Shown here: positions 1 to 64,000 of the stretch, one piece after another
How the letters are laid out: each line of letters starts with the position of its first letter
Numbering within the stretch: position 1 is the first letter of the stretch
From: an uncultured delta proteobacterium
GTDB taxonomy: Bacteria > Desulfobacterota > Binatia > DP-6
Direction: 5' to 3'
DNA length: 64,000 bases
Assembly (NCBI GenBank): GCA_963815115.1
Contig: CAWFFN010000007.1
Location: 448,001-512,000, forward strand
The notes under the pieces: generated by a model
What the model was told of the DNA's origin: nothing
The model's input: the letters and a program-made list of their open reading frames with translations, nothing else
Databases searched by the model: none
Position numbers and translations under genes: made by a program

Positions 1-1
1 C

Positions 2-1132
2 GTCGAGTGGGCGCAGGGCGCCCTGGCCATCGCGCACAACGGCAATCTGGTGAACGCCGACGCCCTGCGCGAGCGCCTCGAGATCCGGGGCTCCATCTTC
101 CAGTCGACGTCGGACTCCGAGGTCATCATCCACCTGATCGCGGCATCGCCCGCGACCACGCTCGTCGGCCGGATCGTCGATGCGCTGGCCCAGGTCCGCG
201 GCGCCTACTCGCTCGTCTTCCTCACCGAGACGCAGGTCATCGCCGCGCGCGATCCCGGCGGGTTCCGGCCCCTGGTGCTCGGCCGGGTCGGGGACGCCGT
301 GGTGGTGACGTCCGAGACCTGCGCCCTCGACCTCGTCGACGCGGAGTACGAGCGCGAGGTGCTGCCCGGGGAGATCGTGGTCATCGACGAGCGCGGGGTG
401 ACCTCGCAGCGCCCGTTCGCGCCTGCCCCCTCGCATCACTGCGTCTTCGAGTACGTCTACTTCGCCCGTCCCGACAGCCAGGTCTTCGGCCGCAACGTCT
501 ACGAGGTGCGCAAGGAGCTCGGCCGCCAGCTCGCCCGCGAGAGCGGGGTCCCCGCCGACATCGTGATCCCGGTTCCCGACTCGGGCGTGCCGGCCGCCAT
601 CGGCTACGCCGAGGAAGCGGGGCTGCCGTTCGAGATGGGGCTCATCCGCAACCACTACGTCGGCCGGACCTTCATCGAGCCGAGCAGCTCGATCCGTCAC
701 TTCGGCGTGAAGGTCAAGCTGAACGCGCTGCGCGAGGTGCTGTACGGCAAGCGGGTCGTCGTCGTCGACGACTCGATCGTCCGGGGCACGACCAGCCGCA
801 AGCTGGTCCACATGGTCCGTCAGGCCGGCGCGCGCGAGGTCCACATGCGCATCAGCTCGCCGCCGACGACCAATCCCTGCTACTACGGGATCGACACGCC
901 GACGCGCGAGGAGCTGATCGCCTCGACCCACTCGGTCGCCGAGACGCAGGCCTATCTCGCCGCGGACTCGCTGGCGTACCTGAGCCTGGACGGCCTGTAC
1001 GCGTTCGCTGGCGGCCGCCGCCAGGGCTTCTGCGACGCGTGCTTCAGCGGTCGCTATCCGGTGCCGCTCGACGACGAGGGGCACAAGCGCCAGCTGCACC
1101 TCTTCGAGGCGCGCGAGCGCCCGGAGCGCTAG
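2..1132 (+). CDS. purF: amidophosphoribosyltransferase (5' end outside window)
   Basis: [39 protein letters not shown] motif [19 protein letters not shown]; frame is open to the window edge. Confidence 0.97.
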
Positions 1133-2733
1133 GCTTCTTCCGGCCCGCCGTTGCGGCCGCGGCGGACGACGGTGTCCCTCACCCACGCCGGGTCGGTGTC
1201 CGGGTGGTCGATCGTGTAGTGCAGGCCGCGGCTCTCCTGGCGGCGCTGCGCGCAGGTGACGATGAGGTCGGCGACCGTGGAGATGTTGCGCAGCTCGGCC
1301 AGGTCGCTGGTGAGCAACACGTGCCAGTAGTACTGGCGGATCTCCTCCTGCAGGAGGGCGATGCGCTGGCGGGCGCGCGCGAGCCGCCGGTCGCTGCGCA
1401 CGATGCCGACGTAGTTCCACATGAAGCGGCGGATCTCGTCCCAGGTCTGCGTCACCACCACCAGCTCGTCGCTGCCCGTCGCCGCTCCCGGATCCCAGGG
1501 TCGGAGCGGCGGCGGGGCGGCACGGTCGCCTGCCAGCGCGGCGCAGGCGTGCGCCGAGGCGCGCTGCGCGAAGACGAGCGCCTCGAGCAGCGAGTTCGAG
1601 GCCAGGCGGTTCGCGCCGTGGAGTCCGGTGCAGGCGTTCTCGCCGCAGGCGTAGAGGCGGGGCAGGGCGGTCCGGCCGTGCAGGTCCGTGACCACTCCGC
1701 CGCAGCAGTAGTGGGCGGCGGGGACCACCGGCACCGGGCCGCGGGTCAGGTCGAAGCCGAAGCGCAGGCAGCGTTCGGTGACCGTCGGGAAGCGCGTGCG
1801 GATCCACTCCGGGTCGCGATGGCTGATGTCGAGGTAGACGCACTCCCAGCCGTGCACCTTCATCTCGTTGTCGATGGCGCGTGCCACGATGTCGCGCGGC
1901 GCCAGCTCGGCGCGCGGGTCGTAGCGCCGCATGAAGGGCTCGCCGCCGGGTGACCGCAGGATGGCTCCCTCGCCGCGCAGCGCCTCGGTGAGGAGGAACG
2001 ACTTCGCCTCCGGATGGTAGAGGCAGGTGGGGTGGAACTGGATGAACTCCATGTTGGCGACGGGTGCGCCGGCCCGATACGCCATCGCGATGCCATCGCC
2101 CGTCGCCACGTCCGGGTTCGAGGTGTAGAGGTAGACCTTGCCCGTGCCGCCCGCGCACAGGAACGTCGCCGGTGCGATCATGCGGTGCACCTCGCTGGTG
2201 GCGCGGTCGAGGACGTAAGCGCCCCAGCAGACGGGCGGCTCGCCGGAGCGGTCGAGGAGAAGATCGACGGCGAGGTGGTTCTCGAGGATGCGCACGCGGG
2301 GCGTGGCACGTACCGCCTCGCTGAGCGCGCGGATGATCTCGTGTCCGGTCGCGTCCAGGGCGTGCAGGATGCGCCGCTGGGAATGCCCACCCTCCTGGCC
2401 GAGATCGTAGGCCCAGCCTTCGGGATCCTCCCGGCCGTCGAAGTGGACGCCCAGGCCGATGAGGTCGCGGACCCGGTCCGGACCCTCGCTCACGACGGTG
2501 GCGACGACGTCGCGATGGCAGAGCCCCGCTCCCGCCCGCAGCGTGTCCTCGATGTGTGACTCGAACGAGTCGTCCGGGCTCCAGACCGAGGCGATGCCGC
2601 CCTGGGCGTACCGGCTCGAGCTCTCCGGCAGGCGGTCCTTGGTGACCAGCAGGACGCTGCCCGATGCGGCGCAGCGCAGGGCGCAGGTGAGCCCGGCAAT
2701 GCCACTGCCCACGACGAGGAAGTCGGCGTCCAT
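1129..2733 (-). CDS. nadB: L-aspartate oxidase
   Basis: GSGIAGL FAD motif, [55 protein letters not shown]. Confidence 0.96.
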
Positions 2734-2839
2734 GCCCCGGAGGGGTCAGCTTTCCGTGGCCGGTGCCGCCGGGTCAAGCGCCGGAGGGGGAGGGGCGCGA
2801 GTTGACCTCCAGGCGGTCGATCCGTATGCTCCGCCCCCA

Positions 2840-3496
2840 ATGCGGGCTGCGGCAGGGGTGGCGGTGGCGCTGGGGGTGCTCGCCGCGCCCGTCCTTGCAG
2901 CCGCTGCCGACATCTACCTGCTGCGCGACCGTCAGGGAGTTCTGCACCTGACCAACACCCCGGTCGACCCGGGGTCGAAGCTCGTGATCCGCCAGCCCCC
3001 CCGGGTCCCGTTCCCCAGGGTGATCACCCTCGAGCCCATGGGGCCGCGGCTCCCGCAGCTGGTCGTCCCGCAGGGCGCTCCCTCCGCCTACGACGGACTG
3101 ATCCGCGTCATTGCCGACCGCTACGATGTCGAGTATGCGCTGGTGAAGGCGGTCATCAAGGCGGAGTCGGGGTTCAACAACCTGGCGGTGTCACGCAAGG
3201 GCGCGCAGGGACTCATGCAGCTCATGCCGGAGACGGCGGCGGAGCATCAGGTGCAGGACTCGTTCCTGCCGCAGGACAACATCGACGGCGGCGTGCGCTA
3301 TCTGCGCCGCCTCCTCGAGCGCTACGGGGGCAACCTCGTGCTCGCTCTCGCGGCGTACAACGCCGGTCCCGCGCGCGTGGACGAGGCCGGCGGCGTCCCG
3401 GACATTGCCGAGACCCGTGAGTATCTCACGAGGGTTCTGCGCTACCGCCTCGGCTATCTCCGGGAGAGCGCAGGTGTCCGCGAGGCCCGTCGCTGA
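2840..3496 (+). CDS. SLT-family lytic transglycosylase with signal peptide and N-terminal DUF4124-like segment
   Basis: VIKAESGFN, SRKGAQGLMQLMP, ALAAYNAG; hydrophobic N-terminus from ATG 2840. Confidence 0.9.
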   Translation: MRAAAGVAVALGVLAAPVLAAAADIYLLRDRQGVLHLTNTPVDPGSKLVIRQPPRVPFPRVITLEPMGPRLPQLVVPQGAPSAYDGLIRVIADRYDVEYALVKAVIKAESGFNNLAVSRKGAQGLMQLMPETAAEHQVQDSFLPQDNIDGGVRYLRRLLERYGGNLVLALAAYNAGPARVDEAGGVPDIAETREYLTRVLRYRLGYLRESAGVREARR

Positions 3497-4088
3497 TACG
3501 GCAGCGCGCGGCGGTCGAGCCATCGCGCTTCCGAACCTGCTGAGCCTGCTCCGCATCGGCCTCGTGCCGGTGCTCGTCATCGTGCTCTTCTGGTCGGGTC
3601 CGCCCGCACGCGCCCTGGCCGGATTCCTCTTCCTGATCGCCTGCATCACCGACTTCTTCGACGGCTGGGTGGCGCGCCGCCAGGGTGTCACGACGGCGCT
3701 GGGTCAGTTCCTCGACCCGCTGGCGGACAAGCTCATCGTCGTCTCGGTGCTCATCATGCTGGCCGCGCTGCCCCCCGAGCCGCGGGTGCCCGCGTGGATG
3801 GCCGTGGTGATCGCGGTGCGGGAGCTGGCGGTGACCGGGCTGCGCGGCATCGCGTCGCAGCACGGCATGGTCCTCGCCGCCGACGAGCTCGGCAAGTACA
3901 AGATGATCTTCCAGATGTTCGCGCTCCAGGCGCTCCTCGTGCACTACGAGTATCCCATCCCCGGCACCGGGCTCCGGGTCGACTTCTACGCCGCCGGCAT
4001 GCGCTTCCTGTGGGTCGCGCTCGCCCTGGCGGTGTGGTCGGGCGTGGACTACTCGGTGCGCGTGCTGCGACGTCTGGCGCTCGACTGA
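3474..4088 (+). CDS. pgsA: CDP-diacylglycerol--glycerol-3-phosphate 3-phosphatidyltransferase
   Basis: LPNLLSLLRI, TDFFDGWVARR, GQFLDPLADK, RELAVTGLR, GKYKM; GTG at 3474 after GGGAGAG. Confidence 0.93.
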   Translation: MSARPVADTAARGGRAIALPNLLSLLRIGLVPVLVIVLFWSGPPARALAGFLFLIACITDFFDGWVARRQGVTTALGQFLDPLADKLIVVSVLIMLAALPPEPRVPAWMAVVIAVRELAVTGLRGIASQHGMVLAADELGKYKMIFQMFALQALLVHYEYPIPGTGLRVDFYAAGMRFLWVALALAVWSGVDYSVRVLRRLALD

Positions 4089-4783
4089 CGCGCAGCCGTC
4101 GGTCGCTGGCGGAGACGTCCGCGGGTCCCGCGGGTGGGAGCCGGGGTTCCCGGCGGCGGGCTCCGCGACGCGGGATCGTCGTCCCGGCGAAAGATGCCCC
4201 GCAGGAAGAGCGCCGCCGTGGCTCGTTCCATGCGCTCGAGGCCGCGCTCGCCGCGCAACGGTTCCCCCAGGTATCGCACCAGGCCGGCCTCGAGCAGATA
4301 GGCGCCGACGTCGATCAGGACGACGTGGAGCACGGTCCAGTCGAGATCGAGATCCGGGCGGAGCAGCCCCGCGTCGCGGAACCGGTCGATCTGCGCACGG
4401 GCCACGCCGAGGAGGCTCTCGAACAGCGCAACCCCGGTCGCATCGCCCTCGAGGAGGGACCGCCCGATATAGGCAAACGCGGCGGGGTTCTCCCGGATGA
4501 ACGCGGAGATCCTGTGCGCGATCCGCGTGGTCGTCTCCGCGGGCGACCCGTCGGGGAACAGGTCGCCGAGCGCCTCGACGGCCCGGCGTGTGACGAACTC
4601 CTCGACTGCATGGCGCAGGCGGGCCTTGGAGCCGAAGTGATGCTGCACGAGGCCGGGCGAGACCCGTGCCGCCCGTGCGACGTCGCGGATCGAGGTGGCC
4701 GAGACGCCGCGCGCCGCGAACTCGTGGAGGGCCGCATCCCGGATGCGGGCGGCGGCGGTCAGGTCGGTGTCGACGGGGGCCAT
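4049..4783 (-). CDS. TetR/AcrR family regulator
   Basis: RIRDAALHEFAARGVSATSIRDVARAARVSPGLVQHHFGSK helix-turn-helix. Confidence 0.9.
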   Translation of the reverse strand: MAPVDTDLTAAARIRDAALHEFAARGVSATSIRDVARAARVSPGLVQHHFGSKARLRHAVEEFVTRRAVEALGDLFPDGSPAETTTRIAHRISAFIRENPAAFAYIGRSLLEGDATGVALFESLLGVARAQIDRFRDAGLLRPDLDLDWTVLHVVLIDVGAYLLEAGLVRYLGEPLRGERGLERMERATAALFLRGIFRRDDDPASRSPPPGTPAPTRGTRGRLRQRPTAARQSSARRRSTRTE

Positions 4784-4817
4784 ACGACTGTATTGTATCC
4801 GATGCGAGCGTATTGTA
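4782..4817. promoter_or_regulatory. divergent promoter / probable TetR operator; tetR transcript likely leaderless
   Basis: ATAC-GACT-GTAT dyad overlapping the start codon; GTATTGTA repeated; minus-strand TACAAT 8 nt before the ATG. Confidence 0.5.
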
Positions 4818-4885
4818 GAGAGACCCCGGCTGCGGCTTCTCCTACGGCAACGATCCGCGACAGCCAAGAACCGGAGGTGACCCGG

Positions 4886-5218
4886 ATGTCCGCGACGACG
4901 AGGCGGCGGCTCGATGCGGGCACCGGCGCGGCATTCGTCGTGCTCATCACGGTCGCGCTCGCGCTACCCGGCCAGCCGCCGAGGGCCGAGGACTCGATCG
5001 CGACGCTCACCACCGTCCTGATCGAGCACCGGCGGGCGTTCCTGCTCAGCGCCGTGGCGCTCTTGGTCGAGCGCGGCCCTTTCCAGTTTGGCGGCGTGTT
5101 CGACGTCGCGGGTGCGATCCCCGCCCTCCTGTGGATCGCGGCCCTGAGCGTGGTGATGGTGCGGGGCGTGTCCGCCGGGACCGCTCAGCCCCAGCGCGCC
5201 GCCGCGAGGGCGTCATGA
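4886..5218 (+). CDS. small membrane protein, possibly an internally deleted DUF4386-like protein
   Basis: GGAGG RBS, hydrophobic segments, stop overlaps the next ATG (ATGA). Confidence 0.5.
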   Translation: MSATTRRRLDAGTGAAFVVLITVALALPGQPPRAEDSIATLTTVLIEHRRAFLLSAVALLVERGPFQFGGVFDVAGAIPALLWIAALSVVMVRGVSAGTAQPQRAAARAS

Positions 5219-5601
5219 CCACGGACCTGAGGATGCTGGCCGCCAGCGCCGTGCTCACGATGGTCCTCGTATCCGGCAAGGGCGTTGCCATGTGGATGAC
5301 CTGGCCGGTGCGGGATGTGCTGGGCAACAGGGACGATCCACCGCCGCTCCCGGCATGGGCCTGGAGGGCGGATCGTGCCCATCGCAACATGCTGGAGAAC
5401 TTCCCGCACTTCGCCGCCCTCGTGGTGGTGGTCAGCATCGCGGGGCTGAGCAACGCCCAGACCGCTCTCGGGGCGATGATCTTCTTCTGGGCTCGGGTGG
5501 CGCACGCGGTGCTCTACATCTCCGGAGCGTGGCGGCTGCGCTGGATCGCCTTCTTCACGGGGGTGGCGGGGGAGCTGCTGATTCTCCAGCGGCTCCTCTG
5601 A
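5215..5601 (+). CDS. MAPEG family membrane protein
   Basis: RADRAHRNMLENFPHFAALV and FFWARVAHAVLY motifs. Confidence 0.88.
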   Translation: MTTDLRMLAASAVLTMVLVSGKGVAMWMTWPVRDVLGNRDDPPPLPAWAWRADRAHRNMLENFPHFAALVVVVSIAGLSNAQTALGAMIFFWARVAHAVLYISGAWRLRWIAFFTGVAGELLILQRLL

Positions 5602-5779
5602 CGCGTCGGGTCGCCGGCCCCGGGCCCCGCGGGCATCGTCCGACCTGTCTGCCCCCCAGCCGAGGGCGAACCGCACATTGTTCGCTCCGATTGAACGCCC
5701 CTTCGCTGAACGCCGACGAAGGGATGCCGGCCATGGGGGCCGGCACCCCGTCCCGGCCACGACGGAAGGGAGCGAACAC

Positions 5780-6340
5780 ATGAAAAGCGGACTCATCGTT
5801 GGCAACGGACCCCGACAGGTTCGGGACGCGACCATCCCCCGGGTGCGTGGCGAGCGACGCCGCATCGCAGCCGGCCTGGCGCTGCTCGGCGGCCTCGCGC
5901 TCCTCGCGCTGCCGGCGCAGGCGGACGTCGGGTCGTCACCCGGGAAGACGACGGCGGCCCGATCGGCAAGCGGCCTCGACCTCAGCGGCTGGCCCAGCGT
6001 CAACGCTCAGCTCTACAAGGGCAAGCGAGGGACGATGCTCGTGGTGCACGGCGTGGTGGCCGCACACGCTCAGGGCGCCATCCTGGTCGCCGGCGTGAAG
6101 GCGAACGGCATCGCCATGGAGCCGACCGACTTCGCCGGTGATTCGAGCATCTACTCGACCGACTGCCAGGGGGTCTGCAGCGTCTCGGGAACCTGGTGGC
6201 TCGATCTGGACCTGGCGGAGCAGGCGCATCCCGGCATGTTCGTCAACGTGCCGATCAACGTCACGCTGCTCGGTCAAACCATGGTCACGGGCACACAGTT
6301 CTACAAGATGTCGGTGATGGCGACGCTGACGAAGAAGTAG
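5780..6340 (+). CDS. hypothetical secreted beta-rich protein
   Basis: AAGGGAG RBS; signal-like LALLALPAQA; coding-like GC3 bias. Confidence 0.6.
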   Translation: MKSGLIVGNGPRQVRDATIPRVRGERRRIAAGLALLGGLALLALPAQADVGSSPGKTTAARSASGLDLSGWPSVNAQLYKGKRGTMLVVHGVVAAHAQGAILVAGVKANGIAMEPTDFAGDSSIYSTDCQGVCSVSGTWWLDLDLAEQAHPGMFVNVPINVTLLGQTMVTGTQFYKMSVMATLTKK

Positions 6341-6408
6341 CGCTTGGCGTGGAGAACAAGCCGGCGAGCGGATCGGGACGGCCGTCACACCCGCCGGTCG
6401 CGTCTCGA

Positions 6409-7305
6409 TCAGGGGCAGAACTTGTCATAGTACAGCAGGACCGGCGTACCGATCACGATGATCTCGCTGCAAGACGCCGCATGCAGACTGCAGATCATGC
6501 TCACATCCGCGAAGATGATGCACCCGCAGCTGGGATTCGCATCGCACGAGGCCTGGCACGCCCCGCGCGTCGTATCGAACATGACGCCAATCTGATGATT
6601 CTCCTCCGGGGAGCTGAAGTCGGCCCTGACGCCGCAGATCATCATCGTGGTGCTCGTGGTCGTCGACGTGGTGGTGGTCGTCGTCGAGCTGGTGGTCGTG
6701 GTGGAGGACGTCGTCGTCGTGGTGGAGGTCGTCCCGCCGCCGAGAACGTCGATCGCCGCGTCGGCCGTGGCCTCGACTGCAGCGCAGCTCGACGTCTGGG
6801 CCTGGCAGTCGCCCTTGCTCTTCGCCTTGCCGCACGCGGCGGTGAAGTTGCCTTCGCACTTCGTGAGCTTGGCGGGGTTGACGGCGCCGCCGGCCTCCTG
6901 CGCCGCGGCGTGGACCCTGAGCTTGCAGCCGACCTTCTTGCCGACGGCCCTCGTGACGGCGCCGTCGCATTTCGACGCCGTCTGCGTCGGCGTCCCCCTC
7001 AGCGCGTCGACCGCGGCATCCGCCGTGGTCTCGAGCTCGGGACAGCTCGATGCCTGCGCCTGGCAGCCGCCCTTGGCCTGCGCCTTTCCGCACTTGCCAG
7101 CGAAGGTCGCTTCGCAGCCGCTGAGCCTGCTCGTGTTCACGGCGCTGCCGGCTTCCTGCGCCGCTGCGAACGTCTTCAGCTTGCAGCGAACCTTCCGGGC
7201 CAGCGCCGTCGTGACGCGGGCGTCGCATTTCGACTGTGCCCAGGCGGCGCCTCCCAGCGCCAGCGAGAGCGCCACGAGCCCGCCGACCACAACCGTGTTT
7301 CGCAT
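6409..7305 (-). CDS. secreted Cys-rich protein: two tandem ~85-aa repeats, Thr/Ser linker, C-terminal PAN/Apple-like domain
   Basis: Signal peptide; repeated SKCD..CKL..AAAQEAG..CE..F...CGKA...G.CQAQ.SSC; TTSTTTT linker; CQASCDANPSC..F....CSL. Confidence 0.75.
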   Translation of the reverse strand: MRNTVVVGGLVALSLALGGAAWAQSKCDARVTTALARKVRCKLKTFAAAQEAGSAVNTSRLSGCEATFAGKCGKAQAKGGCQAQASSCPELETTADAAVDALRGTPTQTASKCDGAVTRAVGKKVGCKLRVHAAAQEAGGAVNPAKLTKCEGNFTAACGKAKSKGDCQAQTSSCAAVEATADAAIDVLGGGTTSTTTTTSSTTTTSSTTTTTTSTTTSTTMMICGVRADFSSPEENHQIGVMFDTTRGACQASCDANPSCGCIIFADVSMICSLHAASCSEIIVIGTPVLLYYDKFCP

Positions 7306-7554
7306 GGGCCGCCCCCCGTCAGATCGAATGCGATGGAGGGCGATAGCACGGCACGGCAAACGGAGGAAGCACCCTCGGAGGTTTCTGACAAATCGCGGGG
7401 TAGGCTCCCACCCCTACCTGCCGAACCTGTGGCAGAGCCGAGGCCGGGCTGCCGGAGCATCGGCCTTGCAGGGCACCGACCACCGAAAAGCGTAGGCTGG
7501 CGCGGCTTCTTCGACCGCCGTGCAGCGGGTGGGCAGGTCACTCCCTTCGTGCCC

Positions 7555-8031
7555 CTATCGTCCCTTCGGCTCCGCGGACGGCTGGTTCTTCCGCGCGAGG
7601 TGCAGGAGCGTCAGCTGGTGCTTGGCAATGCGTCCGCCCGGGCGCAGGGCGATCAACCGGCGCATTTCCGAGAACAGCCACGCCGTGGCGGCGAACACGA
7701 TGTCGAATTGGCGGCCGTGGCTCTCCCAGGCCTCGAAATTCGCCGTGACCACGGAAACGCGTGGGAAGGCCGAGAGCTTCTCGGCTGCGATGCGTGCGAG
7801 GTTCGGGCCGAGCTCGACACCGATGATCTCCGCGCCGCGCTGCGCGAGCGGCCCGGTCGCGTGGCCCGTGCCGCAGCCGATCTCGAGGATGCGCGCGGAC
7901 GCGGGCGCGATCCCTGCGAGCCGGAAGAGATCGTCGAACATCTCCTCGCGGTAATAGGGCCGCGCGCGATCGTAGAGCTCGGCGATCTGGTCGAAAGTCC
8001 GCGCGCGCGCGAGCCGGCGTTCGTCGTCCAC
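7555..8031 (-). pseudogene. class I SAM-dependent methyltransferase, C-terminally degenerate
   Basis: TFDQIAELYDRARPYY, ILEIGCGTG, FDIVFAATAW, then short and divergent. Confidence 0.65.
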
Positions 8032-8123
8032 GAGGGGACAACATACCTGCGGCGGCGGCCGGGTACACGCGCCGGGCAGATGGCTGGTGAGCACGAAGAG
8101 CGACCACGCCCTTCATGCTTCCG

Positions 8124-9245
8124 TTACGCCGGGTAGCGCAGGATCGCTGCCAGTGGCTTTCCGCCGGGGATGTCGGCCGCTCGCACGCCGAGCACCCGTC
8201 CACCGGACAGGATGACGCGGCGGGCAATCTCGTCGACGATGCCGTAGCCGCCCGGTCCCGGCGCGCTGGCGAGCGTGACGGCCCCGTCCGCGTCGGCGAC
8301 CGTGCCGGGGACGACGGCGTCGATGTCCACCAGCATCGTCTCCACCGCGCCGACCGTGGCGGCGCGGGCGGCGCCGTCCAGATCGGTCGTCGCCCGGCCC
8401 TGATTCTCGCGCGCCGCGAAGGTCGCCGCCCACGCCGCGATCTGTGTCCGGTACAGCTCGTCGAGGACGGTCCGCGCCCGTGCCGCCAGGTCGGCGTCCG
8501 TGAGCCTGTCCGGGCTGCCGCCGAGCGTGATCTCGGCAAGATGGGGATAGGTGTTCACCGACCGGTAGATCGACGCGAGCGGCTCCGTGGCGGCCAGCAC
8601 CAGGGGCACCTCGAGCCCCGCCAGCGTCTCACGCAGCGCCGTATCGACCTTGCGGGCGTACTGGCGCAGCCGCACCTTCTGGCCCTCCGATCCCTGGATA
8701 CGCCCGCTGGGCGACCGGTCGTTGAGCGTCGCCTTGCCGAGCGCACCGGCGGCATCCTTCGGCATTCCCTGGACGTTCACCGCGGTGGCGGGCAGATCGG
8801 CCGAGACCTCCACGAGGCGAACGGCGCCCTCCGCCAGCGCGAGCACGTAGCCGTTGTTCGGGAAGGTCGCCGCGCGCAGCAGCGGCTTCAGGTGGAAGCG
8901 GTCGGACACCACGACGGTGGGAGATAGGGTACTGGGCACCCGAAAGGTATGGAGGTGGCCCGGTGTCGCGAGCACGGCGAGGCTGTGCGCCTGGAATCGC
9001 CAGAACTCGTCATCGTCGACGAGGTCGTCGATCTGCTCCGACACGGCCGCCACCCGACGTTTGTCGGCTCCCGCCTCGGTGAGCTGGCGGATCGCCTCCT
9101 TGCCGAGATTCCTGAACTCGATCCGGTTCGCGTCCGTGTCCTGCGTCACTGGAGTGGTCGGAAGGTAGATGGACACGCACAGGTCGTCCCGATGAGACGC
9201 GAGGGCCTTCAGCTCGGCTGCGGTCGGGATGTCGACGTACAGCAT
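8124..9245 (-). CDS. bacterial archaeo-eukaryotic release factor family (baeRF11/baeRF3-like) protein
   Basis: MLYVDIPT, CVSIYLPTTP, VSDRFHLKPLLRA, ARAATVGAVETMLVDID, AAILRYP. Confidence 0.8.
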   Translation of the reverse strand: MLYVDIPTAAELKALASHRDDLCVSIYLPTTPVTQDTDANRIEFRNLGKEAIRQLTEAGADKRRVAAVSEQIDDLVDDDEFWRFQAHSLAVLATPGHLHTFRVPSTLSPTVVVSDRFHLKPLLRAATFPNNGYVLALAEGAVRLVEVSADLPATAVNVQGMPKDAAGALGKATLNDRSPSGRIQGSEGQKVRLRQYARKVDTALRETLAGLEVPLVLAATEPLASIYRSVNTYPHLAEITLGGSPDRLTDADLAARARTVLDELYRTQIAAWAATFAARENQGRATTDLDGAARAATVGAVETMLVDIDAVVPGTVADADGAVTLASAPGPGGYGIVDEIARRVILSGGRVLGVRAADIPGGKPLAAILRYPA

Positions 9246-9339
9246 CGCCCGATCGGAGCACGATCGTCGCGGACGTACAAGGGAGCCGAATCGCTCGCTA
9301 CGGAAGCGCCGCGGGCTGGCAGGGCCAGGACGAAATATC

Positions 9340-9503
9340 CGAACCTCGCCGCCGAGGGCCCGCCGGACACCGTGGCGCGCTCGATCTCGGGCCCCCGGAC
9401 CGCGAGCGTGAATGATCGGTATCAGATCACGCAGGAGGCGGCGAGGAAGGCCGCGCTGGCGGCGATGGCGGCGCGGATCGCGGAGCAGGTCCGGGGTTCC
9501 TGA
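9340..9503 (+). pseudogene. C-terminal remnant of a tyrosine integrase
   Basis: PDTVARSISGPRTASVNDRYQITQEAARKAALAA aligns with PDVVARTITGHRTASMQSRYNITQESAQRAALAA of the integrase ending at 21038. Confidence 0.8.
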
Positions 9504-9512
9504 CGAAGAGCC

Positions 9513-9534
9513 GCATGGACACCCTGCATGGACA
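9513..9534 (+). repeat. tandem arm-type integrase site pair (older element)
   Basis: GCATGGACA x2 at 13-bp period, between the integrase stop and the tRNA promoter. Confidence 0.55.
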
Positions 9535-9566
9535 TCGGTTTGGAACGAACGACCTCGGCCCGGTGG

Positions 9567-9595
9567 TTGACCCCCGAAAGGCGAGCGGCTACAAG
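9567..9595 (+). promoter_or_regulatory. sigma70-type tRNA promoter, copy 1
   Basis: TTGACC-N17-TACAAG, homologous to 21104-21131. Confidence 0.65.
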
Positions 9596-9608
9596 CACTT
9601 CCGCTCTT

Positions 9609-9649
9609 GCGGGTGTAGCTCAGTTGGCTAGAGCGTGTGCTTGCCAAGC
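9609..9649 (+). pseudogene. 5' half of tRNA-Gly(GCC); attL of the left element
   Basis: 41 nt identical to 21146-21186; identity stops 2 nt after the anticodon loop. Confidence 0.93.
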
Positions 9650-9747
9650 TGCTGAGGACCCGACCCGTAGCCGTCTAGAACCAGTGATAGCGGGGGCTTG
9701 CGCGTGGGTGCGTAGGCCACAGCAGGCCCCCGCTCGGCTACCGATCT

Positions 9748-9765
9748 GTTGACGCGCGTTGACGC
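9748..9765 (+). repeat. arm-type integrase binding repeats, left end
   Basis: GTTGACGC-GC-GTTGACGC about 100 bp from the core. Confidence 0.7.
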
Positions 9766-9795
9766 AGGCTGAGACGGGCGGCGGCGCGAACCAGA

Positions 9796-10189
9796 TCAGA
9801 AGGGGTCATTCCCACCCATCCACTCCCGCAAGCCAGGGGTCAACGAGTGGTTCGTCTTGCAGGTACGGCAGTGGAAGGTGTGCCTCGCCGCGTCGGGGTT
9901 TCTCGGCACCAGACTCCATCGGTCGTTCGCGGCACAGGAAGGACAGAAGGGGTGCGGCTCCGGGTTGGTCGCCGACGAAACCCCACGGGATGCCATCGAG
10001 GGGTTCGACATCGTGCGGCGTGAGGCCCCGCTTGCGTTGGAGGGCCGCGACCTCTGCTGAGAGCGTCTCCAGCTGCTGCTTCTGCTGGTCGATCTGCTTC
10101 TGAAGCTCGGCGAGTGTCTCATGAACCTTGACCCACGGACGGAACCAATCCCAGCCGCGTTTCACCCAGGCCACTGGCAAGAAGTGCAT
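9796..10189 (-). pseudogene. coiled-coil plus zinc-ribbon protein, one frameshift near 9960
   Basis: LAELQKQIDQQKQQLETL in one frame continues as PEPHPFCPSC...FHCRTC in the other. Confidence 0.6.
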
Positions 10190-10194
10190 TGCCC

Positions 10195-10623
10195 TCAGTG
10201 TCTCGTCACTGCGATCCCGATCTGGACGAGCATCAGGACAACGACCAGTACGTTGAGCAGCCAGACCCGTCGACTCAGCTGATTGCCGGTCTCAACCGTG
10301 CCGTTCAACGCCTTCGCCCCATCCCGAAGAGCGCCGGTCAGCGCGTCGAGCTGGCTGGTGGCGTCCGATGCTCCCTGCTCCATGGCCTTCGTCAGACCGC
10401 CGACTTTGCTGCCCAAGTCCATTAGGTTCGCGGAGACGGCGTGCGTCGCGCGGTTCAACTCTGAAGCCACCATCACCGCGAGTCGTGCATCCAACTCGGT
10501 TCTTCTCTCCTGCCCGAACGCGGTGGCAGGGGGGACCTGGCCGAGTACCTGCCGGATGCTGTCGGGCATTTCGTAGTCGTCAGGCAGCTTCGGCGCCGGC
10601 GGACTCTGGCGGTTGTCCGGCAT
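10195..10623 (-). CDS. hypothetical coiled-coil protein with C-terminal transmembrane helix
   Basis: AAAGGGGG RBS; helical repeats; VWLLNVLVVVLMLVQIGIAV. Confidence 0.6.
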   Translation of the reverse strand: MPDNRQSPPAPKLPDDYEMPDSIRQVLGQVPPATAFGQERRTELDARLAVMVASELNRATHAVSANLMDLGSKVGGLTKAMEQGASDATSQLDALTGALRDGAKALNGTVETGNQLSRRVWLLNVLVVVLMLVQIGIAVTRH

Positions 10624-10946
10624 GATCGATCCCCCTTTCGGTTCCTCGCTGGTAACGGCTAGGGCATGGCGAAGCTATCCCCCGGTCCATCTTCCACAGG
10701 GGCCCTTCGTTTGAGGGTACCTCTGCCGCGACGACTGTCTGGTCGGGTCGCTCGCCGCCGCGCCGCCTCCACCGTGCCCGGATTGGCCGACTCGGCGGCG
10801 AGCGCCCAACACCAAAACGAAACGCGGCACGCTGGGGTTGACCCGGCCCGTATGAGTCGTCGACCCTTTGCCTGAGCCGTGGCACCCCCCGCGACTCAAA
10901 CCGGCTGACAGTAGCGACCGGCAGAAATGGTCTCACAATCTGGCGC

Positions 10947-11033
10947 GGACCCCTTCCTAGCCGTCTAGACCCAATCCTGGCGGGGTTCCGCCGCGTGGCG
11001 CGCTGGCCACGGCAGACCCCCGTCGGCTACCGA
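10947..11033 (+). repeat. diverged second copy of the attL-adjacent arm sequence (9656-9744)
   Basis: Shared blocks GGACC, TAGCCGTCTAGA, GGCCACrGCAG, TCGGCTACCGA in the same order. Confidence 0.7.
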
Positions 11034-11433
11034 GTCACGGCGGCAGACGCGCACAACATCCTGCTGTTGAGAACGATAACCATAGGTTGCGACTTCGGCT
11101 GATCGTAGCCATCGAGTGATGGGACTGATGCCGGCGACTGAGCGCGCGCCGCACCTCTGCCCGAGTTCTGCGAATCGACGAGTTCCTGCGCTTCCGAGTG
11201 AGGCTCGATCGCGCGCCCGACGCGGTGGTGCCATGCCAGGGCTCGGTCGGCGCCCAACCGTCGGGAGGCCAGACACAACGTCACGGCGAACGCGACACGG
11301 TGTACGGACCGCCGCGACGCAATGTCGGCCAGCCGCACAAGATGGCGACGAGCCAAGGTCGATGCCGTCGCGTGTTCCCTCCGGACGCGCTGTGGCGTCC
11401 CGACCAGTCGCTGTGGCAAGATGACACGCGCGT

Positions 11434-12403
11434 ATGTGGCCCTGGTCGACCGCCAGGATATTCGTGAGCTATCGGCGTGGCTCCGCTGGAGGATGGACGC
11501 CGCGGCTAGTCGACACGTTGAAGCGGCGCATCGCGTCGAAGAGGATCTTCGTGGACGTCGAAGGCATCGAGGCCGGCGACGATTTCGCGAAAGTCATCGA
11601 GCGCGAAGTTTCGAGGTCGTCGGTCGTGTTGGCGATCATCTCCCCCGGTTGGAGCTCCATCGCCGACGCACAGGGCCGTCGACGCCTAGAGGACCCAAAG
11701 GACCTCGTTCGGATCGAGATCGAGACAGCCCTCGCGCATAGCATTCGGCTCATTCCGGTCCTCGTCGGAGGATGTCCTCCTTTGGTGGCCACCGACCTGC
11801 CCGAGTCAGTGCAGGCCTTGGCGGAACGTCACGCCGTCGAGATCAGCGACAAGCGGTGGAACTATGACTGCAACATTCTCGCCAGCGAGCTGGCGAAGCT
11901 CGTTCCCTTCAGGGTATGGAACATCCGACGTGCTGTGACGGTCGGTGTTTGCGCGCTCGTGCTCTTGGCCCTCGCAAGCATCTACGATGACAAGTCGACC
12001 CAGCCCCCCGTATCGAGGCCGACAAACCAATCGCGCGACGCGTCGCAGCCGAGCTTGCCGCACCCTGCAGTTCCGCCACCATCCATTGGAATTGACGCAC
12101 GAGCTATTGACGCAGCCGCCCGTGCACGGGCCAATGACGCGGTCCGCCGTGCACAATCGGCAGCTGGGAGGGCAGCGGAGGCCGGGTATCTGCCTGAGCG
12201 CATTGGACACGGTGTCCGATTACGCCAAGAGCCTTGGACGCCAGTCCGTTGTCGACGCGGATGAGGCTGCCAGAAGCGCCGTCGCCGCAGCCGAGCAGGG
12301 CGGCCCCGACGCGCCCGGCGTTGCCGAGTCCGCAGCCACGAGAGCCGAACGCGACGCTGCGCGCGTCAACAGTCTGCTCGAGCAAGAGATGGATCGACGC
12401 TAA
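11434..12403 (+). CDS. TIR_2 domain + transmembrane helix + helical C-terminus (frameshift near 12190)
   Basis: IFVSYRR, IFVDVEGIEAGDDF, VVLAIISPGW, DLVRIEIETAL, RLIPVLV; TM AVTVGVCALVLLALA. Confidence 0.85.
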
Positions 12404-12800
12404 CGCCTGTTCGATCAAGAGACAGGTCGAAGGTCTCTCCGCTGAGTTCCGGCGGTTCGTCGCTAGCCCTTCCCTAGCCCACCCCTAGCCCAGGATCATC
12501 ACCATGCCCAATCGGCGGGACCGCAACCGCATCGACTCGGATATCCGTCTCCCACGACGCCGTTCTCGTCGTCATCGAGTTGCCATCAGACCGTCGATGC
12601 TGATCCCGCTGGTTGCCCGAGTTGCTCGGCATCCCGGAGACTGAGGCGTTGCAGCTGCTCGATGACCTGGAGGCTGTGGGGCTGCCTCGTGAGCGCGACG
12701 GGGCCGGTGCAGTCGAGAATGCGTGCCAGCGATGCCGCGAAACTCTGGGTCGGCGGTTAACGTTGCTCGTTCGGTGGTCGGCCGGTAGGCTCAGACTCCA

Positions 12801-13685
12801 GTGCCCACGACGCCACCGCGTGACCTGCTCGACCGCGACTTGAGCAAGGCCCAGATGCGGGAGGCCATCGAGGTTGCCGTTCCGCTGCTCCAAGAAGTCG
12901 TGAACCATGGTGTGGCGGTACTGGCCCGTTGCCTTCCCGTGGTAAAGGACGAGGAACACCACCTCGCCATCCTTCTACTGTACCGGCATTTCCTGGAGAT
13001 GGTCGACGGCGTGGAAGTGCTCCTGGGGGCGCCAGCCAGCAGCGCGGCTCAACTGTTACTTCGGAGCGCCTTCGAGTTCATCCGCCATCAAGTACATGAT
13101 CGACGCAGACACGCAGCGCCGCGCCTTTGCTTACCTGGCTGCCCAGGCACAGCGCGAGATAGCGGCGCTGTGCACAGTGACGAAGAAGTACCCCGACCTT
13201 GTTGAGGCGAAGCACGTCGCCGAGAACATGATGACGTTCCAGGACCGGCTCGATCGACCAGGATGGCGGGAGGCGAACGAGGAGTTGCTGCGACTCGCCA
13301 GGAACGCGCTCGAAGAACGGGAAGGTTCGCACTAGTCCACTGGTTTTCCGCGTGGGGCGGTCCAGGTACGCTCGCGGACCTCGCCGGGCGACTCGGCACG
13401 GCGAAGGCGAGGGAGTACGACATACTCTACCGTCAGTGGTCAGCCGTCGTCCATGCCGGCGATATCGAGAGCAACCTGAAGAGAGGGCCCAGTGAGAGCA
13501 TGGTCATCCGGCGCCTACGTCTGTCTGTCGACTTCGGCGGGATAGTAGACTTCGCAGTCAACTTCGCCTACGAGACGGCCCGCGATGTACTTTCCCTCTA
13601 CCGCCCAGGCGAAGAGCGCGCGCTTGCCGAGTGGTTCCTTCGCGAGGTTCGTGACCGACGCAACCGGCTCACTGGCACGGCCTGA
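12801..13685 (+). pseudogene. DUF5677-like protein, two frameshifts
   Basis: LLLRSAFE (RxxxE) and YRQWSAVVH (YxxxSxxxH) motifs spread over three consecutive frames. Confidence 0.65.
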
Positions 13686-14384
13686 TTGGTTACGCAGGGA
13701 GATTCCCGGAGGGATCCGCGCCGACTCGACGCGCACCGGAACCCTCTGACCGCCGCCGCGTGGCTGTACGGGGATCCTCAGATCCAACCAGGGGCATCCT
13801 CGTCGGGGGGATGGACGTGCCACCCACGCCTCAGCGGGCCGCAGCGCCCGCCTGGCGCGCGCTGGGGGCCGTGTTGCGCGCGGTGCTTGCGTGTCTACGT
13901 CAGCGGGACCTCGGCCTCGACCTCGGCGTAGTCTCGCGCCCGAAGCGCCGCATGCGGCCGTACGGCCGGGCGGCAGATGCACCCGGCCCGGCGCCTCCTC
14001 GTCGGGGCCAGGACGCCGGGGACGTGCACGGCACGACCACCACCACGGTGGCGCCGTGACGGCCATCATCGCCGCCCCGCTGATCGACCCGCGCTATGCG
14101 CTGGTGATCGCGGTCGCCCTCTTCGCCTGTGCCATGGCGGCGATCGGGGCCGAGCGAAAAAATATCAGCGTTCTACATGCGGGGCGCCCGCGTACCCGGC
14201 TATCTTGAGTCGTAGACGTGCGGGATGGAAGAAGACCGGGCCCATGGGCCCTGACGGGCAGTAGGGTGATGGGAGATAAGCCTCCCCTTGACAGAATGAC
14301 AAGAAATTCCTTCCACTACGGCAAGGCCGGGTTTGTTAAGAGCGCACATGCCAAGGTCGACCGGGCCCTCACGGGTCGGGCGGG

Positions 14385-14441
14385 CTGGACGTCGACGACA
14401 ACCTGGACGTCGACAACAGCCCTGGACGTCGACCGACAACC
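14385..14441 (+). repeat. three tandem 18-19 bp repeats (iteron-like)
   Basis: CTGGACGTCGAC at 14385, 14403 and 14422. Confidence 0.7.
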
Positions 14442-14951
14442 CACCTCCGTCATCGAGCGCCGGTTGGAACCGGACGCCCGTCAGGAATGCCCCTGGTACG
14501 CACACAGACGGCCGGAGACGCGCTTGCCCGTACGGGCCGGATTCGTCGCCTGGCCGTTGGCCCAGGAGGGCCGCAAATGGCCCCGGTGCTAGACAGGATC
14601 TCTCCTGCCGTAGCAGATACTGCATGCTGGCTGGGTGCTGTAGAGGCCTCGTGTAGCCCTGCGCGGCCGTAGGCCGGGTCATCCGTCCAGCCTGGGCGTG
14701 GGAAAGGCCGAAAACTGCCCGCGCATCGCGAAAGGGAATGCGTGAGGGGCCAGCCGCCATCGGGACCGAACTTCGAGAACCGACCCGGACCCCCACCCCC
14801 GGCCGTACGGGCCGTGGTTCCGGTGAGCTGCCTTGCTGCGGTAGTACCTTCTCCGCATCGTGTGCATCTGCAAGAATTCTTCTTGCCAGGTATACCCCGT
14901 TTGGGAGGCCGGAGCTTTACATTAGACGCTAGTCTGTGGTAAACGGAGGGC

Positions 14952-15693
14952 ATGACAACACGGTGAAAGCGATAGGGTACTGCGCGTCTAGACGACGCGC
15001 AGGGCAGCAACGGCGGCGGCCTCGCTGCACAACGCGAAGCGATCACGCGGCTAGCGGACGCACGCGGATGGCAGCTGGTAGAGGTGGTCGAGGACGTCGG
15101 CGTGTAGGGCAGCGTGCGCTGGCGATCGCGCGCCGGGGCACGGGCGCTGGCACTGCTCCGGGATGGGGGCGCTGACGTGCTGGTGGTCAGCAAGCTAGAT
15201 CGCTTGTCGAGGTCTGCCACGACCTCGCCGGGCTGCTCGAAGAGAAGGCGAGACGTCGGAGGATAACGGAAGCGCCGGGGTGAGTACACCAGCTGGCGCC
15301 TGGTGTCGGCGACCTCGGCGAACTTGATATGACCACGCCCGTGGGGGAACTGGTCGCGAACGTCCTCGGCGCGCCAGCCGGATGGAACGGCGCATGATCG
15401 GCGTGAGAACGAGCGAAGCCTACGGGCAAGCAGCAACGCGCCGGGCTGCGTCTGGGCAGTGCACGGCGATGGCAGACGAGACGCGGGCGCTCGTGTTGTC
15501 GCTCTACGCGAAGCACCGGGGCTGGTCGGCGTGGGCCTCGGCGCTCAACGAGCGCGAGGTACGACGGCGAGCGGGGGCGTGCGGTGGTACCGAGCAGCGT
15601 GCGCAGCGTCGTGCTGGCGGCCAGCGCGACGTGCAGCGTTGCGGCCAGCACCTCGGCGCCGTCGGGACGACTGGCGCGGCTACATGCGCGTGA
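14952..15693 (+). pseudogene. serine recombinase/resolvase, multiply frameshifted
   Basis: GGAGGG RBS; KAIGY, LAAQREAI, VLVVSKLDRLSRS, DMTTPVGELVANVLG, ERRMIGVRT across frames. Confidence 0.8.
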
Positions 15694-16492
15694 CCCTTGC
15701 TCGGTGTCTCGGTCGCGGGTAGCGCGTGGGTCTCTGCCTCCTCTGTAGTGGCACTACGGCTCATGGCTCATGACCCATTCGCTCTACGGGCGCGTCGCTA
15801 AGTGCCTGATAACGCTTGCCTGTGACCCACCGTTCTCGCTGGCAAACCCCCACGGCTCAATAGGCTGGGATGTGCGGCGAACGCGCGTTCTGAAGACACA
15901 TAGGAGGGTCCACCATCGGCCTAGATTTCTCGGTCCATGGTCCGCTGACTTCGAGGTCTGGTTGACAAGGTGCTTTGGCGGCGATCTGGAGGCGTCGGTC
16001 GGCGTAGTCGAGGTGGCGCACCAACTGTCCGCTCGTCCGCGAGAGGACAGTGTCCGGCGACCCGTGGAAGACGAGAACGCTCGCGACGGGCAGGTGGAAG
16101 CGGAGGTGGACATGAGGACGAGAGCGGGGCGCGGGTTTCTCCCTGACGTCCGATGTGGCTCTGGTAGCTCAGGTCTCGATCAGTACGGTGCTGAACGCAG
16201 AACGACCGGGGCGAATTGATCCCGGTCGGGTCGAATACTACCAAAAGGGCTTCGCATTTTCGATCGGGTCGAGGTGCGCTGCTGGACGGCGGCACGGGCC
16301 ACTGGTGGTGAGGGGGTGTGATGGCGATGTGGAACGACAACGAACCGACGACGCGACCTGGCGGCGCTCCCGGCCGAGGCTGAGCAACTCAAGGCCGAGA
16401 GGCCCATTGGCGAACTGTATGGCAGGCCGAGGAGCGCGCCCGCAAGCAGGCGCGAGGCGGCGGCTTGTCGGGCAGCGGAACTGGCGACGCGC

Positions 16493-17492
16493 GTGGAGCG
16501 ACTGCGCGACACAGCGATGCCGCTCCTGCCGCACCTCACGGCGGACCAACTCACCGGCACATTCGAGCCGGTGTTTGTGCAGCTGCTCGATCAGTTGGAG
16601 GAAGACGCCGCCTGGGACGTTGATACCGACGCCGTCGGCGAGCTGCGATGGGAACTCGGGGGCGCGTACAAGCGGCGCCTGAAGGTGGTGCAGGACGCGG
16701 ACCAGAAGCGCCTGAAGGTGGTGCAGGACGCGGCACGCGTCGCGGACTTGGAGGCCGCCATCGCGCGGTTCAGCGCACATGTGTTCGCACCCGATGCCCA
16801 TCGGCAGCCGTGGTGGTGCACGTTGGTCTTCGAGGCCCGGTACCTCAAAGACGATTGCGGTGCGCTCCCCGTGGAGCAGGACCGCACACGGTTGCTGCAG
16901 GCACTGCAGCCGGCCAGGCTGCGGGTCGAGGAGCAGGAGCAGCGCGCCAAGCAGGACGCCGCAGCGGTCGAGCTGGAGGCGTGGCGCACCCGCGCCGTGA
17001 CCTGCTCATGGATCCCGGACCTATGCTTCCTCGATGCGGTGCCGTGCGACTACAAGGCTGCCTGGCGCCAGATCGATGATCTGCCCGCTGCGCAGGTGCT
17101 CCGGGGCTTGCGTGACTGGAGCGTGTGGAAGTCGTTCCCGCTCGACGCCTTCAGGGTGGTGCGTGACTACATGAACCAGGCTATCCGCCGGCCAGCGGAT
17201 CATCGTCGCTGGGACTGGCCCGCTGACGCCGAGACCGGGGCGTTCGATGCGCAGGGCCGGCCGTTCCCGCACAAGTTCGGATTTCTGGCCGTGCTGCGGG
17301 CGGTGGCATGGCAGCGCGGGATCGGCACCGCCGAGGCGGCGTGGAAATGGGACCAACGACGCCGGGCGAAGGTGAAGGTCGCCGCCATCTGCGGCGGCGT
17401 GTGCCGCGCCTGCGGTGCGCCGGAGGCGGATGCCGTCGAGCCCTTGGAGTTAAACCACCTCCTGTACGGCCAAGGTGGTCAGAAGCGAAAGG
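16493..17492 (+). pseudogene. phage-type protein with C-terminal HNH-like start, interrupted by IS3 (true start probably upstream)
   Basis: CGGVCRACG...LELNHLLY immediately before the IS inverted repeat; internal 33-nt tandem duplication at 16675-16733. Confidence 0.5.
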
Positions 17493-18754
17493 TGGTCTTG
17501 CCCGTCCGGGCGAACACCTGAGTTAAGCCGCTGCGCGGCGATTCCAGTATCGGTCTCGTAGTCGACGGGGCTCATCATGTCGATGGCTGAGTGCGACGCT
17601 GGCGGTTGTAGACGGCTTCGATCCAGTGAACGGTCGCCGTACGTGTGCGAGCCGGGTCGGCTATGACCGGGGCTCGATCAGCGGAGCTTGTAGGTCGCGA
17701 AGAAGGACTCGGCGAGGGCGTTGTCCAGCAGACGCCGGTCTTTCCCATTGACTGTTTCACGCTGTGCGCATCGCACAGTGCCCGGAACTCGGCCGAGGTG
17801 TATTGGCTTCCCCTGTCCGAGTGGAAGATAGACACCTCAACGTTTCCGCTGCGCGTAGCGACGGCCATCATCAACGCATCGCACACGAGCGATGCGCGCA
17901 AGTGACCGGCGAGGGAGAATCCGATCACGCGACGCGAGAAGACGTCGATGACCGTCGCCAGGTACAGCCAGCTCTCCCACGTGCGGATGTAGGTGATGTC
18001 GCTGACCACAGCATGTCGGGGGACGGCGCTTCGAACTTCCCATGCACGAGATCGGGGATCGCCGGCGGTGTCGGTTCCGGTGTCGTCGTACGGACAGCGC
18101 GGTGGGCGACGACCTCGCAGGCTCGCTGCCTTCATCAACCGCGCTACGCGCTTGCGGCCGACCTCGTGGCTCTGGGCCTGCAACTCAGCCAGCACGCGGG
18201 GCACGCCGTATTGGCTGTCCGACGCCGCATGGATCGCCTTGATCTTCGCCAGCAGTGCCGCATCGTCTCGTTCACGCTGCGACGGCGGCCCGTCCTGCCA
18301 CTCGTAGTAGGCGGTGCGGGAGACCTGGGCGATCCGGCAAAGCTGCGTCACCGAATACCGACGACTCTCCGCCTCGACGAACCGGTACCGGCTCATCGGG
18401 TCTCCATCGCGAAGAAAGCCGCCGCCGCTTCAAGATGTCGCTCGTCGCGGAGCACCGCACCTCGCGCTGCAACGCGCAGCTCCTCGCGCTCCTCGGTCGT
18501 CAGCCCTCCCGTTCGCCGCGTCGACCGCACCTGCTCGACCAGCGGCGCACCGCTGTCTCGCTCAGGTCCATCTCCCGACAAATCGTCGGGATCGTCCGGT
18601 CACTCTGACGCCAAGGCGACGACTCGGCTTGAACGAACTCGTGAACGATCGCTGTGGGCGGCGACTCGCTGCCTTGCCTCCACTTCTTCCGCATCGAACA
18701 CCTCCTCGTGGGCTCACGCCACATCTGGGGTGTTCGCGGTGAGGGGCGAGTAAG
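17493..18754 (-). mobile_element. IS3-family insertion sequence, degenerate (ends approximate)
   Basis: OrfB YGVPRV, VGRKRVARLM, SDITYIRT, YLATVIDVFSRRVIG, FHSDRGSQY; OrfA AAAFFAMETR; imperfect IRs sharing GCGAACACC. Confidence 0.88.
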
Positions 18755-19000
18755 GTCAAGACGGACAAGTTGCGGAGCGACTCATCACGCATGCCGCGAC
18801 ATGGGGGACCGCTGTGGTGGGTCGAGCTGCTGTGCAGCGATGCATGCCATCAGACGGAGGCCAACGGGCCGGTGTCGTGTGGGGGCGACGCTCGATATGT
18901 GCGGACCGGCGAGCCACGCGGGTGATGACTTCCCGAGGGCTTGGCTTGCACGGTGCCTGTCGCGGCGCGCACGGCCCGGCACCGGCCCGTAGGGGCGGTT

Positions 19001-19089
19001 AGGCGTCAGGCATGAGGTTGTACTTGCAAGCAAACTGGGTAGTCAGGATGGAGTACCCTGACTATAACCCCCTCGCAATCCTGACGCCT
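19001..19089. mobile_element. 89-bp MITE-like inverted-repeat element
   Basis: Terminal AGGCGTCAGG/CCTGACGCCT; internal TAGTCAGG...CCTGACTA hairpin; lower GC than flanks. Confidence 0.6.
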
Positions 19090-19171
19090 CAGTGAACATG
19101 CCGAAAGGACGCGGGAATTGACCATCTGGGCACATCTGCGCTTCCGGTCCACCTCGGACTGCCTGACGTGC

Positions 19172-19330
19172 TCACATGCCATAGCACGTTGTGTCCGCGC
19201 GCGGGTCGATCGCCGAATGCATGTACTTCGACTCGATGTCCGAGTTGATGGACTCCGACTCGGTCGGCTCGACCGACGGCCAACCGCCCGCGCTGAGCCT
19301 TGGCGCGGAGCGCGTGAAGTCCGGCCACGG
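19172..19330 (-). pseudogene. possible XRE-type HTH repressor remnant
   Basis: LHALRAK...ADRVGVHQ plus SDIESK in an adjacent frame; divergent from xis/int. Confidence 0.3.
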
Positions 19331-19383
19331 GACTGACGCCTGCCGAAATTCCTGCAGGCCACACACGCGATCCCGGCCACGGG

Positions 19384-19419
19384 GTCGCCTCGCAGATGCG
19401 TCGTCAGGCGGCTTTTTTT
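19384..19419 (+). terminator. intrinsic terminator/attenuator upstream of xis-int
   Basis: GTCGCCT...AGGCGGC stem followed by TTTTTTT. Confidence 0.55.
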
Positions 19420-19462
19420 GCGGGGCGTAGCGAAACCGGCGACTACCCTATCCTCGTAGGTA

Positions 19463-19838
19463 GTGAAGACCGAACGAATAGGCAGCCGCCTGCGCCGCTG
19501 CCGACCGTCGCGGACATCGACCACTTGCCGCTGGCCGAGTTGCCGGCGTTGCCAGCGCGATGTCGGCGCTGCTCGCGTACATCACCCTGCGGCTGCGGTC
19601 GTTGGTGACCGACCACGGCGACGACTGCGACGTGTTCGACGTCGTGGAGGCCGCGCGTCGCATCGGCTGCAGCGAGGACGTGCTCCGCGAGCACGGCCAG
19701 ACGTGGGGCGTCGCGCTCGTGTTGACGCGGGACAAGAACGGCAGGCCGACCCGCGTGGTCTACCCTCGCGCCTTGGTGCGGGCGTACCTCGAACGGCGTC
19801 TGCCGAACATGCCGGCGACAACGTCGGCAGCCGCGTGA
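19463..19838 (+). CDS. excisionase-like HTH protein (5' part frameshifted)
   Basis: FDVVEAARRIGCSEDVLRE HTH, directly upstream of the integrase. Confidence 0.6.
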
Positions 19839-19890
19839 TAGCTCGGCGGCACGGGCGTCGAGACCGACGGCCCGCAGAAGGAGGAACGAC

Positions 19891-21038
19891 GTGATGGCGA
19901 AGAGATCGAAGCTGCCGCCGGGCCTGTACCGGCGGCGGAAGCGCGACGGCACCCCCGGAGAGGTGTGGTGGTTCTGGTACCGGCCGCCGGGGAGCAAGCG
20001 CGCGGTGCAGATGAGCACGCGCACGGTCGACCTCGTCGAGGCGGAGCACTTCATGCACCGCAAGCTGGCCGAGGATACGCAGGCCCGCGCCGCGCGGATC
20101 GTTACGGCCTCGGTCACGGTGGCCGACGCGCTGGCGCTGCTCCGGAAGCACCGCGACGCGCGTGGTACCGCGATCCACCGCGCTCTCTACGCGGGCTTGC
20201 AGCACGCACTGGGGCATCTACTCGTCGGTGATCTGCGCCCCGTCCACCTCGATGACCTGTGCGCCAGGTGGCGGGCCGTGGCATCGAGTACCCGGACCGC
20301 GACCTGAAGAGGAACCCGCAGCACTCCGTCAGCGGGACGACGTGCAACCACGGCATGCGGATGCTCCGTCTGGCCCTGCGGCTCGCGTCCGTCAAGCTGG
20401 CGGTGCCGTTGCCGCCCGGCCTCGGCGACCCGCTGGCGTACCCGAAGTTCTCGGAGCCGATCACCGGCCAGTACATCCCGCCGGGTGACTTCTACGCCAT
20501 CCTGAGCCACATCGACGCGGGCCCGAAGCAGGCCCTGACCGAGGTTGCATACCTGACCGGAGTCCGGAAGGGCCAACTCCGGAAGACCGAGATACGGAAC
20601 GTCGCGTGGAGCGTGGCACCGTGACGGCGTTGGTGTGGGACTTCGGCAAGGTGAAGAACCGGCGCGAGCACGTCGTTGCCTGGCAGGCAGGGCGCAGGAG
20701 ATCATGCAGGAGTTGTGGAAGGGCCGGCGCCCCGGCTGCCCGATCTTCCACCTCGACGGCCGGTCGGTCGGGGAGCTGCGGAGCGAGTGGGAGCGCGCCT
20801 GCACGGCCGCAGGCTTCGCCGTGGGCCGGAAGGCACACGGCTTCGTCTTCCACGACACGAGGCGCTGCGGCGACCACCAACATGTCGGCCACCGGGCACG
20901 CCGGACGTCGTCGCGCGGACCATCACGGGGCACCGGACGGCGTCGATGCAGTCGCGCTACAACATCACCCAGGAGAGCGCCCAGCGGGCAGCACTCGCGG
21001 CCGTCGACCGCCTGATCAAGGCCGGGCGGGGTGCCTGA
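19891..21038 (+). pseudogene. tyrosine recombinase/integrase, about 4 frameshifts
   Basis: AAGGAGG RBS; N-terminal arm-binding-like domain; AYLTGVRKGQL, VKNR, FHDTRR, TGHRTASMQSRY catalytic motifs. Confidence 0.9.
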
Positions 21039-21050
21039 GATGCCCGGTTT

Positions 21051-21072
21051 GTTGACGCACGCGTTGACGCAC
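21051..21072 (+). repeat. arm-type integrase binding repeats, right end
   Basis: GTTGACGCAC x2 at 12-bp period. Confidence 0.7.
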
Positions 21073-21103
21073 GGGGTGGAACGGACGACTTTGGCGCTCC
21101 AGC

Positions 21104-21131
21104 TTGACCCCGCAAAGGCGAGCAGTACAAG
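21104..21131 (+). promoter_or_regulatory. element-borne sigma70-type promoter for tRNA-Gly
   Basis: TTGACC-N16-TACAAG, ending 14 nt before the tRNA. Confidence 0.6.
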
Positions 21132-21145
21132 CACTTCTCGCTCTT

Positions 21146-21219
21146 GCGGGTGTAGCTCAGTTGGCTAGAGCGTGTGCTTGCCAAGCACAAGGTCGTCGGT
21201 TCGACCCCGATCACCCGCT
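21146..21219 (+). tRNA. tRNA-Gly(GCC), CCA not encoded
   Basis: Cloverleaf GCGGGTG/CACCCGC, GCTC/GAGC, TGTGC-TTGCCAA-GCACA, GTCGG-TTCGACC-CCGAT, discriminator T. Confidence 0.97.
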
Positions 21220-21400
21220 CTTACGAAGTCACGGACTTAGGTGGTTGGACCAGTGCCAGGGACCTCCGGGGTTCCTCTTCGCCATCGAGTTCGCTTCGAT
21301 GATTGGCTGAGTCATGAATCTGAGCGTGCCGGGAGGCGGATCGGTCTCGCCGTCGCGGCCCGCGAGCGGCGCGGCACCGTGGCAGATCGGGCGGCGGCAC

Positions 21401-22439
21401 TCACAGGACGCACCTCACCTGCGGCGGGAGCAGCTGGCGGCGCACCAGGTAGAGGTTCGCCAGCGCGAAGAGGCTGAAGGCCCGCGCGAGGTTCTTGGCG
21501 AGGCCGCGATACCGGACCTTGGCAAATCCCCACAGGCGCTTCACCACGTGGAACGGATGCTCGCCGCGGGCCCGGGTCCGCGACCGGGCCCGATTGATCG
21601 CCCGCCACCGCGGGGTGAGCGGCCGGTGCGGACCGGCGGCCCGCCGATTCACCCGATACCGCACGCCCTGGGCTTCGAAGACCTGCCGATCTGCTTCCTT
21701 CCAGTACGCCTGGTCGCCGTAAAGGACGCGTTCCGCACCGTGCAGCAGCTGCGGGAGCTGGGTGATGTCGGCAACCGCGGCATGCGTCGCGGTCACGCGG
21801 TGGACGCGCCCTTCGGATCGGTCCCGACATGCAGCTTCATCCCGAAATGCCACGCGTTCCCTTTCCGCGTCTGCTTCATCTCGGGATCGCGCGCCTGGGC
21901 GGCATTCTTCGTCGAGCTCGGGGCGGTGATGATGGTCGCGTCGACGATCGTCCCGCTCTGCAGCAACAGCCGCTTCGCGGTGAGCAGCTCCTTGACCGCG
22001 GCGAAGAGCGCGGCGGTCAGCCGGTGCTGCTCCAGCAGGTGACGGAAGCGCAGGATCGTCGTCTCGTCCGGGACCACGTCGTCCCCGAGCTCCACCCGGG
22101 CGAACCGCCGCATGGCCTCGCTGTCGTAGAGCGCGTCCTCCGCCTGCGGGTCGGAGAGATTGAACCACTGCTGCAGGAAGTAGATCCGGAGCATCTTCTC
22201 GAGCCCCAGCGGCTGCCGGCCGCGGCCGGCCTTCGGGTAGTAGGGTTCGATCACCGCGAGCAGCTGCGCCCAGGGGATCACGGCGTCCATCTCGGCGAGG
22301 AACTGCTCACGCCGGGTCACCTTGCCCTTCTGGCTCCACGCGATCCCAGCGAACGTCCGCTGCTCACCCATCCCCAACCTCCCGCGCTCGCTCGATACGT
22401 CCCGCTTCTACCCCATCGAGCGACTTGCGCAGAGCTTCC
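21401..22439 (-). mobile_element. IS5-family element; transposase frameshifted near 21810, one end not found
   Basis: TRREQFLAEMD, MLRIYFLQQWFNLSDP, PDETTILRFRH, GTIVDATII, WHFGMKLHVG, EHPFHVVK; IR GGAAGCTCTGCGCAAG next to CTAA. Confidence 0.9.
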
Positions 22440-22484
22440 CTAACTGCAGTCGTGCATCGCCCGCGCGGCGACCGCGTCCCGGGG

Positions 22485-22517
22485 TGGGCACAATCTGGGC
22501 ACAATCTGGGCACAGTC
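22485..22517 (+). repeat. three 11-bp tandem repeats (arm-type site-like)
   Basis: TGGGCACAATC, TGGGCACAATC, TGGGCACAGTC. Confidence 0.75.
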
Positions 22518-22619
22518 GATGCCGTTACGGAAGGGCAGCGGGCTGGTAGATGCGCCGGGCAGATGGCTGGTAGGTACGAAGGACGAATACGCCCTTCGTG
22601 CGTCCTAATCCTCTCCTAA

Positions 22620-22816
22620 TCTGCAGCTCTGCCGTCCCGACGGCGCCCGGCTCGAACGAGTGCTCCTGCACCGGCGGTCCTGCGCCGTGCCAGATCGCCG
22701 GCATCGGGCCCGACGGTCCGACGTGCGGCGGGACCTGTCCGGAGGGACAGACGTGCCAGGTCGTCGATACCTTTCCGATCCCAGGGTGCCCGCTCCATCT
22801 CTGCGGCTGCCAGTAG
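22620..22816 (+). pseudogene. orphan 3' fragment of a Cys-rich secreted protein, paralogous to 23450-23653
   Basis: CSCTGGPAPC...TCGGTCPEGQTCQ...CGCQ stop; no start or RBS. Confidence 0.7.
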
Positions 22817-22909
22817 CGCCGCGTCGGTCGCGCCGACCAGCGCGGCCGCTGGCGCTCGCGGCTCGACCTCTTGACAGATTCCGATCGCGAGGCGCAGAGA
22901 GGGGTCGCC

Positions 22910-23653
22910 ATGTCGGCGCGCTCGGGCTTCCCGGCGGCGATGTTGATCGTGGCGGTCGCCGTCGCGGTGGCGGAGGCCGACACCCCGCCGGCGGATCACC
23001 TCCAGTGCTACGGCGTGCGGCGCGATCCACTCCAGCTGCGGGCGCTCGTCGACCTCTTCTCGAGCCAGTACGGGCTCGCCCCCGGCTGCAGGATCCGGAA
23101 GAGCGCCGTCGAGTTCTGCGTTCCCGCGAGCAAGACCGTGCGCGAGGCGCAGGACGGCGGCACGCGCCCGCCCACGCCGATCACGCCGCTCCCCGGCGTC
23201 GGCGCGCCCGCGGCCGGCGACTACGTCTGCTACAAGGTGTCCTGTCCGGACGAGCAGCTGCCAAAGGAGCAGCCGGTGACGGACCAGTTCGGCGGCCGGA
23301 CGCTGGGGCGATTGCGGACGACGAAGCTCTGCACGCCGGCGGTGAAGGGCACGACGACCAGCAGCACCACGACCACCACCACCAGGTGCACTCAGCCCAC
23401 CACGACAACGAATCCGCCGTGCGGCGAGGTCGGCTGCTTCGGCTGGTGCGCGAACGCGCAGTTCTGCGTGTCGACCGGCCCGACCGCGTCGGACTGCGCG
23501 TGCACGGGCGGCCCCCGCCCGTGCGCGTTCACCGGCCCCGGTCCGGACGGCGGCCTGACGTGCGGGGGTACATGTCCGGAGGGGCAGACGTGCCAGCCGA
23601 TCGACACGGATCCGTCGCCGGATTGCGTCTTCCTGTTCTGCGGGTGCCAGTAG
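22910..23653 (+). CDS. secreted Cys-rich protein with Thr linker
   Basis: Signal peptide; DHLQCY, FCVPASK, DYVCYKVSC, VTDQFG, KLCTPA; TTTSSTTTTTT; Cys-rich tail. Confidence 0.8.
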   Translation: MSARSGFPAAMLIVAVAVAVAEADTPPADHLQCYGVRRDPLQLRALVDLFSSQYGLAPGCRIRKSAVEFCVPASKTVREAQDGGTRPPTPITPLPGVGAPAAGDYVCYKVSCPDEQLPKEQPVTDQFGGRTLGRLRTTKLCTPAVKGTTTSSTTTTTTRCTQPTTTTNPPCGEVGCFGWCANAQFCVSTGPTASDCACTGGPRPCAFTGPGPDGGLTCGGTCPEGQTCQPIDTDPSPDCVFLFCGCQ

Positions 23654-23660
23654 CCGCCGC

Positions 23661-23790
23661 TCAGCCGCCGACCAGCGCGGCGGCGCGCTCGAAGCACCAG
23701 AACGCGACGAGCGAGCCGATCGCGTAGATCGGCACGAGCCGCGCCCACCCGGGCGGCGCGGCGACGGCGCGACGGAACGCGCAGGGGCGC
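23661..23790 (-). pseudogene. orphan C-terminal fragment of a HupE/UreJ-family membrane protein
   Basis: PPGWARLVPIYAIGSLVAFWCFER; upstream sequence is unrelated phage-like DNA. Confidence 0.6.
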
Positions 23791-23830
23791 AGCTGTGACG
23801 GCAGCAGGTGTTCGTACTCGAACTCGACGC

Positions 23831-24152
23831 TCACCCGTGGACCTCGATCAACGCGAACGAGGTTGTCGCCGATACCGCCGCGCTGGTCTCGATCCGGACC
23901 TGGGAGGATGGCGGATACACGACCACTCCCCACGCGCCGTTCGTGCCCGAGAACATCGCCTGCGACGTCACCGAACTCCAGGGATCGAGATAACGGAGCC
24001 AGGCGCCACCAATGATCGGCTGGAACGCGGCATACCACGTGTTCGCTGCCGCCGAGCTGACGCCAACCAGCAGCGCGCGGTCAGTCGCTGCTAGGGTGAA
24101 CGCCGACGACACGGTCTGTCCGGCGACGACAGTGCCGTAGAAAGACCGCCAT
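23831..24152 (-). CDS. small beta-rich phage-like protein (frameshift near the start)
   Basis: ATG at 24152 just after the upstream stop; YGTVVAGQTVSSAFTL...QVRIETSAAVSATTSFALIEVHG. Confidence 0.5.
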
Positions 24153-24153
24153 G

Positions 24154-24318
24154 TCAGGGCTCGATGATCTTGCCGAGGAGGACGCGCTGCGCCACCAGGG
24201 CATCGCGGATCGCCGTGAGCCCGGCGTCGGGGGTGCGCTTGAGCACGCCGTCGAGGCGGCTGATCGCCGTCGAGAGATAGTCGCGCGCTTCCCGGAGTTC
24301 CACGTCCCAGTCCGCCAT
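24154..24318 (-). CDS. small phage-like hypothetical protein
   Basis: MADWDVELREARDYLSTAISRL...; tightly packed operon. Confidence 0.5.
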   Translation of the reverse strand: MADWDVELREARDYLSTAISRLDGVLKRTPDAGLTAIRDALVAQRVLLGKIIEP

Positions 24319-24320
24319 GT

Positions 24321-24509
24321 TCAACCCGCCTTCGCGATCGCAGTCGCCGCCAGCGCGTCCAGCACGCGACGGGCGCGATGCGCCAAGCCTTCGGCCTTCT
24401 GGCTCTCGATGCTGCCGCTGCGCCGCAGCGCGTCCGCGGCGAGCATGTCGACGCTGTCGAGCGTGAGTCGCAGGGCTTCGTAGAGATCGAGATCGGTGTT
24501 CATGTTCAT
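24321..24509 (-). CDS. small phage-like hypothetical protein
   Basis: GGAGG RBS; MNMNTDLDLYEALRLTL; ATGA overlap with the upstream gene. Confidence 0.55.
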   Translation of the reverse strand: MNMNTDLDLYEALRLTLDSVDMLAADALRRSGSIESQKAEGLAHRARRVLDALAATAIAKAG

Positions 24510-24849
24510 GCCGCCACCTCCCGCTGCGCCAGCCGCTTTTCGGCCCACTGCTGCAGGTAGACCTGGCCTGCTCTAGCGTCATGTTCGCCGCGAGGATCTC
24601 GTTGGCCAGGTCCTGTGGCACGATGAGGGTCGTCACGAAGCGGAACTCGTGCCACGGCTTCGTCTCGTCCTCGCCGAAGCTGCTCGCCCACGGCCGGATG
24701 TGCACCTTGCTCTGCGTTTCCCACAACGTTCCCCGCTGCAGCGTCGCCCGCGCCGTCTCCAGGTCCTTGGCGATGTAGTAGAGGCCGCAGTGTTGATCCG
24801 CCGGCACTGTCGCCAGCGCCGCTTGCACCAGTTGCTGCGCGCGGCTCAT
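24506..24849 (-). pseudogene. phage-like hypothetical protein, one frameshift
   Basis: MSRAQQLVQAAL...LEQAR continues as YLQQWAEKRLAQREVAA in another frame. Confidence 0.45.
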
Positions 24850-25144
24850 CGGGAGGCCAACGGATGCCCGGTGCGAACCATAATTTCGCCGATGCGCAGC
24901 CGCTCGCTGTAACGCGCGGCGAGAGGTTGTGCTTCCGGCCGATCGCAACGAGGGCTTCCTCGAACTCGTCCGCGGTACTGTGTCGCTGTTCGCTCGCGGC
25001 CACGTGGCGCACCAGAGATTGCTTCAGCGGATCGGCCGCCACGTCCTCGGCGCTGAAGTTGTACCTGGCCCGCACGGCGTCCCGCCGCTCGGCCAGCGTG
25101 GTACGCGCCGGCTTCGGCACCCGCAGTTGATCGAGATCAACGGG

Positions 25145-26131
25145 GACGTCGTGCACGGCGACGGGCAGACCGTCCTGGTCCTCGAGGTGCGCGATCGCCA
25201 GCGCGAAGCTGTCTTGGCTGCCGCCGCTGGGGTCGACAAAGCCGTGGTAGGTCAGGTCTCGGAGCGGCCGGAGCCCTTGCCGCCCAGGAACCACGCAACC
25301 CTCGAGCACCTCGCGATCGACGAACCCCGCGACGTCGGTTCTGAACTGCGCCCCGTACTCGGCCGCGGCGGCGACCGGGTCCGCCTCGTACGCGGCCTCG
25401 ATGATCCGCGCCGGCAGCACCGGGTTCATGGTCGCCGTGGGACTGCACCACACGAGCACCGGATCGTCCTCGCGCCCGTAATGGCTCCGGAACGCCTGCC
25501 ACAACGCCCCGCGCCGGCTGTAGGGCGAGCTGATGCAGACCAATCTGGCGCCGGGGAGCGTGCTCAGCCCCGGGCGGACTGCGGCCAGCACCTCGGTATC
25601 CGGCTCGGTGGTGCTCTCGGAGCGCCAGTAGGCCAGCTCGTCGCAGATCACGCAGGCGAAGCTGTAGCCGCGCGTCCCCCTGGCCGATGCCGTCGTCACC
25701 TCGACGCGCGCCCGGCCGGTGAACTCGATGCTCTCGGCCGACCGCCGCACCACCTGCGCCGCAAGTGGCGGACACGCGTCCACCAACCCCTCGACGTACT
25801 GCAGCACGTTGCGACTCTGCGGTCGGTCGCTGGCGACGATGGCGATCGTTGCCCACTCGCCCGGCGCCAGGTGCGGGCGCCAATCCCGCAGCACCGCCGC
25901 CTCGACGGCGAGCGCTGCCGCAAGCCGACTCTTGCCACCGCGTCGGCCGACGATCGCGTACGCCTCCACCACTGGCGCCGTCGGAAGCCGCTGGCGTCCA
26001 GTACAGCGCTGGAACAGCTCGAGGGCTTCTCCGTGCACGGGACGGCCGTCCAGGGCCGCCTTGAACGTGCGCCAGGGCCGCCAGGACGCCGCGCGGAAGT
26101 CCGGGAAGAGCCGGAGGACGTCTGGCGTCAC
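25145..26131 (-). pseudogene. terminase large subunit, nuclease domain truncated and fused to unrelated sequence
   Basis: Walker A VGRRGGKS, Walker B VICDELAYW, coupling motif ISSP, nuclease start FVDPSGGSQDSFALAIAH. Confidence 0.8.
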
Positions 26132-26527
26132 GCCTCGCCCTCCTGCGCCTCTGCCTCCTGGGCGCGGATGAACTCGGGCAGCGACGGCACCGGCTGCGCG
26201 CGACGCTGGAGTCCGATGTCGCACAGCAGCGATTGCAGGTGCGCCTCGGCCCGGCGCACGTGTTCGACGACCGGCCACTCACGCCGATGACGCCGATCGA
26301 CCTGACAGCGCATGGTCGCGATGTAGGCGTTAGTCCTGGTCACGCGCATGGCAGCAGCGACGGCCAGGTCGATCAGGATGCCCTTCGCCGTCGACACCTG
26401 CTCGGCACCGCCGCAGTCGGCCATCAGCTGCTCGCGCAGCAGTGCCATCGCTTTCCTGTTCCTCGGGCGTGAGCGTCTTCACGTAGAAGCTCGAGCGCCT
26501 GTACGGTCGCTTTGCCGGCGTATCCAT
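26128..26527 (-). pseudogene. terminase small subunit-like protein, frameshift near 26450
   Basis: Small helical protein ending IGLQRRAQPVPSLPEFI; GTGA overlap with terL. Confidence 0.55.
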
Positions 26528-26566
26528 GCCCGACCTTGTCCTCGAGGAAGAGCCTATCAGGATCGC

Positions 26567-26735
26567 GGGGACACCGCAGGGGACACTGACCGGAAACCCG
26601 CGCCCAGCATGGACTTTTCGGCGGACATGTGCTCGCCGAGCACAGGCGCTGTGCCTCGAGCACGTCTTGGCGGCAATGCGCCGCTCGACGCGATCAGCGC
26701 AGTGTCGCACAGCATGGTGTCCCCTGAGTGTCCCC
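26567..26735. repeat. two inverted pairs of arm-type sites
   Basis: GGGGACAC at 26567 and 26579; GTGTCCCC at 26717 and 26728. Confidence 0.65.
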
Positions 26736-26842
26736 GACACCACGCCATCGCAGGACAATGGACGAGCAGGGGCGTGCAAGAGGATACTTGAGACGACGGA
26801 CCTTCCGGTGCTGTGCGCTGTCCTGGTTCCCTGGGCCGCAGC

Positions 26843-26888
26843 GCTTGCCAAGCACAAGGTCGTCGGTTCGACCCCGATCACCCGCTCT
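26843..26888 (+). pseudogene. 3' half of tRNA-Gly(GCC); attR
   Basis: Identical to 21176-21221. Confidence 0.93.
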
Positions 26889-26947
26889 CAAGAAATCACG
26901 CACTTGGAAGCGCCCGACGCGTGTCGGCCTGCCTTTGCGGGTCGCCT

Positions 26948-27469
26948 CTACTGGTGCGGTGCCGGCCGGAGCCGTGGAATCCACCGCGGCACGGCGTGGC
27001 AGTACGTCTCGTACTCCGCACCGAACTGCCGTCGCAATGTCGGCTCCTCGTAGAGCACGACGAAGAGGTGGAAAGCGAGGGCGACGACGGCCGCATACGT
27101 GAACACGGCGGGGCTCGCGAAGAGGAATGCCTGTCCCACCAGGAGCGTTAGCACCGAGACGTAGCCCGGGTTGCGCACCCAGCGGAATGGCCCCCCCACG
27201 ACGAGATGTTCGGTCGGGGCGATCGGCGCAGGCGTCCCGTTGCCCTCGATCACGAAGCGCAGGTTGAACGCGGCAAAGAGCGGCAGCGCGAGCACGAGCA
27301 GCACGACCCCAAGCCAGCGCGTCATGGTCAACCCCAGCAACGGCGGCGCGAAGCGCCAGCCGGTGAGGAGCCACGGCCCGAGGACGACCACGGTGCCCGG
27401 CACGAGCAGAACGAAGATGATCGTGCCGAACGCTGCCCGGCGCAGCGCGCGTTGCTGGTCCCGTGTCAT
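26948..27469 (-). CDS. isoprenylcysteine carboxylmethyltransferase/PEMT family protein
   Basis: GTPAPIAPTEHLVVGGPFRWVRNPGY, EEPTLRRQFGAEYETYC..VPRWIP. Confidence 0.9.
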   Translation of the reverse strand: MTRDQQRALRRAAFGTIIFVLLVPGTVVVLGPWLLTGWRFAPPLLGLTMTRWLGVVLLVLALPLFAAFNLRFVIEGNGTPAPIAPTEHLVVGGPFRWVRNPGYVSVLTLLVGQAFLFASPAVFTYAAVVALAFHLFVVLYEEPTLRRQFGAEYETYCHAVPRWIPRLRPAPHQ

Positions 27470-27679
27470 GGCGCGACCCGAGCATGCCATCGACCGGAGG
27501 TCGTGGGGAAGGTTGACGCTGGCGGCCGAGCTCGAGCGCGAGCCATCGGCCGGTCCGCCGTCGTCGTCTCGGCGTGCGGAGCGAGTCAACTGCCGGCGCC
27601 GAACGGAACGTCTCGACGATTCGAGCAACCGTGTCGGCGCGCCGTGCGTTCGGATTCCCACATCAACAGGCGCCAGGAT

Positions 27680-27897
27680 TCCCCGATATCTTCACCGGAG
27701 TGGAGGCGATCCTTGCCCGCTACCCGACGGATCTGGTGCTCGTTCGCCACACCGATCCGGTCGAGGCGGGGCTCGCGGCACGGAAGGCGTGGCGTCCGGT
27801 CTACCGCGACGATGCCTTCACCCTGTTTGCCCGGCCCGGGCTGGACCTGCCGGTCGTGGATCGATCGGGCGTCCGGCTGCTCGGGAGCTATCCCTAG
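27680..27897 (+). pseudogene. orphan C-terminal fragment of a membrane protein
   Basis: AILARYPTDLVLV...WRPVYRDDAFTLFAR with coding-like bias and no start. Confidence 0.45.
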
Positions 27898-27900
27898 CGC

Positions 27901-29145
27901 TCAGTGCGCTCCCCGGCTCTTCGGCAGATGGACGACGAAGGTGCTGCCGCGCGCGACCTCGCTCTGCACCTCGATCCGGCCGCCGTGCAGGTCCACCCAC
28001 TGGCGGACGATCGCCAGGCCGAGGCCCGTCCCGCGCTCCCCCGCCGTCCCGGTGGCGCTGGTCGGCTTCTGGAGGTCGAAGATGCGCTTCAGGATCTCGG
28101 TCGACATCCCCACGCCCGTGTCCGCGACGCTGAGCCGCGCGCCGCCCTGCTCGGGCTCGACCGTCACGGTCACCTGCCCGTTCCGCGGGGTGAACTTGAT
28201 GGCGTTGGTGAGCAGGTTGTTGACGATCTGCTCCACCTTGAGGCGGTCGGCCTGGACGCTCGTCTCGGCGGCCTCGATCCGCAACGCCACCGAGATGCCC
28301 TTCGCACGCGTATTGAACTCCTGCGCCCTGATGGACTCGTCGACGACCTCGCTGAGCCGCACCTCCGTGGGCTCCAGCTCCACGCGCCCGGTCGCATGGC
28401 GGGCCAGGTCCAGCAGATCCGTGATCAGCGCGTTCAGATGCTCCGCCGCGTCGCTGACGCTCTGCAGCAGCTCGTGACGCCTCGCCTCCGGCATCCTCGA
28501 ACCCTTGCGGCGGATCAGCTCGGTGACGGCGCTGATCCCGCTCAGCGGCGACTTCATGTCGTGCGAGACGATGGCGAGGAACTCGTCCTTCATGCGCACG
28601 AGCTCCCGCAGGTGCTCGGTCGCCGCCGTCAACGCCTCGGTTCGTGCCCGCACCCGCTCCTCGAGCTGCTCGTTGGCCCGTTCCAGCTCGCCGACCTTGG
28701 CGTGCAGCTTGGCGGTGAGCACTCGCAGGTGCTCGCGGTCGAACTCCTCGCCCGTCGCGCCCACGGGGAGGGCTGCTGGCACGCCGAGCGCGTCGTTCAC
28801 GATCCTCATCACGCTCTCCGGATCACAGGGCTTGACGATGATGTGTCTCACGCCGCACGCCTCGGCGAGGCTGCGTGCCTCGCCCTCGAGATACGTCGCC
28901 GTGTAGAAGACGACGCGGGTGCTGGCGATGTCCGGGTCGCTCCGCAGCAGGCGGACGAAGTCGTATCCGTCGAGCTCGGGCATGAGAATGTCCGTGATGA
29001 CGAGATCGGGATGCCTGGCGCGCACCGTCGCGAGCGCCGCGGCGCCGCTGGACTCCTCGAGCATCGCGTGTCCGCCGTAGCCCAGCAACGTCATCAGGAA
29101 GTCACGGTTGGCGGCGCGATCGTCCACGACGAGGATCGTGGCCAT
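27901..29145 (-). CDS. hybrid receiver-histidine kinase
   Basis: ILVVDD..ITDILMP; VSHDMKSPL; NLLTNAIKFT; DTGVG; GTGLGL. Confidence 0.92.
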   Translation of the reverse strand: MATILVVDDRAANRDFLMTLLGYGGHAMLEESSGAAALATVRARHPDLVITDILMPELDGYDFVRLLRSDPDIASTRVVFYTATYLEGEARSLAEACGVRHIIVKPCDPESVMRIVNDALGVPAALPVGATGEEFDREHLRVLTAKLHAKVGELERANEQLEERVRARTEALTAATEHLRELVRMKDEFLAIVSHDMKSPLSGISAVTELIRRKGSRMPEARRHELLQSVSDAAEHLNALITDLLDLARHATGRVELEPTEVRLSEVVDESIRAQEFNTRAKGISVALRIEAAETSVQADRLKVEQIVNNLLTNAIKFTPRNGQVTVTVEPEQGGARLSVADTGVGMSTEILKRIFDLQKPTSATGTAGERGTGLGLAIVRQWVDLHGGRIEVQSEVARGSTFVVHLPKSRGAH

Positions 29146-29147
29146 GC

Positions 29148-29975
29148 TCAAGGCTCCTTGCCCTGGAGGCACTCTTCGATCGCCGCGAGAAGATTCTGCG
29201 GTTCGATGGGGCGCTGGATGAATCGATGCACGCCTGCGGCTAGGCAGTCCCGCCGCTCGTGGCCGCTGACCGCGGTGGAGGAGACGATGACGAACGGGAT
29301 CGCCTTCAGGACCGGGTGGCTCTTTGCCGCGGTCAGGAAGTCGTAGCCGCTGGCGCCCGGCATGTGCATGTCCGACACGATCACGTCGGGCGGGTCCCGC
29401 GCCGCGAGGGTCAGGCCATCCTGGACGGAGCGCGTGGTGGTGACGTCGAACCCCAGCGGCTCGAACGTGCTTCGCATCAGGCTGAGGTTCACGGGCGAGT
29501 CGTCGACCACGAGGAGCCGGGCGTGCGAGGGCCCCCGCGCCGGCGTGGGGTACGGCGCGGGCTCGGATCGGTCGGCGTCCGGCTCGATCATCCGCCGGCG
29601 GCGCTGTTCGGGATGGAGGAACGCTTCCACCTGCCCGACGAACGTCTCGGGAGCGATCGGCTTGGCGATGTAGCCGTCGAAGCCCGCCGCCAGCATCCGG
29701 TCGCGGTCCCCCACCATGGCGAGCGCGGTGACGGCCACGACGGGGATGAAACGCAATGCGGGGTCGGCCTTGAGCCGGCGGACGACCTCGTATCCGTCCA
29801 CCCGCGGCATCTGGACGTCGCAGATGACGAAGTCGGGTCGTTCCCGGCCGACGGCGGCCAGGCCTGCGTCGCCGTCGCGGGCCGTGCTCGTCGAGTAACC
29901 CGAGGCCGTGAGCAGATAGGTGATCAGGTCGAGATTGGCCTGATTGTCCTCGATCACGAGGATGCGAGTCGACAT
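29148..29975 (-). CDS. dual-receiver response regulator
   Basis: Two REC domains (VIEDN..CDVQMP; VVDDS..SDMHMP). Confidence 0.9.
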   Translation of the reverse strand: MSTRILVIEDNQANLDLITYLLTASGYSTSTARDGDAGLAAVGRERPDFVICDVQMPRVDGYEVVRRLKADPALRFIPVVAVTALAMVGDRDRMLAAGFDGYIAKPIAPETFVGQVEAFLHPEQRRRRMIEPDADRSEPAPYPTPARGPSHARLLVVDDSPVNLSLMRSTFEPLGFDVTTTRSVQDGLTLAARDPPDVIVSDMHMPGASGYDFLTAAKSHPVLKAIPFVIVSSTAVSGHERRDCLAAGVHRFIQRPIEPQNLLAAIEECLQGKEP

Positions 29976-29985
29976 GGCCGGACGT

Positions 29986-31929
29986 TCACGGGTCGCGGAT
30001 GGTCAGGGTGACCGTGCTGCCACGACCGAATTCACTCTCGAGGGTGATCGCACCCCCGAGCAGGGCGGCCAGCTTCTGACTCAGGTGGAGCCCGAGGCCC
30101 GTACCCTCCTGGTGATGTCCGGGAGGGGCCTCGAGCTGCGCGAACGCCCGGAACAGCTTCACCTGGTCTTCGGGACGGATGCCGATGCCGGTGTCGGTCA
30201 CGCTGAACTCCGTGAGCGTCTGCTGGCCGTCCCAGCGCCGCTTCAGCTCGAGACGAACCTCGCCGTGCTGGGTGAACTTGATGGCGTTGTTCGTCAGGTT
30301 GAGCAGAATCTGGCTGAGCGCTCGATGGTCGGTGTCGATGGACATGGGCTCGGACGGCATCTGGAGTACCAGCCGCAGGCCCTTCTGCTCCGCCAGGAGC
30401 CGCAACGCGCTGGCCGTGTCGTCGACGACCTGCTGGGCGACCACCGGTTCGAGCCGGAGCTCCACCTTGCCGGACTCGATCTTCGCCAGGTCGAGGAGGT
30501 CGTTGATCAGCGAGAGCAGGTGCTTCGCGCTGCTCTGAACGGTCCTGAGCTGCCTGTCCTGGTCGGGCGTCAGCGGTCCCGGGAGCTTCATGAGCAGGGT
30601 GCCGGTGAAGCCGATGATGGCGTTGAGCGGCGTCCGGAGCTCGTGCGACATGCTGGCCAGGAAGCGGTCCTTGGCGCGGCTCGCCGCTTCGAGCTCGGCA
30701 GTTCGTTCGGCGACGCGCCGCTCGAGATCGGTGTTGAGCTTGCGAATCTCCTCCTCCCCGCGCTTCCGCTCGGTGATGTCGATGATCGAGGCCAGGACGA
30801 ACAATCCCTCCGAGGTCTTGATGGGGTTGAGGCCGATCTCGATCGGGACCTCCGTGCCGTCCTTCCGGCGTCCGAACAGATCGCGTCCGGCCCCCATCGA
30901 GCGCGTCTTCGGGTCGGCGAGGAAGCTGGTGCGATAGCCCGGATGGTCGTGGCGGAAGCGCTCCGGAACGAGGATCTCGACGGGTTTCCCGATGAGCTCG
31001 CTGCGCGTGTAGCGGAACACCGCTTCCACCTGGGCATTCACCAGCGTGATGCGGCCCTCCGCGTTCACCATGATCATCGCGTTTGGCGCAGCTTCCACCA
31101 CCAGCCGCAGCCGATCCTCCGCTTCCCGGCGCTCGGTAATGTCGCTCATCGAGGCGAGGACGAACGTGCCTTCGATGGTCTGGATCGGATTGAGGCCGAT
31201 CTCGATGGACACTTCCGTGCCGTCCTTCTTGAGGCCGACGAGCTGACGACCCCTCATGGGACGGACACTCGGGTCGCCGAAGAACTCCGTGCGGAAGTGC
31301 GCGTGTGAGGCGCGGAAGCGCCCGGGCATCAACAGCTCGATGGGCTTCCCCAGGAGCTCGCTGCGCGCATGGCCGAACAGGGCCTCGACCTGGGCGTTGA
31401 CCAGGACGATCTGGCCTTCCGGGTCCGTCATGACGATGGCGTTGGGGGCCGCCTCCACGGTCATGCGGAGGCGGCTCGCCTGCCTGCCGTCGGTCGCGTC
31501 GCGCGTGATCTTCGAGAAGCCGCGCAGAGTTCCATCGGGAGCACGCAACGCCGTGATGCTGACGCTGGCCCAGAATCGCGTGCCGTCCTTGCGCAAGCGC
31601 CAGCCCTCGTCCTCGCAGCGGCCGCGCGCCGCGGCGGTCCTGAGCGCGTCGTCGGGCTTGCCGCGCTCGACGTCGGCGCGCGAATAGAAGCGAGAGAAGT
31701 GCTGGCCGATGATCTCTTCGGCGCGATACCCCTTGATGCGCTCCGCTCCGGCGTTCCAGGTGGTCACGTGTCCCGCCGGGTCCAGCATGAAGATCGCGTA
31801 GTCCTCGATCCCCTCCACGAGAAGGCGAAAGTCGTCTTCGCTGCCTCCCAGTCCATCCGGCGTCTGTCGCTCTACTGGAGTCGTGCCCGGGGACGCGACG
31901 CCGCTCCGATGGGCTACGTCGCTGGGCAT
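29986..31929 (-). CDS. triple-PAS sensor histidine kinase
   Basis: WNAGAERIKGY; two VEAAPNA..GxxKDGTEV PAS domains; MSHELRTPL; NAIKFT; GTGLGL. Confidence 0.93.
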   Translation of the reverse strand: MPSDVAHRSGVASPGTTPVERQTPDGLGGSEDDFRLLVEGIEDYAIFMLDPAGHVTTWNAGAERIKGYRAEEIIGQHFSRFYSRADVERGKPDDALRTAAARGRCEDEGWRLRKDGTRFWASVSITALRAPDGTLRGFSKITRDATDGRQASRLRMTVEAAPNAIVMTDPEGQIVLVNAQVEALFGHARSELLGKPIELLMPGRFRASHAHFRTEFFGDPSVRPMRGRQLVGLKKDGTEVSIEIGLNPIQTIEGTFVLASMSDITERREAEDRLRLVVEAAPNAMIMVNAEGRITLVNAQVEAVFRYTRSELIGKPVEILVPERFRHDHPGYRTSFLADPKTRSMGAGRDLFGRRKDGTEVPIEIGLNPIKTSEGLFVLASIIDITERKRGEEEIRKLNTDLERRVAERTAELEAASRAKDRFLASMSHELRTPLNAIIGFTGTLLMKLPGPLTPDQDRQLRTVQSSAKHLLSLINDLLDLAKIESGKVELRLEPVVAQQVVDDTASALRLLAEQKGLRLVLQMPSEPMSIDTDHRALSQILLNLTNNAIKFTQHGEVRLELKRRWDGQQTLTEFSVTDTGIGIRPEDQVKLFRAFAQLEAPPGHHQEGTGLGLHLSQKLAALLGGAITLESEFGRGSTVTLTIRDP

Positions 31930-32525
31930 CGACGCCTCCGGGGCTTCCGGTTCATCAGCGCCAAGCATCCTCCAGGGTATGGCTTCCTGTCTAGTACCCA
32001 CTCCCACTACAAATGCATGTCCGACATGGAGCGTGCCGCATGCGGTCTGCGGCGCCGGGGCGACGGCGTCCGCACGCCATGCGAATCAGATTCGTCCGCG
32101 TTCACGCGGTACGACATGCCGGTCGCCGCTGGCCGCGGACCGGGCAGGGCGGAGGACCCGAGTTGCGAGCCGGGGCCCGTCGCGGCATGTGCTGGTTCGC
32201 GATGAGCCGCGGGGGCACTCGACCGGGGGGGCGGGGGAGATTGCTCGCGTTCGCCTCGTCAATCGCCCTCGTGGGGCGGGGAGCGGCATTTCCTTGCGGC
32301 CGTCTGCGGGTTCCGGCACGCTCGACTGCTCTCGATTCCTGGTGCCGACCAGGACCCTCGTGCTTCACGCTCGCGTCACGATCGCGCCGGTAGCATGGAA
32401 ACCGATGCGATCGACGCGGTCCTTCGGGGGCGCGCTCTGACCAGGCGCCGCACGCTCCGGGGAGGACCGCCGCGAGTCGGGGCCGTCCGTGGCGAGCGCG
32501 CCGACCGCCGCGAGGTGATCGAGAG

Positions 32526-33644
32526 GTGACGCGCGGCACCGGTGCCCTCGTGACACTCGCGCTCGCCCTGCTCGCCACCGCTGCGGCGTTGCCCCTGAGC
32601 GGGGCGCTGGACGCCCGGATCGACGGCTCGCTCGGTGCCTGGCGCACGTGCACCGGCCTCGCCGAGGCGAGTCTGGTGAGCAGTCTCGTGATGCCGGTCG
32701 GCGTTGCCTTCCTGGTCCTCGCGGTGGCGCGTGCCCTGTGGCGCCGGCAACCAGCGCCGCTCGAGATCGCGTCCCTGCTGGCGGCCGTCGGTGCGGGAGT
32801 GCTCCTGGTCGGTACGCTGAAAGACATCCTCGATCGGCCCCGGCCGGGCGCCGAGTTCTTGCTGCCCGGCGGCGGCAGCTTCCCGAGCGGCCACGTCGGC
32901 AACACGATGGTGAACGGCATCGCGATCCTGACGTTGTGGTGGGGCGGCGTGCGCGCCGGCTCGCACAGGCGGGGCTGGCTCCTGCTCGGGGCACTCCTGG
33001 CGGTCGTCGCCGTGGCGCGGGTCTACGAGCGCCGACACTGGCCGTCGGATACGCTCGCCGCGGCCGCGATCGCGGCTGCCTACGGATTGCTCGCCATGCG
33101 TCATCCCGATCCGCGCTGGCGGGTGGGGACCATCCTCGTCGGGCTCACGCTCGTGATCCTCGCGCAGGCCGCCATCGCGCGCGGGTTCAAGATCTGCCTC
33201 CCGGCGGGCAGCCGCGCGAGTCGGGGGACGACGGAGCAGATGGCGTTCGGAGCGGCGTTCGAGCAAGGCCGCCTGCGCGGCCACTGGGAACGCGATGCGC
33301 CGGATCCGTATCGCCGCAGTGCGTGGCTGCTGTCGGACGATGGGGAGATCGTGCTTCCGAGCCGCGGCCACTTCGACGAGGTGCGGCTGGTGGCCCGGCC
33401 GCGCAGCGATCTGCAGCCGACCGAATGCTCTCGCCTCCGGGTCGCCCTCAACGGCCGGGTCCTCGGCGACCCGATCCTGCTGCCCGGCTGGCGGGCCTAT
33501 GTCTTCCCGACCGTGCCGGCAGATTTCCGCGGCGATGAGAACGTCCTGTCTCTCCGGGTGAGCGGTACCGAAGCCGTGACACGCGGCGTACCGGCGCGGA
33601 GGGCGGCACTCAGCGAGCTGTCGCTTGCCACCGCGACGCCATGA
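32526..33644 (+). CDS. PAP2-family phosphatase with C-terminal soluble domain
   Basis: KDILDRPRP, SFPSGH, ARVYERRHWPSD. Confidence 0.82.
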   Translation: MTRGTGALVTLALALLATAAALPLSGALDARIDGSLGAWRTCTGLAEASLVSSLVMPVGVAFLVLAVARALWRRQPAPLEIASLLAAVGAGVLLVGTLKDILDRPRPGAEFLLPGGGSFPSGHVGNTMVNGIAILTLWWGGVRAGSHRRGWLLLGALLAVVAVARVYERRHWPSDTLAAAAIAAAYGLLAMRHPDPRWRVGTILVGLTLVILAQAAIARGFKICLPAGSRASRGTTEQMAFGAAFEQGRLRGHWERDAPDPYRRSAWLLSDDGEIVLPSRGHFDEVRLVARPRSDLQPTECSRLRVALNGRVLGDPILLPGWRAYVFPTVPADFRGDENVLSLRVSGTEAVTRGVPARRAALSELSLATATP

Positions 33645-33703
33645 CGGGAATCCGCTTCGCCTGGTGGCGTGGACTCGAACCGTAGCGCCGGCCGCGGTGG
33701 CCT

Positions 33704-34264
33704 CTATCGGACGAGGCTCTTCGACCGCTGGCCGTCACGCCGAGTGAGCTGGACGATCGGGATCCTTCGACCCGCGCTGGCCGCGTCGTGTCGATAGCTG
33801 GCGAACGCCGGGAAGACGCGGTCGGCGAGCACCCACAACCGCTCGCGTTCGGCCTCGTCGTTCACCGCCGTCGCCCGCATCGGGATCCCGGCGAGGGTGA
33901 CGTCGGGGTGCGCTGACAGGTTGTGGTACCAGGCCGGGTGCTTCGAGCTGCCGGCATTCGACGCGACGATGATGACCCGGTCGCCGTCATGGAAGTAGAT
34001 GATCGCGTTTCGCCGTCGCGCGCCGCTCCTCGCACCACGGGTCTCGAGCAGCGCGGTGGGGAAGACGAGCGTCGTGGCCACGCGGCCGCGCGTGACTCGC
34101 AGGAGCAGTGGATCGATCTTCCAGTTGACGTGGCGGGAGATGAACCTGGCGAAGCGGCCGGCGGCGAGCGCGGCATAGGAGCGGGCGAAGAGGCCGGGCG
34201 TACGGGTCGGATCGACGTATCTGAGCTGCGCGGCCACCGCGATCGCCCTCCTCTGAAGGTGCAC
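33704..34264 (-). CDS. deazaflavin (F420)-dependent nitroreductase family protein (start uncertain)
   Basis: LETRGARSG..R, VASNAG..KHPAWYHNL..HP, RRIPIVQL. Confidence 0.85.
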   Translation of the reverse strand: MHLQRRAIAVAAQLRYVDPTRTPGLFARSYAALAAGRFARFISRHVNWKIDPLLLRVTRGRVATTLVFPTALLETRGARSGARRRNAIIYFHDGDRVIIVASNAGSSKHPAWYHNLSAHPDVTLAGIPMRATAVNDEAERERLWVLADRVFPAFASYRHDAASAGRRIPIVQLTRRDGQRSKSLVR

Positions 34265-34373
34265 TCGCTAGCGACGAATGGGCTAGCCTGCGAGTGTGAC
34301 AGGGCCCGCACCGACAGGCCAACCGTGCAAGCCGTGCCGGTCACCCGGAGGGCATCTGCGGCTCTCCATGCCG

Positions 34374-35663
34374 TCATTCCTCCCCATGCGCCGTGACGGC
34401 GTGAAACTGCGCCAACAGCAGGAGATCGTACGCGGCCTTCAGCACGCCGCCACAGACGAGCGGCCAGCCGACGGCGGACCGGTCGAGCATCAGGCCGGCG
34501 AAGAGCGGCGGCAGGGCGGCTGCCAGGCTGCGCGGCACGTTGGTGACGCTGGCGGCCGCGGCGCGCTCCGCGGGCGGCACGACCGCCATCACCAGGGCCT
34601 GCCGCGCCGGGACGTCCATCTGTGAGAGCGCCGCGCGCAGCAAGAGACAGATGATCGCGAGCGGCGCGCTCGGCACCAGCCCGGCAGCGACCAGCAGCAG
34701 ATTGGCCGGGAGATGGGTATAGACCATGGTGCGCACGAGTCCGATGCGGATGGCCAGCAGCGGCGAGAGGAGCTGGGAGAGACCGCCGAGGACGCTGGTG
34801 GCGAAGAAGACGCCGGCCGTCGCCGATGGCGAGAGATCGAACCGCCGGTAGAGCCACAGCACGAGCAAGGACTGGACGACGAATCCACCGCCGAACGAGT
34901 CGAGGCTGAAGAGGGCGGCGAGCTGGACCACGATGCGACGCGAGCGCGCGAGCGGCCCGCCGGCCGCGTCCCGGCCCGTCTCGACGGAGGATCCGAGCCT
35001 CCGGTAGACGATCGCCGTCGCGACCGCGATGGCGGAATAGACCACGAAGCCCACGCGATCCGGCGTGTCGGACCCCGCGCCGCCGCCGTGCGCGAGCAGC
35101 CACGGCGCCGCGCTGGCGAGCGCGCCCAGCCCACCCGCGAAGTTGCCCGCGACGTTGTACCAGGCGAACATGCTGGTCCGGTCTCGGGGGGCCGTGGTCT
35201 GCGCCAGGGCGGCCTGCTCGGCGGGGAGGAAGACGCTGACGTCGCCGGCGGACGGGTTCAGCGTTCCGAGCACCGCCACGGCGAGGAGCGGCCAGAAGGC
35301 CGTGATGCCGGCGAAGCCGAGGCCGGTGGCGAGCATGAGAACGGACGCGCCCAGGAGGATGCGGCGCCGCTCGAGACGGTGGCCGGCGAGACCGAGAACG
35401 ATGGTGAGCGCTGCGGACCCGAGAAGCGTCGCGGTGACGATGGCACCGACCTGCACGGGCGTGAACCCGATGGCGGTCAGGTAGCCGGCAAGGAGGACGC
35501 TCACCAGGCCGTCGGCGAACCCGCGCAGCGCGCGGGCGAGCAGGATCCGGCGCGCGTCGGGCGTGGGCCGCGGCACGGAGGATGCCGGCGGATCGACCTG
35601 CCGGCCCCCCGGGATGGCGGCGACCTGCGATCCGGGCTGCTCGCGTGACGGCCGCGACGGCAT
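34374..35663 (-). CDS. MFS transporter
   Basis: ARALRGFADG, GTLNPSAGDVSVFLP, FSLDSFGGGF, SQMDVPARQ. Confidence 0.9.
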   Translation of the reverse strand: MPSRPSREQPGSQVAAIPGGRQVDPPASSVPRPTPDARRILLARALRGFADGLVSVLLAGYLTAIGFTPVQVGAIVTATLLGSAALTIVLGLAGHRLERRRILLGASVLMLATGLGFAGITAFWPLLAVAVLGTLNPSAGDVSVFLPAEQAALAQTTAPRDRTSMFAWYNVAGNFAGGLGALASAAPWLLAHGGGAGSDTPDRVGFVVYSAIAVATAIVYRRLGSSVETGRDAAGGPLARSRRIVVQLAALFSLDSFGGGFVVQSLLVLWLYRRFDLSPSATAGVFFATSVLGGLSQLLSPLLAIRIGLVRTMVYTHLPANLLLVAAGLVPSAPLAIICLLLRAALSQMDVPARQALVMAVVPPAERAAAASVTNVPRSLAAALPPLFAGLMLDRSAVGWPLVCGGVLKAAYDLLLLAQFHAVTAHGEE

Positions 35664-35747
35664 GCCGCACGTGTAGGTGCGGCTGCGACCGGGAGTCAAC
35701 GAGCCCGAGCCCCCGGGCGCGCACGGACCGCCGCGCCAGCGCAGAGG

Positions 35748-37087
<1,340 letters not shown>

Positions 37088-37091
<4 letters not shown>

Positions 37092-38023
37092 GCGAGCCCT
37101 CCGGCGGGAAGCCTCACCGTGAAGCGCGCGCCGCCGCCGGCACGGTCGCCGACGTCGATCGTGCCGCCGTGCGCCTCGACGATCTGGCGCGCGACCGCGA
37201 GGCCGAGCCCGGTGCCGCGCGGCCGCGTCGTGAAGAAGGGCTCGAAGATCCGGCCGCGAATCTCGGTCGGGATGCCGGGGCCGTCGTCCGACACGGCGAG
37301 CTCGACGCCGTCGGCGGCCCCGCGCGCCTCGACCGTCACGGAGCCACCCGGCGCCACTGCCTCGCCGGCGTTCGAGAGCAGTCCGAGCAGGACCTGGCAG
37401 ACGAGGTCGCCGTCGGCGGTGATCGTCGGCAGGGACGGTGCGTGCTCGCGCCGCAGCCGGACACCGCGGGTGGCCAGGTCGCTGGCGGCGAGGTCGGCCG
37501 CCCGTGCGACCACCTCGGCCAGCGGGACCGGTCGAGGGTTGAGCTGGAGCGGGCGGGCGAAGGCGAGGAGCGCGCTCACCACGCTGCTCAGGCGATCGAC
37601 CTCGGCGATGATGAACGACGCCGCGCGCTGCCCGCTGGCGTCGGCGTGTGGCAGCGTCTCGGTGAGCCCCTGGGCCGCCGAGCGTACGACGGCGAGCGGG
37701 TTGCGAACCTCGTGGGCAATCGCCGCAGCGAGCTGGCCCAGGGCGGCGAGCTTCTCGGTCTGGGCGACGCGCGCCCGTGCCGATGCGAGCGCCTCCGCCG
37801 TCGCCCGCTCTCGCCGGCGCGTGTCGATGGCGTCGCCGAGCAGGAACCCGAGGAGCGCGCCCGTCCCGCTGAACCAGACCGCGACGTGCCAGAACGCGTC
37901 GTGTCCGTTCAAAGCGAACGTGGTGCCGAGCCAGGACAGGATCACCGTGTCGCCGATGCTCACGACGGCGCCGGCGACGGCGCCCCAGACGCGGAGGCCG
38001 ATCCGGCGGCGCGGTCTCTTCAT
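37088..38023 (-). CDS. membrane sensor histidine kinase
   Basis: Two TM helices; IAHEVRNPL; DDGPG; FEPFFTT; GTGLGL. Confidence 0.92.
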
Positions 38024-38108
38024 GGTCGGGGTCGACGGTGCAACTCGCGGGCCGTTCACGGGCCGGCATTGTTTCCCGGGTGGGGAACGGCGCGCAACGA
38101 GCCGCGGC

Positions 38109-38203
38109 GGTGCGCTGCCGCCACGCCCCGTGGCGCGGGCGCCACGGATGGGACGCGGCGGGGCAGTCGACGCGCGGCTCCCCGATGTGGCACGGGACTT
38201 GGA
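38109..38203 (+). promoter_or_regulatory. sigma54 promoter with upstream activator dyad
   Basis: TGGCAC-GGGAC-TTGGA at 38188-38203 (-12 variant); GTGGCG-N4-CGCCAC at 38130-38145. Confidence 0.6.
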
Positions 38204-38229
38204 CCGCTCGGGTCCGAAAGGAGGTCACC

Positions 38230-38559
38230 ATGACCAGAGGACTCCGGATCGCGCTCGGGTTCGTGCTCGCCGCCTTCGCGGCACTCACGGCGTACACCGT
38301 CCATCGCTACGGCGCCGCCGAGAGCCTGGCCCTGTGCTTCACGAACGCCGCCACCGTCACGCTGTTCGTCGACGCCTCCATCGCGCTCGGTCTCATCGTC
38401 ATCTGGATGTGGCAGGATGCGCGGGCGCGGGGCCGCTCGTGGCTGCCGTACGCGCTGCTGACGGTCACCGCCGGCAGCGTGGGGCCGCTCCTCTACCTGG
38501 TCGCGGGGCGCAGCGCCGGGACGGGCGCCCGCGCATCCGACGGGAGCCTCGCGGCATGA
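38230..38559 (+). CDS. DUF2834-family membrane protein
   Basis: AAGGAGG RBS; VDASIAL..IWMWQDARARG..PYALLT..GSVGPLLYL. Confidence 0.75.
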   Translation: MTRGLRIALGFVLAAFAALTAYTVHRYGAAESLALCFTNAATVTLFVDASIALGLIVIWMWQDARARGRSWLPYALLTVTAGSVGPLLYLVAGRSAGTGARASDGSLAA

Positions 38560-38864
38560 CCTCCGCCGTGCGGGTCCTCGTCGGCGTCGTGCTGCTCGCG
38601 TTCGCGTATCTGAACGCGTACGTCGTGTGGCACTACGGCTACCTGGGCTTCTGGCAACTCGTGACCGCCAACGCGGCGACCATCGCCGCCATGGTCGACC
38701 TGACGATCGCGCTCGCACTCGTCACCGTCTGGATGTGGCGCGACGCGCGCGGACGCGGCATCTTCCTGGCGCCCTATCTGGTGCTCACGGCGACGCTGGG
38801 GAGCATCGGCCCGCTGCTCTACCTGCTGCTGCACGGACGGGCGGCGTCCAGCGAAAAGGCATGA
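38556..38864 (+). CDS. DUF2834-family membrane protein (tandem paralogue)
   Basis: VDLTIAL..VWMWRDARGRG..PYLVLT..GSIGPLLYL. Confidence 0.75.
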   Translation: MTSAVRVLVGVVLLAFAYLNAYVVWHYGYLGFWQLVTANAATIAAMVDLTIALALVTVWMWRDARGRGIFLAPYLVLTATLGSIGPLLYLLLHGRAASSEKA

Positions 38865-38954
38865 CGGCGCCCGTGGGCGACGCGTGACGGGCCGGCGTCC
38901 GTCACGCGTCGAGGCGGCCGCGGCGCGCCCCGAGACGACCCGGGCCGCCCTGCG

Positions 38955-39272
38955 CTAGGCGCAGGCCGTGCGATCGAAGCCGCAACCGGACAGCGTCAGG
39001 CAGCGAGTTGCCGCGTCGTAGAAGCCCGCGAAGCGGCAGACCGTGGTGCCGCGCCGGGTGAGCACCGCACCGGCCACCTCGCCCGTCGCACTGACGGCCA
39101 GGGCGATGTGATGGTGCTTCCCGGCGTGGGACTCGCGGGTGCTGAGCGTCACCAGCGCGACGGTGTGGTTGGCTGCGGTCCCGACCTGCGGCGCGGCCCG
39201 ATCCGGGAGCGGATGCGCGAGCAGGGCGGCGGTGAGAGTGGAAGCCAGCATCATGCTCATCATGCTCGCCAT
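38955..39272 (-). CDS. small secreted hypothetical protein
   Basis: Hydrophobic N-terminus; four Cys in the C-terminal part. Confidence 0.4.
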   Translation of the reverse strand: MASMMSMMLASTLTAALLAHPLPDRAAPQVGTAANHTVALVTLSTRESHAGKHHHIALAVSATGEVAGAVLTRRGTTVCRFAGFYDAATRCLTLSGCGFDRTACA

Positions 39273-39372
39273 GCCGTAGCGCCCCGGCGTACGGATGTGC
39301 GCGAGGTGCCCGGCGGCACCGGCTCGCCGAGATGCGACGTTCGCCCGGAGCGGTCGACGAAACGGCGAACGG

Positions 39373-40545
39373 TCAGCGCAGCGACGCGTACACGGCGTCG
39401 AGGAGCCGTGCCGAGCGGGGGTCTCCCGTCAGCCCGAGCTGCATCTGGTTCATGACGTAGCCGAACCCGATCTCCGCCTCGGGATCGGCGAGACCCAGGG
39501 AGCCGCCCGCTCCGGGATGGCCGAAGGCGCCGTCGCGGGCCGCCGGCGAGAGGGTCGGCGGCACCATGAACCCCGTGCCGAAGCGCGTGGGAAGCATCAG
39601 GACGGCGTCGGGACCGTCGGAGCGCACCTCGCGCGCCGCCCTGATCGTCCCGGGCGCGAGCAGCCGGATGCCGTCGACCTCTCCGGCGAGCGCGGCGTAG
39701 ACGCGTGCGAGCGCGCGCGCGGTGGCGATGCCGTTCGACGACGGCATCTCGGCGGCGTGCAGCGCGCGCCGGTTCCACATCTCGTCGTAGTGGAAGAGAT
39801 TCGAGGGGCCGGTCATGGCGCGGGCGAGGAGGGTGTCCGGCGCCATCAGGCGGTCGAGCAGGTCGCGCGCGTCGCCCGCCGGCAGCGGGGGCGCGGGAAC
39901 GAGCGCCGCAACGCGCGCCTCCTCGGACTCGGGCAGGCCGATCCAGAACTCCAGGCCGAGCGGCGCGGCGATCTCGTCGGCGAAGAACTTGCCGAGGGTC
40001 TTGCCGGTGACGCGCCGGACGACCTCGCCGAGGATCCAGCCGTAGGTTCGGAAGTGGTATCCGTGCCGCGTGCCCGGCTCCCACACCGGCGTCTGCGCGG
40101 CGGTGGCGGCGACCACGGGCTCCCACGCGAGCACCTGATCGAGGGTGAGCGGTGCGTCCACGACCGGCACCCCCGCGCGGTGGCTGAGCACCCACGCCAG
40201 CGGGATGGCCTCCTTGCCCGCGGCGCCGAACTCCGGCCAGTACGCCGCGACGGGCGTGCGGAGGCCGAGCACGCCGCGCTCGACCAGCCGCAGCACGCAG
40301 GCCGCCGTGATGCCCTTGGTGACGGAGAAGACCAGCGCCGCGGTCTCACGCGTCCAGGGCCGGTCGCGCTCGCGATCGGCCATGCCGGCCCACAGGTCCA
40401 CCGCCATCGTGCCGCGATGATACACGCAGCACGCGGCGCCGACCTCGCCGTGGCGCGCGAAGTTGTCCGCGAAGGCATCGCGCACGCGGCCGAAGCGCGG
40501 CGCCGCCTCGCCATGAACGTCGACCGGCACGCGCCCTCGTAGCAT
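39373..40545 (-). CDS. serine hydrolase (beta-lactamase/EstA-like family)
   Basis: FSVTKG, LSHRAG, WEPGTRHGYH, FGHPGAGGS. Confidence 0.92.
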   Translation of the reverse strand: MLRGRVPVDVHGEAAPRFGRVRDAFADNFARHGEVGAACCVYHRGTMAVDLWAGMADRERDRPWTRETAALVFSVTKGITAACVLRLVERGVLGLRTPVAAYWPEFGAAGKEAIPLAWVLSHRAGVPVVDAPLTLDQVLAWEPVVAATAAQTPVWEPGTRHGYHFRTYGWILGEVVRRVTGKTLGKFFADEIAAPLGLEFWIGLPESEEARVAALVPAPPLPAGDARDLLDRLMAPDTLLARAMTGPSNLFHYDEMWNRRALHAAEMPSSNGIATARALARVYAALAGEVDGIRLLAPGTIRAAREVRSDGPDAVLMLPTRFGTGFMVPPTLSPAARDGAFGHPGAGGSLGLADPEAEIGFGYVMNQMQLGLTGDPRSARLLDAVYASLR

Positions 40546-40659
40546 CCAGCCGGGCAGGGGTCACGCCGCCTCGACGACGAGCGCGACGCACGGGATGGCG
40601 CACCGCGCAAGGTCGTTTCGATCTTCCATCGAACGCGGCTCACGTGCCATGCTGCCGCC

Positions 40660-41847
40660 ATGCCTGGACCGATCCCGAGAGCCCTCTACTCCGCCACGCT
40701 CCTGGCCGGCGTGCTCCTCGCCAGCGTCGCGACGGCGGGCCGCCGCGCTGCCGAGAACCCGTATCCGGGATACCGGAGCGCGATCTACTCCGAGCCCGCC
40801 AACTGGCTCTGCCGTCCCGACGAGGACGACGTCTGCGACCACGACCTCGACGCCACGATCGTCAAGGCGAACGGACACACGAGCGTCGATCACTGGCGGC
40901 CCGCGCGCCATCCGAAATTCGACTGCTTCTACATCTACCCGACCATCTCGACCGACCCGGGCCACAACAGCGACCTCGTGCCCGGCGCCGATCAGGAGCT
41001 GTTCGTCGTGCGGCAGCAGGCAGCGCGACTGGGCTCCGTGTGCCGGGTCTTTGCGCCCGTCTACCGTCAGGTCACGTTGACCTCGCTCGTGGCCGGCACG
41101 ACGACGGCGAGCGATGCGGCCATGGCATACGCCGACGTGCTCGACGCCTGGAAGCACTACGTGGCCAACGACAGCGATGGCCGCGGCGTGCTGCTCATCG
41201 GCCACTCGCAGGGCGCGAGCATCCTCACCAGGCTGATCAAGAACGAGATCGACCCCAATCCCGACGTGCGGGACAGGCTCGTGTCGGCGATGCTCCTCGG
41301 CACCAGCCTCCAGGTGCCCGAGGGCAAGGACGTCGGCGGTGACTTCGCCAGCATCCGTCTCTGCCACACGCCGCACGACACCGGTTGTGTCGTCACCTAC
41401 GCGTCCTTCCGGTCGACCGCTCCACCGCCGGGGAACTCGCTCTTCGGCCGCTCGCTGCACGCGGGCTGGAAGGCGGCATGCACCAACCCGGCCTCGCTGC
41501 GCGGCGGGACCGGCACGCTGCACCCCTTCCTGCCCACGAACGGGCAAGCGCTGCCGATCCTGCCGCCGGTGACCCCGCAATGGGTCGCGGCGTCGAAAGG
41601 AGTCACGATCGAGACGCCCTTCGTCACGCTGCCGCGATTCGTCGACGCCGGCTGCGCCGAGGAGAACGGCTTCGTCTATCTCTCGCTCACCGTGAAGGGC
41701 GACACGGCCGACCCCCGCGTCGACGACGTCGGCGGCGACCTCACGCCGGAATGGGGCATGCATCTCATCGACGTCAACGTGGCCATGGGCGACCTGGTCG
41801 CGCTGGCCGGGAGCGAGGGCAAGGCCTACCGCTCGCACCGGCGCTGA
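40660..41847 (+). CDS. DUF3089 secreted alpha/beta hydrolase
   Basis: DCFYIYPT, VFAPVYRQ, GHSQG, CTNP, GMHLID. Confidence 0.88.
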   Translation: MPGPIPRALYSATLLAGVLLASVATAGRRAAENPYPGYRSAIYSEPANWLCRPDEDDVCDHDLDATIVKANGHTSVDHWRPARHPKFDCFYIYPTISTDPGHNSDLVPGADQELFVVRQQAARLGSVCRVFAPVYRQVTLTSLVAGTTTASDAAMAYADVLDAWKHYVANDSDGRGVLLIGHSQGASILTRLIKNEIDPNPDVRDRLVSAMLLGTSLQVPEGKDVGGDFASIRLCHTPHDTGCVVTYASFRSTAPPPGNSLFGRSLHAGWKAACTNPASLRGGTGTLHPFLPTNGQALPILPPVTPQWVAASKGVTIETPFVTLPRFVDAGCAEENGFVYLSLTVKGDTADPRVDDVGGDLTPEWGMHLIDVNVAMGDLVALAGSEGKAYRSHRR

Positions 41848-41863
41848 CCGGCCTGCCGGCGGG

Positions 41864-42316
41864 TCACGCCGTGCCGGCGGCGCGTGCCGGGCTCCGCAGA
41901 TCGACGGCCTGGAGCCACGAGCGGAGCGCCAGGTAGCAGAGCAGTCCGGCGGGCCCGAACAGCAGCGTGAGGAGCAGGATCGGCGACAGCCGATACCCCG
42001 CATCGGGTGCGTCGTGCGTCATCCATCGCGCGACGAAGAGATCGAAGCACAGGTAGTGCACCCAGCCCGCGAGGGCGATCCAGGGCGAGGTGAAGAGCTT
42101 CATCACGCCGGCCAGGCTGCCGAAGGCGTTCGGATCCAGCCCACGTCGCGACAGGACGAAGCCGACGAGTCCGGTGTAGAGCGCGGCGAGAATCGCCCAT
42201 GGCCACGTGCTGCGCGTCAGGCCCCGCGCCGCACTCGTGCCCGGCGCGAGGATCCACACTGCCCAGATCGGGAGCGGCAGGAGGTTGGCGATCTGGAAGA
42301 CCGTGGCGGGCTCCAT
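41864..42316 (-). CDS. ABA4-like (DUF4281) membrane protein
   Basis: AGWVHYLCFDLFVARW, LTLLFGPAGLLCY. Confidence 0.88.
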   Translation of the reverse strand: MEPATVFQIANLLPLPIWAVWILAPGTSAARGLTRSTWPWAILAALYTGLVGFVLSRRGLDPNAFGSLAGVMKLFTSPWIALAGWVHYLCFDLFVARWMTHDAPDAGYRLSPILLLTLLFGPAGLLCYLALRSWLQAVDLRSPARAAGTA

Positions 42317-42410
42317 GGCGGCGCTCTAGGTGGTTTCGCGCACGAACGCCAGCGCTCGCGCGCAGGCTTCGCGCCTTGGGGTGGTACCGTGCCTGTGCTA
42401 AGCCAGGCGC

Positions 42411-43178
42411 ATGGAGCTGCGGGGCGCCGTCGCGCTGGTGACGGGAGCGAGCCGCGGGGTCGGACGCGCGATCGCGGTGGCGCTCGCCGAGGCCGGAGCG
42501 GACGTCGCATGCGCCGCACGTGCCACCGACGTCTCCCCGCTCGAGATCCCGGGCACGATCGACGAGACGGTGCGCGCGGTCGAGCAGCGCGGCGGCCGCG
42601 GGCTCGCCATTCCCACCGACCTCTCGAAGCCCGACCAGGTCGAGGCCATGGTGGCGCGGACCATCACCACCTTCGGCCGCCTCGACATCCTCGTCAGCAA
42701 CGCCGCCATCACGTTTCCCGGGGACCTCGAGCTGCCCATGAAACGGTGGGACCTGGTGCTCGACGTCAACCTGCGCGCGCCGCTGCTGGCGATGAAGGCG
42801 GCGCTCCCCGGCATGATCGCGCGGCGCCACGGCAGCATCCTGAACGTGTCGTCGGCCGCGGCCGTCCTGGCCGTTCCCGGGCTGCTCGTGTACGGCGTGT
42901 CGAAGGCGGCGCTCGAACGCCTCACGACCGGCGCCGCGGAGGAGCTGCGGCCCTACGGCATCGCCGTCAACTGCTTTCGCATCGACGTTCCCCTCGCGTC
43001 CGAGGGCTTCGTCTACAATGCCCCGGAGCTGGACAAGGCCGACTGGGAGCCGAGCGAAGTGGGGGCGGACGGCGCCCTCTGGATGCTCGGCCAGCCGCCC
43101 GCGTTCACGGGCCAGGTCAAGAGCATCACCGAGCTGCGCCGCGAGCACGGCGTGGCGCCGAGCCGGCTCGCGCACTGA
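42411..43178 (+). CDS. SDR family oxidoreductase
   Basis: TGASRGVG, YGVSK. Confidence 0.92.
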   Translation: MELRGAVALVTGASRGVGRAIAVALAEAGADVACAARATDVSPLEIPGTIDETVRAVEQRGGRGLAIPTDLSKPDQVEAMVARTITTFGRLDILVSNAAITFPGDLELPMKRWDLVLDVNLRAPLLAMKAALPGMIARRHGSILNVSSAAAVLAVPGLLVYGVSKAALERLTTGAAEELRPYGIAVNCFRIDVPLASEGFVYNAPELDKADWEPSEVGADGALWMLGQPPAFTGQVKSITELRREHGVAPSRLAH

Positions 43179-43207
43179 GGGGCGAGGGACTCGCGCGGAC
43201 GGATCGG

Positions 43208-44761
43208 GTGGCGGACCGGCGAGCAGGCATCCTGCTGCCACTCTTCAGCCTGCGCAGCCCGCGGGACTGGGGAGTGGGGGAGCTCGGCGACGTCGGGCGG
43301 TGGTGCGCCTGGCAGGCGTCGGCGGGGCACACGGTCCTTCAGCTCCTGCCCATCGCGGAGATCGGGGGACACGAGAGCAGCCCGTACGCCGCGCTGAGCG
43401 CGTTCGCGCTCGACCCGCTCTACCTCACTCTGGACGGGGTCGAGGACTTCGCCGCGGCGGGCGGCGAGGCCGCCCTCTCGGCGGCCGCGCGGCGCGATCT
43501 CGAGACCGCGCGGGCGGCGCCGGGGATCGATCGCGCGAGGATCCGGCGCGTCAAGGGCGAGGCGCTCGCCCTGGCGCACGCCCACTTCGAAGCCCACGAG
43601 GCGGCGTCCGGTTCGTCGCGCGGCCGTGCCTTCGAGCGTTTCGTCGAGGCCGACCGCTGGCTCGACGACTACGTGCTGTTCCGTGCCCTGGCGCGGCAAC
43701 ACGCCGAGCGGGCGTGGACCGACTGGCCGGCGGGGCTGCGCGACCGCGATCCGGTGGCACTCGAGCGCGTGCGGGTGGCGCTCGCGCCCGCGCTCCGGTT
43801 GCTCGCCTGGGTGCAGTGGGTGCTCGCCGTGCAGTGGGAGGAGGCGCGGCGCGCCGCCGCGGCGGTCGGGGTCCGGCTCTTCGGCGACATCCCCTTCATG
43901 GTTTCCGAGAACAGCGCGGACGTCTGGTGCCGGCAGGACGAGTTTCGCCTGGATGCCACGATCGGAGCGCCGCCGGATGCGTTCTCTCCGGAGGGTCAGG
44001 ACTGGGGCCTGCCGATCATCCGCTGGGACGTCATGCAGGGCGGGGACCACGCCTGGTGGCGCGAACGGTGCCGGCGCGCGGCGGCGCTCTTCGACGGCGT
44101 CCGCCTCGACCACGTGCTCGGCTACTACCGGGTCTACCAACGGCCGTGCGAGGGGCCGCCGTTCTTCGACCCGCCGGACGAGGGCGCGCAGCGCGCCCGT
44201 GGCGAGATGCTGCTGGAGGTCGCCGCCGAGGCGGCCGGCTCCCTGCAGCTGATCGGGGAGGACCTGGGCTCGGTGCCGGACTTCGTTCGCCAGTCCCTGT
44301 CGCGGCTCGCCGTCCCCGGCTTCCGGGTGCTGCGGTGGGAGCACGACCGGGGCATCTTCCGCGATCCGCACGGCTACCCCGAGCTGTCGGTCGCCACCAG
44401 CGGCACGCACGACACCTCGTCCCTGGCCGCCTGGTGGGAGGACGAGCTCGACGACGACGGCCGGCGCGCGCTCGCCGCGGTGCCGGCGTTCGCGGCGCTG
44501 CGCGACGGCGCCGATCGGCTGACGCCCGAGGTCCACGCCACATTGCTCGCCGGCCTCTATGCCGCGGGGTCGGGGCTCGTCGTGCTCCCCTTCATGGACG
44601 CCTATGGCGGCAGGGAGCGCATCAACGTGCCGTCGACCGTGAGCGCGGCCAACTGGTCGTATCGCCTGCCCTGGACGGTGGACGAGCTACGGGGCGAGTC
44701 GGGTGCCGCTCTCGCGGACCGGCTCCGCGCGCTGGCGCGTTCGTCGGGGCGGATCGGCTAG
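43208..44761 (+). CDS. malQ: 4-alpha-glucanotransferase (GH77)
   Basis: GILLPLFSL, SSPY, GDIPF, GAPPDAFSPEGQDWG, RLDHVLG, GEDLG, GTHDT, RINVP. Confidence 0.93.
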   Translation: MADRRAGILLPLFSLRSPRDWGVGELGDVGRWCAWQASAGHTVLQLLPIAEIGGHESSPYAALSAFALDPLYLTLDGVEDFAAAGGEAALSAAARRDLETARAAPGIDRARIRRVKGEALALAHAHFEAHEAASGSSRGRAFERFVEADRWLDDYVLFRALARQHAERAWTDWPAGLRDRDPVALERVRVALAPALRLLAWVQWVLAVQWEEARRAAAAVGVRLFGDIPFMVSENSADVWCRQDEFRLDATIGAPPDAFSPEGQDWGLPIIRWDVMQGGDHAWWRERCRRAAALFDGVRLDHVLGYYRVYQRPCEGPPFFDPPDEGAQRARGEMLLEVAAEAAGSLQLIGEDLGSVPDFVRQSLSRLAVPGFRVLRWEHDRGIFRDPHGYPELSVATSGTHDTSSLAAWWEDELDDDGRRALAAVPAFAALRDGADRLTPEVHATLLAGLYAAGSGLVVLPFMDAYGGRERINVPSTVSAANWSYRLPWTVDELRGESGAALADRLRALARSSGRIG

Positions 44762-44789
44762 CCGCCGGGCGCTCCCGTCCGGAGTCCGC

Positions 44790-45047
44790 TCAGCGGTCTC
44801 GGGAGCCGCGCCGCGTGGCGAGCAGGCGCCGCAGACCGATCAGGAGGAGCTGGGCCGCCCCGCATGCCTCGCGCGTGCCGGAGCTCTCGACCTCGAAACG
44901 TCCGTCCGGGAGCTCGCGCACCTCGACCCCGCGCGCAGTCAGGAACGCCCGCACCTGCGCCAGCTCCGCCGCACGCAGCTCGAGTGTCCGCTCGGCGTCC
45001 CAACGCCGAACGATTGCATCCGCCACCACCTCGATCCCTTCTCGCAT
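44790..45047 (-). CDS. small hypothetical protein
   Basis: 85-aa ORF with coding-like bias. Confidence 0.45.
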   Translation of the reverse strand: MREGIEVVADAIVRRWDAERTLELRAAELAQVRAFLTARGVEVRELPDGRFEVESSGTREACGAAQLLLIGLRRLLATRRGSRDR

Positions 45048-45156
45048 GGCGGCGGGACCCTACCGCGGACGAGGCCATCGGGACAAGAGTAGTGTGACGA
45101 AGACCTCGTGAAAGGCCGGTGAACCCCCGAACGGGGTCCCGGGCCGGAAAACGGGG

Positions 45157-47055
45157 TCAGGGATAGCGAAGGCCCCCCTGCCTGGTGGTCCGGAGGTCCC
45201 CGGTCATCACGGCGCAGCGGTTCGAGGCCGCGCCGGCCCCCGGAGCGCTGAACCCGACGGTCACCCGCATGCCGCCGGGCCTGGGCATCCGGAGGTCCAT
45301 GCCCCGGCCGACCGTCCGGGTCCGGAGGACCCCGCTCGCCATCGGCTTGAGCCGCATGCCTTCGATGGCTCGGGCGCTGGCGACGAGGTGCTTGCGGTCG
45401 CGGAAGCGGAAGTCGCCGTGCCGCTTGCGGAACTGGCCGGCCGGCAGCTCGGCGCAGAGCACCTCGGGGCCCCCGTCGGCCCGCATCTGCAGGAAGACGT
45501 CCTCGCTGAGCGGTGCCGCCGCGAATCCCGGGCTGCCGAGCCGCCCCCGCAGCCTGAGCACCATCCCGCCGTTCCGGCGGAGCTTCAGCCGGGCGCGCCG
45601 CAGCGTGCCCGCGAAGCTCTGGGCATCGGTGCAGCAGGCGGGATCCTCGAAGTCGACGAGGCCATTGCCGTCGTCGTCGAGGCAGTTGCCGCAGATCTCG
45701 GGCGGGCTGGCGATCGCGGCAGGCGGGCAGCTCGAGCGATCGACGCGGCGGCAGTCCGCAGCGCAGGTGAGGGTGCCTCCCGGGCACGTGCGGCCGTCCA
45801 GGTCGTCGCCATCACAGACCTCGCCGCACTCGTCGTCGATCACGCCGTTGCCGCACTCCAGCTCGCCATCCGCGTCGCAGCCGTCGCAGTCGACGGTATT
45901 GCCGTCGTCGCACTCCTCGTCACAGTCCAGCACGCCATTGCCCACTGTCTCGATGCTGCAGCGTGCCGAGCAGCCGTCGCAGCTCTCGGCGTTGCCGTCG
46001 TCACACTGCTCGCCGGGATCGAGCGTGCCGTCCCCGCAGCGCGGCGGGGAGGGCGGTTGCTGCGGAGTACACGGCCCGGTGGTGAACGCCCCGCAGCCGC
46101 TGCAGGTGAGAAACGAGCCGCCCGGCGACGTGCAGGCGACGTCGCCGTCGCACACCTCGCCGGGGCCGACGACGCCGTCGCCGCAGATCGGCGCGGGCGG
46201 CAGCGTCGTCGTGGTGGTCGTCGATGCGGTCTCGGCCGCGACGAACTGCACGGTGGTGCGCTTGAAGCGCATGCCGGCGGCGGCGAAGCTGCCCTCGAGG
46301 CTGGCGCGTGTGCCCGCCCGGAAGCGGGCCGACGGCGCGCATACCGCGGCGGCCAGGGACCCGCGGCGCGAGACGCGGAGGAGGGAGCCGGCGAGGAAGA
46401 CGTGCACCTGTCCGGCGGAGACCCCGGAGTCATGAAGCGGCCCGACGCGCGCTGCGTTGCTCGCCGTCAGGCTCTCGGTCACGTAGAGGGTCGAGGGTCC
46501 ACGGACGAGGACCTGACCGTTGCGCGAGGCGCGCAGGTTGCAGATCGCGTAGGTGCCCGAGAGGAGGAGCGTGCCCGGCCCGCCGGCGCCACCCTCCACC
46601 CGCACGTCGCCATAGACGCCGGCAGCAAGCGCAACGGTCGCGCCGTGCGGGACGATGACCGGAGCGTGCAGGGGATCGCAGGCCGGGAACGGGTCGGGGA
46701 AGCCGCAGGCCTCGGCGACGCTCGTGAACGGCTGGGCGAACGGCTTCGCCCGGCCGCACGTCGCGCTCGCGCCGCGGCTCGCGGTGGCGAACAGCGCGCT
46801 GCACGAAGACCTCGCATCGAGGCGCACCAGCTTGGCGGCGATGCGCGACGAGGGCGCCGCGAGCTCGTGGCTCGACGAGAAGAAGCCGTCGAGCACCGCA
46901 ACGTCGCCGCTCGACAGCGTGAGCCCGTTCGCGTTGATCCCGTCCGCCGCGAGCAGCGCGTAGTCCGAGAAGAGCGCCTGCGCCTCGGACGATCGCAAGG
47001 ATGCTGCGCAGGCGAGCAGGATGGTGGCGGCGGTGGCGAGACGAGCGAGGCGCAT
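45157..47055 (-). CDS. secreted protein with beta-helix-like N-domain and myxobacterial Cys-rich (DUF4215-type) repeats
   Basis: Signal peptide; TTTTTT linker; CGDG...EQCDDGN...DGCS repeats. Confidence 0.85.
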   Translation of the reverse strand: MRLARLATAATILLACAASLRSSEAQALFSDYALLAADGINANGLTLSSGDVAVLDGFFSSSHELAAPSSRIAAKLVRLDARSSCSALFATASRGASATCGRAKPFAQPFTSVAEACGFPDPFPACDPLHAPVIVPHGATVALAAGVYGDVRVEGGAGGPGTLLLSGTYAICNLRASRNGQVLVRGPSTLYVTESLTASNAARVGPLHDSGVSAGQVHVFLAGSLLRVSRRGSLAAAVCAPSARFRAGTRASLEGSFAAAGMRFKRTTVQFVAAETASTTTTTTLPPAPICGDGVVGPGEVCDGDVACTSPGGSFLTCSGCGAFTTGPCTPQQPPSPPRCGDGTLDPGEQCDDGNAESCDGCSARCSIETVGNGVLDCDEECDDGNTVDCDGCDADGELECGNGVIDDECGEVCDGDDLDGRTCPGGTLTCAADCRRVDRSSCPPAAIASPPEICGNCLDDDGNGLVDFEDPACCTDAQSFAGTLRRARLKLRRNGGMVLRLRGRLGSPGFAAAPLSEDVFLQMRADGGPEVLCAELPAGQFRKRHGDFRFRDRKHLVASARAIEGMRLKPMASGVLRTRTVGRGMDLRMPRPGGMRVTVGFSAPGAGAASNRCAVMTGDLRTTRQGGLRYP

Positions 47056-47104
47056 CGATGAGTTCCCCCCGGGCGGATGCGGTGGTGACGTCGGCGCCAG
47101 AGAG

Positions 47105-47120
47105 TGCAAGCCACGTGCCC
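47105..47120 (-). promoter_or_regulatory. sigma54 -24/-12 promoter
   Basis: GGGCAC-GTGGC-TTGCA on the minus strand, 50 bp upstream of ATG 47055. Confidence 0.6.
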
Positions 47121-47316
47121 CGTGAAAACGCGGCACGCGCCTGCGAGCACGCGCGCGGGCGGTCGCATGCACGCCGGGTTCATGCAGGCGTGCCGCACCA
47201 GCGCTCACGTCGTCGCGTCGTCCTCCGGCGCGGTCTCTGGCATGCGCAAGATGTGCTCGCCGAACACATCTCCTGGCATCCCCTGCCGATCCGGTCAGCT
47301 TGCGACGGTGGCGACG

Positions 47317-48225
47317 ATGAGTCTATCACGACCGGCCGTGACGCTGACCAGGCGTACGTTGCTCAGGACAGCCGCAGCCGCCGGCGCGAGCGCGCTCGCG
47401 GCGTGCGCGCCGCGCGTCGCGGGGCGCGGCGCCCGGTCCGCACCCATCACCCGCACGCTGCCGTTCGAGCGCATCGCGTACGGCAGCGACCCGCAGCAAT
47501 TCGGCGAGCTGCGAAGGCCGCCGGGGACCGCTCCGTGTCCGGTGGTGGTCGTCGTGCACGGCGGCTTCTGGCTCTCGCAGTATGACCTGAGCCTCATGGT
47601 CCCGGTGTGCGAAGCGCTCACCAGCGAGGGGCTGGCGACGTGGAACGTCGAGTATCGGCGCCTGGGCGACCCGGGTGGCGGCTGGGCCGGGACCTTGCTC
47701 GACGTCGGTGCCGCCGTCGACCATCTACGCTCGTTCGCGCCCCACCATGGGCTCGAGGTGCGCCGCACCATCACCCTCGGGCACTCCGCCGGTGGCCAGC
47801 TCGCGCTCTGGATCGCGGGCCGGCGCTGGATACGGACCGGCGACCTCGCGAGGCCCCGGCCGTTCAAGCCGCGCGGGGCCGTGTCGCTCGCTGGCATCGT
47901 CGACCTGCGCAGGGCCTACGACCTCGGCTTGCAGTCGGTGGCGAACCTGATGGGTGGGTCGCCGGCCGAGTTTCCGGCACGCTACGACGCCGCGTCGCCC
48001 GCCGCGCTCCTTCCGCTCGGCATCCCGCAGCTCCTCGTCCACGGTACCGCCGATCCCCTCGTGCCCGAGGCGCTGAGCGCGGAGTACCAGCGCGAGGCCA
48101 AGGCTCGCGGCGACGAGGTCCGACTCGTGCCGCTCGAGAACATCGGGCACTTCGAGCTGATCGATCCGAAGTCGGCGGCGTGGCCGACCGTGCGCGACGG
48201 CGTGCGCGCGCTGCTCGCCTCCTGA
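47317..48225 (+). CDS. Tat-exported alpha/beta hydrolase
   Basis: TRRTLL Tat motif, HGGFW, GHSAGG, HGTAD, GHFELI. Confidence 0.9.
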   Translation: MSLSRPAVTLTRRTLLRTAAAAGASALAACAPRVAGRGARSAPITRTLPFERIAYGSDPQQFGELRRPPGTAPCPVVVVVHGGFWLSQYDLSLMVPVCEALTSEGLATWNVEYRRLGDPGGGWAGTLLDVGAAVDHLRSFAPHHGLEVRRTITLGHSAGGQLALWIAGRRWIRTGDLARPRPFKPRGAVSLAGIVDLRRAYDLGLQSVANLMGGSPAEFPARYDAASPAALLPLGIPQLLVHGTADPLVPEALSAEYQREAKARGDEVRLVPLENIGHFELIDPKSAAWPTVRDGVRALLAS

Positions 48226-48278
48226 GGCGCACGGTTGGGGGGACCCCGCGTACGTGCATCGTCTCGAGCTGGAACAGT

Positions 48279-53831
<5,553 letters not shown>

Positions 53832-53911
53832 GGGTGAATCCCGCAGTATAGCCGAGGCGGCTGCCCGCGGAAGGGCCGGCCGTCGTCGGCGAGCCCGCGG
53901 CGCGCTCCCCG

Positions 53912-54997
53912 CTATGCCGAGCGGTGCGTCTCGGGCTCGGGCAGAACGAGCGTGAGACCGGAGGCGAGGCGCCGCGTCGTGGTGACGGCGGTCTCGTCGT
54001 CGTAGCCGACCTGCTCGCCGTCGGGAATCACCGCGCCCGCGCACACCAGCGCGCGACGCACGCGCGCGCAGCGGCCGATGCGGCAGCCGTCGAGCAGCAG
54101 TGAGTCCTCGACCTCTGCGCCGACGTCGACGAGGGTGCCGCGGCCGACCACGCAGCGGATGACGGACCCGCCACGGATGACGGCGCCCTCGCCGAGAAGC
54201 GCATTGAGGGCCTGACCCGGGTGGGACGACGCGCCGCACACGACCTTGGCAGGCGGCAGGCCCTCGCTCGCACCGACCAGGGGCCAGGTCGGATCGTAGA
54301 GGTCGAGACCCGGCGCGTCGGTGCACAGCTCCATGTGCGCGGCATAGTAGGCCTCGACGGAGCTGGGCTCGTGCCAGTAGGGGCGGCGGGCGCCGGCAGC
54401 CGCGGTGGCGAGATCGCGTGCCACGACGCGGTGGCGGCGGACGAATGCCGACACCAGGGTCGAGTCGTCCTCGCCTGGCACCTCGGCGGCGGCGGACAGG
54501 AGGCCGGGTAGGCTGCCCGCCCGCACCACCAGATCGCCGGTCCAGTTCAGCGCACCATGCGACTCGGCGGGCCCGTCGGCGGGCTCGACCCGTACCGTCC
54601 CGCTCGCGTCCACCGCCAGCCGGCAGCCGCCGGAGGAGCCGTCGTCGGGCAGGCAGAGGAGGGCGAGGTCGATGCCGTCCGCCTCCGGGTGGCTGAGCAC
54701 GGGGCGCAGATCGGCGTCGAGGATGTGATCGGCGACCAGCACCACGACGAGCGTCGACGGCTCGTATGGCGCGGAGCCCGCGCACGCGCGCAACGCCGGG
54801 AGCAGGCGCGCCCCCGGACGGGGCGCCGCGCGCCCGCCGGTGCCGTCGAGCACGCGCAGCCCCGAGTTGCGCAGCGTGGTGCGCGCAAAGTCTCCGAGCC
54901 GGTAGCGCGCCGCGAACGGCGCGCATGCCACGTCTGCCGGTACCCCGAGCGGCGCGAGCGACTCGCTCGTGCCTCCGCCGACCACGACACCAACCAT
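53912..54997 (-). CDS. degenerate GlgC/GlgD-like nucleotidyltransferase
   Basis: [35 protein letters not shown], hexapeptide tail; GGxGxRL motif corrupted. Confidence 0.7.
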
Positions 54998-55152
54998 CGG
55001 CCCCCCGCTGCTGCGTGCGTCCCCGGAGTGGCATCCGATCGGGCGCTCACTCGCACCGCCAGATCCACCGCACCAGCCTCAACGTGCGGAACGCCGCCGA
55101 GTGTACCAGGGTGAACGGACTTGGCAAGGAACCCGGCGCCAATCGCCGGCGG

Positions 55153-55698
55153 TTACTGGTAGGCGACCTTGCGTGCCGTGAGGACCTGGATGTCCGCGAT
55201 CAGCTCGCGGACCGCGGAACGCGTCTGCCGGGCATTGCGCCGCAGCTCGCGCTCGAGCTGGATCCGGCGCCCGTCACGCAGGGAGCGGTTGCGGAGCTGG
55301 AGGTGGGCGCGCTGCATCTCCGCACGCCGATCGAGCAGGCGGTCGACCTTGGCCAGCGCGAGGAGTCGCACGCGGGGCTGAGGCGATCCATCGGCGACCG
55401 CGAGGAGGCGCGACAGCAACCCGACGTGGTGGCGGTTGACGTCGTCGGCCAGCTTGGCGTCCGCCCGCACGATGATCAGGCAGAAGGACGCCTCGTATTC
55501 CCGCAGCGCGGCCTCGACCTGGCGCGCCCGCAGCGCGGCGTCGCCGCGCGTCACACGTCCGATCGCCCGGCGCAGCCGCATCCGCTCGACGGTCGACAGG
55601 ATGGGACGGAGCAGGGGCTGGGCGATCAGGAGCGACAGGCCGACGACCAGCGTCAGTGCCATCGGAAGCAGCACGAGGGCCACCAGCGCGGTCGACAT
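55153..55698 (-). CDS. hypothetical membrane-anchored helical protein
   Basis: N-terminal TM helix and coiled-coil C-terminus. Confidence 0.6.
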   Translation of the reverse strand: MSTALVALVLLPMALTLVVGLSLLIAQPLLRPILSTVERMRLRRAIGRVTRGDAALRARQVEAALREYEASFCLIIVRADAKLADDVNRHHVGLLSRLLAVADGSPQPRVRLLALAKVDRLLDRRAEMQRAHLQLRNRSLRDGRRIQLERELRRNARQTRSAVRELIADIQVLTARKVAYQ

Positions 55699-55748
55699 GC
55701 GAGCACTGCGACTCTACGGCAACGATCAAATACTGACAAGGGGTGATG

Positions 55749-57323
55749 TCAGCAGACGACGCGGTGATCGAGGGCCGGGAAGACGCCATGCCGATCCTCG
55801 AGTGCCGCGAGCGCCGGAAGATCGATCGTGCCGCGCTCGACGGCATCGCAGAGCCACCGACAATGGTCCAGGCTCTCCACCGTCCGCCGGGTGCCGTACT
55901 CCCCGGTGGTCTCGCGCGCCATCATGAAGGCCCAGTCGCTCGCCTGCGCCAGCAGCAGCTCGCGCAGCGCCTGCGTGAGGGCGCGGCGGACGGCGGGGTC
56001 GGCCGGGACGCCATCGCAGCACAGGCGCACGAGGCGACGGGCGGCACCGTCCAGGTGGGAGTATATCCAGTCGTTGGCCGGTCCGAGCCAGACCTCGTGG
56101 TGCCCCTTTGCCCCCCACGTGCTCGCCGCCGGCGTGGCCTGCTGGACGATCGGATGGCGGTCGAGGTCGTCCGAGAGCGTGGTCGCCGTGACCTCCGGGC
56201 TGGTCGGGAGCTGCCGGAGGACTTCCTCGAGCCAGACCGGTCCCTCGTACCACCAGTGTCCGAAGAGCTCGGCATCGTACGGGCAGACGAGGATCGGCGG
56301 GCGGTCCATGCGGCGGCGGAGCCATGCGACCTGCGCACGCCGCGCGGCGACGAAGTGCGCCGCATCCTCGATGGCCCGCGACCGGGCACGCTCGGGGTCG
56401 TAGGGCTCCTTCAGGTCGGTGTTGCCGGTGATGCGGTGATACTTGAGGCCGGTGGCCGTGCGACGGTCACCCGACACGAACGGGCGGAGGGCTTCTTCCG
56501 GCAGGTCGAAGCCGATGTCGCGATGAAAGTCGCGATACCAGGGATCGCGCGGGTAGCCGACCTCCGCGCTCCAGACCTGGGTGGCGCTGTCGGGGTCGCG
56601 CCCGAAGGCAGCCACCCCGGAGGGGCAGGCGACCGGCGCATAGGCTCCGTAGACGGGTTGCGGCGTGGCGTGGGTCAGCCCGTGCGTGTCGACCACGAAG
56701 TAGCGGCAACCCACGCGGGCGAGCTCCGCATCGAGGCCGGGCTCGTAGGCGCACTCGGGAAGCCAGAAGCCCGGCGCGGGCCGGCCGAAGTAGCGCCGGT
56801 ACTCGGCGGTGCCGATCTCGATCTGGGCGCGCACCAGGGAAGGCGAGGCGGCGAGCAGCGGGAGCACGGCATGGGTTGCAGCGGTCGTGATGATCTCGAT
56901 CCGTCCGCGCTCCTGGTGGCCCCGGAGCACGCCGGCGACGTCCTGCCGCCAGTCGTCGAGAAAGCGCGCGCGGGTCCGGATGAAGCGCCGGAGATACATC
57001 TCCGCGCATCGATGCCAGGCCGGCTCGTCGCGGGTACGGCGTTCCTCGCGCTTGCTGAGGCCGACCAGCCGATCGAGATGCTCGAGATAGCGGCCACGCA
57101 GCAGGCGGTCGCCCAGCATCGCGAGCAGGGTCGGGCTGAGCGAGAGCGTGAACGGGGCATGCACGCGATCGCGCTCGAGGGCGGCGAGCATGTCGAGCAG
57201 GGGCAGATAGGTTTCCGTGAGGGCCTCGAAGAGCCAGCGCTCCTCGAGCGACTCGCGATGCTCGGGGTGGCGGACGAAGGGAAGGTGGGCGTGCAGCAGC
57301 AGCGCGATGCCTCCCTGCACCAT
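55749..57323 (-). CDS. GH57 1,4-alpha-glucan branching enzyme (DUF1957)
   Basis: HAHLPFV, ETYLPL, WLPECAY, PYDAELFGHWWYEG, AQASDWAF. Confidence 0.93.
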   Translation of the reverse strand: MVQGGIALLLHAHLPFVRHPEHRESLEERWLFEALTETYLPLLDMLAALERDRVHAPFTLSLSPTLLAMLGDRLLRGRYLEHLDRLVGLSKREERRTRDEPAWHRCAEMYLRRFIRTRARFLDDWRQDVAGVLRGHQERGRIEIITTAATHAVLPLLAASPSLVRAQIEIGTAEYRRYFGRPAPGFWLPECAYEPGLDAELARVGCRYFVVDTHGLTHATPQPVYGAYAPVACPSGVAAFGRDPDSATQVWSAEVGYPRDPWYRDFHRDIGFDLPEEALRPFVSGDRRTATGLKYHRITGNTDLKEPYDPERARSRAIEDAAHFVAARRAQVAWLRRRMDRPPILVCPYDAELFGHWWYEGPVWLEEVLRQLPTSPEVTATTLSDDLDRHPIVQQATPAASTWGAKGHHEVWLGPANDWIYSHLDGAARRLVRLCCDGVPADPAVRRALTQALRELLLAQASDWAFMMARETTGEYGTRRTVESLDHCRWLCDAVERGTIDLPALAALEDRHGVFPALDHRVVC

Positions 57324-57340
57324 CCTCGGCCTCGCTCGGC

Positions 57341-58132
57341 TCAGCGGAGCGGCAGCGCGTCGCTCGCACGCGAGGTCCGCGGCAGCGAATCGCTCGACGG
57401 CACCTCGGCGCCGGACGGCGCGGGGTCACCGCGGCCGGCGGGCGCCGGCAGCCCGCTCGGTACCCGCTGTCCCGACCAGGTGCCCGCGACGTCGGTCGCG
57501 ACGGCCTCGCTGCCGAGCGCGACCCAGCGCACGGCCAGATCCGACGAAGGCCAGGCGGCCGGCGTCGTGACGGTGTTCGATGACATCAGCGGGACGAAGC
57601 GTCCGGTCCGGGTCCGCAGCCCGACCTCCACGCGGTAGGCTCGCCCGGGGCGTGCGACCGGGAAGTGGATGCGCTGTGCTCCCGGCTCGAGCTCGATGTC
57701 CCAGGACGGGAGGCCGTCTTCCTGCGGTCCGTGAACGCGAAGGACCTGACGGACGCCTTCGCCCTCGCTTCCCAGCTTCCGCAGGGCCTCGACGCGCTCG
57801 ATGGACGAGATCTCCCAGTGCGCGAACAGCCACCACGGATCGCGCGCCAGGAGGACCACGCGGTTCAGGTCGTAGGCGCGCGGAAGCGCTCGGCCGCCAT
57901 CGGGGAGCACGGCGGGAGGCGCCGCGTGCGGTGTCGGGGCGGGTGCGGCAGGCGGCTGGTCCTCGGCCGGCGCCTCGAGCTGCGGGCGCGGGGTGCCGGG
58001 TGTCAGGAGACGACGAAGCCCGCCAAAGAGAGGTCGGAGATGCTGCTCGATTCGCCGGGCCGCCGCGTACACGACGGCGTGGAGGGTCTCGAGCGCCGCC
58101 GCTCCCACGCTGGCAAGGTTGGTCGAGCTCAC
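57341..58132 (-). CDS. DUF4912 domain protein
   Basis: LPRAYDLNRVVLLARDPWWLFAHWEI, YRVEVG, SNTVTTP. Confidence 0.85.
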   Translation of the reverse strand: MSSTNLASVGAAALETLHAVVYAAARRIEQHLRPLFGGLRRLLTPGTPRPQLEAPAEDQPPAAPAPTPHAAPPAVLPDGGRALPRAYDLNRVVLLARDPWWLFAHWEISSIERVEALRKLGSEGEGVRQVLRVHGPQEDGLPSWDIELEPGAQRIHFPVARPGRAYRVEVGLRTRTGRFVPLMSSNTVTTPAAWPSSDLAVRWVALGSEAVATDVAGTWSGQRVPSGLPAPAGRGDPAPSGAEVPSSDSLPRTSRASDALPLR

Positions 58133-58188
58133 ACGGCGATGCTAGCGGCTGGATCGCGGTGCGGCAAGAATTCGCCCGTCGGGGGACC

Positions 58189-58659
58189 TCAGGGAGCCGA
58201 GCGGGAGGCGCGGCCGAGGGCGTGGAGCGCCGCGGCCGGCTCGCTCGCGCGCAGCAACGTCTCGCGCAGCGGAGGGGAGCGCAGCAGGGTCGCGATGCTG
58301 GCGAGCGTGTGCAGGTGATCGTTGCTTGCATCGGGCGGCGACAGGATGAGCCCGACGATCCGGATGGGCACGGTCGGCACGGGCTCGTAAAAGCCCTCCG
58401 CGGACAGCGCGAGCGCGACCACGGTCTTGCCGAGGCCGTCGAGCCGCGCATGCGGTACGCCGATGCCGATGTCGAGGACTGCCGTCGACGCTTCCCGCTC
58501 GCGCGCGACGACCGCACTGACGGCGCCGGCTCGTTGCGTCTCCGCGAGCGCCCCGGCACCGACGAGAGTCGCCACCAGGCCGGCGATGGTGTCGGGAAAG
58601 CCCCGCCATGGCGGCGCGATCGCGATCAGCTCGGGACGCAACCGGGAGACGAAGCTCAT
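58189..58659 (-). CDS. PTS EIIA (Fru/Ntr-type) domain protein
   Basis: AREREASTA, GIGVPHARL, HLHTLASIA. Confidence 0.85.
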   Translation of the reverse strand: MSFVSRLRPELIAIAPPWRGFPDTIAGLVATLVGAGALAETQRAGAVSAVVAREREASTAVLDIGIGVPHARLDGLGKTVVALALSAEGFYEPVPTVPIRIVGLILSPPDASNDHLHTLASIATLLRSPPLRETLLRASEPAAALHALGRASRSAP

Positions 58660-58729
58660 GGGTGCCGTGTCGTCTAGCGTTCCCGCTGGAGAATGACAAC
58701 GAAACACACCGCCGCCAGCCGTCCCACGG

Positions 58730-59596
58730 TCACGCCGATGCGACGAAGGCTGCGGCGAGCGTGCCGCGATAGACCAGGGTTGCCCCCCCCGTGAGACGGA
58801 CCCGATAGGCCTCGTCCACCTCGACTCGCAGCACGCCGCCGTCCATCACGACGGTGACGGCTCGGGCCGTGTGGCCCAGGCGAACGCAGGCAGCCGCGAC
58901 CGCGCACGCGCTGCTGCCCGAGGCGAGAGTCTCGCCGGCGCCGCGCTCCCAGACCCGCACGCGAACCCGCCCCCGTCCCTCGATCCGGGCGAGCTGCACG
59001 TTGGTCCGGCGCGGAAAGAGGGGGTGGTGCTCCAGCGCGGGGCCGAGGCGGGCGAGATCGGCGGCGGCGGGGTCGTCGACGAAGACGACGCAGTGCGGGT
59101 TCCCGAGGCCGACCGCGGTGACACGGAGGGTAGCGCCTTCCACCCGGGTCGGCTCGTCCACGACGTCGCGCGGCGAGCCGCTGCACGGGACGTCCTCGCT
59201 GCGAAAGCTCGCCGTGCCCATGGCGACGGTGATGTCGGCGATCCGCCCGTCCTGGCGGCCGATGCGACACTCGACGACACCCCCTGGCGTCTCGATCGTG
59301 AAGCGGTCGCCCCGGACCCGTCCGTCCTCGCTCAGCCAGCGTGCGAAGATGCGCAGCCCGTTGCCGCTCTTCTCCGCCTCGCTGCCGTCGGGGTTGAAGA
59401 TGCGCAGCCCGGCGTCGGCCCGCCCGGACGGCACCAGCGCGAGCACGCCGTCGCCGCCGATGCCGCGATGGCGATCGCACAGGCGGCGCACGACGCCCGG
59501 CGTGAGCGCGAACGACAGAGCGGCCGGCTCGACGACGACGTAGTCGTTGCCCAGCGCGTGTCCCTTGACGAACGTGTCGGGCACGACCGGAGCCAT
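58730..59596 (-). CDS. dapF: diaminopimelate epimerase homologue (Ser/Ser active-site variant)
   Basis: KGHALGNDY, CDRHRGIGGDG, NPDGSEAEKSGNG, GNPHCV, RVWERGAGETLASGSS. Confidence 0.85.
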   Translation of the reverse strand: MAPVVPDTFVKGHALGNDYVVVEPAALSFALTPGVVRRLCDRHRGIGGDGVLALVPSGRADAGLRIFNPDGSEAEKSGNGLRIFARWLSEDGRVRGDRFTIETPGGVVECRIGRQDGRIADITVAMGTASFRSEDVPCSGSPRDVVDEPTRVEGATLRVTAVGLGNPHCVVFVDDPAAADLARLGPALEHHPLFPRRTNVQLARIEGRGRVRVRVWERGAGETLASGSSACAVAAACVRLGHTARAVTVVMDGGVLRVEVDEAYRVRLTGGATLVYRGTLAAAFVASA

Positions 59597-59653
59597 GCCG
59601 GAGCGCTGCGAGTTTCTCAACCGTCGGCGATCTGGTATTGCGCCACGTCTCGA

Positions 59654-60961
59654 ATGAGTACCGCCGACGATCTCCGGGACGTGCGCCCGGGACGCCAGCG
59701 CGTCTCGATGCTGCTTGCGGTGCTCGTGACGCTCCCCGGTCTCGCGCTGCGTCTCGGTGAATTCGGCCTGTCGCATCCCGCCGAGGCGCTGGTCTACGGG
59801 CTCGCCATCGTGGGCGCGGCGTTCATGCTGTCGTGGGGCGCGGAGGTGGCCCAGCTCGACGTCTCCGCCGGGCTCGCGATCGCGCTCCTCGCCTTCGTCG
59901 CGGTGCTGCCCGAGTACGCGGTCGACCTGGTGTTCGCCTTCAAGGCCGGCGGCGCGGTCGCGGCGTACGGGTCGGCCTGCCGGCCGCCCGGCGCGCCGGA
60001 GGAAAGTCCGTGCTCGCTGGCGCTCGCTAACATGACCGGCGCCAACCGCCTGCTCATCGGCATCGGCTGGTCCATGGTGGTCTTCGTCGCCTGGTACCGC
60101 GCGCGCCGGACGGGCGCCCGACTGACCGAGGTGGTGCTCGATCGGAGCCACGCGGTGGAGCTCGCCTTCCTCGCGATGGCGACGCTGTACTCGCTGACGC
60201 TCCCCCTGAAGCAGAGCGTGACGCTGCTGGATGCGGCCATCCTCGGGGGCATCTTCATCGCCTACACGGTCCGCATCGCCTCGGCGCCCGCGGAAGAGCC
60301 GCACCTCGTCGGCCCGGCGCGCTACCTCGGCACGCTCGGCGCCGGTGCGCGGCGTACCGCCGTGGCCGCGCTCTTCGTCTACGCCGCGATCCTCATCCTG
60401 CTGGTCGCCGAGCGCTTCGCCGATGCGCTGGTGGGGACCGGCCGCGAGTTCCAGATCAGCGAGTTCCTCCTCGTCCAGTGGCTCGCGCCGCTCGCCTCGG
60501 AAGCACCGGAGCTGCTGGTGGCCGGGCTCTACGCCTGGCGCCTCAACACCAACGCCGGCCTCGGCACGCTCGTATCCTCGAAGGTGAACCAGTGGACGCT
60601 GCTGGTCGGCTCGCTGCCGATCGTGTTCGCCATCGCCTCGGGGAGCCTCTCGGGTCTGCCCGTCGAGCCACGCCAGCGCGAGGAGCTGCTGCTGACGGCG
60701 TCACAATCGGTGTTCGCGGTCGCGACCCTGGCGTCCCTCTCCCTCTCCTTGCGGGAGGCCAGCCTGCTGCTCGTGCTCTTCTTCGCGCAGTTCGTGATCG
60801 GGGCGCTGGTGCCGACACCATACCACGGGATCGAGCTGATCGCGGTCTCGGTCGTGTACCTGGTGCTCGGGGCGGTGATCCTGGTCCGCAACCGGGGACT
60901 GATTCGGGGTCTGCTGCGTGACGGCCTGCGCACCCCGCACGAGGAGCTGCGAGCAGCGTAG
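59654..60961 (+). CDS. CaCA-family sodium:calcium/proton antiporter
   Basis: AVLPEYAVD, ANMTGANRLL, PLASEAPE, SSKVNQWTLL. Confidence 0.85.
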   Translation: MSTADDLRDVRPGRQRVSMLLAVLVTLPGLALRLGEFGLSHPAEALVYGLAIVGAAFMLSWGAEVAQLDVSAGLAIALLAFVAVLPEYAVDLVFAFKAGGAVAAYGSACRPPGAPEESPCSLALANMTGANRLLIGIGWSMVVFVAWYRARRTGARLTEVVLDRSHAVELAFLAMATLYSLTLPLKQSVTLLDAAILGGIFIAYTVRIASAPAEEPHLVGPARYLGTLGAGARRTAVAALFVYAAILILLVAERFADALVGTGREFQISEFLLVQWLAPLASEAPELLVAGLYAWRLNTNAGLGTLVSSKVNQWTLLVGSLPIVFAIASGSLSGLPVEPRQREELLLTASQSVFAVATLASLSLSLREASLLLVLFFAQFVIGALVPTPYHGIELIAVSVVYLVLGAVILVRNRGLIRGLLRDGLRTPHEELRAA

Positions 60962-60962
60962 C

Positions 60963-61132
60963 GCGACCCGAGACTTCGTCTCGGGTCGAGACGGAGGGCG
61001 AGACTTAGACTCGATGAACAGTGCGTTCGTCGTGCCGCGAGCGGCGAAGCCGGCCGCGGCACGGCGTTCGCCCGATCCACCCAAGGTACACGCTCGCCTC
61101 CGCTTTCGACCCGAGACGAAGTCTCGGGTCGC
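60963..61132. repeat. REPIN/MITE-like element: two inverted palindromic units
   Basis: GCGACCCGAGACTTCGTCTCGGGTCG and its reverse complement at the two ends, between convergent genes. Confidence 0.8.
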
Positions 61133-61138
61133 TCTCTC

Positions 61139-62356
61139 CTAGGCGAGAACGCCCGCCGCGCGGAGTCGCTCGATCTCGTCGGGCGCGAGGCCGCACACGT
61201 CGTGCAGGACCTGGTCGGTATCGGCACCCAGGCACGGCGCGGCGCTCCGGACCCGCGACTCGCTGCGCGACATGCGCCACGGGACTCCGAGGTGCGTCAG
61301 GGCCCCGACCTCGGGATGCTCGTGCGTGACCGGGAAGCCGCGCGCCGCGAGGTGCGGATCCTCGGCGAGGTCCTGGTTCGTGGCCGAGACGAAGGAGGCG
61401 ATACCGGCGTCCTGCAGCGCGGCCACCGCGTCCCCGGGCTCCCTGCTCGCGCTCCACGCGGTGACCAGCTCCTCGAGCTCGTCCTCGTGCCGCTTGCGCG
61501 CGCCGAGGGTGGCGAAGCGCGGATCGCCGGCGAGCGCGGCTCCTCCGACGAGGCGCGCGAAGCGGCGCCACGCGTCGTCGTCGTCGATGGCGATCGCGAT
61601 CCAGCGATCCTCGCCGGCAGCGCGGAACACGCCGTGCGGCGCCATGTGCGGATCGCGGTTGCCGTCGCGCGGCGGCGGGGCGCCGTTCATGGTCTGCTCG
61701 AGGATCGCTTCCGGGAGGACGGCCATCGACGTCTCCCACTGCGACATGTCGATGTACTGACCGCGTCCGGTGCGGGCCCGATGCAGCAGGGCGGCGAGCA
61801 CCGCGACCGCCCCGTGCAGTCCACCCGTCGGGTCGCCGTACGAGATGCCCACGTGCATCGGGGGATGGCCACGGTAGCCGGTCACCGACGACATGCCCGA
61901 GAGCGGCACCTGGGCCGGGCCATAGGACACCTTGTCGTTGTCCGGACCGGTGGCGCCGTACCCCGAGAGCGCGATCATGACGACGTCGGGGCGCAGGCCG
62001 CGTACGACGTCGTACCCCAACCCCATGCGCTCCATCACGCCGGCGGCGAAGTTCTCGACCACGATGTCGCTCGCCGCACACAGCCGCTTGGCGACCTCGA
62101 GGCCTTCGGGCCGCTTCAGATCGAGGGTGATGCTCTTCTTCCCCTGGTTGTACTGGTTGAAGTACCCGCTGCGGTTCGGGCCCGGCTGGAAGCCGGCGAA
62201 CGGCGGGAGCAGGCGCGTGACGCAGATCCGGGTCGCGCTCTCGACGCGGATCACCTCGGCACCGAGGTGCGCGAGCTGGAGCGTGCAGAACGGACCGGCC
62301 CACACCCAGGTGAAGTCCGCGACCCGCAGCCCGTCCAGCGGGGCGCGCCGGCTCAT
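61139..62356 (-). CDS. CaiB/BaiF family III CoA-transferase
   Basis: LDGLRVADFTWVWAGP, NQGKKSITLDL, ENFAAG, SYGDPTGG, GRGQYIDMS. Confidence 0.93.
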   Translation of the reverse strand: MSRRAPLDGLRVADFTWVWAGPFCTLQLAHLGAEVIRVESATRICVTRLLPPFAGFQPGPNRSGYFNQYNQGKKSITLDLKRPEGLEVAKRLCAASDIVVENFAAGVMERMGLGYDVVRGLRPDVVMIALSGYGATGPDNDKVSYGPAQVPLSGMSSVTGYRGHPPMHVGISYGDPTGGLHGAVAVLAALLHRARTGRGQYIDMSQWETSMAVLPEAILEQTMNGAPPPRDGNRDPHMAPHGVFRAAGEDRWIAIAIDDDDAWRRFARLVGGAALAGDPRFATLGARKRHEDELEELVTAWSASREPGDAVAALQDAGIASFVSATNQDLAEDPHLAARGFPVTHEHPEVGALTHLGVPWRMSRSESRVRSAAPCLGADTDQVLHDVCGLAPDEIERLRAAGVLA

Positions 62357-63546
62357 CGCACGACCCCGGCCTGCGCCAGCGCGCCGGCATCGAGCCCGAC
62401 CTCGGCGAGCACCTCGGCGGTGTGCTGTCCGAGGCACGGCGCCGGGCGCCGCAGCGTCCACGGCGTGTCCGAGAAGCGATAAGGGGCGCCGGGCATGGTG
62501 ACGGCGCCCGCGACCGGGTGGTCGAGGGTGACGAAGAACCCGCGCGCGCGAAGGTGGGGGGAGTGCAGCAGATCGCCCATCGTCGAGACGGGCGCGAAGG
62601 GCACGCGGCGGCGCTGCGCGGCGTCGTAGAGCTCCTCCACCGATTGCTCGCGGCACCAGTCCTGGAGGAAGGCCTGCAACGCGTCGAAGTTGGCGCCGCG
62701 CGCGAGCCGGTTCTCGAAGAGCTCCATCTCCGCCCACTCCGGGCTGCCCATCACCTCGACGAACTGCCGCCACTGGTGCTCCTCGACGCAGCAGAGGAAG
62801 ATCCATCCGTCGCGACACTCCATGAAGCACAGGGGCTGGATGGGCTTGGCGCCGAGCCGCGACGCGACCAGTCCGCAGTAGGGCCAGAACTCGAAGGTGA
62901 GCTCCAGGATCGCCGCCAGGGACTCCTGCACCGAGACCTCGACGTGCTCTCCCCGGCCGCTGCTCAGGCGCGCAAACAGCGCCCCGAGCGAGGGAATGGC
63001 CGCGTTCAGGCCTGCCTGGAAGCCGCTCTGCTGGCCGAAGGCGCGCAGCGGCGGCAGCTCGGGGTGCGCGGGGTCGCCGTTGAGCGTCGCCACGCCGCCG
63101 GCGCACCATGAGACCAGATCGGTCGCGCGGTAGTGGGCGTGGGGTCCGGAGAGACCGAACGGCGCGATGGAGGTCATGACGAGGCGGGGATTGACTCCGC
63201 TCAGCCGCTCCCAGTCGAGCCCGTGCGCGGCCATGTCGGTGGGATGCACGTCGTGCAGGAGCAGATCCGCATCCGCCGCCAGGCGGTGCAGCACCTCGGT
63301 CCCTTCGGGACGGCGGAGGTCGAGCACGATGCCGCGCTTGTTGGCGTTGAGATAGAGGAAGAGGCCGCTCGTCTCCGGGTTCGGCACGCCGCCCGGAAAG
63401 GGCCCGCGCCGGCGCGCCGGGTCGCCCTCCGGCGGCTCGATCTTCACCACGTCCGCCCCCAGGTCGGCGAGCAGCTTGGTGCCGTAGGGCGCACCCACGG
63501 GTCCGCCGACCTCGAGCACGCGCAGGCCGTCGAGCGCGCCCGCCAC
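62353..63546 (-). CDS. CaiB/BaiF family III CoA-transferase
   Basis: LDGLRVLE, LADLGADVVKIEPPEGD, NANKRGIVLDL, GRGEHVEVS. Confidence 0.92.
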   Translation of the reverse strand: MAGALDGLRVLEVGGPVGAPYGTKLLADLGADVVKIEPPEGDPARRRGPFPGGVPNPETSGLFLYLNANKRGIVLDLRRPEGTEVLHRLAADADLLLHDVHPTDMAAHGLDWERLSGVNPRLVMTSIAPFGLSGPHAHYRATDLVSWCAGGVATLNGDPAHPELPPLRAFGQQSGFQAGLNAAIPSLGALFARLSSGRGEHVEVSVQESLAAILELTFEFWPYCGLVASRLGAKPIQPLCFMECRDGWIFLCCVEEHQWRQFVEVMGSPEWAEMELFENRLARGANFDALQAFLQDWCREQSVEELYDAAQRRRVPFAPVSTMGDLLHSPHLRARGFFVTLDHPVAGAVTMPGAPYRFSDTPWTLRRPAPCLGQHTAEVLAEVGLDAGALAQAGVVR

Positions 63547-63548
63547 GA

Positions 63549-63797
63549 TCAGCTCCCGACGGCCAGCCGAGCGAGCTCGTCGATCGACGCCGGTTCGTCG
63601 ACGGCGCCGAGGCGAACCATCAGCTCGGTGTGCGAGTGCTCGGCCACGGGCCACTCGCGGGCCACCCGCCAGCCCGCGCCGGTTCGCTCGCACAGGTGCA
63701 CGCGCTGCTGGTCCTCGGTCAGGCCGATCGCCGCACGCTCGCTCGGGGTGGTGGCGAACAGCGCGTAACCGGGCTCCTTCATGGTGACGAAGTACAC
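63549..63797 (-). CDS. small hypothetical protein co-transcribed with the CoA-transferases
   Basis: AGGAG RBS; 82 aa; abuts the downstream gene. Confidence 0.65.
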   Translation of the reverse strand: MYFVTMKEPGYALFATTPSERAAIGLTEDQQRVHLCERTGAGWRVAREWPVAEHSHTELMVRLGAVDEPASIDELARLAVGS

Positions 63798-63843
63798 GCG
63801 GCGGTGCTCCTAGCAGAGCGTCGGTCGCGGAGGCAATCCGGCG

Positions 63844-64000
63844 TCAGCGCTGGGGGCAGACGCCCAGCGTGCCGAAGCGGACCGCGCGCGAGTAGGCGAT
63901 CACGCCGAGGCCCTGGGCGCCGAACTCGCCCAGCGCGGCGAACCCGCCGTCGGTACTCTCGCTGCGCGACCAGTCCCAGCTCGTCCGGAGCAGATGCTCG
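63844..64000 (-). CDS. 3' end of a gene starting outside the window
   Basis: Open frame EHLLRTSWDWS...GVCPQR to stop at 63844. Confidence 0.5.
   Translation of the reverse strand, partial: EHLLRTSWDWSRSESTDGGFAALGEFGAQGLGVIAYSRAVRFGTLGVCPQR

Follow-up and report, generated by a model that had tools for sequence, protein, structure and literature searches.

An island that very probably entered a tRNA-Gly(GCC) gene from its 5′ side, with a promoter-like sequence and the front half of the gene

Introduction

The stretch of DNA analysed here (64,000 nt from an uncultured delta proteobacterium; the window) holds one intact tRNA-Gly(GCC) gene and, 11.5 kb upstream, a second copy of its front half. 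How the front half came to lie in two places, and whether the working gene owes its upstream signals to a mobile element, are the questions that this locus raises. An earlier note on this DNA had proposed a family of integrative elements that restores tRNA-Gly by donating a promoter and the 5′ half of the gene, present here in two generations.

Results

The tRNA gene and the copy of its front half are located as follows.

21146..21220, + strand: intact tRNA-Gly(GCC) (ARAGORN and Rfam; the sole tRNA in the region)
9609..9649, + strand: displaced tRNA-Gly 5′ fragment (bases 1-41), assigned as attL (48-nt repeat; core GCTTGCCAAGC at 9639-9649)

tRNA-Gly(GCC) is single-copy in the genome (one of the 60 tRNAs of G000, which is rated 100% complete), where only three tRNA-Gly-derived copies are found. 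The single public run located comes from an assembled soil metagenome and gives sparse cover, in scattered low-depth pieces. A repeat search of the window gave an exact 48-nt direct repeat (9602-9649 = 21139-21186), which consists of a 7-nt leader and bases 1-41 of tRNA-Gly(GCC) and ends 2 nt beyond the anticodon loop. The left copy stops at GCTTGCCAAGC and the right copy runs on as the whole tRNA. Each copy comes after the C-terminal end of an integrase, two tandem 8-mers and a pair of promoter-like hexamers (TTGACC/TACAAG). The sequences leading up to the repeat can still be aligned with each other but have diverged, to ~70% identity over the final 60 nt and 43% across the arm region. An integrase frame ends upstream of both copies, with its stop at 9501-9503 on the left and at 21036-21038 on the right; the two encode homologous C-terminal peptides (..PDTVARSISGPRTASVNDRYQITQE.. 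and ..PDVVARTITGHRTASMQSRYNITQE..), and tblastn with the intact relative P0003 matched the window at 9342-9437 and 19906-21023 only. The double occurrence of the module from integrase C-terminus to tRNA 5′ half, as the earlier note had it, is borne out by the exact 48 nt and the homologous upstream parts. So are its two stacked generations, a relic at 9342-9649 followed by island B at 9650-21145.

The second generation comprises the following features.

9650..21145, unstranded: island B (generation 2), 11.5 kb, bounded by the 48-nt repeat and absent from G003
9748..9765, + strand: putative P′-arm doublet, GTTGACGC twice, 99-116 bp from the core
11425..12261, + strand: cargo ORF with a TIR domain (Pfam PF13676, E 6e-11)
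17578..18429, − strand: IS3-type transposase (rve + HTH_21) inserted in island B (Pfam; PHROG 157)
19894..21038, + strand: tyrosine integrase pseudogene of island B (three-frame reading; tblastn with P0003)
21051..21070, + strand: putative P-arm doublet, GTTGACGC twice, 106-125 bp from the core
21104..21131, + strand: element-borne promoter-like pair, TTGACC (21104), 16 nt, TACAAG (21126), 14 nt before the tRNA

Island B has a G+C content of 0.66, against 0.70 in its flanks, and its TIR-domain ORF matched no PADLOC family. Within the island, the integrase gene is at the end that borders the 5′ side of the tRNA; it shares the strand of the tRNA, and its stop is 108 bp before the tRNA start. It contains about five frame changes, and a one-frame reading gives three in-frame TGA codons. 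Its fragments have no Pfam match by themselves because the gene is broken; the intact relatives P0003, P0019 and the L057 integrase match PF00589 with 42.7-49 bits (cut-off 27.1). The broken gene aligns to P0003 at E 2e-61 in two frames (tblastn), and AYLTGVRKGQL, FHDTRR and RYNIT are readable in its frames. R218, H317, R320 and Y352 (P0003 numbering), which we take to be the catalytic R..HxxR..Y residues of tyrosine recombinases, are invariant in the integrase alignment. We read the island B integrase, from these alignments, as a member of the tyrosine recombinase family that is now a pseudogene with no intact frame.

That the same doublet lies inside both island ends had been noted earlier and holds at the distances listed. 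GTTGACGC starts at 9748/9758 and at 21051/21063, with 8 matches in the whole window where 3.18 are expected. The doublets of island B match on the two sides of the core, at ~100-125 bp. A doublet resembling 9748..9765 is also kept in contig C18 of G001, and other family members have different doublets in the same place. The doublets of island B may be arm-type sites.

The first generation and the DNA back to pgsA read as follows.

3147..4085, + strand: pgsA (CDP-alcohol phosphatidyltransferase; Pfam PF01066, E 6e-38)
4089..9341, unstranded: variable DNA with TetR, MAPEG, methyltransferase and baeRF genes (Pfam)
9342..9503, + strand: generation-1 relic, the last ~55 integrase codons, stop 9501-9503 (tblastn with P0003 and translation)
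9514..9534, + strand: generation-1 putative arm-type doublet, CATGGACA twice (9514/9527), the sole two matches in the window
9567..9595, + strand: generation-1 promoter-like pair, TTGACC (9567), 17 nt, TACAAG (9590), 13 nt before the tRNA fragment

The relic is 69% identical to residues 326-357 of P0003 (tblastn) and has an orthologue, likewise a relic, in G001 (90% over 9469-9662). Its doublet is also found behind the intact L057 integrase and the G001 relic. No 5′ tRNA fragment marks the left end of generation 1. Between pgsA and the relic, 4089..9341 gave no tblastx match to the same interval of six relatives, and the baeRF gene is present in 2 of 40 relatives; this DNA is probably cargo remaining from earlier insertions.

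The pgsA-tRNA-Gly locus was examined in eight relatives of family f1. In five of the eight (G002, G005, G006, G012 and G013), the pgsA stop is followed after ~55-65 bp by the tRNA with no insert, which points to pgsA as the ancestral upstream neighbour of tRNA-Gly(GCC). These five have a different, native promoter (TTGACT/A..TATC) of equivalent layout, its -10 ending ~15 nt before the tRNA. In G003, of the same genus as the window, the left-copy module (91.5% over 9522-9649) is joined to a whole tRNA; its locus is the empty site, the expected attB. As foreseen by the earlier note, relatives without the island lack the right-hand promoter copy, G003 having the relic module with an intact tRNA and five having the native promoter. 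In G001, also congeneric, the same relic is present (90%), and the 5′ fragment breaks at ..CCAAG| into unrelated DNA; this is an independent occupation, by a different island, of the same breakpoint. The one genus shows a native promoter in G002 and the element type with inserts in G000, G001 and G003.

On the 3′ side of the tRNA we found a further fragment, which the earlier note had overlooked.

21221..26842, unstranded: conventional (3′-side) island remnant (Pfam, PHROG)
21404-22407, − strand: IS5-type transposase (Pfam PF01609/PF05598)
24509-26278, − strand: terminase large subunit gene (PHROG 2 and 9, E 3e-18)
26843..26889, + strand: displaced tRNA-Gly 3′ fragment (repeat search), starting at the 11-nt core shared with island B

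Similarity of the 3′ fragment extends to 26905 (94% to 21176-21238), and tblastn gave no integrase-family match in 21221..26842. The fragment closes a conventional prophage remnant that lies opposite island B across the tRNA. The displaced direct repeat of island B is the 5′ part of the tRNA gene, the mark of reversed polarity; the displaced 3′ part that marks a conventional element is seen at the separate remnant, 21221-26889, and not at island B.

The N-terminal fragment of the integrase gave only 27 matches among 1.84e9 representatives. The closest intact locus, L057, is from a metagenome and encodes an integrase 74% identical to P0003 (PF00589, 46 bits), followed in order by the integrase stop, CATGGACAC twice, TTGACG..TACAAG and tRNA-Gly. 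With this intact integrase, arm doublet, promoter and tRNA-Gly, L057 gives the linked module that the earlier note expected of homologous integrases, and the expected far-end 5′ fragments occur in two other members, at tRNA-Arg and tRNA-Leu. In the first, G596, an intact 384-aa integrase adjoins tRNA-Arg(CCG), and an exact 25-nt copy of tRNA-Arg bases 18-42, ending at the loop plus 2 nt, lies 5.7 kb upstream. In the second, L083, a relic, a promoter and tRNA-Leu bases 1-40 are followed by 4.6 kb, a second relic, a promoter and the whole tRNA. In L057, L054, L055, L062 and L074, no far-end fragment was found in the 2.5-10 kb of upstream DNA on the contigs. Overall, a 5′ fragment or the 5′ geometry is present in 10 of 35 metagenome loci; the tRNAs concerned are tRNA-Gly, tRNA-Leu(CAG) and tRNA-Arg(CCG). 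Among the tRNA-adjacent integrases of the phylum sample, 2 of 23 have the 5′ geometry and 21 are conventional, so the wider clade is mostly conventional. Polarity is polyphyletic in the integrase clade (AU p 0.0009). The L062 and L059 integrases, 66% identical, use the tRNA-Leu(CAG) anticodon loop from opposite sides, and have similar putative arm-site motifs (GGGCACGAC / GAGCACGAC repeats) at a similar arm-to-core distance. Both polarities flank one tRNA in this window and in L059.

Discussion

Here, we propose that island B is very probably the fixed remnant of a tyrosine-integrase element that entered tRNA-Gly(GCC) from the 5′ side, with an attP carrying a promoter and the 5′ half of the gene. 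The repeats, their geometry, the empty site, the family membership of the integrase and the recurrence of the arrangement elsewhere were directly observed, and they suggest an integrase-mediated crossover inside the 7-nt anticodon loop. The island B integrase would have recombined at this loop with an attP reversed relative to the usual case, whose integrase-proximal arm would carry the arm-type sites, the promoter and tRNA bases 1-41. Integration would push the host promoter and 5′ half to the far end as attL (9609-9649), and the 'host' copy displaced here would itself be what remained of a previous insertion by the same family (relic 9342-9649). By this geometry, bases 1-41 of 21146-21220 and everything upstream of them would derive from the element, and the working gene would be a chimera, its promoter and 5′ half taken from the element and its 3′ half resident. 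On the other side of the tRNA, the conventional prophage remnant that extends to 26889 would have used the same 11-nt core. Points that weigh against this reading are the broken integrase, the missing 5′ fragment at the left end of generation 1, the negative result for far-end fragments on the L057, L054, L055, L062 and L074 contigs, and the mostly conventional wider clade.

As tRNA-Gly(GCC) is single-copy, the sequence upstream of it, whatever its origin, must drive its expression. Transcription from the TTGACC/TACAAG pair, which could give the element 'control' of tRNA expression, is suggested by the conservation of the pair. The hexamers and their spacing are conserved in G001, G003, G010, G011 and L057 while the spacer sequence varies. 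It is possible, though we think it unlikely, that the structure is as described and that the tRNA is expressed by read-through or from another start, the pair being no promoter. A sigma-70 consensus scan, whose consensus may not be the host's own, calls neither copy, the -10 TACAAG having no T at its last position, and a terminator-like hairpin with a T-run is present at 21029-21045, upstream of the pair. Against read-through, however, both hexamers and the 16-17-nt spacing are kept in eight diverged modules with changing spacers, decay halts just upstream of the hexamers in G010 and G011, and the native promoters share the layout described above. The decay series, from most to least complete, runs from the intact integrase (L057) through the pseudogene (right side of the window), the 55-aa relic (left side of the window and G001) and the arm and promoter (G003) to the promoter only (G010 and G011).

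If the pair acts as a promoter, its source has to be considered. What lies upstream of the working tRNA, promoter and 5′ half alike, could be host DNA, the integrases' elements ending elsewhere and nothing having been 'donated'. G011 has the same promoter type ~33 bp past the pgsA stop, without relic, insert or any integrase trace; its arrangement means that this promoter type may be native somewhere and may have been captured by the family. Of the 401 genomes in the class sample, five have the element-type promoter, each of them a member of family f1, and in four of the five, 0.86-17 kb is inserted after pgsA. A host origin in the window is nevertheless very improbable in our view: the native promoter of G002 contrasts with the element type of its congeners, the right-hand copy does not match the orthologue that the left-hand copy has in G003/G001, which an arrival with the island would predict, and the module accompanies intact integrases on unrelated contigs. 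We favour the reading that the island supplied the front half and probably a new tRNA promoter as well.

We give as little weight to entry by homologous recombination of the RecA type, in which the resident relic module would have paired with the ~300-bp module of a circular element, without integrase exchange at the loop. Homology between the two modules does extend over ~300 bp, with 48 exact bases in common, yet identity beyond the 48 nt is just ~40-70%, the breakpoint falls 1-2 nt from the anticodon loop at four independent junctions in three tRNAs (window, G001, G596 and L083), 3′ fragments begin at the same core, and the matched doublets flank the core at lambda-like distances. That misassembly produced the left copy, by collapsing or duplicating a repeat, is hardly credible, as the orthologous junction (relic, promoter, 5′ fragment and foreign DNA) was assembled independently in G001, the same architecture was assembled in L083 and L082, and unique sequence flanks 9649 on both sides.

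Returning to integrase-mediated entry from the 5′ side, we tentatively suggest, at somewhat less than even chance, that the side of the tRNA replaced is labile and has flipped several times, and that the 5′-side members act as a promoter-replacing ratchet. If so, every insertion would retire the prior promoter and 5′ half, and decay could spare only the promoter of the last element, which would become the permanent promoter of an essential single-copy tRNA. Since both polarities can flank one tRNA, a composite circle could also arise, and recombination of the outer half-sites could mobilise this circle with the whole tRNA gene on it.

Conventional tRNA-gene integrases, as reportedly described by Williams in 2002, recombine at the anticodon loop and bring the 3′ part of the gene with them; the remnant at 21221-26889 fits this type. 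Island B has in common with them a core made of the anticodon loop and a few stem bases, an integrase gene that adjoins attP and is transcribed towards it, and putative arm-type repeats between the integrase stop and the core. Unlike them, its core and tRNA half are inverted relative to the integrase gene and putative arm sites, and it replaces the 5′ half and promoter, not the 3′ half. Zhao and Williams are said to have described, also in 2002, an integrative element with reversed target-gene orientation. Like that element, island B is a tyrosine-integrase element on the 5′ side of a tRNA: what is displaced is the 5′ part of the gene, so that the element must bring the 5′ part and the upstream signals. 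Beyond that case, we describe here an integrase family, its putative arm doublets and its stacked generations, together with relatives that show an empty site and a native promoter, and a conventional island across the same tRNA.

Recombination with the 5′-distal part of tRNA genes is described in section 7 of PMC6563490, which refers to Zhao & Williams 2002 and to four papers on archaea, as the less common polarity. The archaeal viruses and plasmids named in that section (Krupovic & Bamford 2008, Krupovic 2010, Gaudin 2014, Cossu 2017) have this rarer polarity in common with island B, in archaeal hosts. With the dusA-specific integrases (Farrugia et al. 2015, PMC4482086), the 5′ end of a gene is likewise where islands insert, but that gene is protein-coding and the integrase family differs from that of island B. 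The earlier note had held that its family reverses the usual tRNA polarity: the 5′ half is indeed carried by the element, but the arrangement is not new as a kind, going by the same section of PMC6563490. The reversed polarity itself is already in print, and the tRNA-Gly island is a further well-documented case. What is added here is that polarity is polyphyletic within one integrase clade, in which 66%-identical integrases use tRNA-Leu(CAG) from opposite sides.

The tRNA-Gly locus

The tRNA-Gly(GCC) gene at 21146-21220 (+) is the sole tRNA gene in the region, and an Rfam scan of window positions 1-30000 returned nothing besides it. It is single-copy, one of 60 tRNAs in the window's own genome (G000), which is rated 100% complete. 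A 48-nt exact direct repeat (family D13) joins 9602-9649 to 21139-21186 and consists of 7 nt of leader followed by tRNA bases 1-41. The left copy ends at GCTTGCCAAGC (9639-9649), a core made up of the 7-nt anticodon loop and the two stem bases to either side of it, and the right copy continues into the complete gene. Both copies, the left one in the older relic (generation 1) and the right one at the end of island B (generation 2), are preceded by the same order of parts with diverged sequences:

9501-9503 and 21036-21038: stops of the integrase frames, upstream of the left and right repeat copy, respectively
9514 and 9527: tandem 8-mer doublet CATGGACA, left module
21051 and 21063: tandem 8-mer doublet GTTGACGC, right module
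Both modules: common GGAACGNACGAC stretch, between the doublet and TTGACC
Both modules: promoter-like pair of TTGACC, 16-17 nt and TACAAG, then a leader of 13-14 nt

A second GTTGACGC doublet is found at 9748/9758, just within the left end of the island, so that the two GTTGACGC doublets lie 99-116 bp and 106-125 bp from their respective cores. This 8-mer has eight matches in the window against 3.18 expected, and four of the eight make up both doublets. The earlier note had described an island family that donates a promoter and the 5' half of tRNA-Gly, and all elements of its structural description (repeat, integrase ends, doublets and promoter-like pairs) were found in the sequence. Directly before the arm doublet, a terminator-like hairpin with a T-run (21029-21045) overlaps the integrase stop, and it might insulate the putative tRNA promoter against integrase transcription.

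The earlier note had overlooked a partial copy of the tRNA 3' part, from the same 11-nt core onward, at 26843-26889 (family D7). Its similarity extends to 26905, with 94% identity to 21176-21238. Between the tRNA gene and this 3' fragment lie two genes:

21404-22407: IS5-type transposase
24509-26278: phage terminase large subunit (PHROG 2, E 3e-18)

No integrase was found between tRNA-Gly and the fragment at 26843. The region 21221-26889 is a conventional prophage remnant on the 3' side, and islands of opposite polarity therefore lie to either side of the working tRNA, with one core used by both. As tblastx of the flanks against the loci of six relatives detected no synteny to the right of the tRNA, the repeat is the sole mark of the host/island boundary at 26889; the same comparison detected none between pgsA and the relic.

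Native, empty and reoccupied sites in relatives

The pgsA gene was present in 26/26 genomes searched, and tRNA-Gly(GCC) lies within 1.5 kb of it in 14 of 25 relatives' loci. The upstream DNA was read in nine of these 14, eight of the nine coming from the window's family. The native layout, in which the pgsA stop is followed by ~55 bp with TTGACT/A..TATC and then by the tRNA, is seen in five of the eight family members (G002, of the same genus, and G005, G006, G012 and G013), and the other three (G003, G010 and G011) have a TTGAC..GAAAGGCGAGCGG.TACAAG type upstream of the tRNA. Searched as a pattern, this type occurs in 5/401 class-sample genomes, all of the window's family (G000, G001, G003, G010 and G011). 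The gap from pgsA to the tRNA is 0.86-17 kb in four of these five; in G011 the element-type promoter directly follows pgsA, and from this arrangement the promoter may be native in some lineage.

The empty locus that the earlier note had proposed to seek in relatives does exist. Apart from the five native pgsA-promoter-tRNA arrangements, in G003, of the same genus, a module orthologous to the left one of the window (91.5% over 9522-9649) is fused to an intact tRNA, and this junction is the attB expected prior to the arrival of island B. In G001, also of the genus, the same relic as the left module is present (90% over 9469-9662), with its 5' fragment interrupted after ..CCAAG and followed by unrelated DNA. 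On a separate contig, the intact tRNA of G001 follows a B-like module (79.7% over 630 nt), together with an element that has an internal deletion and one more relic. The tRNA-Gly locus is a hot spot used repeatedly from the 5' side. No 5' fragment was found to mark the left end of generation 1.

Among the tRNAs themselves, the D-loop (TTGGTAGAG) of the working tRNA-Gly(GCC) on contig C18 of G001 (L133, reverse strand ~3303-3376) is shorter by one base than that of the window's tRNA, and the ARAGORN list of 60 tRNAs for G000 includes tRNA-Pyl(cta), tRNA-SeC and tRNA-Asp(atc).

Integrase and contents of island B

Pfam returned nothing for the window's integrase fragments even at E 1, and the identity of the integrase was therefore set through tblastn and intact relatives. 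Positions 19894-21038 can be read as a tyrosine integrase of ~380 aa only with about five frame changes; kept in one frame, it contains three TGA stops. A tblastn search with P0003, an intact relative, matched the island B integrase at E 2e-61 with HSPs in two frames; its box I Arg, HxxR and RY motifs can be made out, and intact relatives match PF00589 with 42.7-49 bits. Of the second, diverged integrase at 9342-9503, the last ~55 codons are left, with 69% identity to P0003 residues 326-357.

Island B is lower in G+C than its flanks (0.66 vs 0.70). It contains an ORF with a TIR domain as well as an IS3-type insertion, most other ORFs being without a match. PADLOC assigned no family among 39 ORFs of the islands and left flank, and PHROGs identified two transposases and the terminase, and nothing more, among 60 ORFs. 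The ORF at 19482-19835 was considered as xis-like from its position and was set aside, as it has no family match. A search of sequencing runs turned up no RNA run and one soil metagenome, which contains 7% of the sampled words. Over 9000-27500 its matches are dispersed contig pieces of low depth plus IS copies, leaving most of island B without cover and the junctions unbridged.

Other repeats and genes were noted around the island. A direct repeat of ~72 nt (8051-8122 and 22534-22605, 81% identity) overlaps a methyltransferase gene start with one copy and lies beside the IS5-type element with the other; a third copy is in G001 contig C18 (86%), and the repeat may represent the end of an IS or else a mobile repeat of small size. 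The gene at 8127-9251 (-) has bacterial eRF1-like domains (baeRF family 11/8) and is found in only two of 40 relatives searched, so that the 5 kb from pgsA to the relic is itself variable DNA. Short periodic repeats of 12-18 nt (6642-6735) and a 249-nt tandem pair (6728-6976 and 6986-7234, 72%) sit in long overlapping ORFs without a family match.

Other 5'-side members of the integrase family

A search of 1.84 billion representatives with the N-terminal 135 aa yielded only 27 proteins at E up to 0.001, and in the 401 class genomes the N-terminal fragment matched only G000 and, weakly, G006. A scan of genome contigs gave only four loci, all distant, and 35 came from metagenomes scanned with four aligned full-length relatives. 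At tRNA-Gly, tRNA-Leu(CAG) or tRNA-Arg(CCG), ten of the 35 have 5' geometry or carry a relic with a 5' fragment after it; nine are conventional, two have a non-adjacent tRNA, and 13 have none within the available sequence, most of the metagenome contigs being too short to span both element ends. One further locus (L071:22-842) fits neither simple polarity, its integrase C-terminus being followed 336 bp on by a reverse-oriented tRNA-Leu 5' fragment (bases 1-42).

The closest metagenome locus, L057, has an intact integrase (74% to P0003), whose stop is followed by CCATGGACAC twice, TTGACG, 17 nt, TACAAG and tRNA-Gly(GCC). It combines the window's module with the arm doublet that the older relic has there. 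In the genome G596, an intact 384-aa integrase adjoins the 5' side of tRNA-Arg(CCG), and bases 18-42 of this tRNA recur exactly over 25 nt at the far end, 5.7 kb upstream, in a copy that ends two bases past the loop and is preceded by N. In locus L083, a relic, a promoter and tRNA-Leu bases 1-40 are separated by 4.6 kb from a second relic, which is followed by a promoter and the whole tRNA; this is the same two-generation arrangement as in the window. The far-end fragments in G596 and L083 are two independent confirmations of 5' polarity. The linkage foreseen in the earlier note, with promoter and tRNA following the integrase and a 5' fragment at the far end, is borne out by the L057 module and these two fragments; no far-end 5' fragment was found within the available contig sequence of L054, L055, L057, L062 and L074.

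The DNA just past the 5' fragments (window 9650-9690; L043 5814-5850; L083 681-720) has the short motifs GCGACCACC and CCGTAGCCG in common across tRNA-Gly and tRNA-Leu elements, and these may be an element-side core-type site.

Polarity across the integrase clade

From a 401-genome phylum sample, 30 clade-member loci were taken. In 23 of them a tRNA lies within 435 bp after the integrase, 21 being conventional and two having 5' geometry. On a tree of 50 integrases, which excludes the window's pseudogene, 33 carry a polarity label (7 are 5' and 26 are 3', the label of L103 depending on an ARAGORN tRNA-SeC call). The label changes at least five times, four of the changes being required by branches whose SH-aLRT is at least 95, and a single 5' clade is rejected by the AU test (p 0.0009). 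Polarity is polyphyletic in this integrase clade.

At tRNA-Leu(CAG), the 5' members L062 and L065 are sister to the 3' members L058 and L059, with 66% identity over 403 aa. Their arm repeats are related, and the loop is the stretch in which the 5' fragment (bases 1-40) and the 3' fragment (bases 32-86) overlap. At L059:4371-4490, the tRNA-Leu(CAG) is adjoined on its 3' side by a conventional integrase that is intact and on its 5' side by what is left of a 5'-type module (arm repeat, promoter and integrase end), both polarities occupying one tRNA, as in the window.

Proposed mechanism and promoter

The repeats with their breakpoints, the matched doublets and the position and orientation of the integrase are established directly, as are the native sites and the empty one, membership of the family and its recurrence on three tRNAs. 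We propose that the integrase exchanges strands inside the 7-nt anticodon loop, where the stem halves would serve as core sites and the doublets as putative arm sites. Since integration of a circle puts the attP left arm beside the right-hand repeat copy, the DNA that precedes the working tRNA has to come from the element, and the orthology of the left-hand copy in G003 and G001 agrees with this origin.

The TTGACC/TACAAG pair would then be the putative promoter that drives tRNA-Gly. This is favoured by hexamers and spacing that are kept in eight diverged modules while the spacer varies, by native promoters of the same layout, and by the single-copy status of tRNA-Gly(GCC). It is also favoured by a decay series (intact gene, pseudogene, 55-aa relic, arm and promoter, promoter alone) that stops just upstream of the hexamers. 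Against it, a simple sigma-70 scan called neither site.

Comparison with known systems

Our comparison suggests that a mobile element can lastingly replace the front half and putative promoter of an essential single-copy tRNA gene, and that the last ~100-300 bp of the element then persist by hitch-hiking. The integrase/attP pairs described here place cargo upstream, not downstream, of a tRNA. For annotation, island ends are marked by 5' tRNA fragments too, and not by 3' fragments alone.

In a literature search that did not include key Williams-lab papers, we found no statement that polarity switches repeatedly within an integrase clade or that close relatives enter a single tRNA from opposite sides, and PMC12884075 and PMC9897764 have no passage on 5' versus 3' use. 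Polyphyletic polarity, together with near relatives on the same tRNA from both sides, offers a tractable system for what sets integration polarity. Recombination with the 5'-distal part of a tRNA is described as the less frequent polarity in section 7 of PMC6563490, citing Zhao & Williams 2002 and four archaeal studies, and island B therefore belongs to a known kind that is here unusually well supported. The rarer polarity of tRNA-site integration is documented cleanly by comparison, at a single locus that combines an empty site, a native promoter, two stacked generations and an island of opposite polarity.

Follow-up and report, generated by a model that had tools for sequence, protein, structure and literature searches.

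How does a tRNA gene come to stand between two detached halves of itself? In the window analysed here (the whole stretch of DNA, 64,000 nucleotides long), tRNA-Gly(GCC) is present in three pieces on the same strand:

9609 to 9649, plus strand: displaced 5′ half, nucleotides 1–41 of tRNA-Gly(GCC) (BLAST 100%, sequence reading)
21146 to 21219, plus strand: intact tRNA-Gly(GCC) gene (ARAGORN, Rfam)
26843 to 26888, plus strand: displaced 3′ half, nucleotides 31–74 (26843–26886) and two more matching bases to 26888

These pieces, noticed in a first-pass annotation, were recovered by ARAGORN, Rfam, BLAST, and direct reading. The whole gene is the single tRNA called by ARAGORN in the window (at 21146–21220) and matches the Rfam tRNA family at 21146–21219 with 68 bits; Gly-GCC accounts for one of the 60 tRNA genes that ARAGORN calls across the 12 contigs of the 6.9-Mb assembly, which makes this copy the sole whole tRNA-Gly(GCC) gene there. 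The 5′ half stops two bases past the anticodon loop, and the 3′ half, whose nucleotides 31–74 match at 100% in a BLAST search of the gene against the whole assembly, begins two bases ahead of it. As annotated, the halves therefore overlap only in an 11-bp anticodon-centred core, GCTTGCCAAGC, which is the loop plus 2 bp on each side. No tRNA-Gly fragment other than these two halves was found within the window; elsewhere in the assembly, BLAST finds a decayed piece resembling a 3′ half (C5:1220399–1220452, 87%). Similarity between the copies continues past the tRNA, both upstream (9356–9649 against 20894–21186, 73%) and downstream (21176–21238 against 26843–26905, 94%). Because the three copies do not differ at all in their tRNA portions (100% identity), this sequence alone does not tell where each half came from.

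We consider it probable that a single tRNA-Gly(GCC) anticodon loop was the recombination target of two separate integrative elements, one from either side. The left one is delimited by the 5′ half and the whole gene, and its features are as follows:

9650 to 21186, plus strand: proposed left 5′-restoring integrative element, 11.5 kb
9748 to 9765, plus strand: tandem GTTGACGC pair, putative P′ arm-type site, 99 nt past the core
11425 to 12261, plus strand: TIR-domain open reading frame, cargo of the element (Pfam PF13676, E 6e-11)
17492 to 18751, minus strand: IS3-family insertion sequence (rve + HTH_21), inside the element
19891 to 21035, plus strand: probable tyrosine integrase gene of the element (tblastn with six integrases, three-frame reading)
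21051 to 21070, plus strand: tandem GTTGACGC pair, putative P arm-type site, between the integrase stop and the tRNA promoter
21104 to 21131, plus strand: promoter-like block TTGACC-16-TACAAG of the working gene, read from the sequence

This block has about 65% G+C, compared with about 70% in its flanks. The integrase gene lies on the same strand as the tRNA and reads towards the whole gene, its stop codon falling 110 nt before it. Its identification comes from tblastn (23–53% identity, in separate pieces) with six integrases of the same bacterial family; the alignments cover its N-terminal, core, and catalytic parts, and motifs R, K, HxxR, H, and Y can be made out, with stretches including AYLTGVRKGQL, FHDTRR, and GH..SRY. 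A PF00589 profile search of the window gave no match, the integrase pieces included. Three-frame reading reveals four frame changes, all of them −1, near 20300, 20620, 20680, and 20880. The IS3 copy within the same block differs from three identical genomic copies by 30 one-base gaps, 28 of which are C in C runs, indicating that the consensus within the left block is error-prone, and the frame breaks of the integrase may accordingly represent either decay or consensus errors; if they are consensus errors, some of the population may still carry an active left element.

Exact tandem GTTGACGC pairs occur only three times in the 6.9-Mb assembly, and those listed above are candidate arm sites of the left-element integrase. 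The TTGACC...TACAAG block, which a promoter consensus scan did not call at 21104–21131, is conserved upstream of tRNA-Gly in other genera and is the predicted tRNA promoter. The right end of the left element would thus have supplied both the promoter and nucleotides 1–41 of the working tRNA. The crossover lies in the anticodon loop, as identity stops 2 bp past the loop, and the corresponding fragments in comparator genomes end at nucleotide 39.

The same layout is found in all three comparators with an open integrase frame. A tRNA-Lys gene of genome G006 has a 5′ fragment (nucleotides 1–39) 10.2 kb upstream of the whole gene, and in G018 a tRNA-Lys gene (G018:C7) and a tRNA-Arg gene (G018:C4) have 5′ fragments 11.9 kb and 96.7 kb upstream, respectively; in each of the three, a tandem repeat particular to that locus lies ahead of the whole gene and again 108–142 nt past the 5′ fragment. 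The tRNA-Arg locus, which belongs to another genus, also has a 3′ fragment (nucleotides 30–75) 12.2 kb downstream, adjoined by a second, P4-type integrase whose element bears its own GTTGCA-type repeat on both sides. With one integrase per side, this locus indicates that a three-piece layout made by two elements occurs elsewhere. In G001, a genome of the same genus, the 5′ half is followed by a junction related to the left one of the window, and the whole gene is accompanied by a homologous integrase remnant, broken at a different place from the window integrase; the 3′ half of tRNA-Gly was not found in this 95% complete assembly.

The DNA to the left of the displaced 5′ half suggests that the 5′ side has a longer history:

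3405 to 4085, plus strand: pgsA-like CDP-alcohol phosphatidyltransferase gene (Pfam PF01066), the last conserved gene on the left
4089 to 9338, no strand assigned: variable DNA from pgsA to the displaced 5′ half, with TetR, MAPEG, methyltransferase, and baeRF genes
9339 to 9503, plus strand: older tyrosine integrase stub, the last ~55 codons (...SGPRTASVNDRYQITQ...) (tblastx, tblastn)
9514 to 9534, plus strand: tandem CATGGACA pair, putative arm-type site of an older element, between the stub and the promoter block
9567 to 9595, plus strand: promoter-like block TTGACC-17-TACAAG upstream of the 5′ half, read from the sequence

Among the 17 relatives' loci examined by tblastn and tRNA positions, seven have tRNA-Gly starting 52–77 nt past pgsA, and G003 carries a whole tRNA-Gly gene with an L-type promoter and no fragment. 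Judged from this gene order, the ancestral locus would be pgsA, a spacer of 52–77 nt, and the tRNA, and relatives retain it as an empty site; for this strain, no circular or empty-site form was found. The variable DNA at 4089–9338 is missing at this site in the relatives with the short spacer and is probably the remainder of an older 5′-side element. The stub is homologous to the integrase C-terminus at 20877–21035 (tblastn, 56% over 45 aa), and the CATGGACA pair sits in the same position as the repeats of the left element and the comparators, although no partner of it remains in the window. As before, the promoter consensus scan made no call at the block (9567–9595). Because the displaced 5′ half has an integrase stub of its own, the 5′ side appears to have been replaced at least twice. 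The earlier suggestion that the array grows in both directions thus holds for the 5′ side, whereas for the 3′ side the only sign of such growth comes from the tandem 3′ halves of a relative, G012.

On the other side of the whole gene lies a shorter block, followed by strain-specific DNA:

21187 to 26842, no strand assigned: proposed right 3′-restoring element remnant, 5.7 kb, without integrase
21298 to 22445, minus strand: IS5-like transposase region (DDE_Tnp_1 + DUF772, two frames), 78 nt past the tRNA
24509 to 26278, minus strand: terminase large subunit (PHROG 2, E 3e-18)
26567 to 26735, no strand assigned: GGGGACAC repeats, two direct and two inverted, 108–276 nt left of the 3′ half
26889 to 40700, no strand assigned: more strain-specific DNA, its distal end lacking a tRNA fragment

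Beyond this DNA, synteny with relatives returns at about 40723 (G003), 41898 (G002), and 42525 (G013). The right block is flanked by the intact gene and a co-oriented downstream 3′ fragment, as in a usual island, but no integrase was found inside it, either by PF00589 or as a credible tblastn match with the six integrases; one tblastn match (E 0.006) was rejected, as it falls inside the terminase open reading frame. The IS5-like region occupies the spot where convergent integrases stand in relatives (G012, G006). Four of the five GGGGACAC copies in the window lie at 26567–26735 and are predicted to be arm sites of the right element, unlike the GTTGACGC of the left one; no matching repeat was found on the tRNA-proximal side of the right element. 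In G012, a right-type end lies beside the tandem 3′ halves, and a terminase homologue next to one of them is oriented to it as in the window; the two halves are mid-contig and far from the whole gene, which is not the simple picture. By tblastx, a terminase homologue also lies inside the 5′-side island of G006. The tRNA-Leu locus of G006 provides a usual-polarity member of the same integrase clade, whose 3′ fragment starts at nucleotide 31, as in the window. The layout and these relatives suggest that the right element was 3′-restoring and that the part of the working tRNA past the core comes from it.

Taken together, the integrase that reads into the whole tRNA, the GTTGACGC tandem repeat that precedes the whole gene and recurs shortly past the 5′ half, the different repeat beside the 3′ half, the left type alone in G001, the right-type end in G012, and the three-piece tRNA-Arg of G018 favour the model of the first-pass annotation in which a left 5′-restoring and a right 3′-restoring element use the same crossover core. 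We infer the following order of events. An older element of the 5′-restoring kind, whose integrase survives as the 55-codon stub, would have delivered the 5′ half that is now displaced. The left element, with an attachment site ordered as integrase gene, arm pair, tRNA promoter, tRNA nucleotides 1–41, core, about 100 nt, and second arm pair, would then have pushed this promoter and 5′ half to 9609–9649 and fused the resident 3′ part to the promoter and 5′ half that it brought. The right element, of the usual 3′-restoring kind, would have joined its own 3′ part to the gene, pushed the prior 3′ half to 26843–26888, and later lost its integrase. With two elements entering from opposite sides, the working gene would consist of element DNA to either side of the loop and would also be transcribed from such DNA.

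The succession of 5′ half, short core, whole gene, short core, and 3′ half is also the layout expected of tRNA-dependent lysogeny, as in actinobacteriophages, and the first-pass annotation accordingly offered a second model, in which one 17.2-kb element (9650–26842) with an 11-bp core split a resident gene, left it unrepaired, and carries a complete spare tRNA-Gly. Such a mechanism, with a common core of ~10 bp and a phage tRNA complementing the disrupted host gene, is described in the available text of PMC10865867, and the sharing of only the core by the two halves, the whole gene of the same isotype between them, and the terminase gene inside the block would all fit it. We nevertheless regard it as improbable, as the outer ends carry different repeats (GGGGACAC by the 3′ half, GTTGACGC after the 5′ half, the latter matching the repeat upstream of the whole gene), so that the arm sites of one integrase do not flank a short-core attP, and the integrase abuts the whole tRNA rather than the joint of the outer ends. 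The outer junctions share 11 bp in this reading, whereas 41–44 bp are common to each whole-gene junction if there are two elements. Relatives also separate the parts: G001 has the 5′-side junction and the whole gene without a 3′ half, although both host-gene halves should be present wherever such an element is; G012 has a right-type end with no 5′ half found; and of three relatives with the integrase–tRNA arrangement and a 5′ fragment, two lack a 3′ fragment, while that of G018:C4 has its own integrase. The near-dyad across the hypothetical joint of the outer ends (left of the 3′ half and after the 5′ half), cited earlier in support of a single element, is real but weak, being equalled by 5% of random flank pairs from the window.

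It is very unlikely that the three pieces do not stand together in this order in one chromosome, the left block being a minor-strain or chimeric long-read path spliced in at a 48-bp repeat. The gaps of the IS3 copy do bear a consensus-error signature, and the uniform −1 direction of the integrase frame changes points the same way; yet in G001, an independent assembly, the same 5′ half leads into a related junction and a homologous integrase stands ahead of the whole gene, the different break in that integrase fits real decay, and the parts of the window form a coherent architecture whose arm repeats match and are spaced as expected. Duplication of the locus, segmental or mediated by an insertion sequence, with later deletions leaving two halves by chance, is strongly disfavoured: the region does hold two insertion sequences (17492–18751 and 21298–22445), but neither lies at the edge of a repeat, the anticodon loop is no more than 2 bp from the end of each fragment, the upstream homology is that of an integrase C-terminus, and the upstream flanks of the copies are only 73% alike, which argues against a recent duplication.

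The two-element reading reveals no new mechanism, as the upstream (5′-restoring) kind of entry is rare but already catalogued. Its interest is that mobile DNA can supply the whole of an essential single-copy tRNA gene, and its promoter too, with the gene at no point lost, a case backed by the comparators. The reversed polarity of tRNA integration, otherwise rare, is common in this bacterial family, with five co-oriented integrase–tRNA pairs among the 25 genomes searched, plus that of the window. For annotation, tRNA halves flanking a gene on both sides are a warning of two islands rather than one, and the conserved layout (integrase, arm pair, promoter, 5′ part, core, arm pair) helps to assign ends to elements after the integrase has decayed. 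More tentatively, and as a conjecture that we would not yet favour, one anticodon-loop integrase clade in this soil family may switch readily between 3′- and 5′-restoring polarity, such that mirror-image elements repeatedly rebuild the same tRNA from both sides, leaving a promoter and both halves of non-chromosomal descent, and elements carry tRNA promoters between genomes.

Among known systems, the left element resembles the Islander class of tRNA-gene genomic islands (Hudson, Lau and Williams 2015, PMC4383910) in which attP is centred on the anticodon and a 5′ tDNA fragment is displaced. The Islander rules, in the text available, permit both 5′- and 3′-fragment configurations, and Table 1 of that work gives a 5′ fragment for 159 islands, a 3′ fragment for 3760, and an anticodon-centred site for 2083. 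Zhao and Williams 2002 (J Bacteriol 184:859), as cited in PMC6563490, gave the first description of the reversed orientation. Like those 5′-fragment islands, the window has a co-oriented 5′ fragment (nucleotides 1–41, 100%) upstream of intact tDNA on the same strand, a length (11.5 kb) within the 2–200 kb range, a crossover in the anticodon loop, and a probable tyrosine integrase inside, by the site; unlike them, its integrase is broken or mis-assembled, an insertion sequence has landed in the island, and the displaced fragment carries an older integrase stub. The right block resembles the usual 3′-restoring tRNA islands and prophages, known also in tandem arrays (Williams 2002, as cited in PMC9897764 and PMC6563490; the "tandems" of Islander), in lying between a whole gene and a co-oriented 3′ fragment from the anticodon loop and in having a terminase gene, but differs in having no integrase. 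No paper describing an island array on both sides of one tRNA gene was found in the text accessible to a literature search; the usual tandem arrays extend on one side, whereas the array in the window extends on both. With the tRNA-dependent lysogeny of actinobacteriophages (Guerrero-Bustamante and Hatfull 2024, PMC10865867), the window shares a short anticodon-region core, a host gene split in two, and inserted DNA that contains a complete gene of that isotype. In that system, as far as the available text describes it, the short-core attP has the integrase and its arm sites around it and the tRNA travels as cargo of its own, whereas in the window it is the whole tRNA that the integrase and one arm pair adjoin, and the repeats of the two outer ends differ.

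The tRNA-Gly(GCC) locus carries one tRNA in three pieces, a real and well-delimited feature that the first-pass annotation had described and that ARAGORN, Rfam, direct reading and BLAST against the whole assembly all bear out. ARAGORN calls a single tRNA in the window, tRNA-Gly(GCC) at 21146-21220, which is confirmed by Rfam at 68 bits; an Rfam scan of 4000-42000 returned nothing besides this tRNA. The pieces are as follows.

9609-9649: 5′ half, tRNA nt 1-41 (direct reading and BLAST of the gene against the whole assembly, 100%)
21146-21219: whole tRNA-Gly gene (direct reading and BLAST against the whole assembly)
26843-26886: 3′ half, tRNA nt 31-74 (direct reading and BLAST against the whole assembly, 100%)

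The two halves overlap only in GCTTGCCAAGC, that is, the anticodon loop and two bases on each side, and the window holds no further tRNA-Gly fragments. A count of other tRNA-Gly(GCC) genes, which the first-pass annotation had called for, found none: the gene is the only one with this anticodon among the 60 tRNA genes of the 12-contig, 6.9-Mb assembly. Elsewhere in the genome, a decayed fragment resembling the tRNA-Gly 3′ half (87%) lies at C5:1220399-1220452, 6 kb from a 299-aa integrase (C5:1226727-1227623), with no whole tRNA-Gly adjoining and with a left flank resembling that of a 3′ half in the relative G012.

The window corresponds to positions 448001-512000 of contig C7, and tRNA-Gly loci were compared across 16 relatives (17 loci). 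In 7 of them a pgsA-like gene (window 3405-4085) is followed 52-77 nt on by tRNA-Gly, which is the ancestral state. Conserved DNA on the right restarts only at about window position 40723 (relative G003), 41898 (G002) or 42525 (G013), and thus the strain-specific stretch that includes the three pieces measures some 36 kb. On either side of the gene the locus is a hot spot; in ten relatives' loci, a Pfam search of 105 frames from the pgsA-tRNA interval identified ordinary cargo and no integrase. Among the window's own flanking genes, a baeRF gene (bacterial archaeo-eukaryotic release factor domain, family 11/8, E 3e-57; 8124-9265, minus strand) abuts an old integrase stub and has a homologue at an unrelated locus in G002, and a PEMT/ICMT-like methyltransferase gene (26957-27513) directly follows the 3′ half. 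The latter has a 91% paralogue at C8:797497-798054, which adjoins a weak integrase C-terminal fragment (C8:797207-797308, 19 bits).

Profile searches of all stop-to-stop frames of at least 90 aa in 9000-27600 (Pfam, 147 frames; PHROGs, 62 frames) yielded no integrase or recombinase, and none of the 23 matches of a six-frame PF00589 search of the whole genome falls in the window. The window integrase was detected by tblastn alone, the lead being a chance nucleotide match to an integrase at C5:1226834-1226873. In the left block (9650-21186), 19891-21035 on the plus strand aligns with six integrases of the same bacterial family, over the N-terminal domain (MAKRSKLPPGLYRR...), the catalytic-arginine box (AYLTGVRKGQL), KNRREHVV, FHDTRR and GHRTASMQSRY. 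The gene reads into the whole tRNA, its stop lies 110 nt upstream of it, and its frame shifts four times, each by -1. An ORF directly upstream (19560-19838) has no family match and, from its position, is at a guess an excisionase; blastn of 9650-17491 against phage and plasmid collections gave no match.

Compared with three identical genome copies, the IS3 copy at 17492-18751 shows 19 mismatches and 30 one-base gaps, of which 28 are a C within C runs; a truly diverged copy (C7:695470, same contig as the window) has 80 mismatches and 3 gaps. This pattern is a consensus-error signature within the left block; therefore the four integrase frame changes could be errors, and the frame breaks in 9650-21186 may not be biological. 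Real decay of the integrase is nevertheless favoured by its orthologue in G001, a relative of the same genus, which is broken too, at a different place. Among the consensus-quality tests only the IS3 comparison was informative, as C-run versus G-run counts and a GC3 phase plot did not distinguish the left block from well-assembled flanks.

A tandem GTTGACGC pair lies at 21051-21070, between the integrase stop and a promoter-like block (TTGACC...TACAAG, 21104-21131), and a second at 9748-9765, 99 nt past the 5′ half; the whole assembly contains only three exact tandem pairs of this kind. To the left of the 3′ half is another repeat, GGGGACAC, in two direct and two inverted copies at 26567-26735, which are four of its five copies in the window. 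We infer that these repeats are integrase arm sites. If so, the attP of the left element would run integrase, arm pair, promoter, nt 1-41, core, about 100 nt and arm pair; this order would mean that 21186, rather than 26842, had been joined to 9650. A consensus promoter scan made no call upstream of either tRNA copy. Two further GTGGACGC/GTTGACGC tandem-repeat blocks flank a tRNA-Glu(TTC)-like 5′ fragment at C7:690533-690890 (fetched locus L032:14534-14888), in what looks like the attachment site of a related 5′-side element targeting another tRNA; a TacA antitoxin and GNAT toxin pair lies immediately upstream.

The displaced 5′ half was likewise delivered by an integrase-bearing element of reversed polarity, since decayed. 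It is preceded by a stub of a related integrase comprising the final ~55 codons (9339-9503, ...SGPRTASVNDRYQITQ...), and the sequences upstream of the two tRNA copies (9356-9649 and 20894-21186) are 73% alike, a similarity that is coding. The stub is also kept in G001, and G003 retains only the ~95 nt directly before the gene. Two copies of CATGGACA at 9514-9534 occupy the place equivalent to the upstream arm pair of the left element; a second arm pair of the older element (two copies of ATGGACA) was sought but not found. The module upstream of tRNA-Gly recurs before tRNA-Met(CAT) at C7:703591-703900 (minus strand), where an integrase C-terminal stub (…SGHKTDSAHRRYVITQ…) is accompanied by a tandem GGACACC repeat.

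The right block begins at the whole gene's core, reaches 26842 and, besides several frames without family assignment, contains two recognizable features.

21298-22445: IS5-like region, 78 nt past the tRNA
24509-26278: terminase large subunit (PHROG 2, E 3e-18)

No integrase is left in this block by six-frame PF00589 search or tblastn; from the layout and the relatives, the block appears formerly to have restored the 3′ part of the tRNA. Just past the IS5-like region, at 22483-22515, an 11-mer occurs three times in tandem (TGGGCACAATC; third copy TGGGCACAGTC), giving the right element candidate arm sites or iterons.

Comparators came from 25 genomes of the family, searched with a 64-aa catalytic piece; 11 matched, and ARAGORN was run on 15 fetched loci. 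Co-oriented integrase-tRNA pairs occur in G001 (Gly), G003 (Val, a remnant), G018:C7 (Lys), G006:C9 (Lys) and G018:C4 (Arg), and convergent pairs, the usual arrangement, at seven other tRNAs, including the tRNA-Gly of G012. The three reversed pairs whose integrase frame is open all have an upstream 5′ fragment (nt 1-39, 100%), which is 10.2 kb away in G006 (integrase at L051:10032-11387), 11.9 kb away in G018:C7 and 96.7 kb away in G018:C4. Each also has a tandem repeat specific to its element (CTCCACAGC in G006, CTATGCAGCG and TGCACAGG in the two of G018) at two places, 58-72 nt before the whole gene and 108-142 nt past the fragment. At the tRNA-Arg(ACG) of G018:C4 (L050, 142000-159000; L053) there is additionally a 3′ fragment (nt 30-75) 12.2 kb downstream, the interval containing cement, capsid, portal, terminase and DUF3631 genes and a second, P4-type integrase, with a GTTGCA-type repeat flanking this downstream element on both sides. 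On both sides of this tRNA, then, the integrase frame is open and each element has its own matching arm repeats: this is the three-piece layout of the window, built by two elements that each retain their integrase. The ~12-kb tRNA-integrated elements at L052 (G018:C7:151500-165500) and L050:3424-9446 carry a terminase, a lambda-type portal, a capsid-protease fusion and a cement protein, with no tail genes seen, and look like capsid-forming phage satellites.

In an integrase tree of 12 rows, which include a mis-cut 79-aa piece, a single clade (support 95/98) unites two usual- and two reversed-polarity integrases, so polarity is not a deep split; the remaining tree is without resolution. At a tRNA-Leu of G006, with usual polarity and from the same clade, the 3′ fragment begins at nt 31, like that of the window.

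The first-pass annotation had favoured two elements, one on each side of the gene, and this is supported by the integrase position, the arm repeats, the comparators and the occurrence of the two end types apart. The alternative of a single element (9650-26842), which would have used the 11-bp core and carried a spare tRNA, has a published precedent in tRNA-dependent lysogeny (PMC10865867), but it fails on several counts: the repeats at its two outer ends differ, the integrase adjoins the whole gene, and G001 and G012 each hold one end type without the other. In G001, a 5′ half and a related junction lie at the end of contig C11, contig C18 has the whole gene and a homologous integrase remnant close to its end, and a 3′ half is absent throughout the 95%-complete assembly. 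In G012, the whole tRNA-Gly lies next to pgsA, followed by a convergent integrase, and a pair of 3′ halves, separated by 1.4 kb, is found midway along another, 954-kb contig (L018, G012:C32:697210-698760), one with an end like that left of the window's 3′ half, the other with a terminase homologue ~1 kb away whose relative orientation matches that in the window; the distance of these halves from the whole gene suggests that G012 either is rearranged or has an assembly fault here. The near-dyad at the outer ends, offered earlier as some support for a single element, does exist but is weak: 5% of random flank pairs equal it.

Parts of the region were found in only three soil-metagenome runs, all from one study, as short contigs: identical pieces cover the flanks and the right block, and most of 9992-20615 is without cover, which proves nothing. 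These contigs gave no spanning evidence and no excision circle or empty site of this strain. One X2 contig links 9601 to 21137; it reads CACTTC followed directly by CTCGCTCTT, as in G003 and G001, and therefore most likely represents the uninterrupted gene of a relative rather than an excision product. Exact-pattern scans for the junction right after the 5′ half returned 0 matches in metagenome_contigs and 0 in genome_contigs; those for the junction left of the 3′ half returned 6 and 2, respectively, all by chance, because none continues into a tRNA part.

Both kinds of element are already catalogued, as Islander (PMC4383910) counts 5′ fragments in 159 islands and 3′ fragments in 3760, with 2083 sites centred on the anticodon. 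Our literature search found no description of one tDNA flanked by both kinds, an arrangement that is the expected sum of two known events. Compared with tRNA-dependent lysogeny as PMC10865867 describes it, the window differs in that its integrase abuts the whole tRNA and its outer ends carry different repeats.
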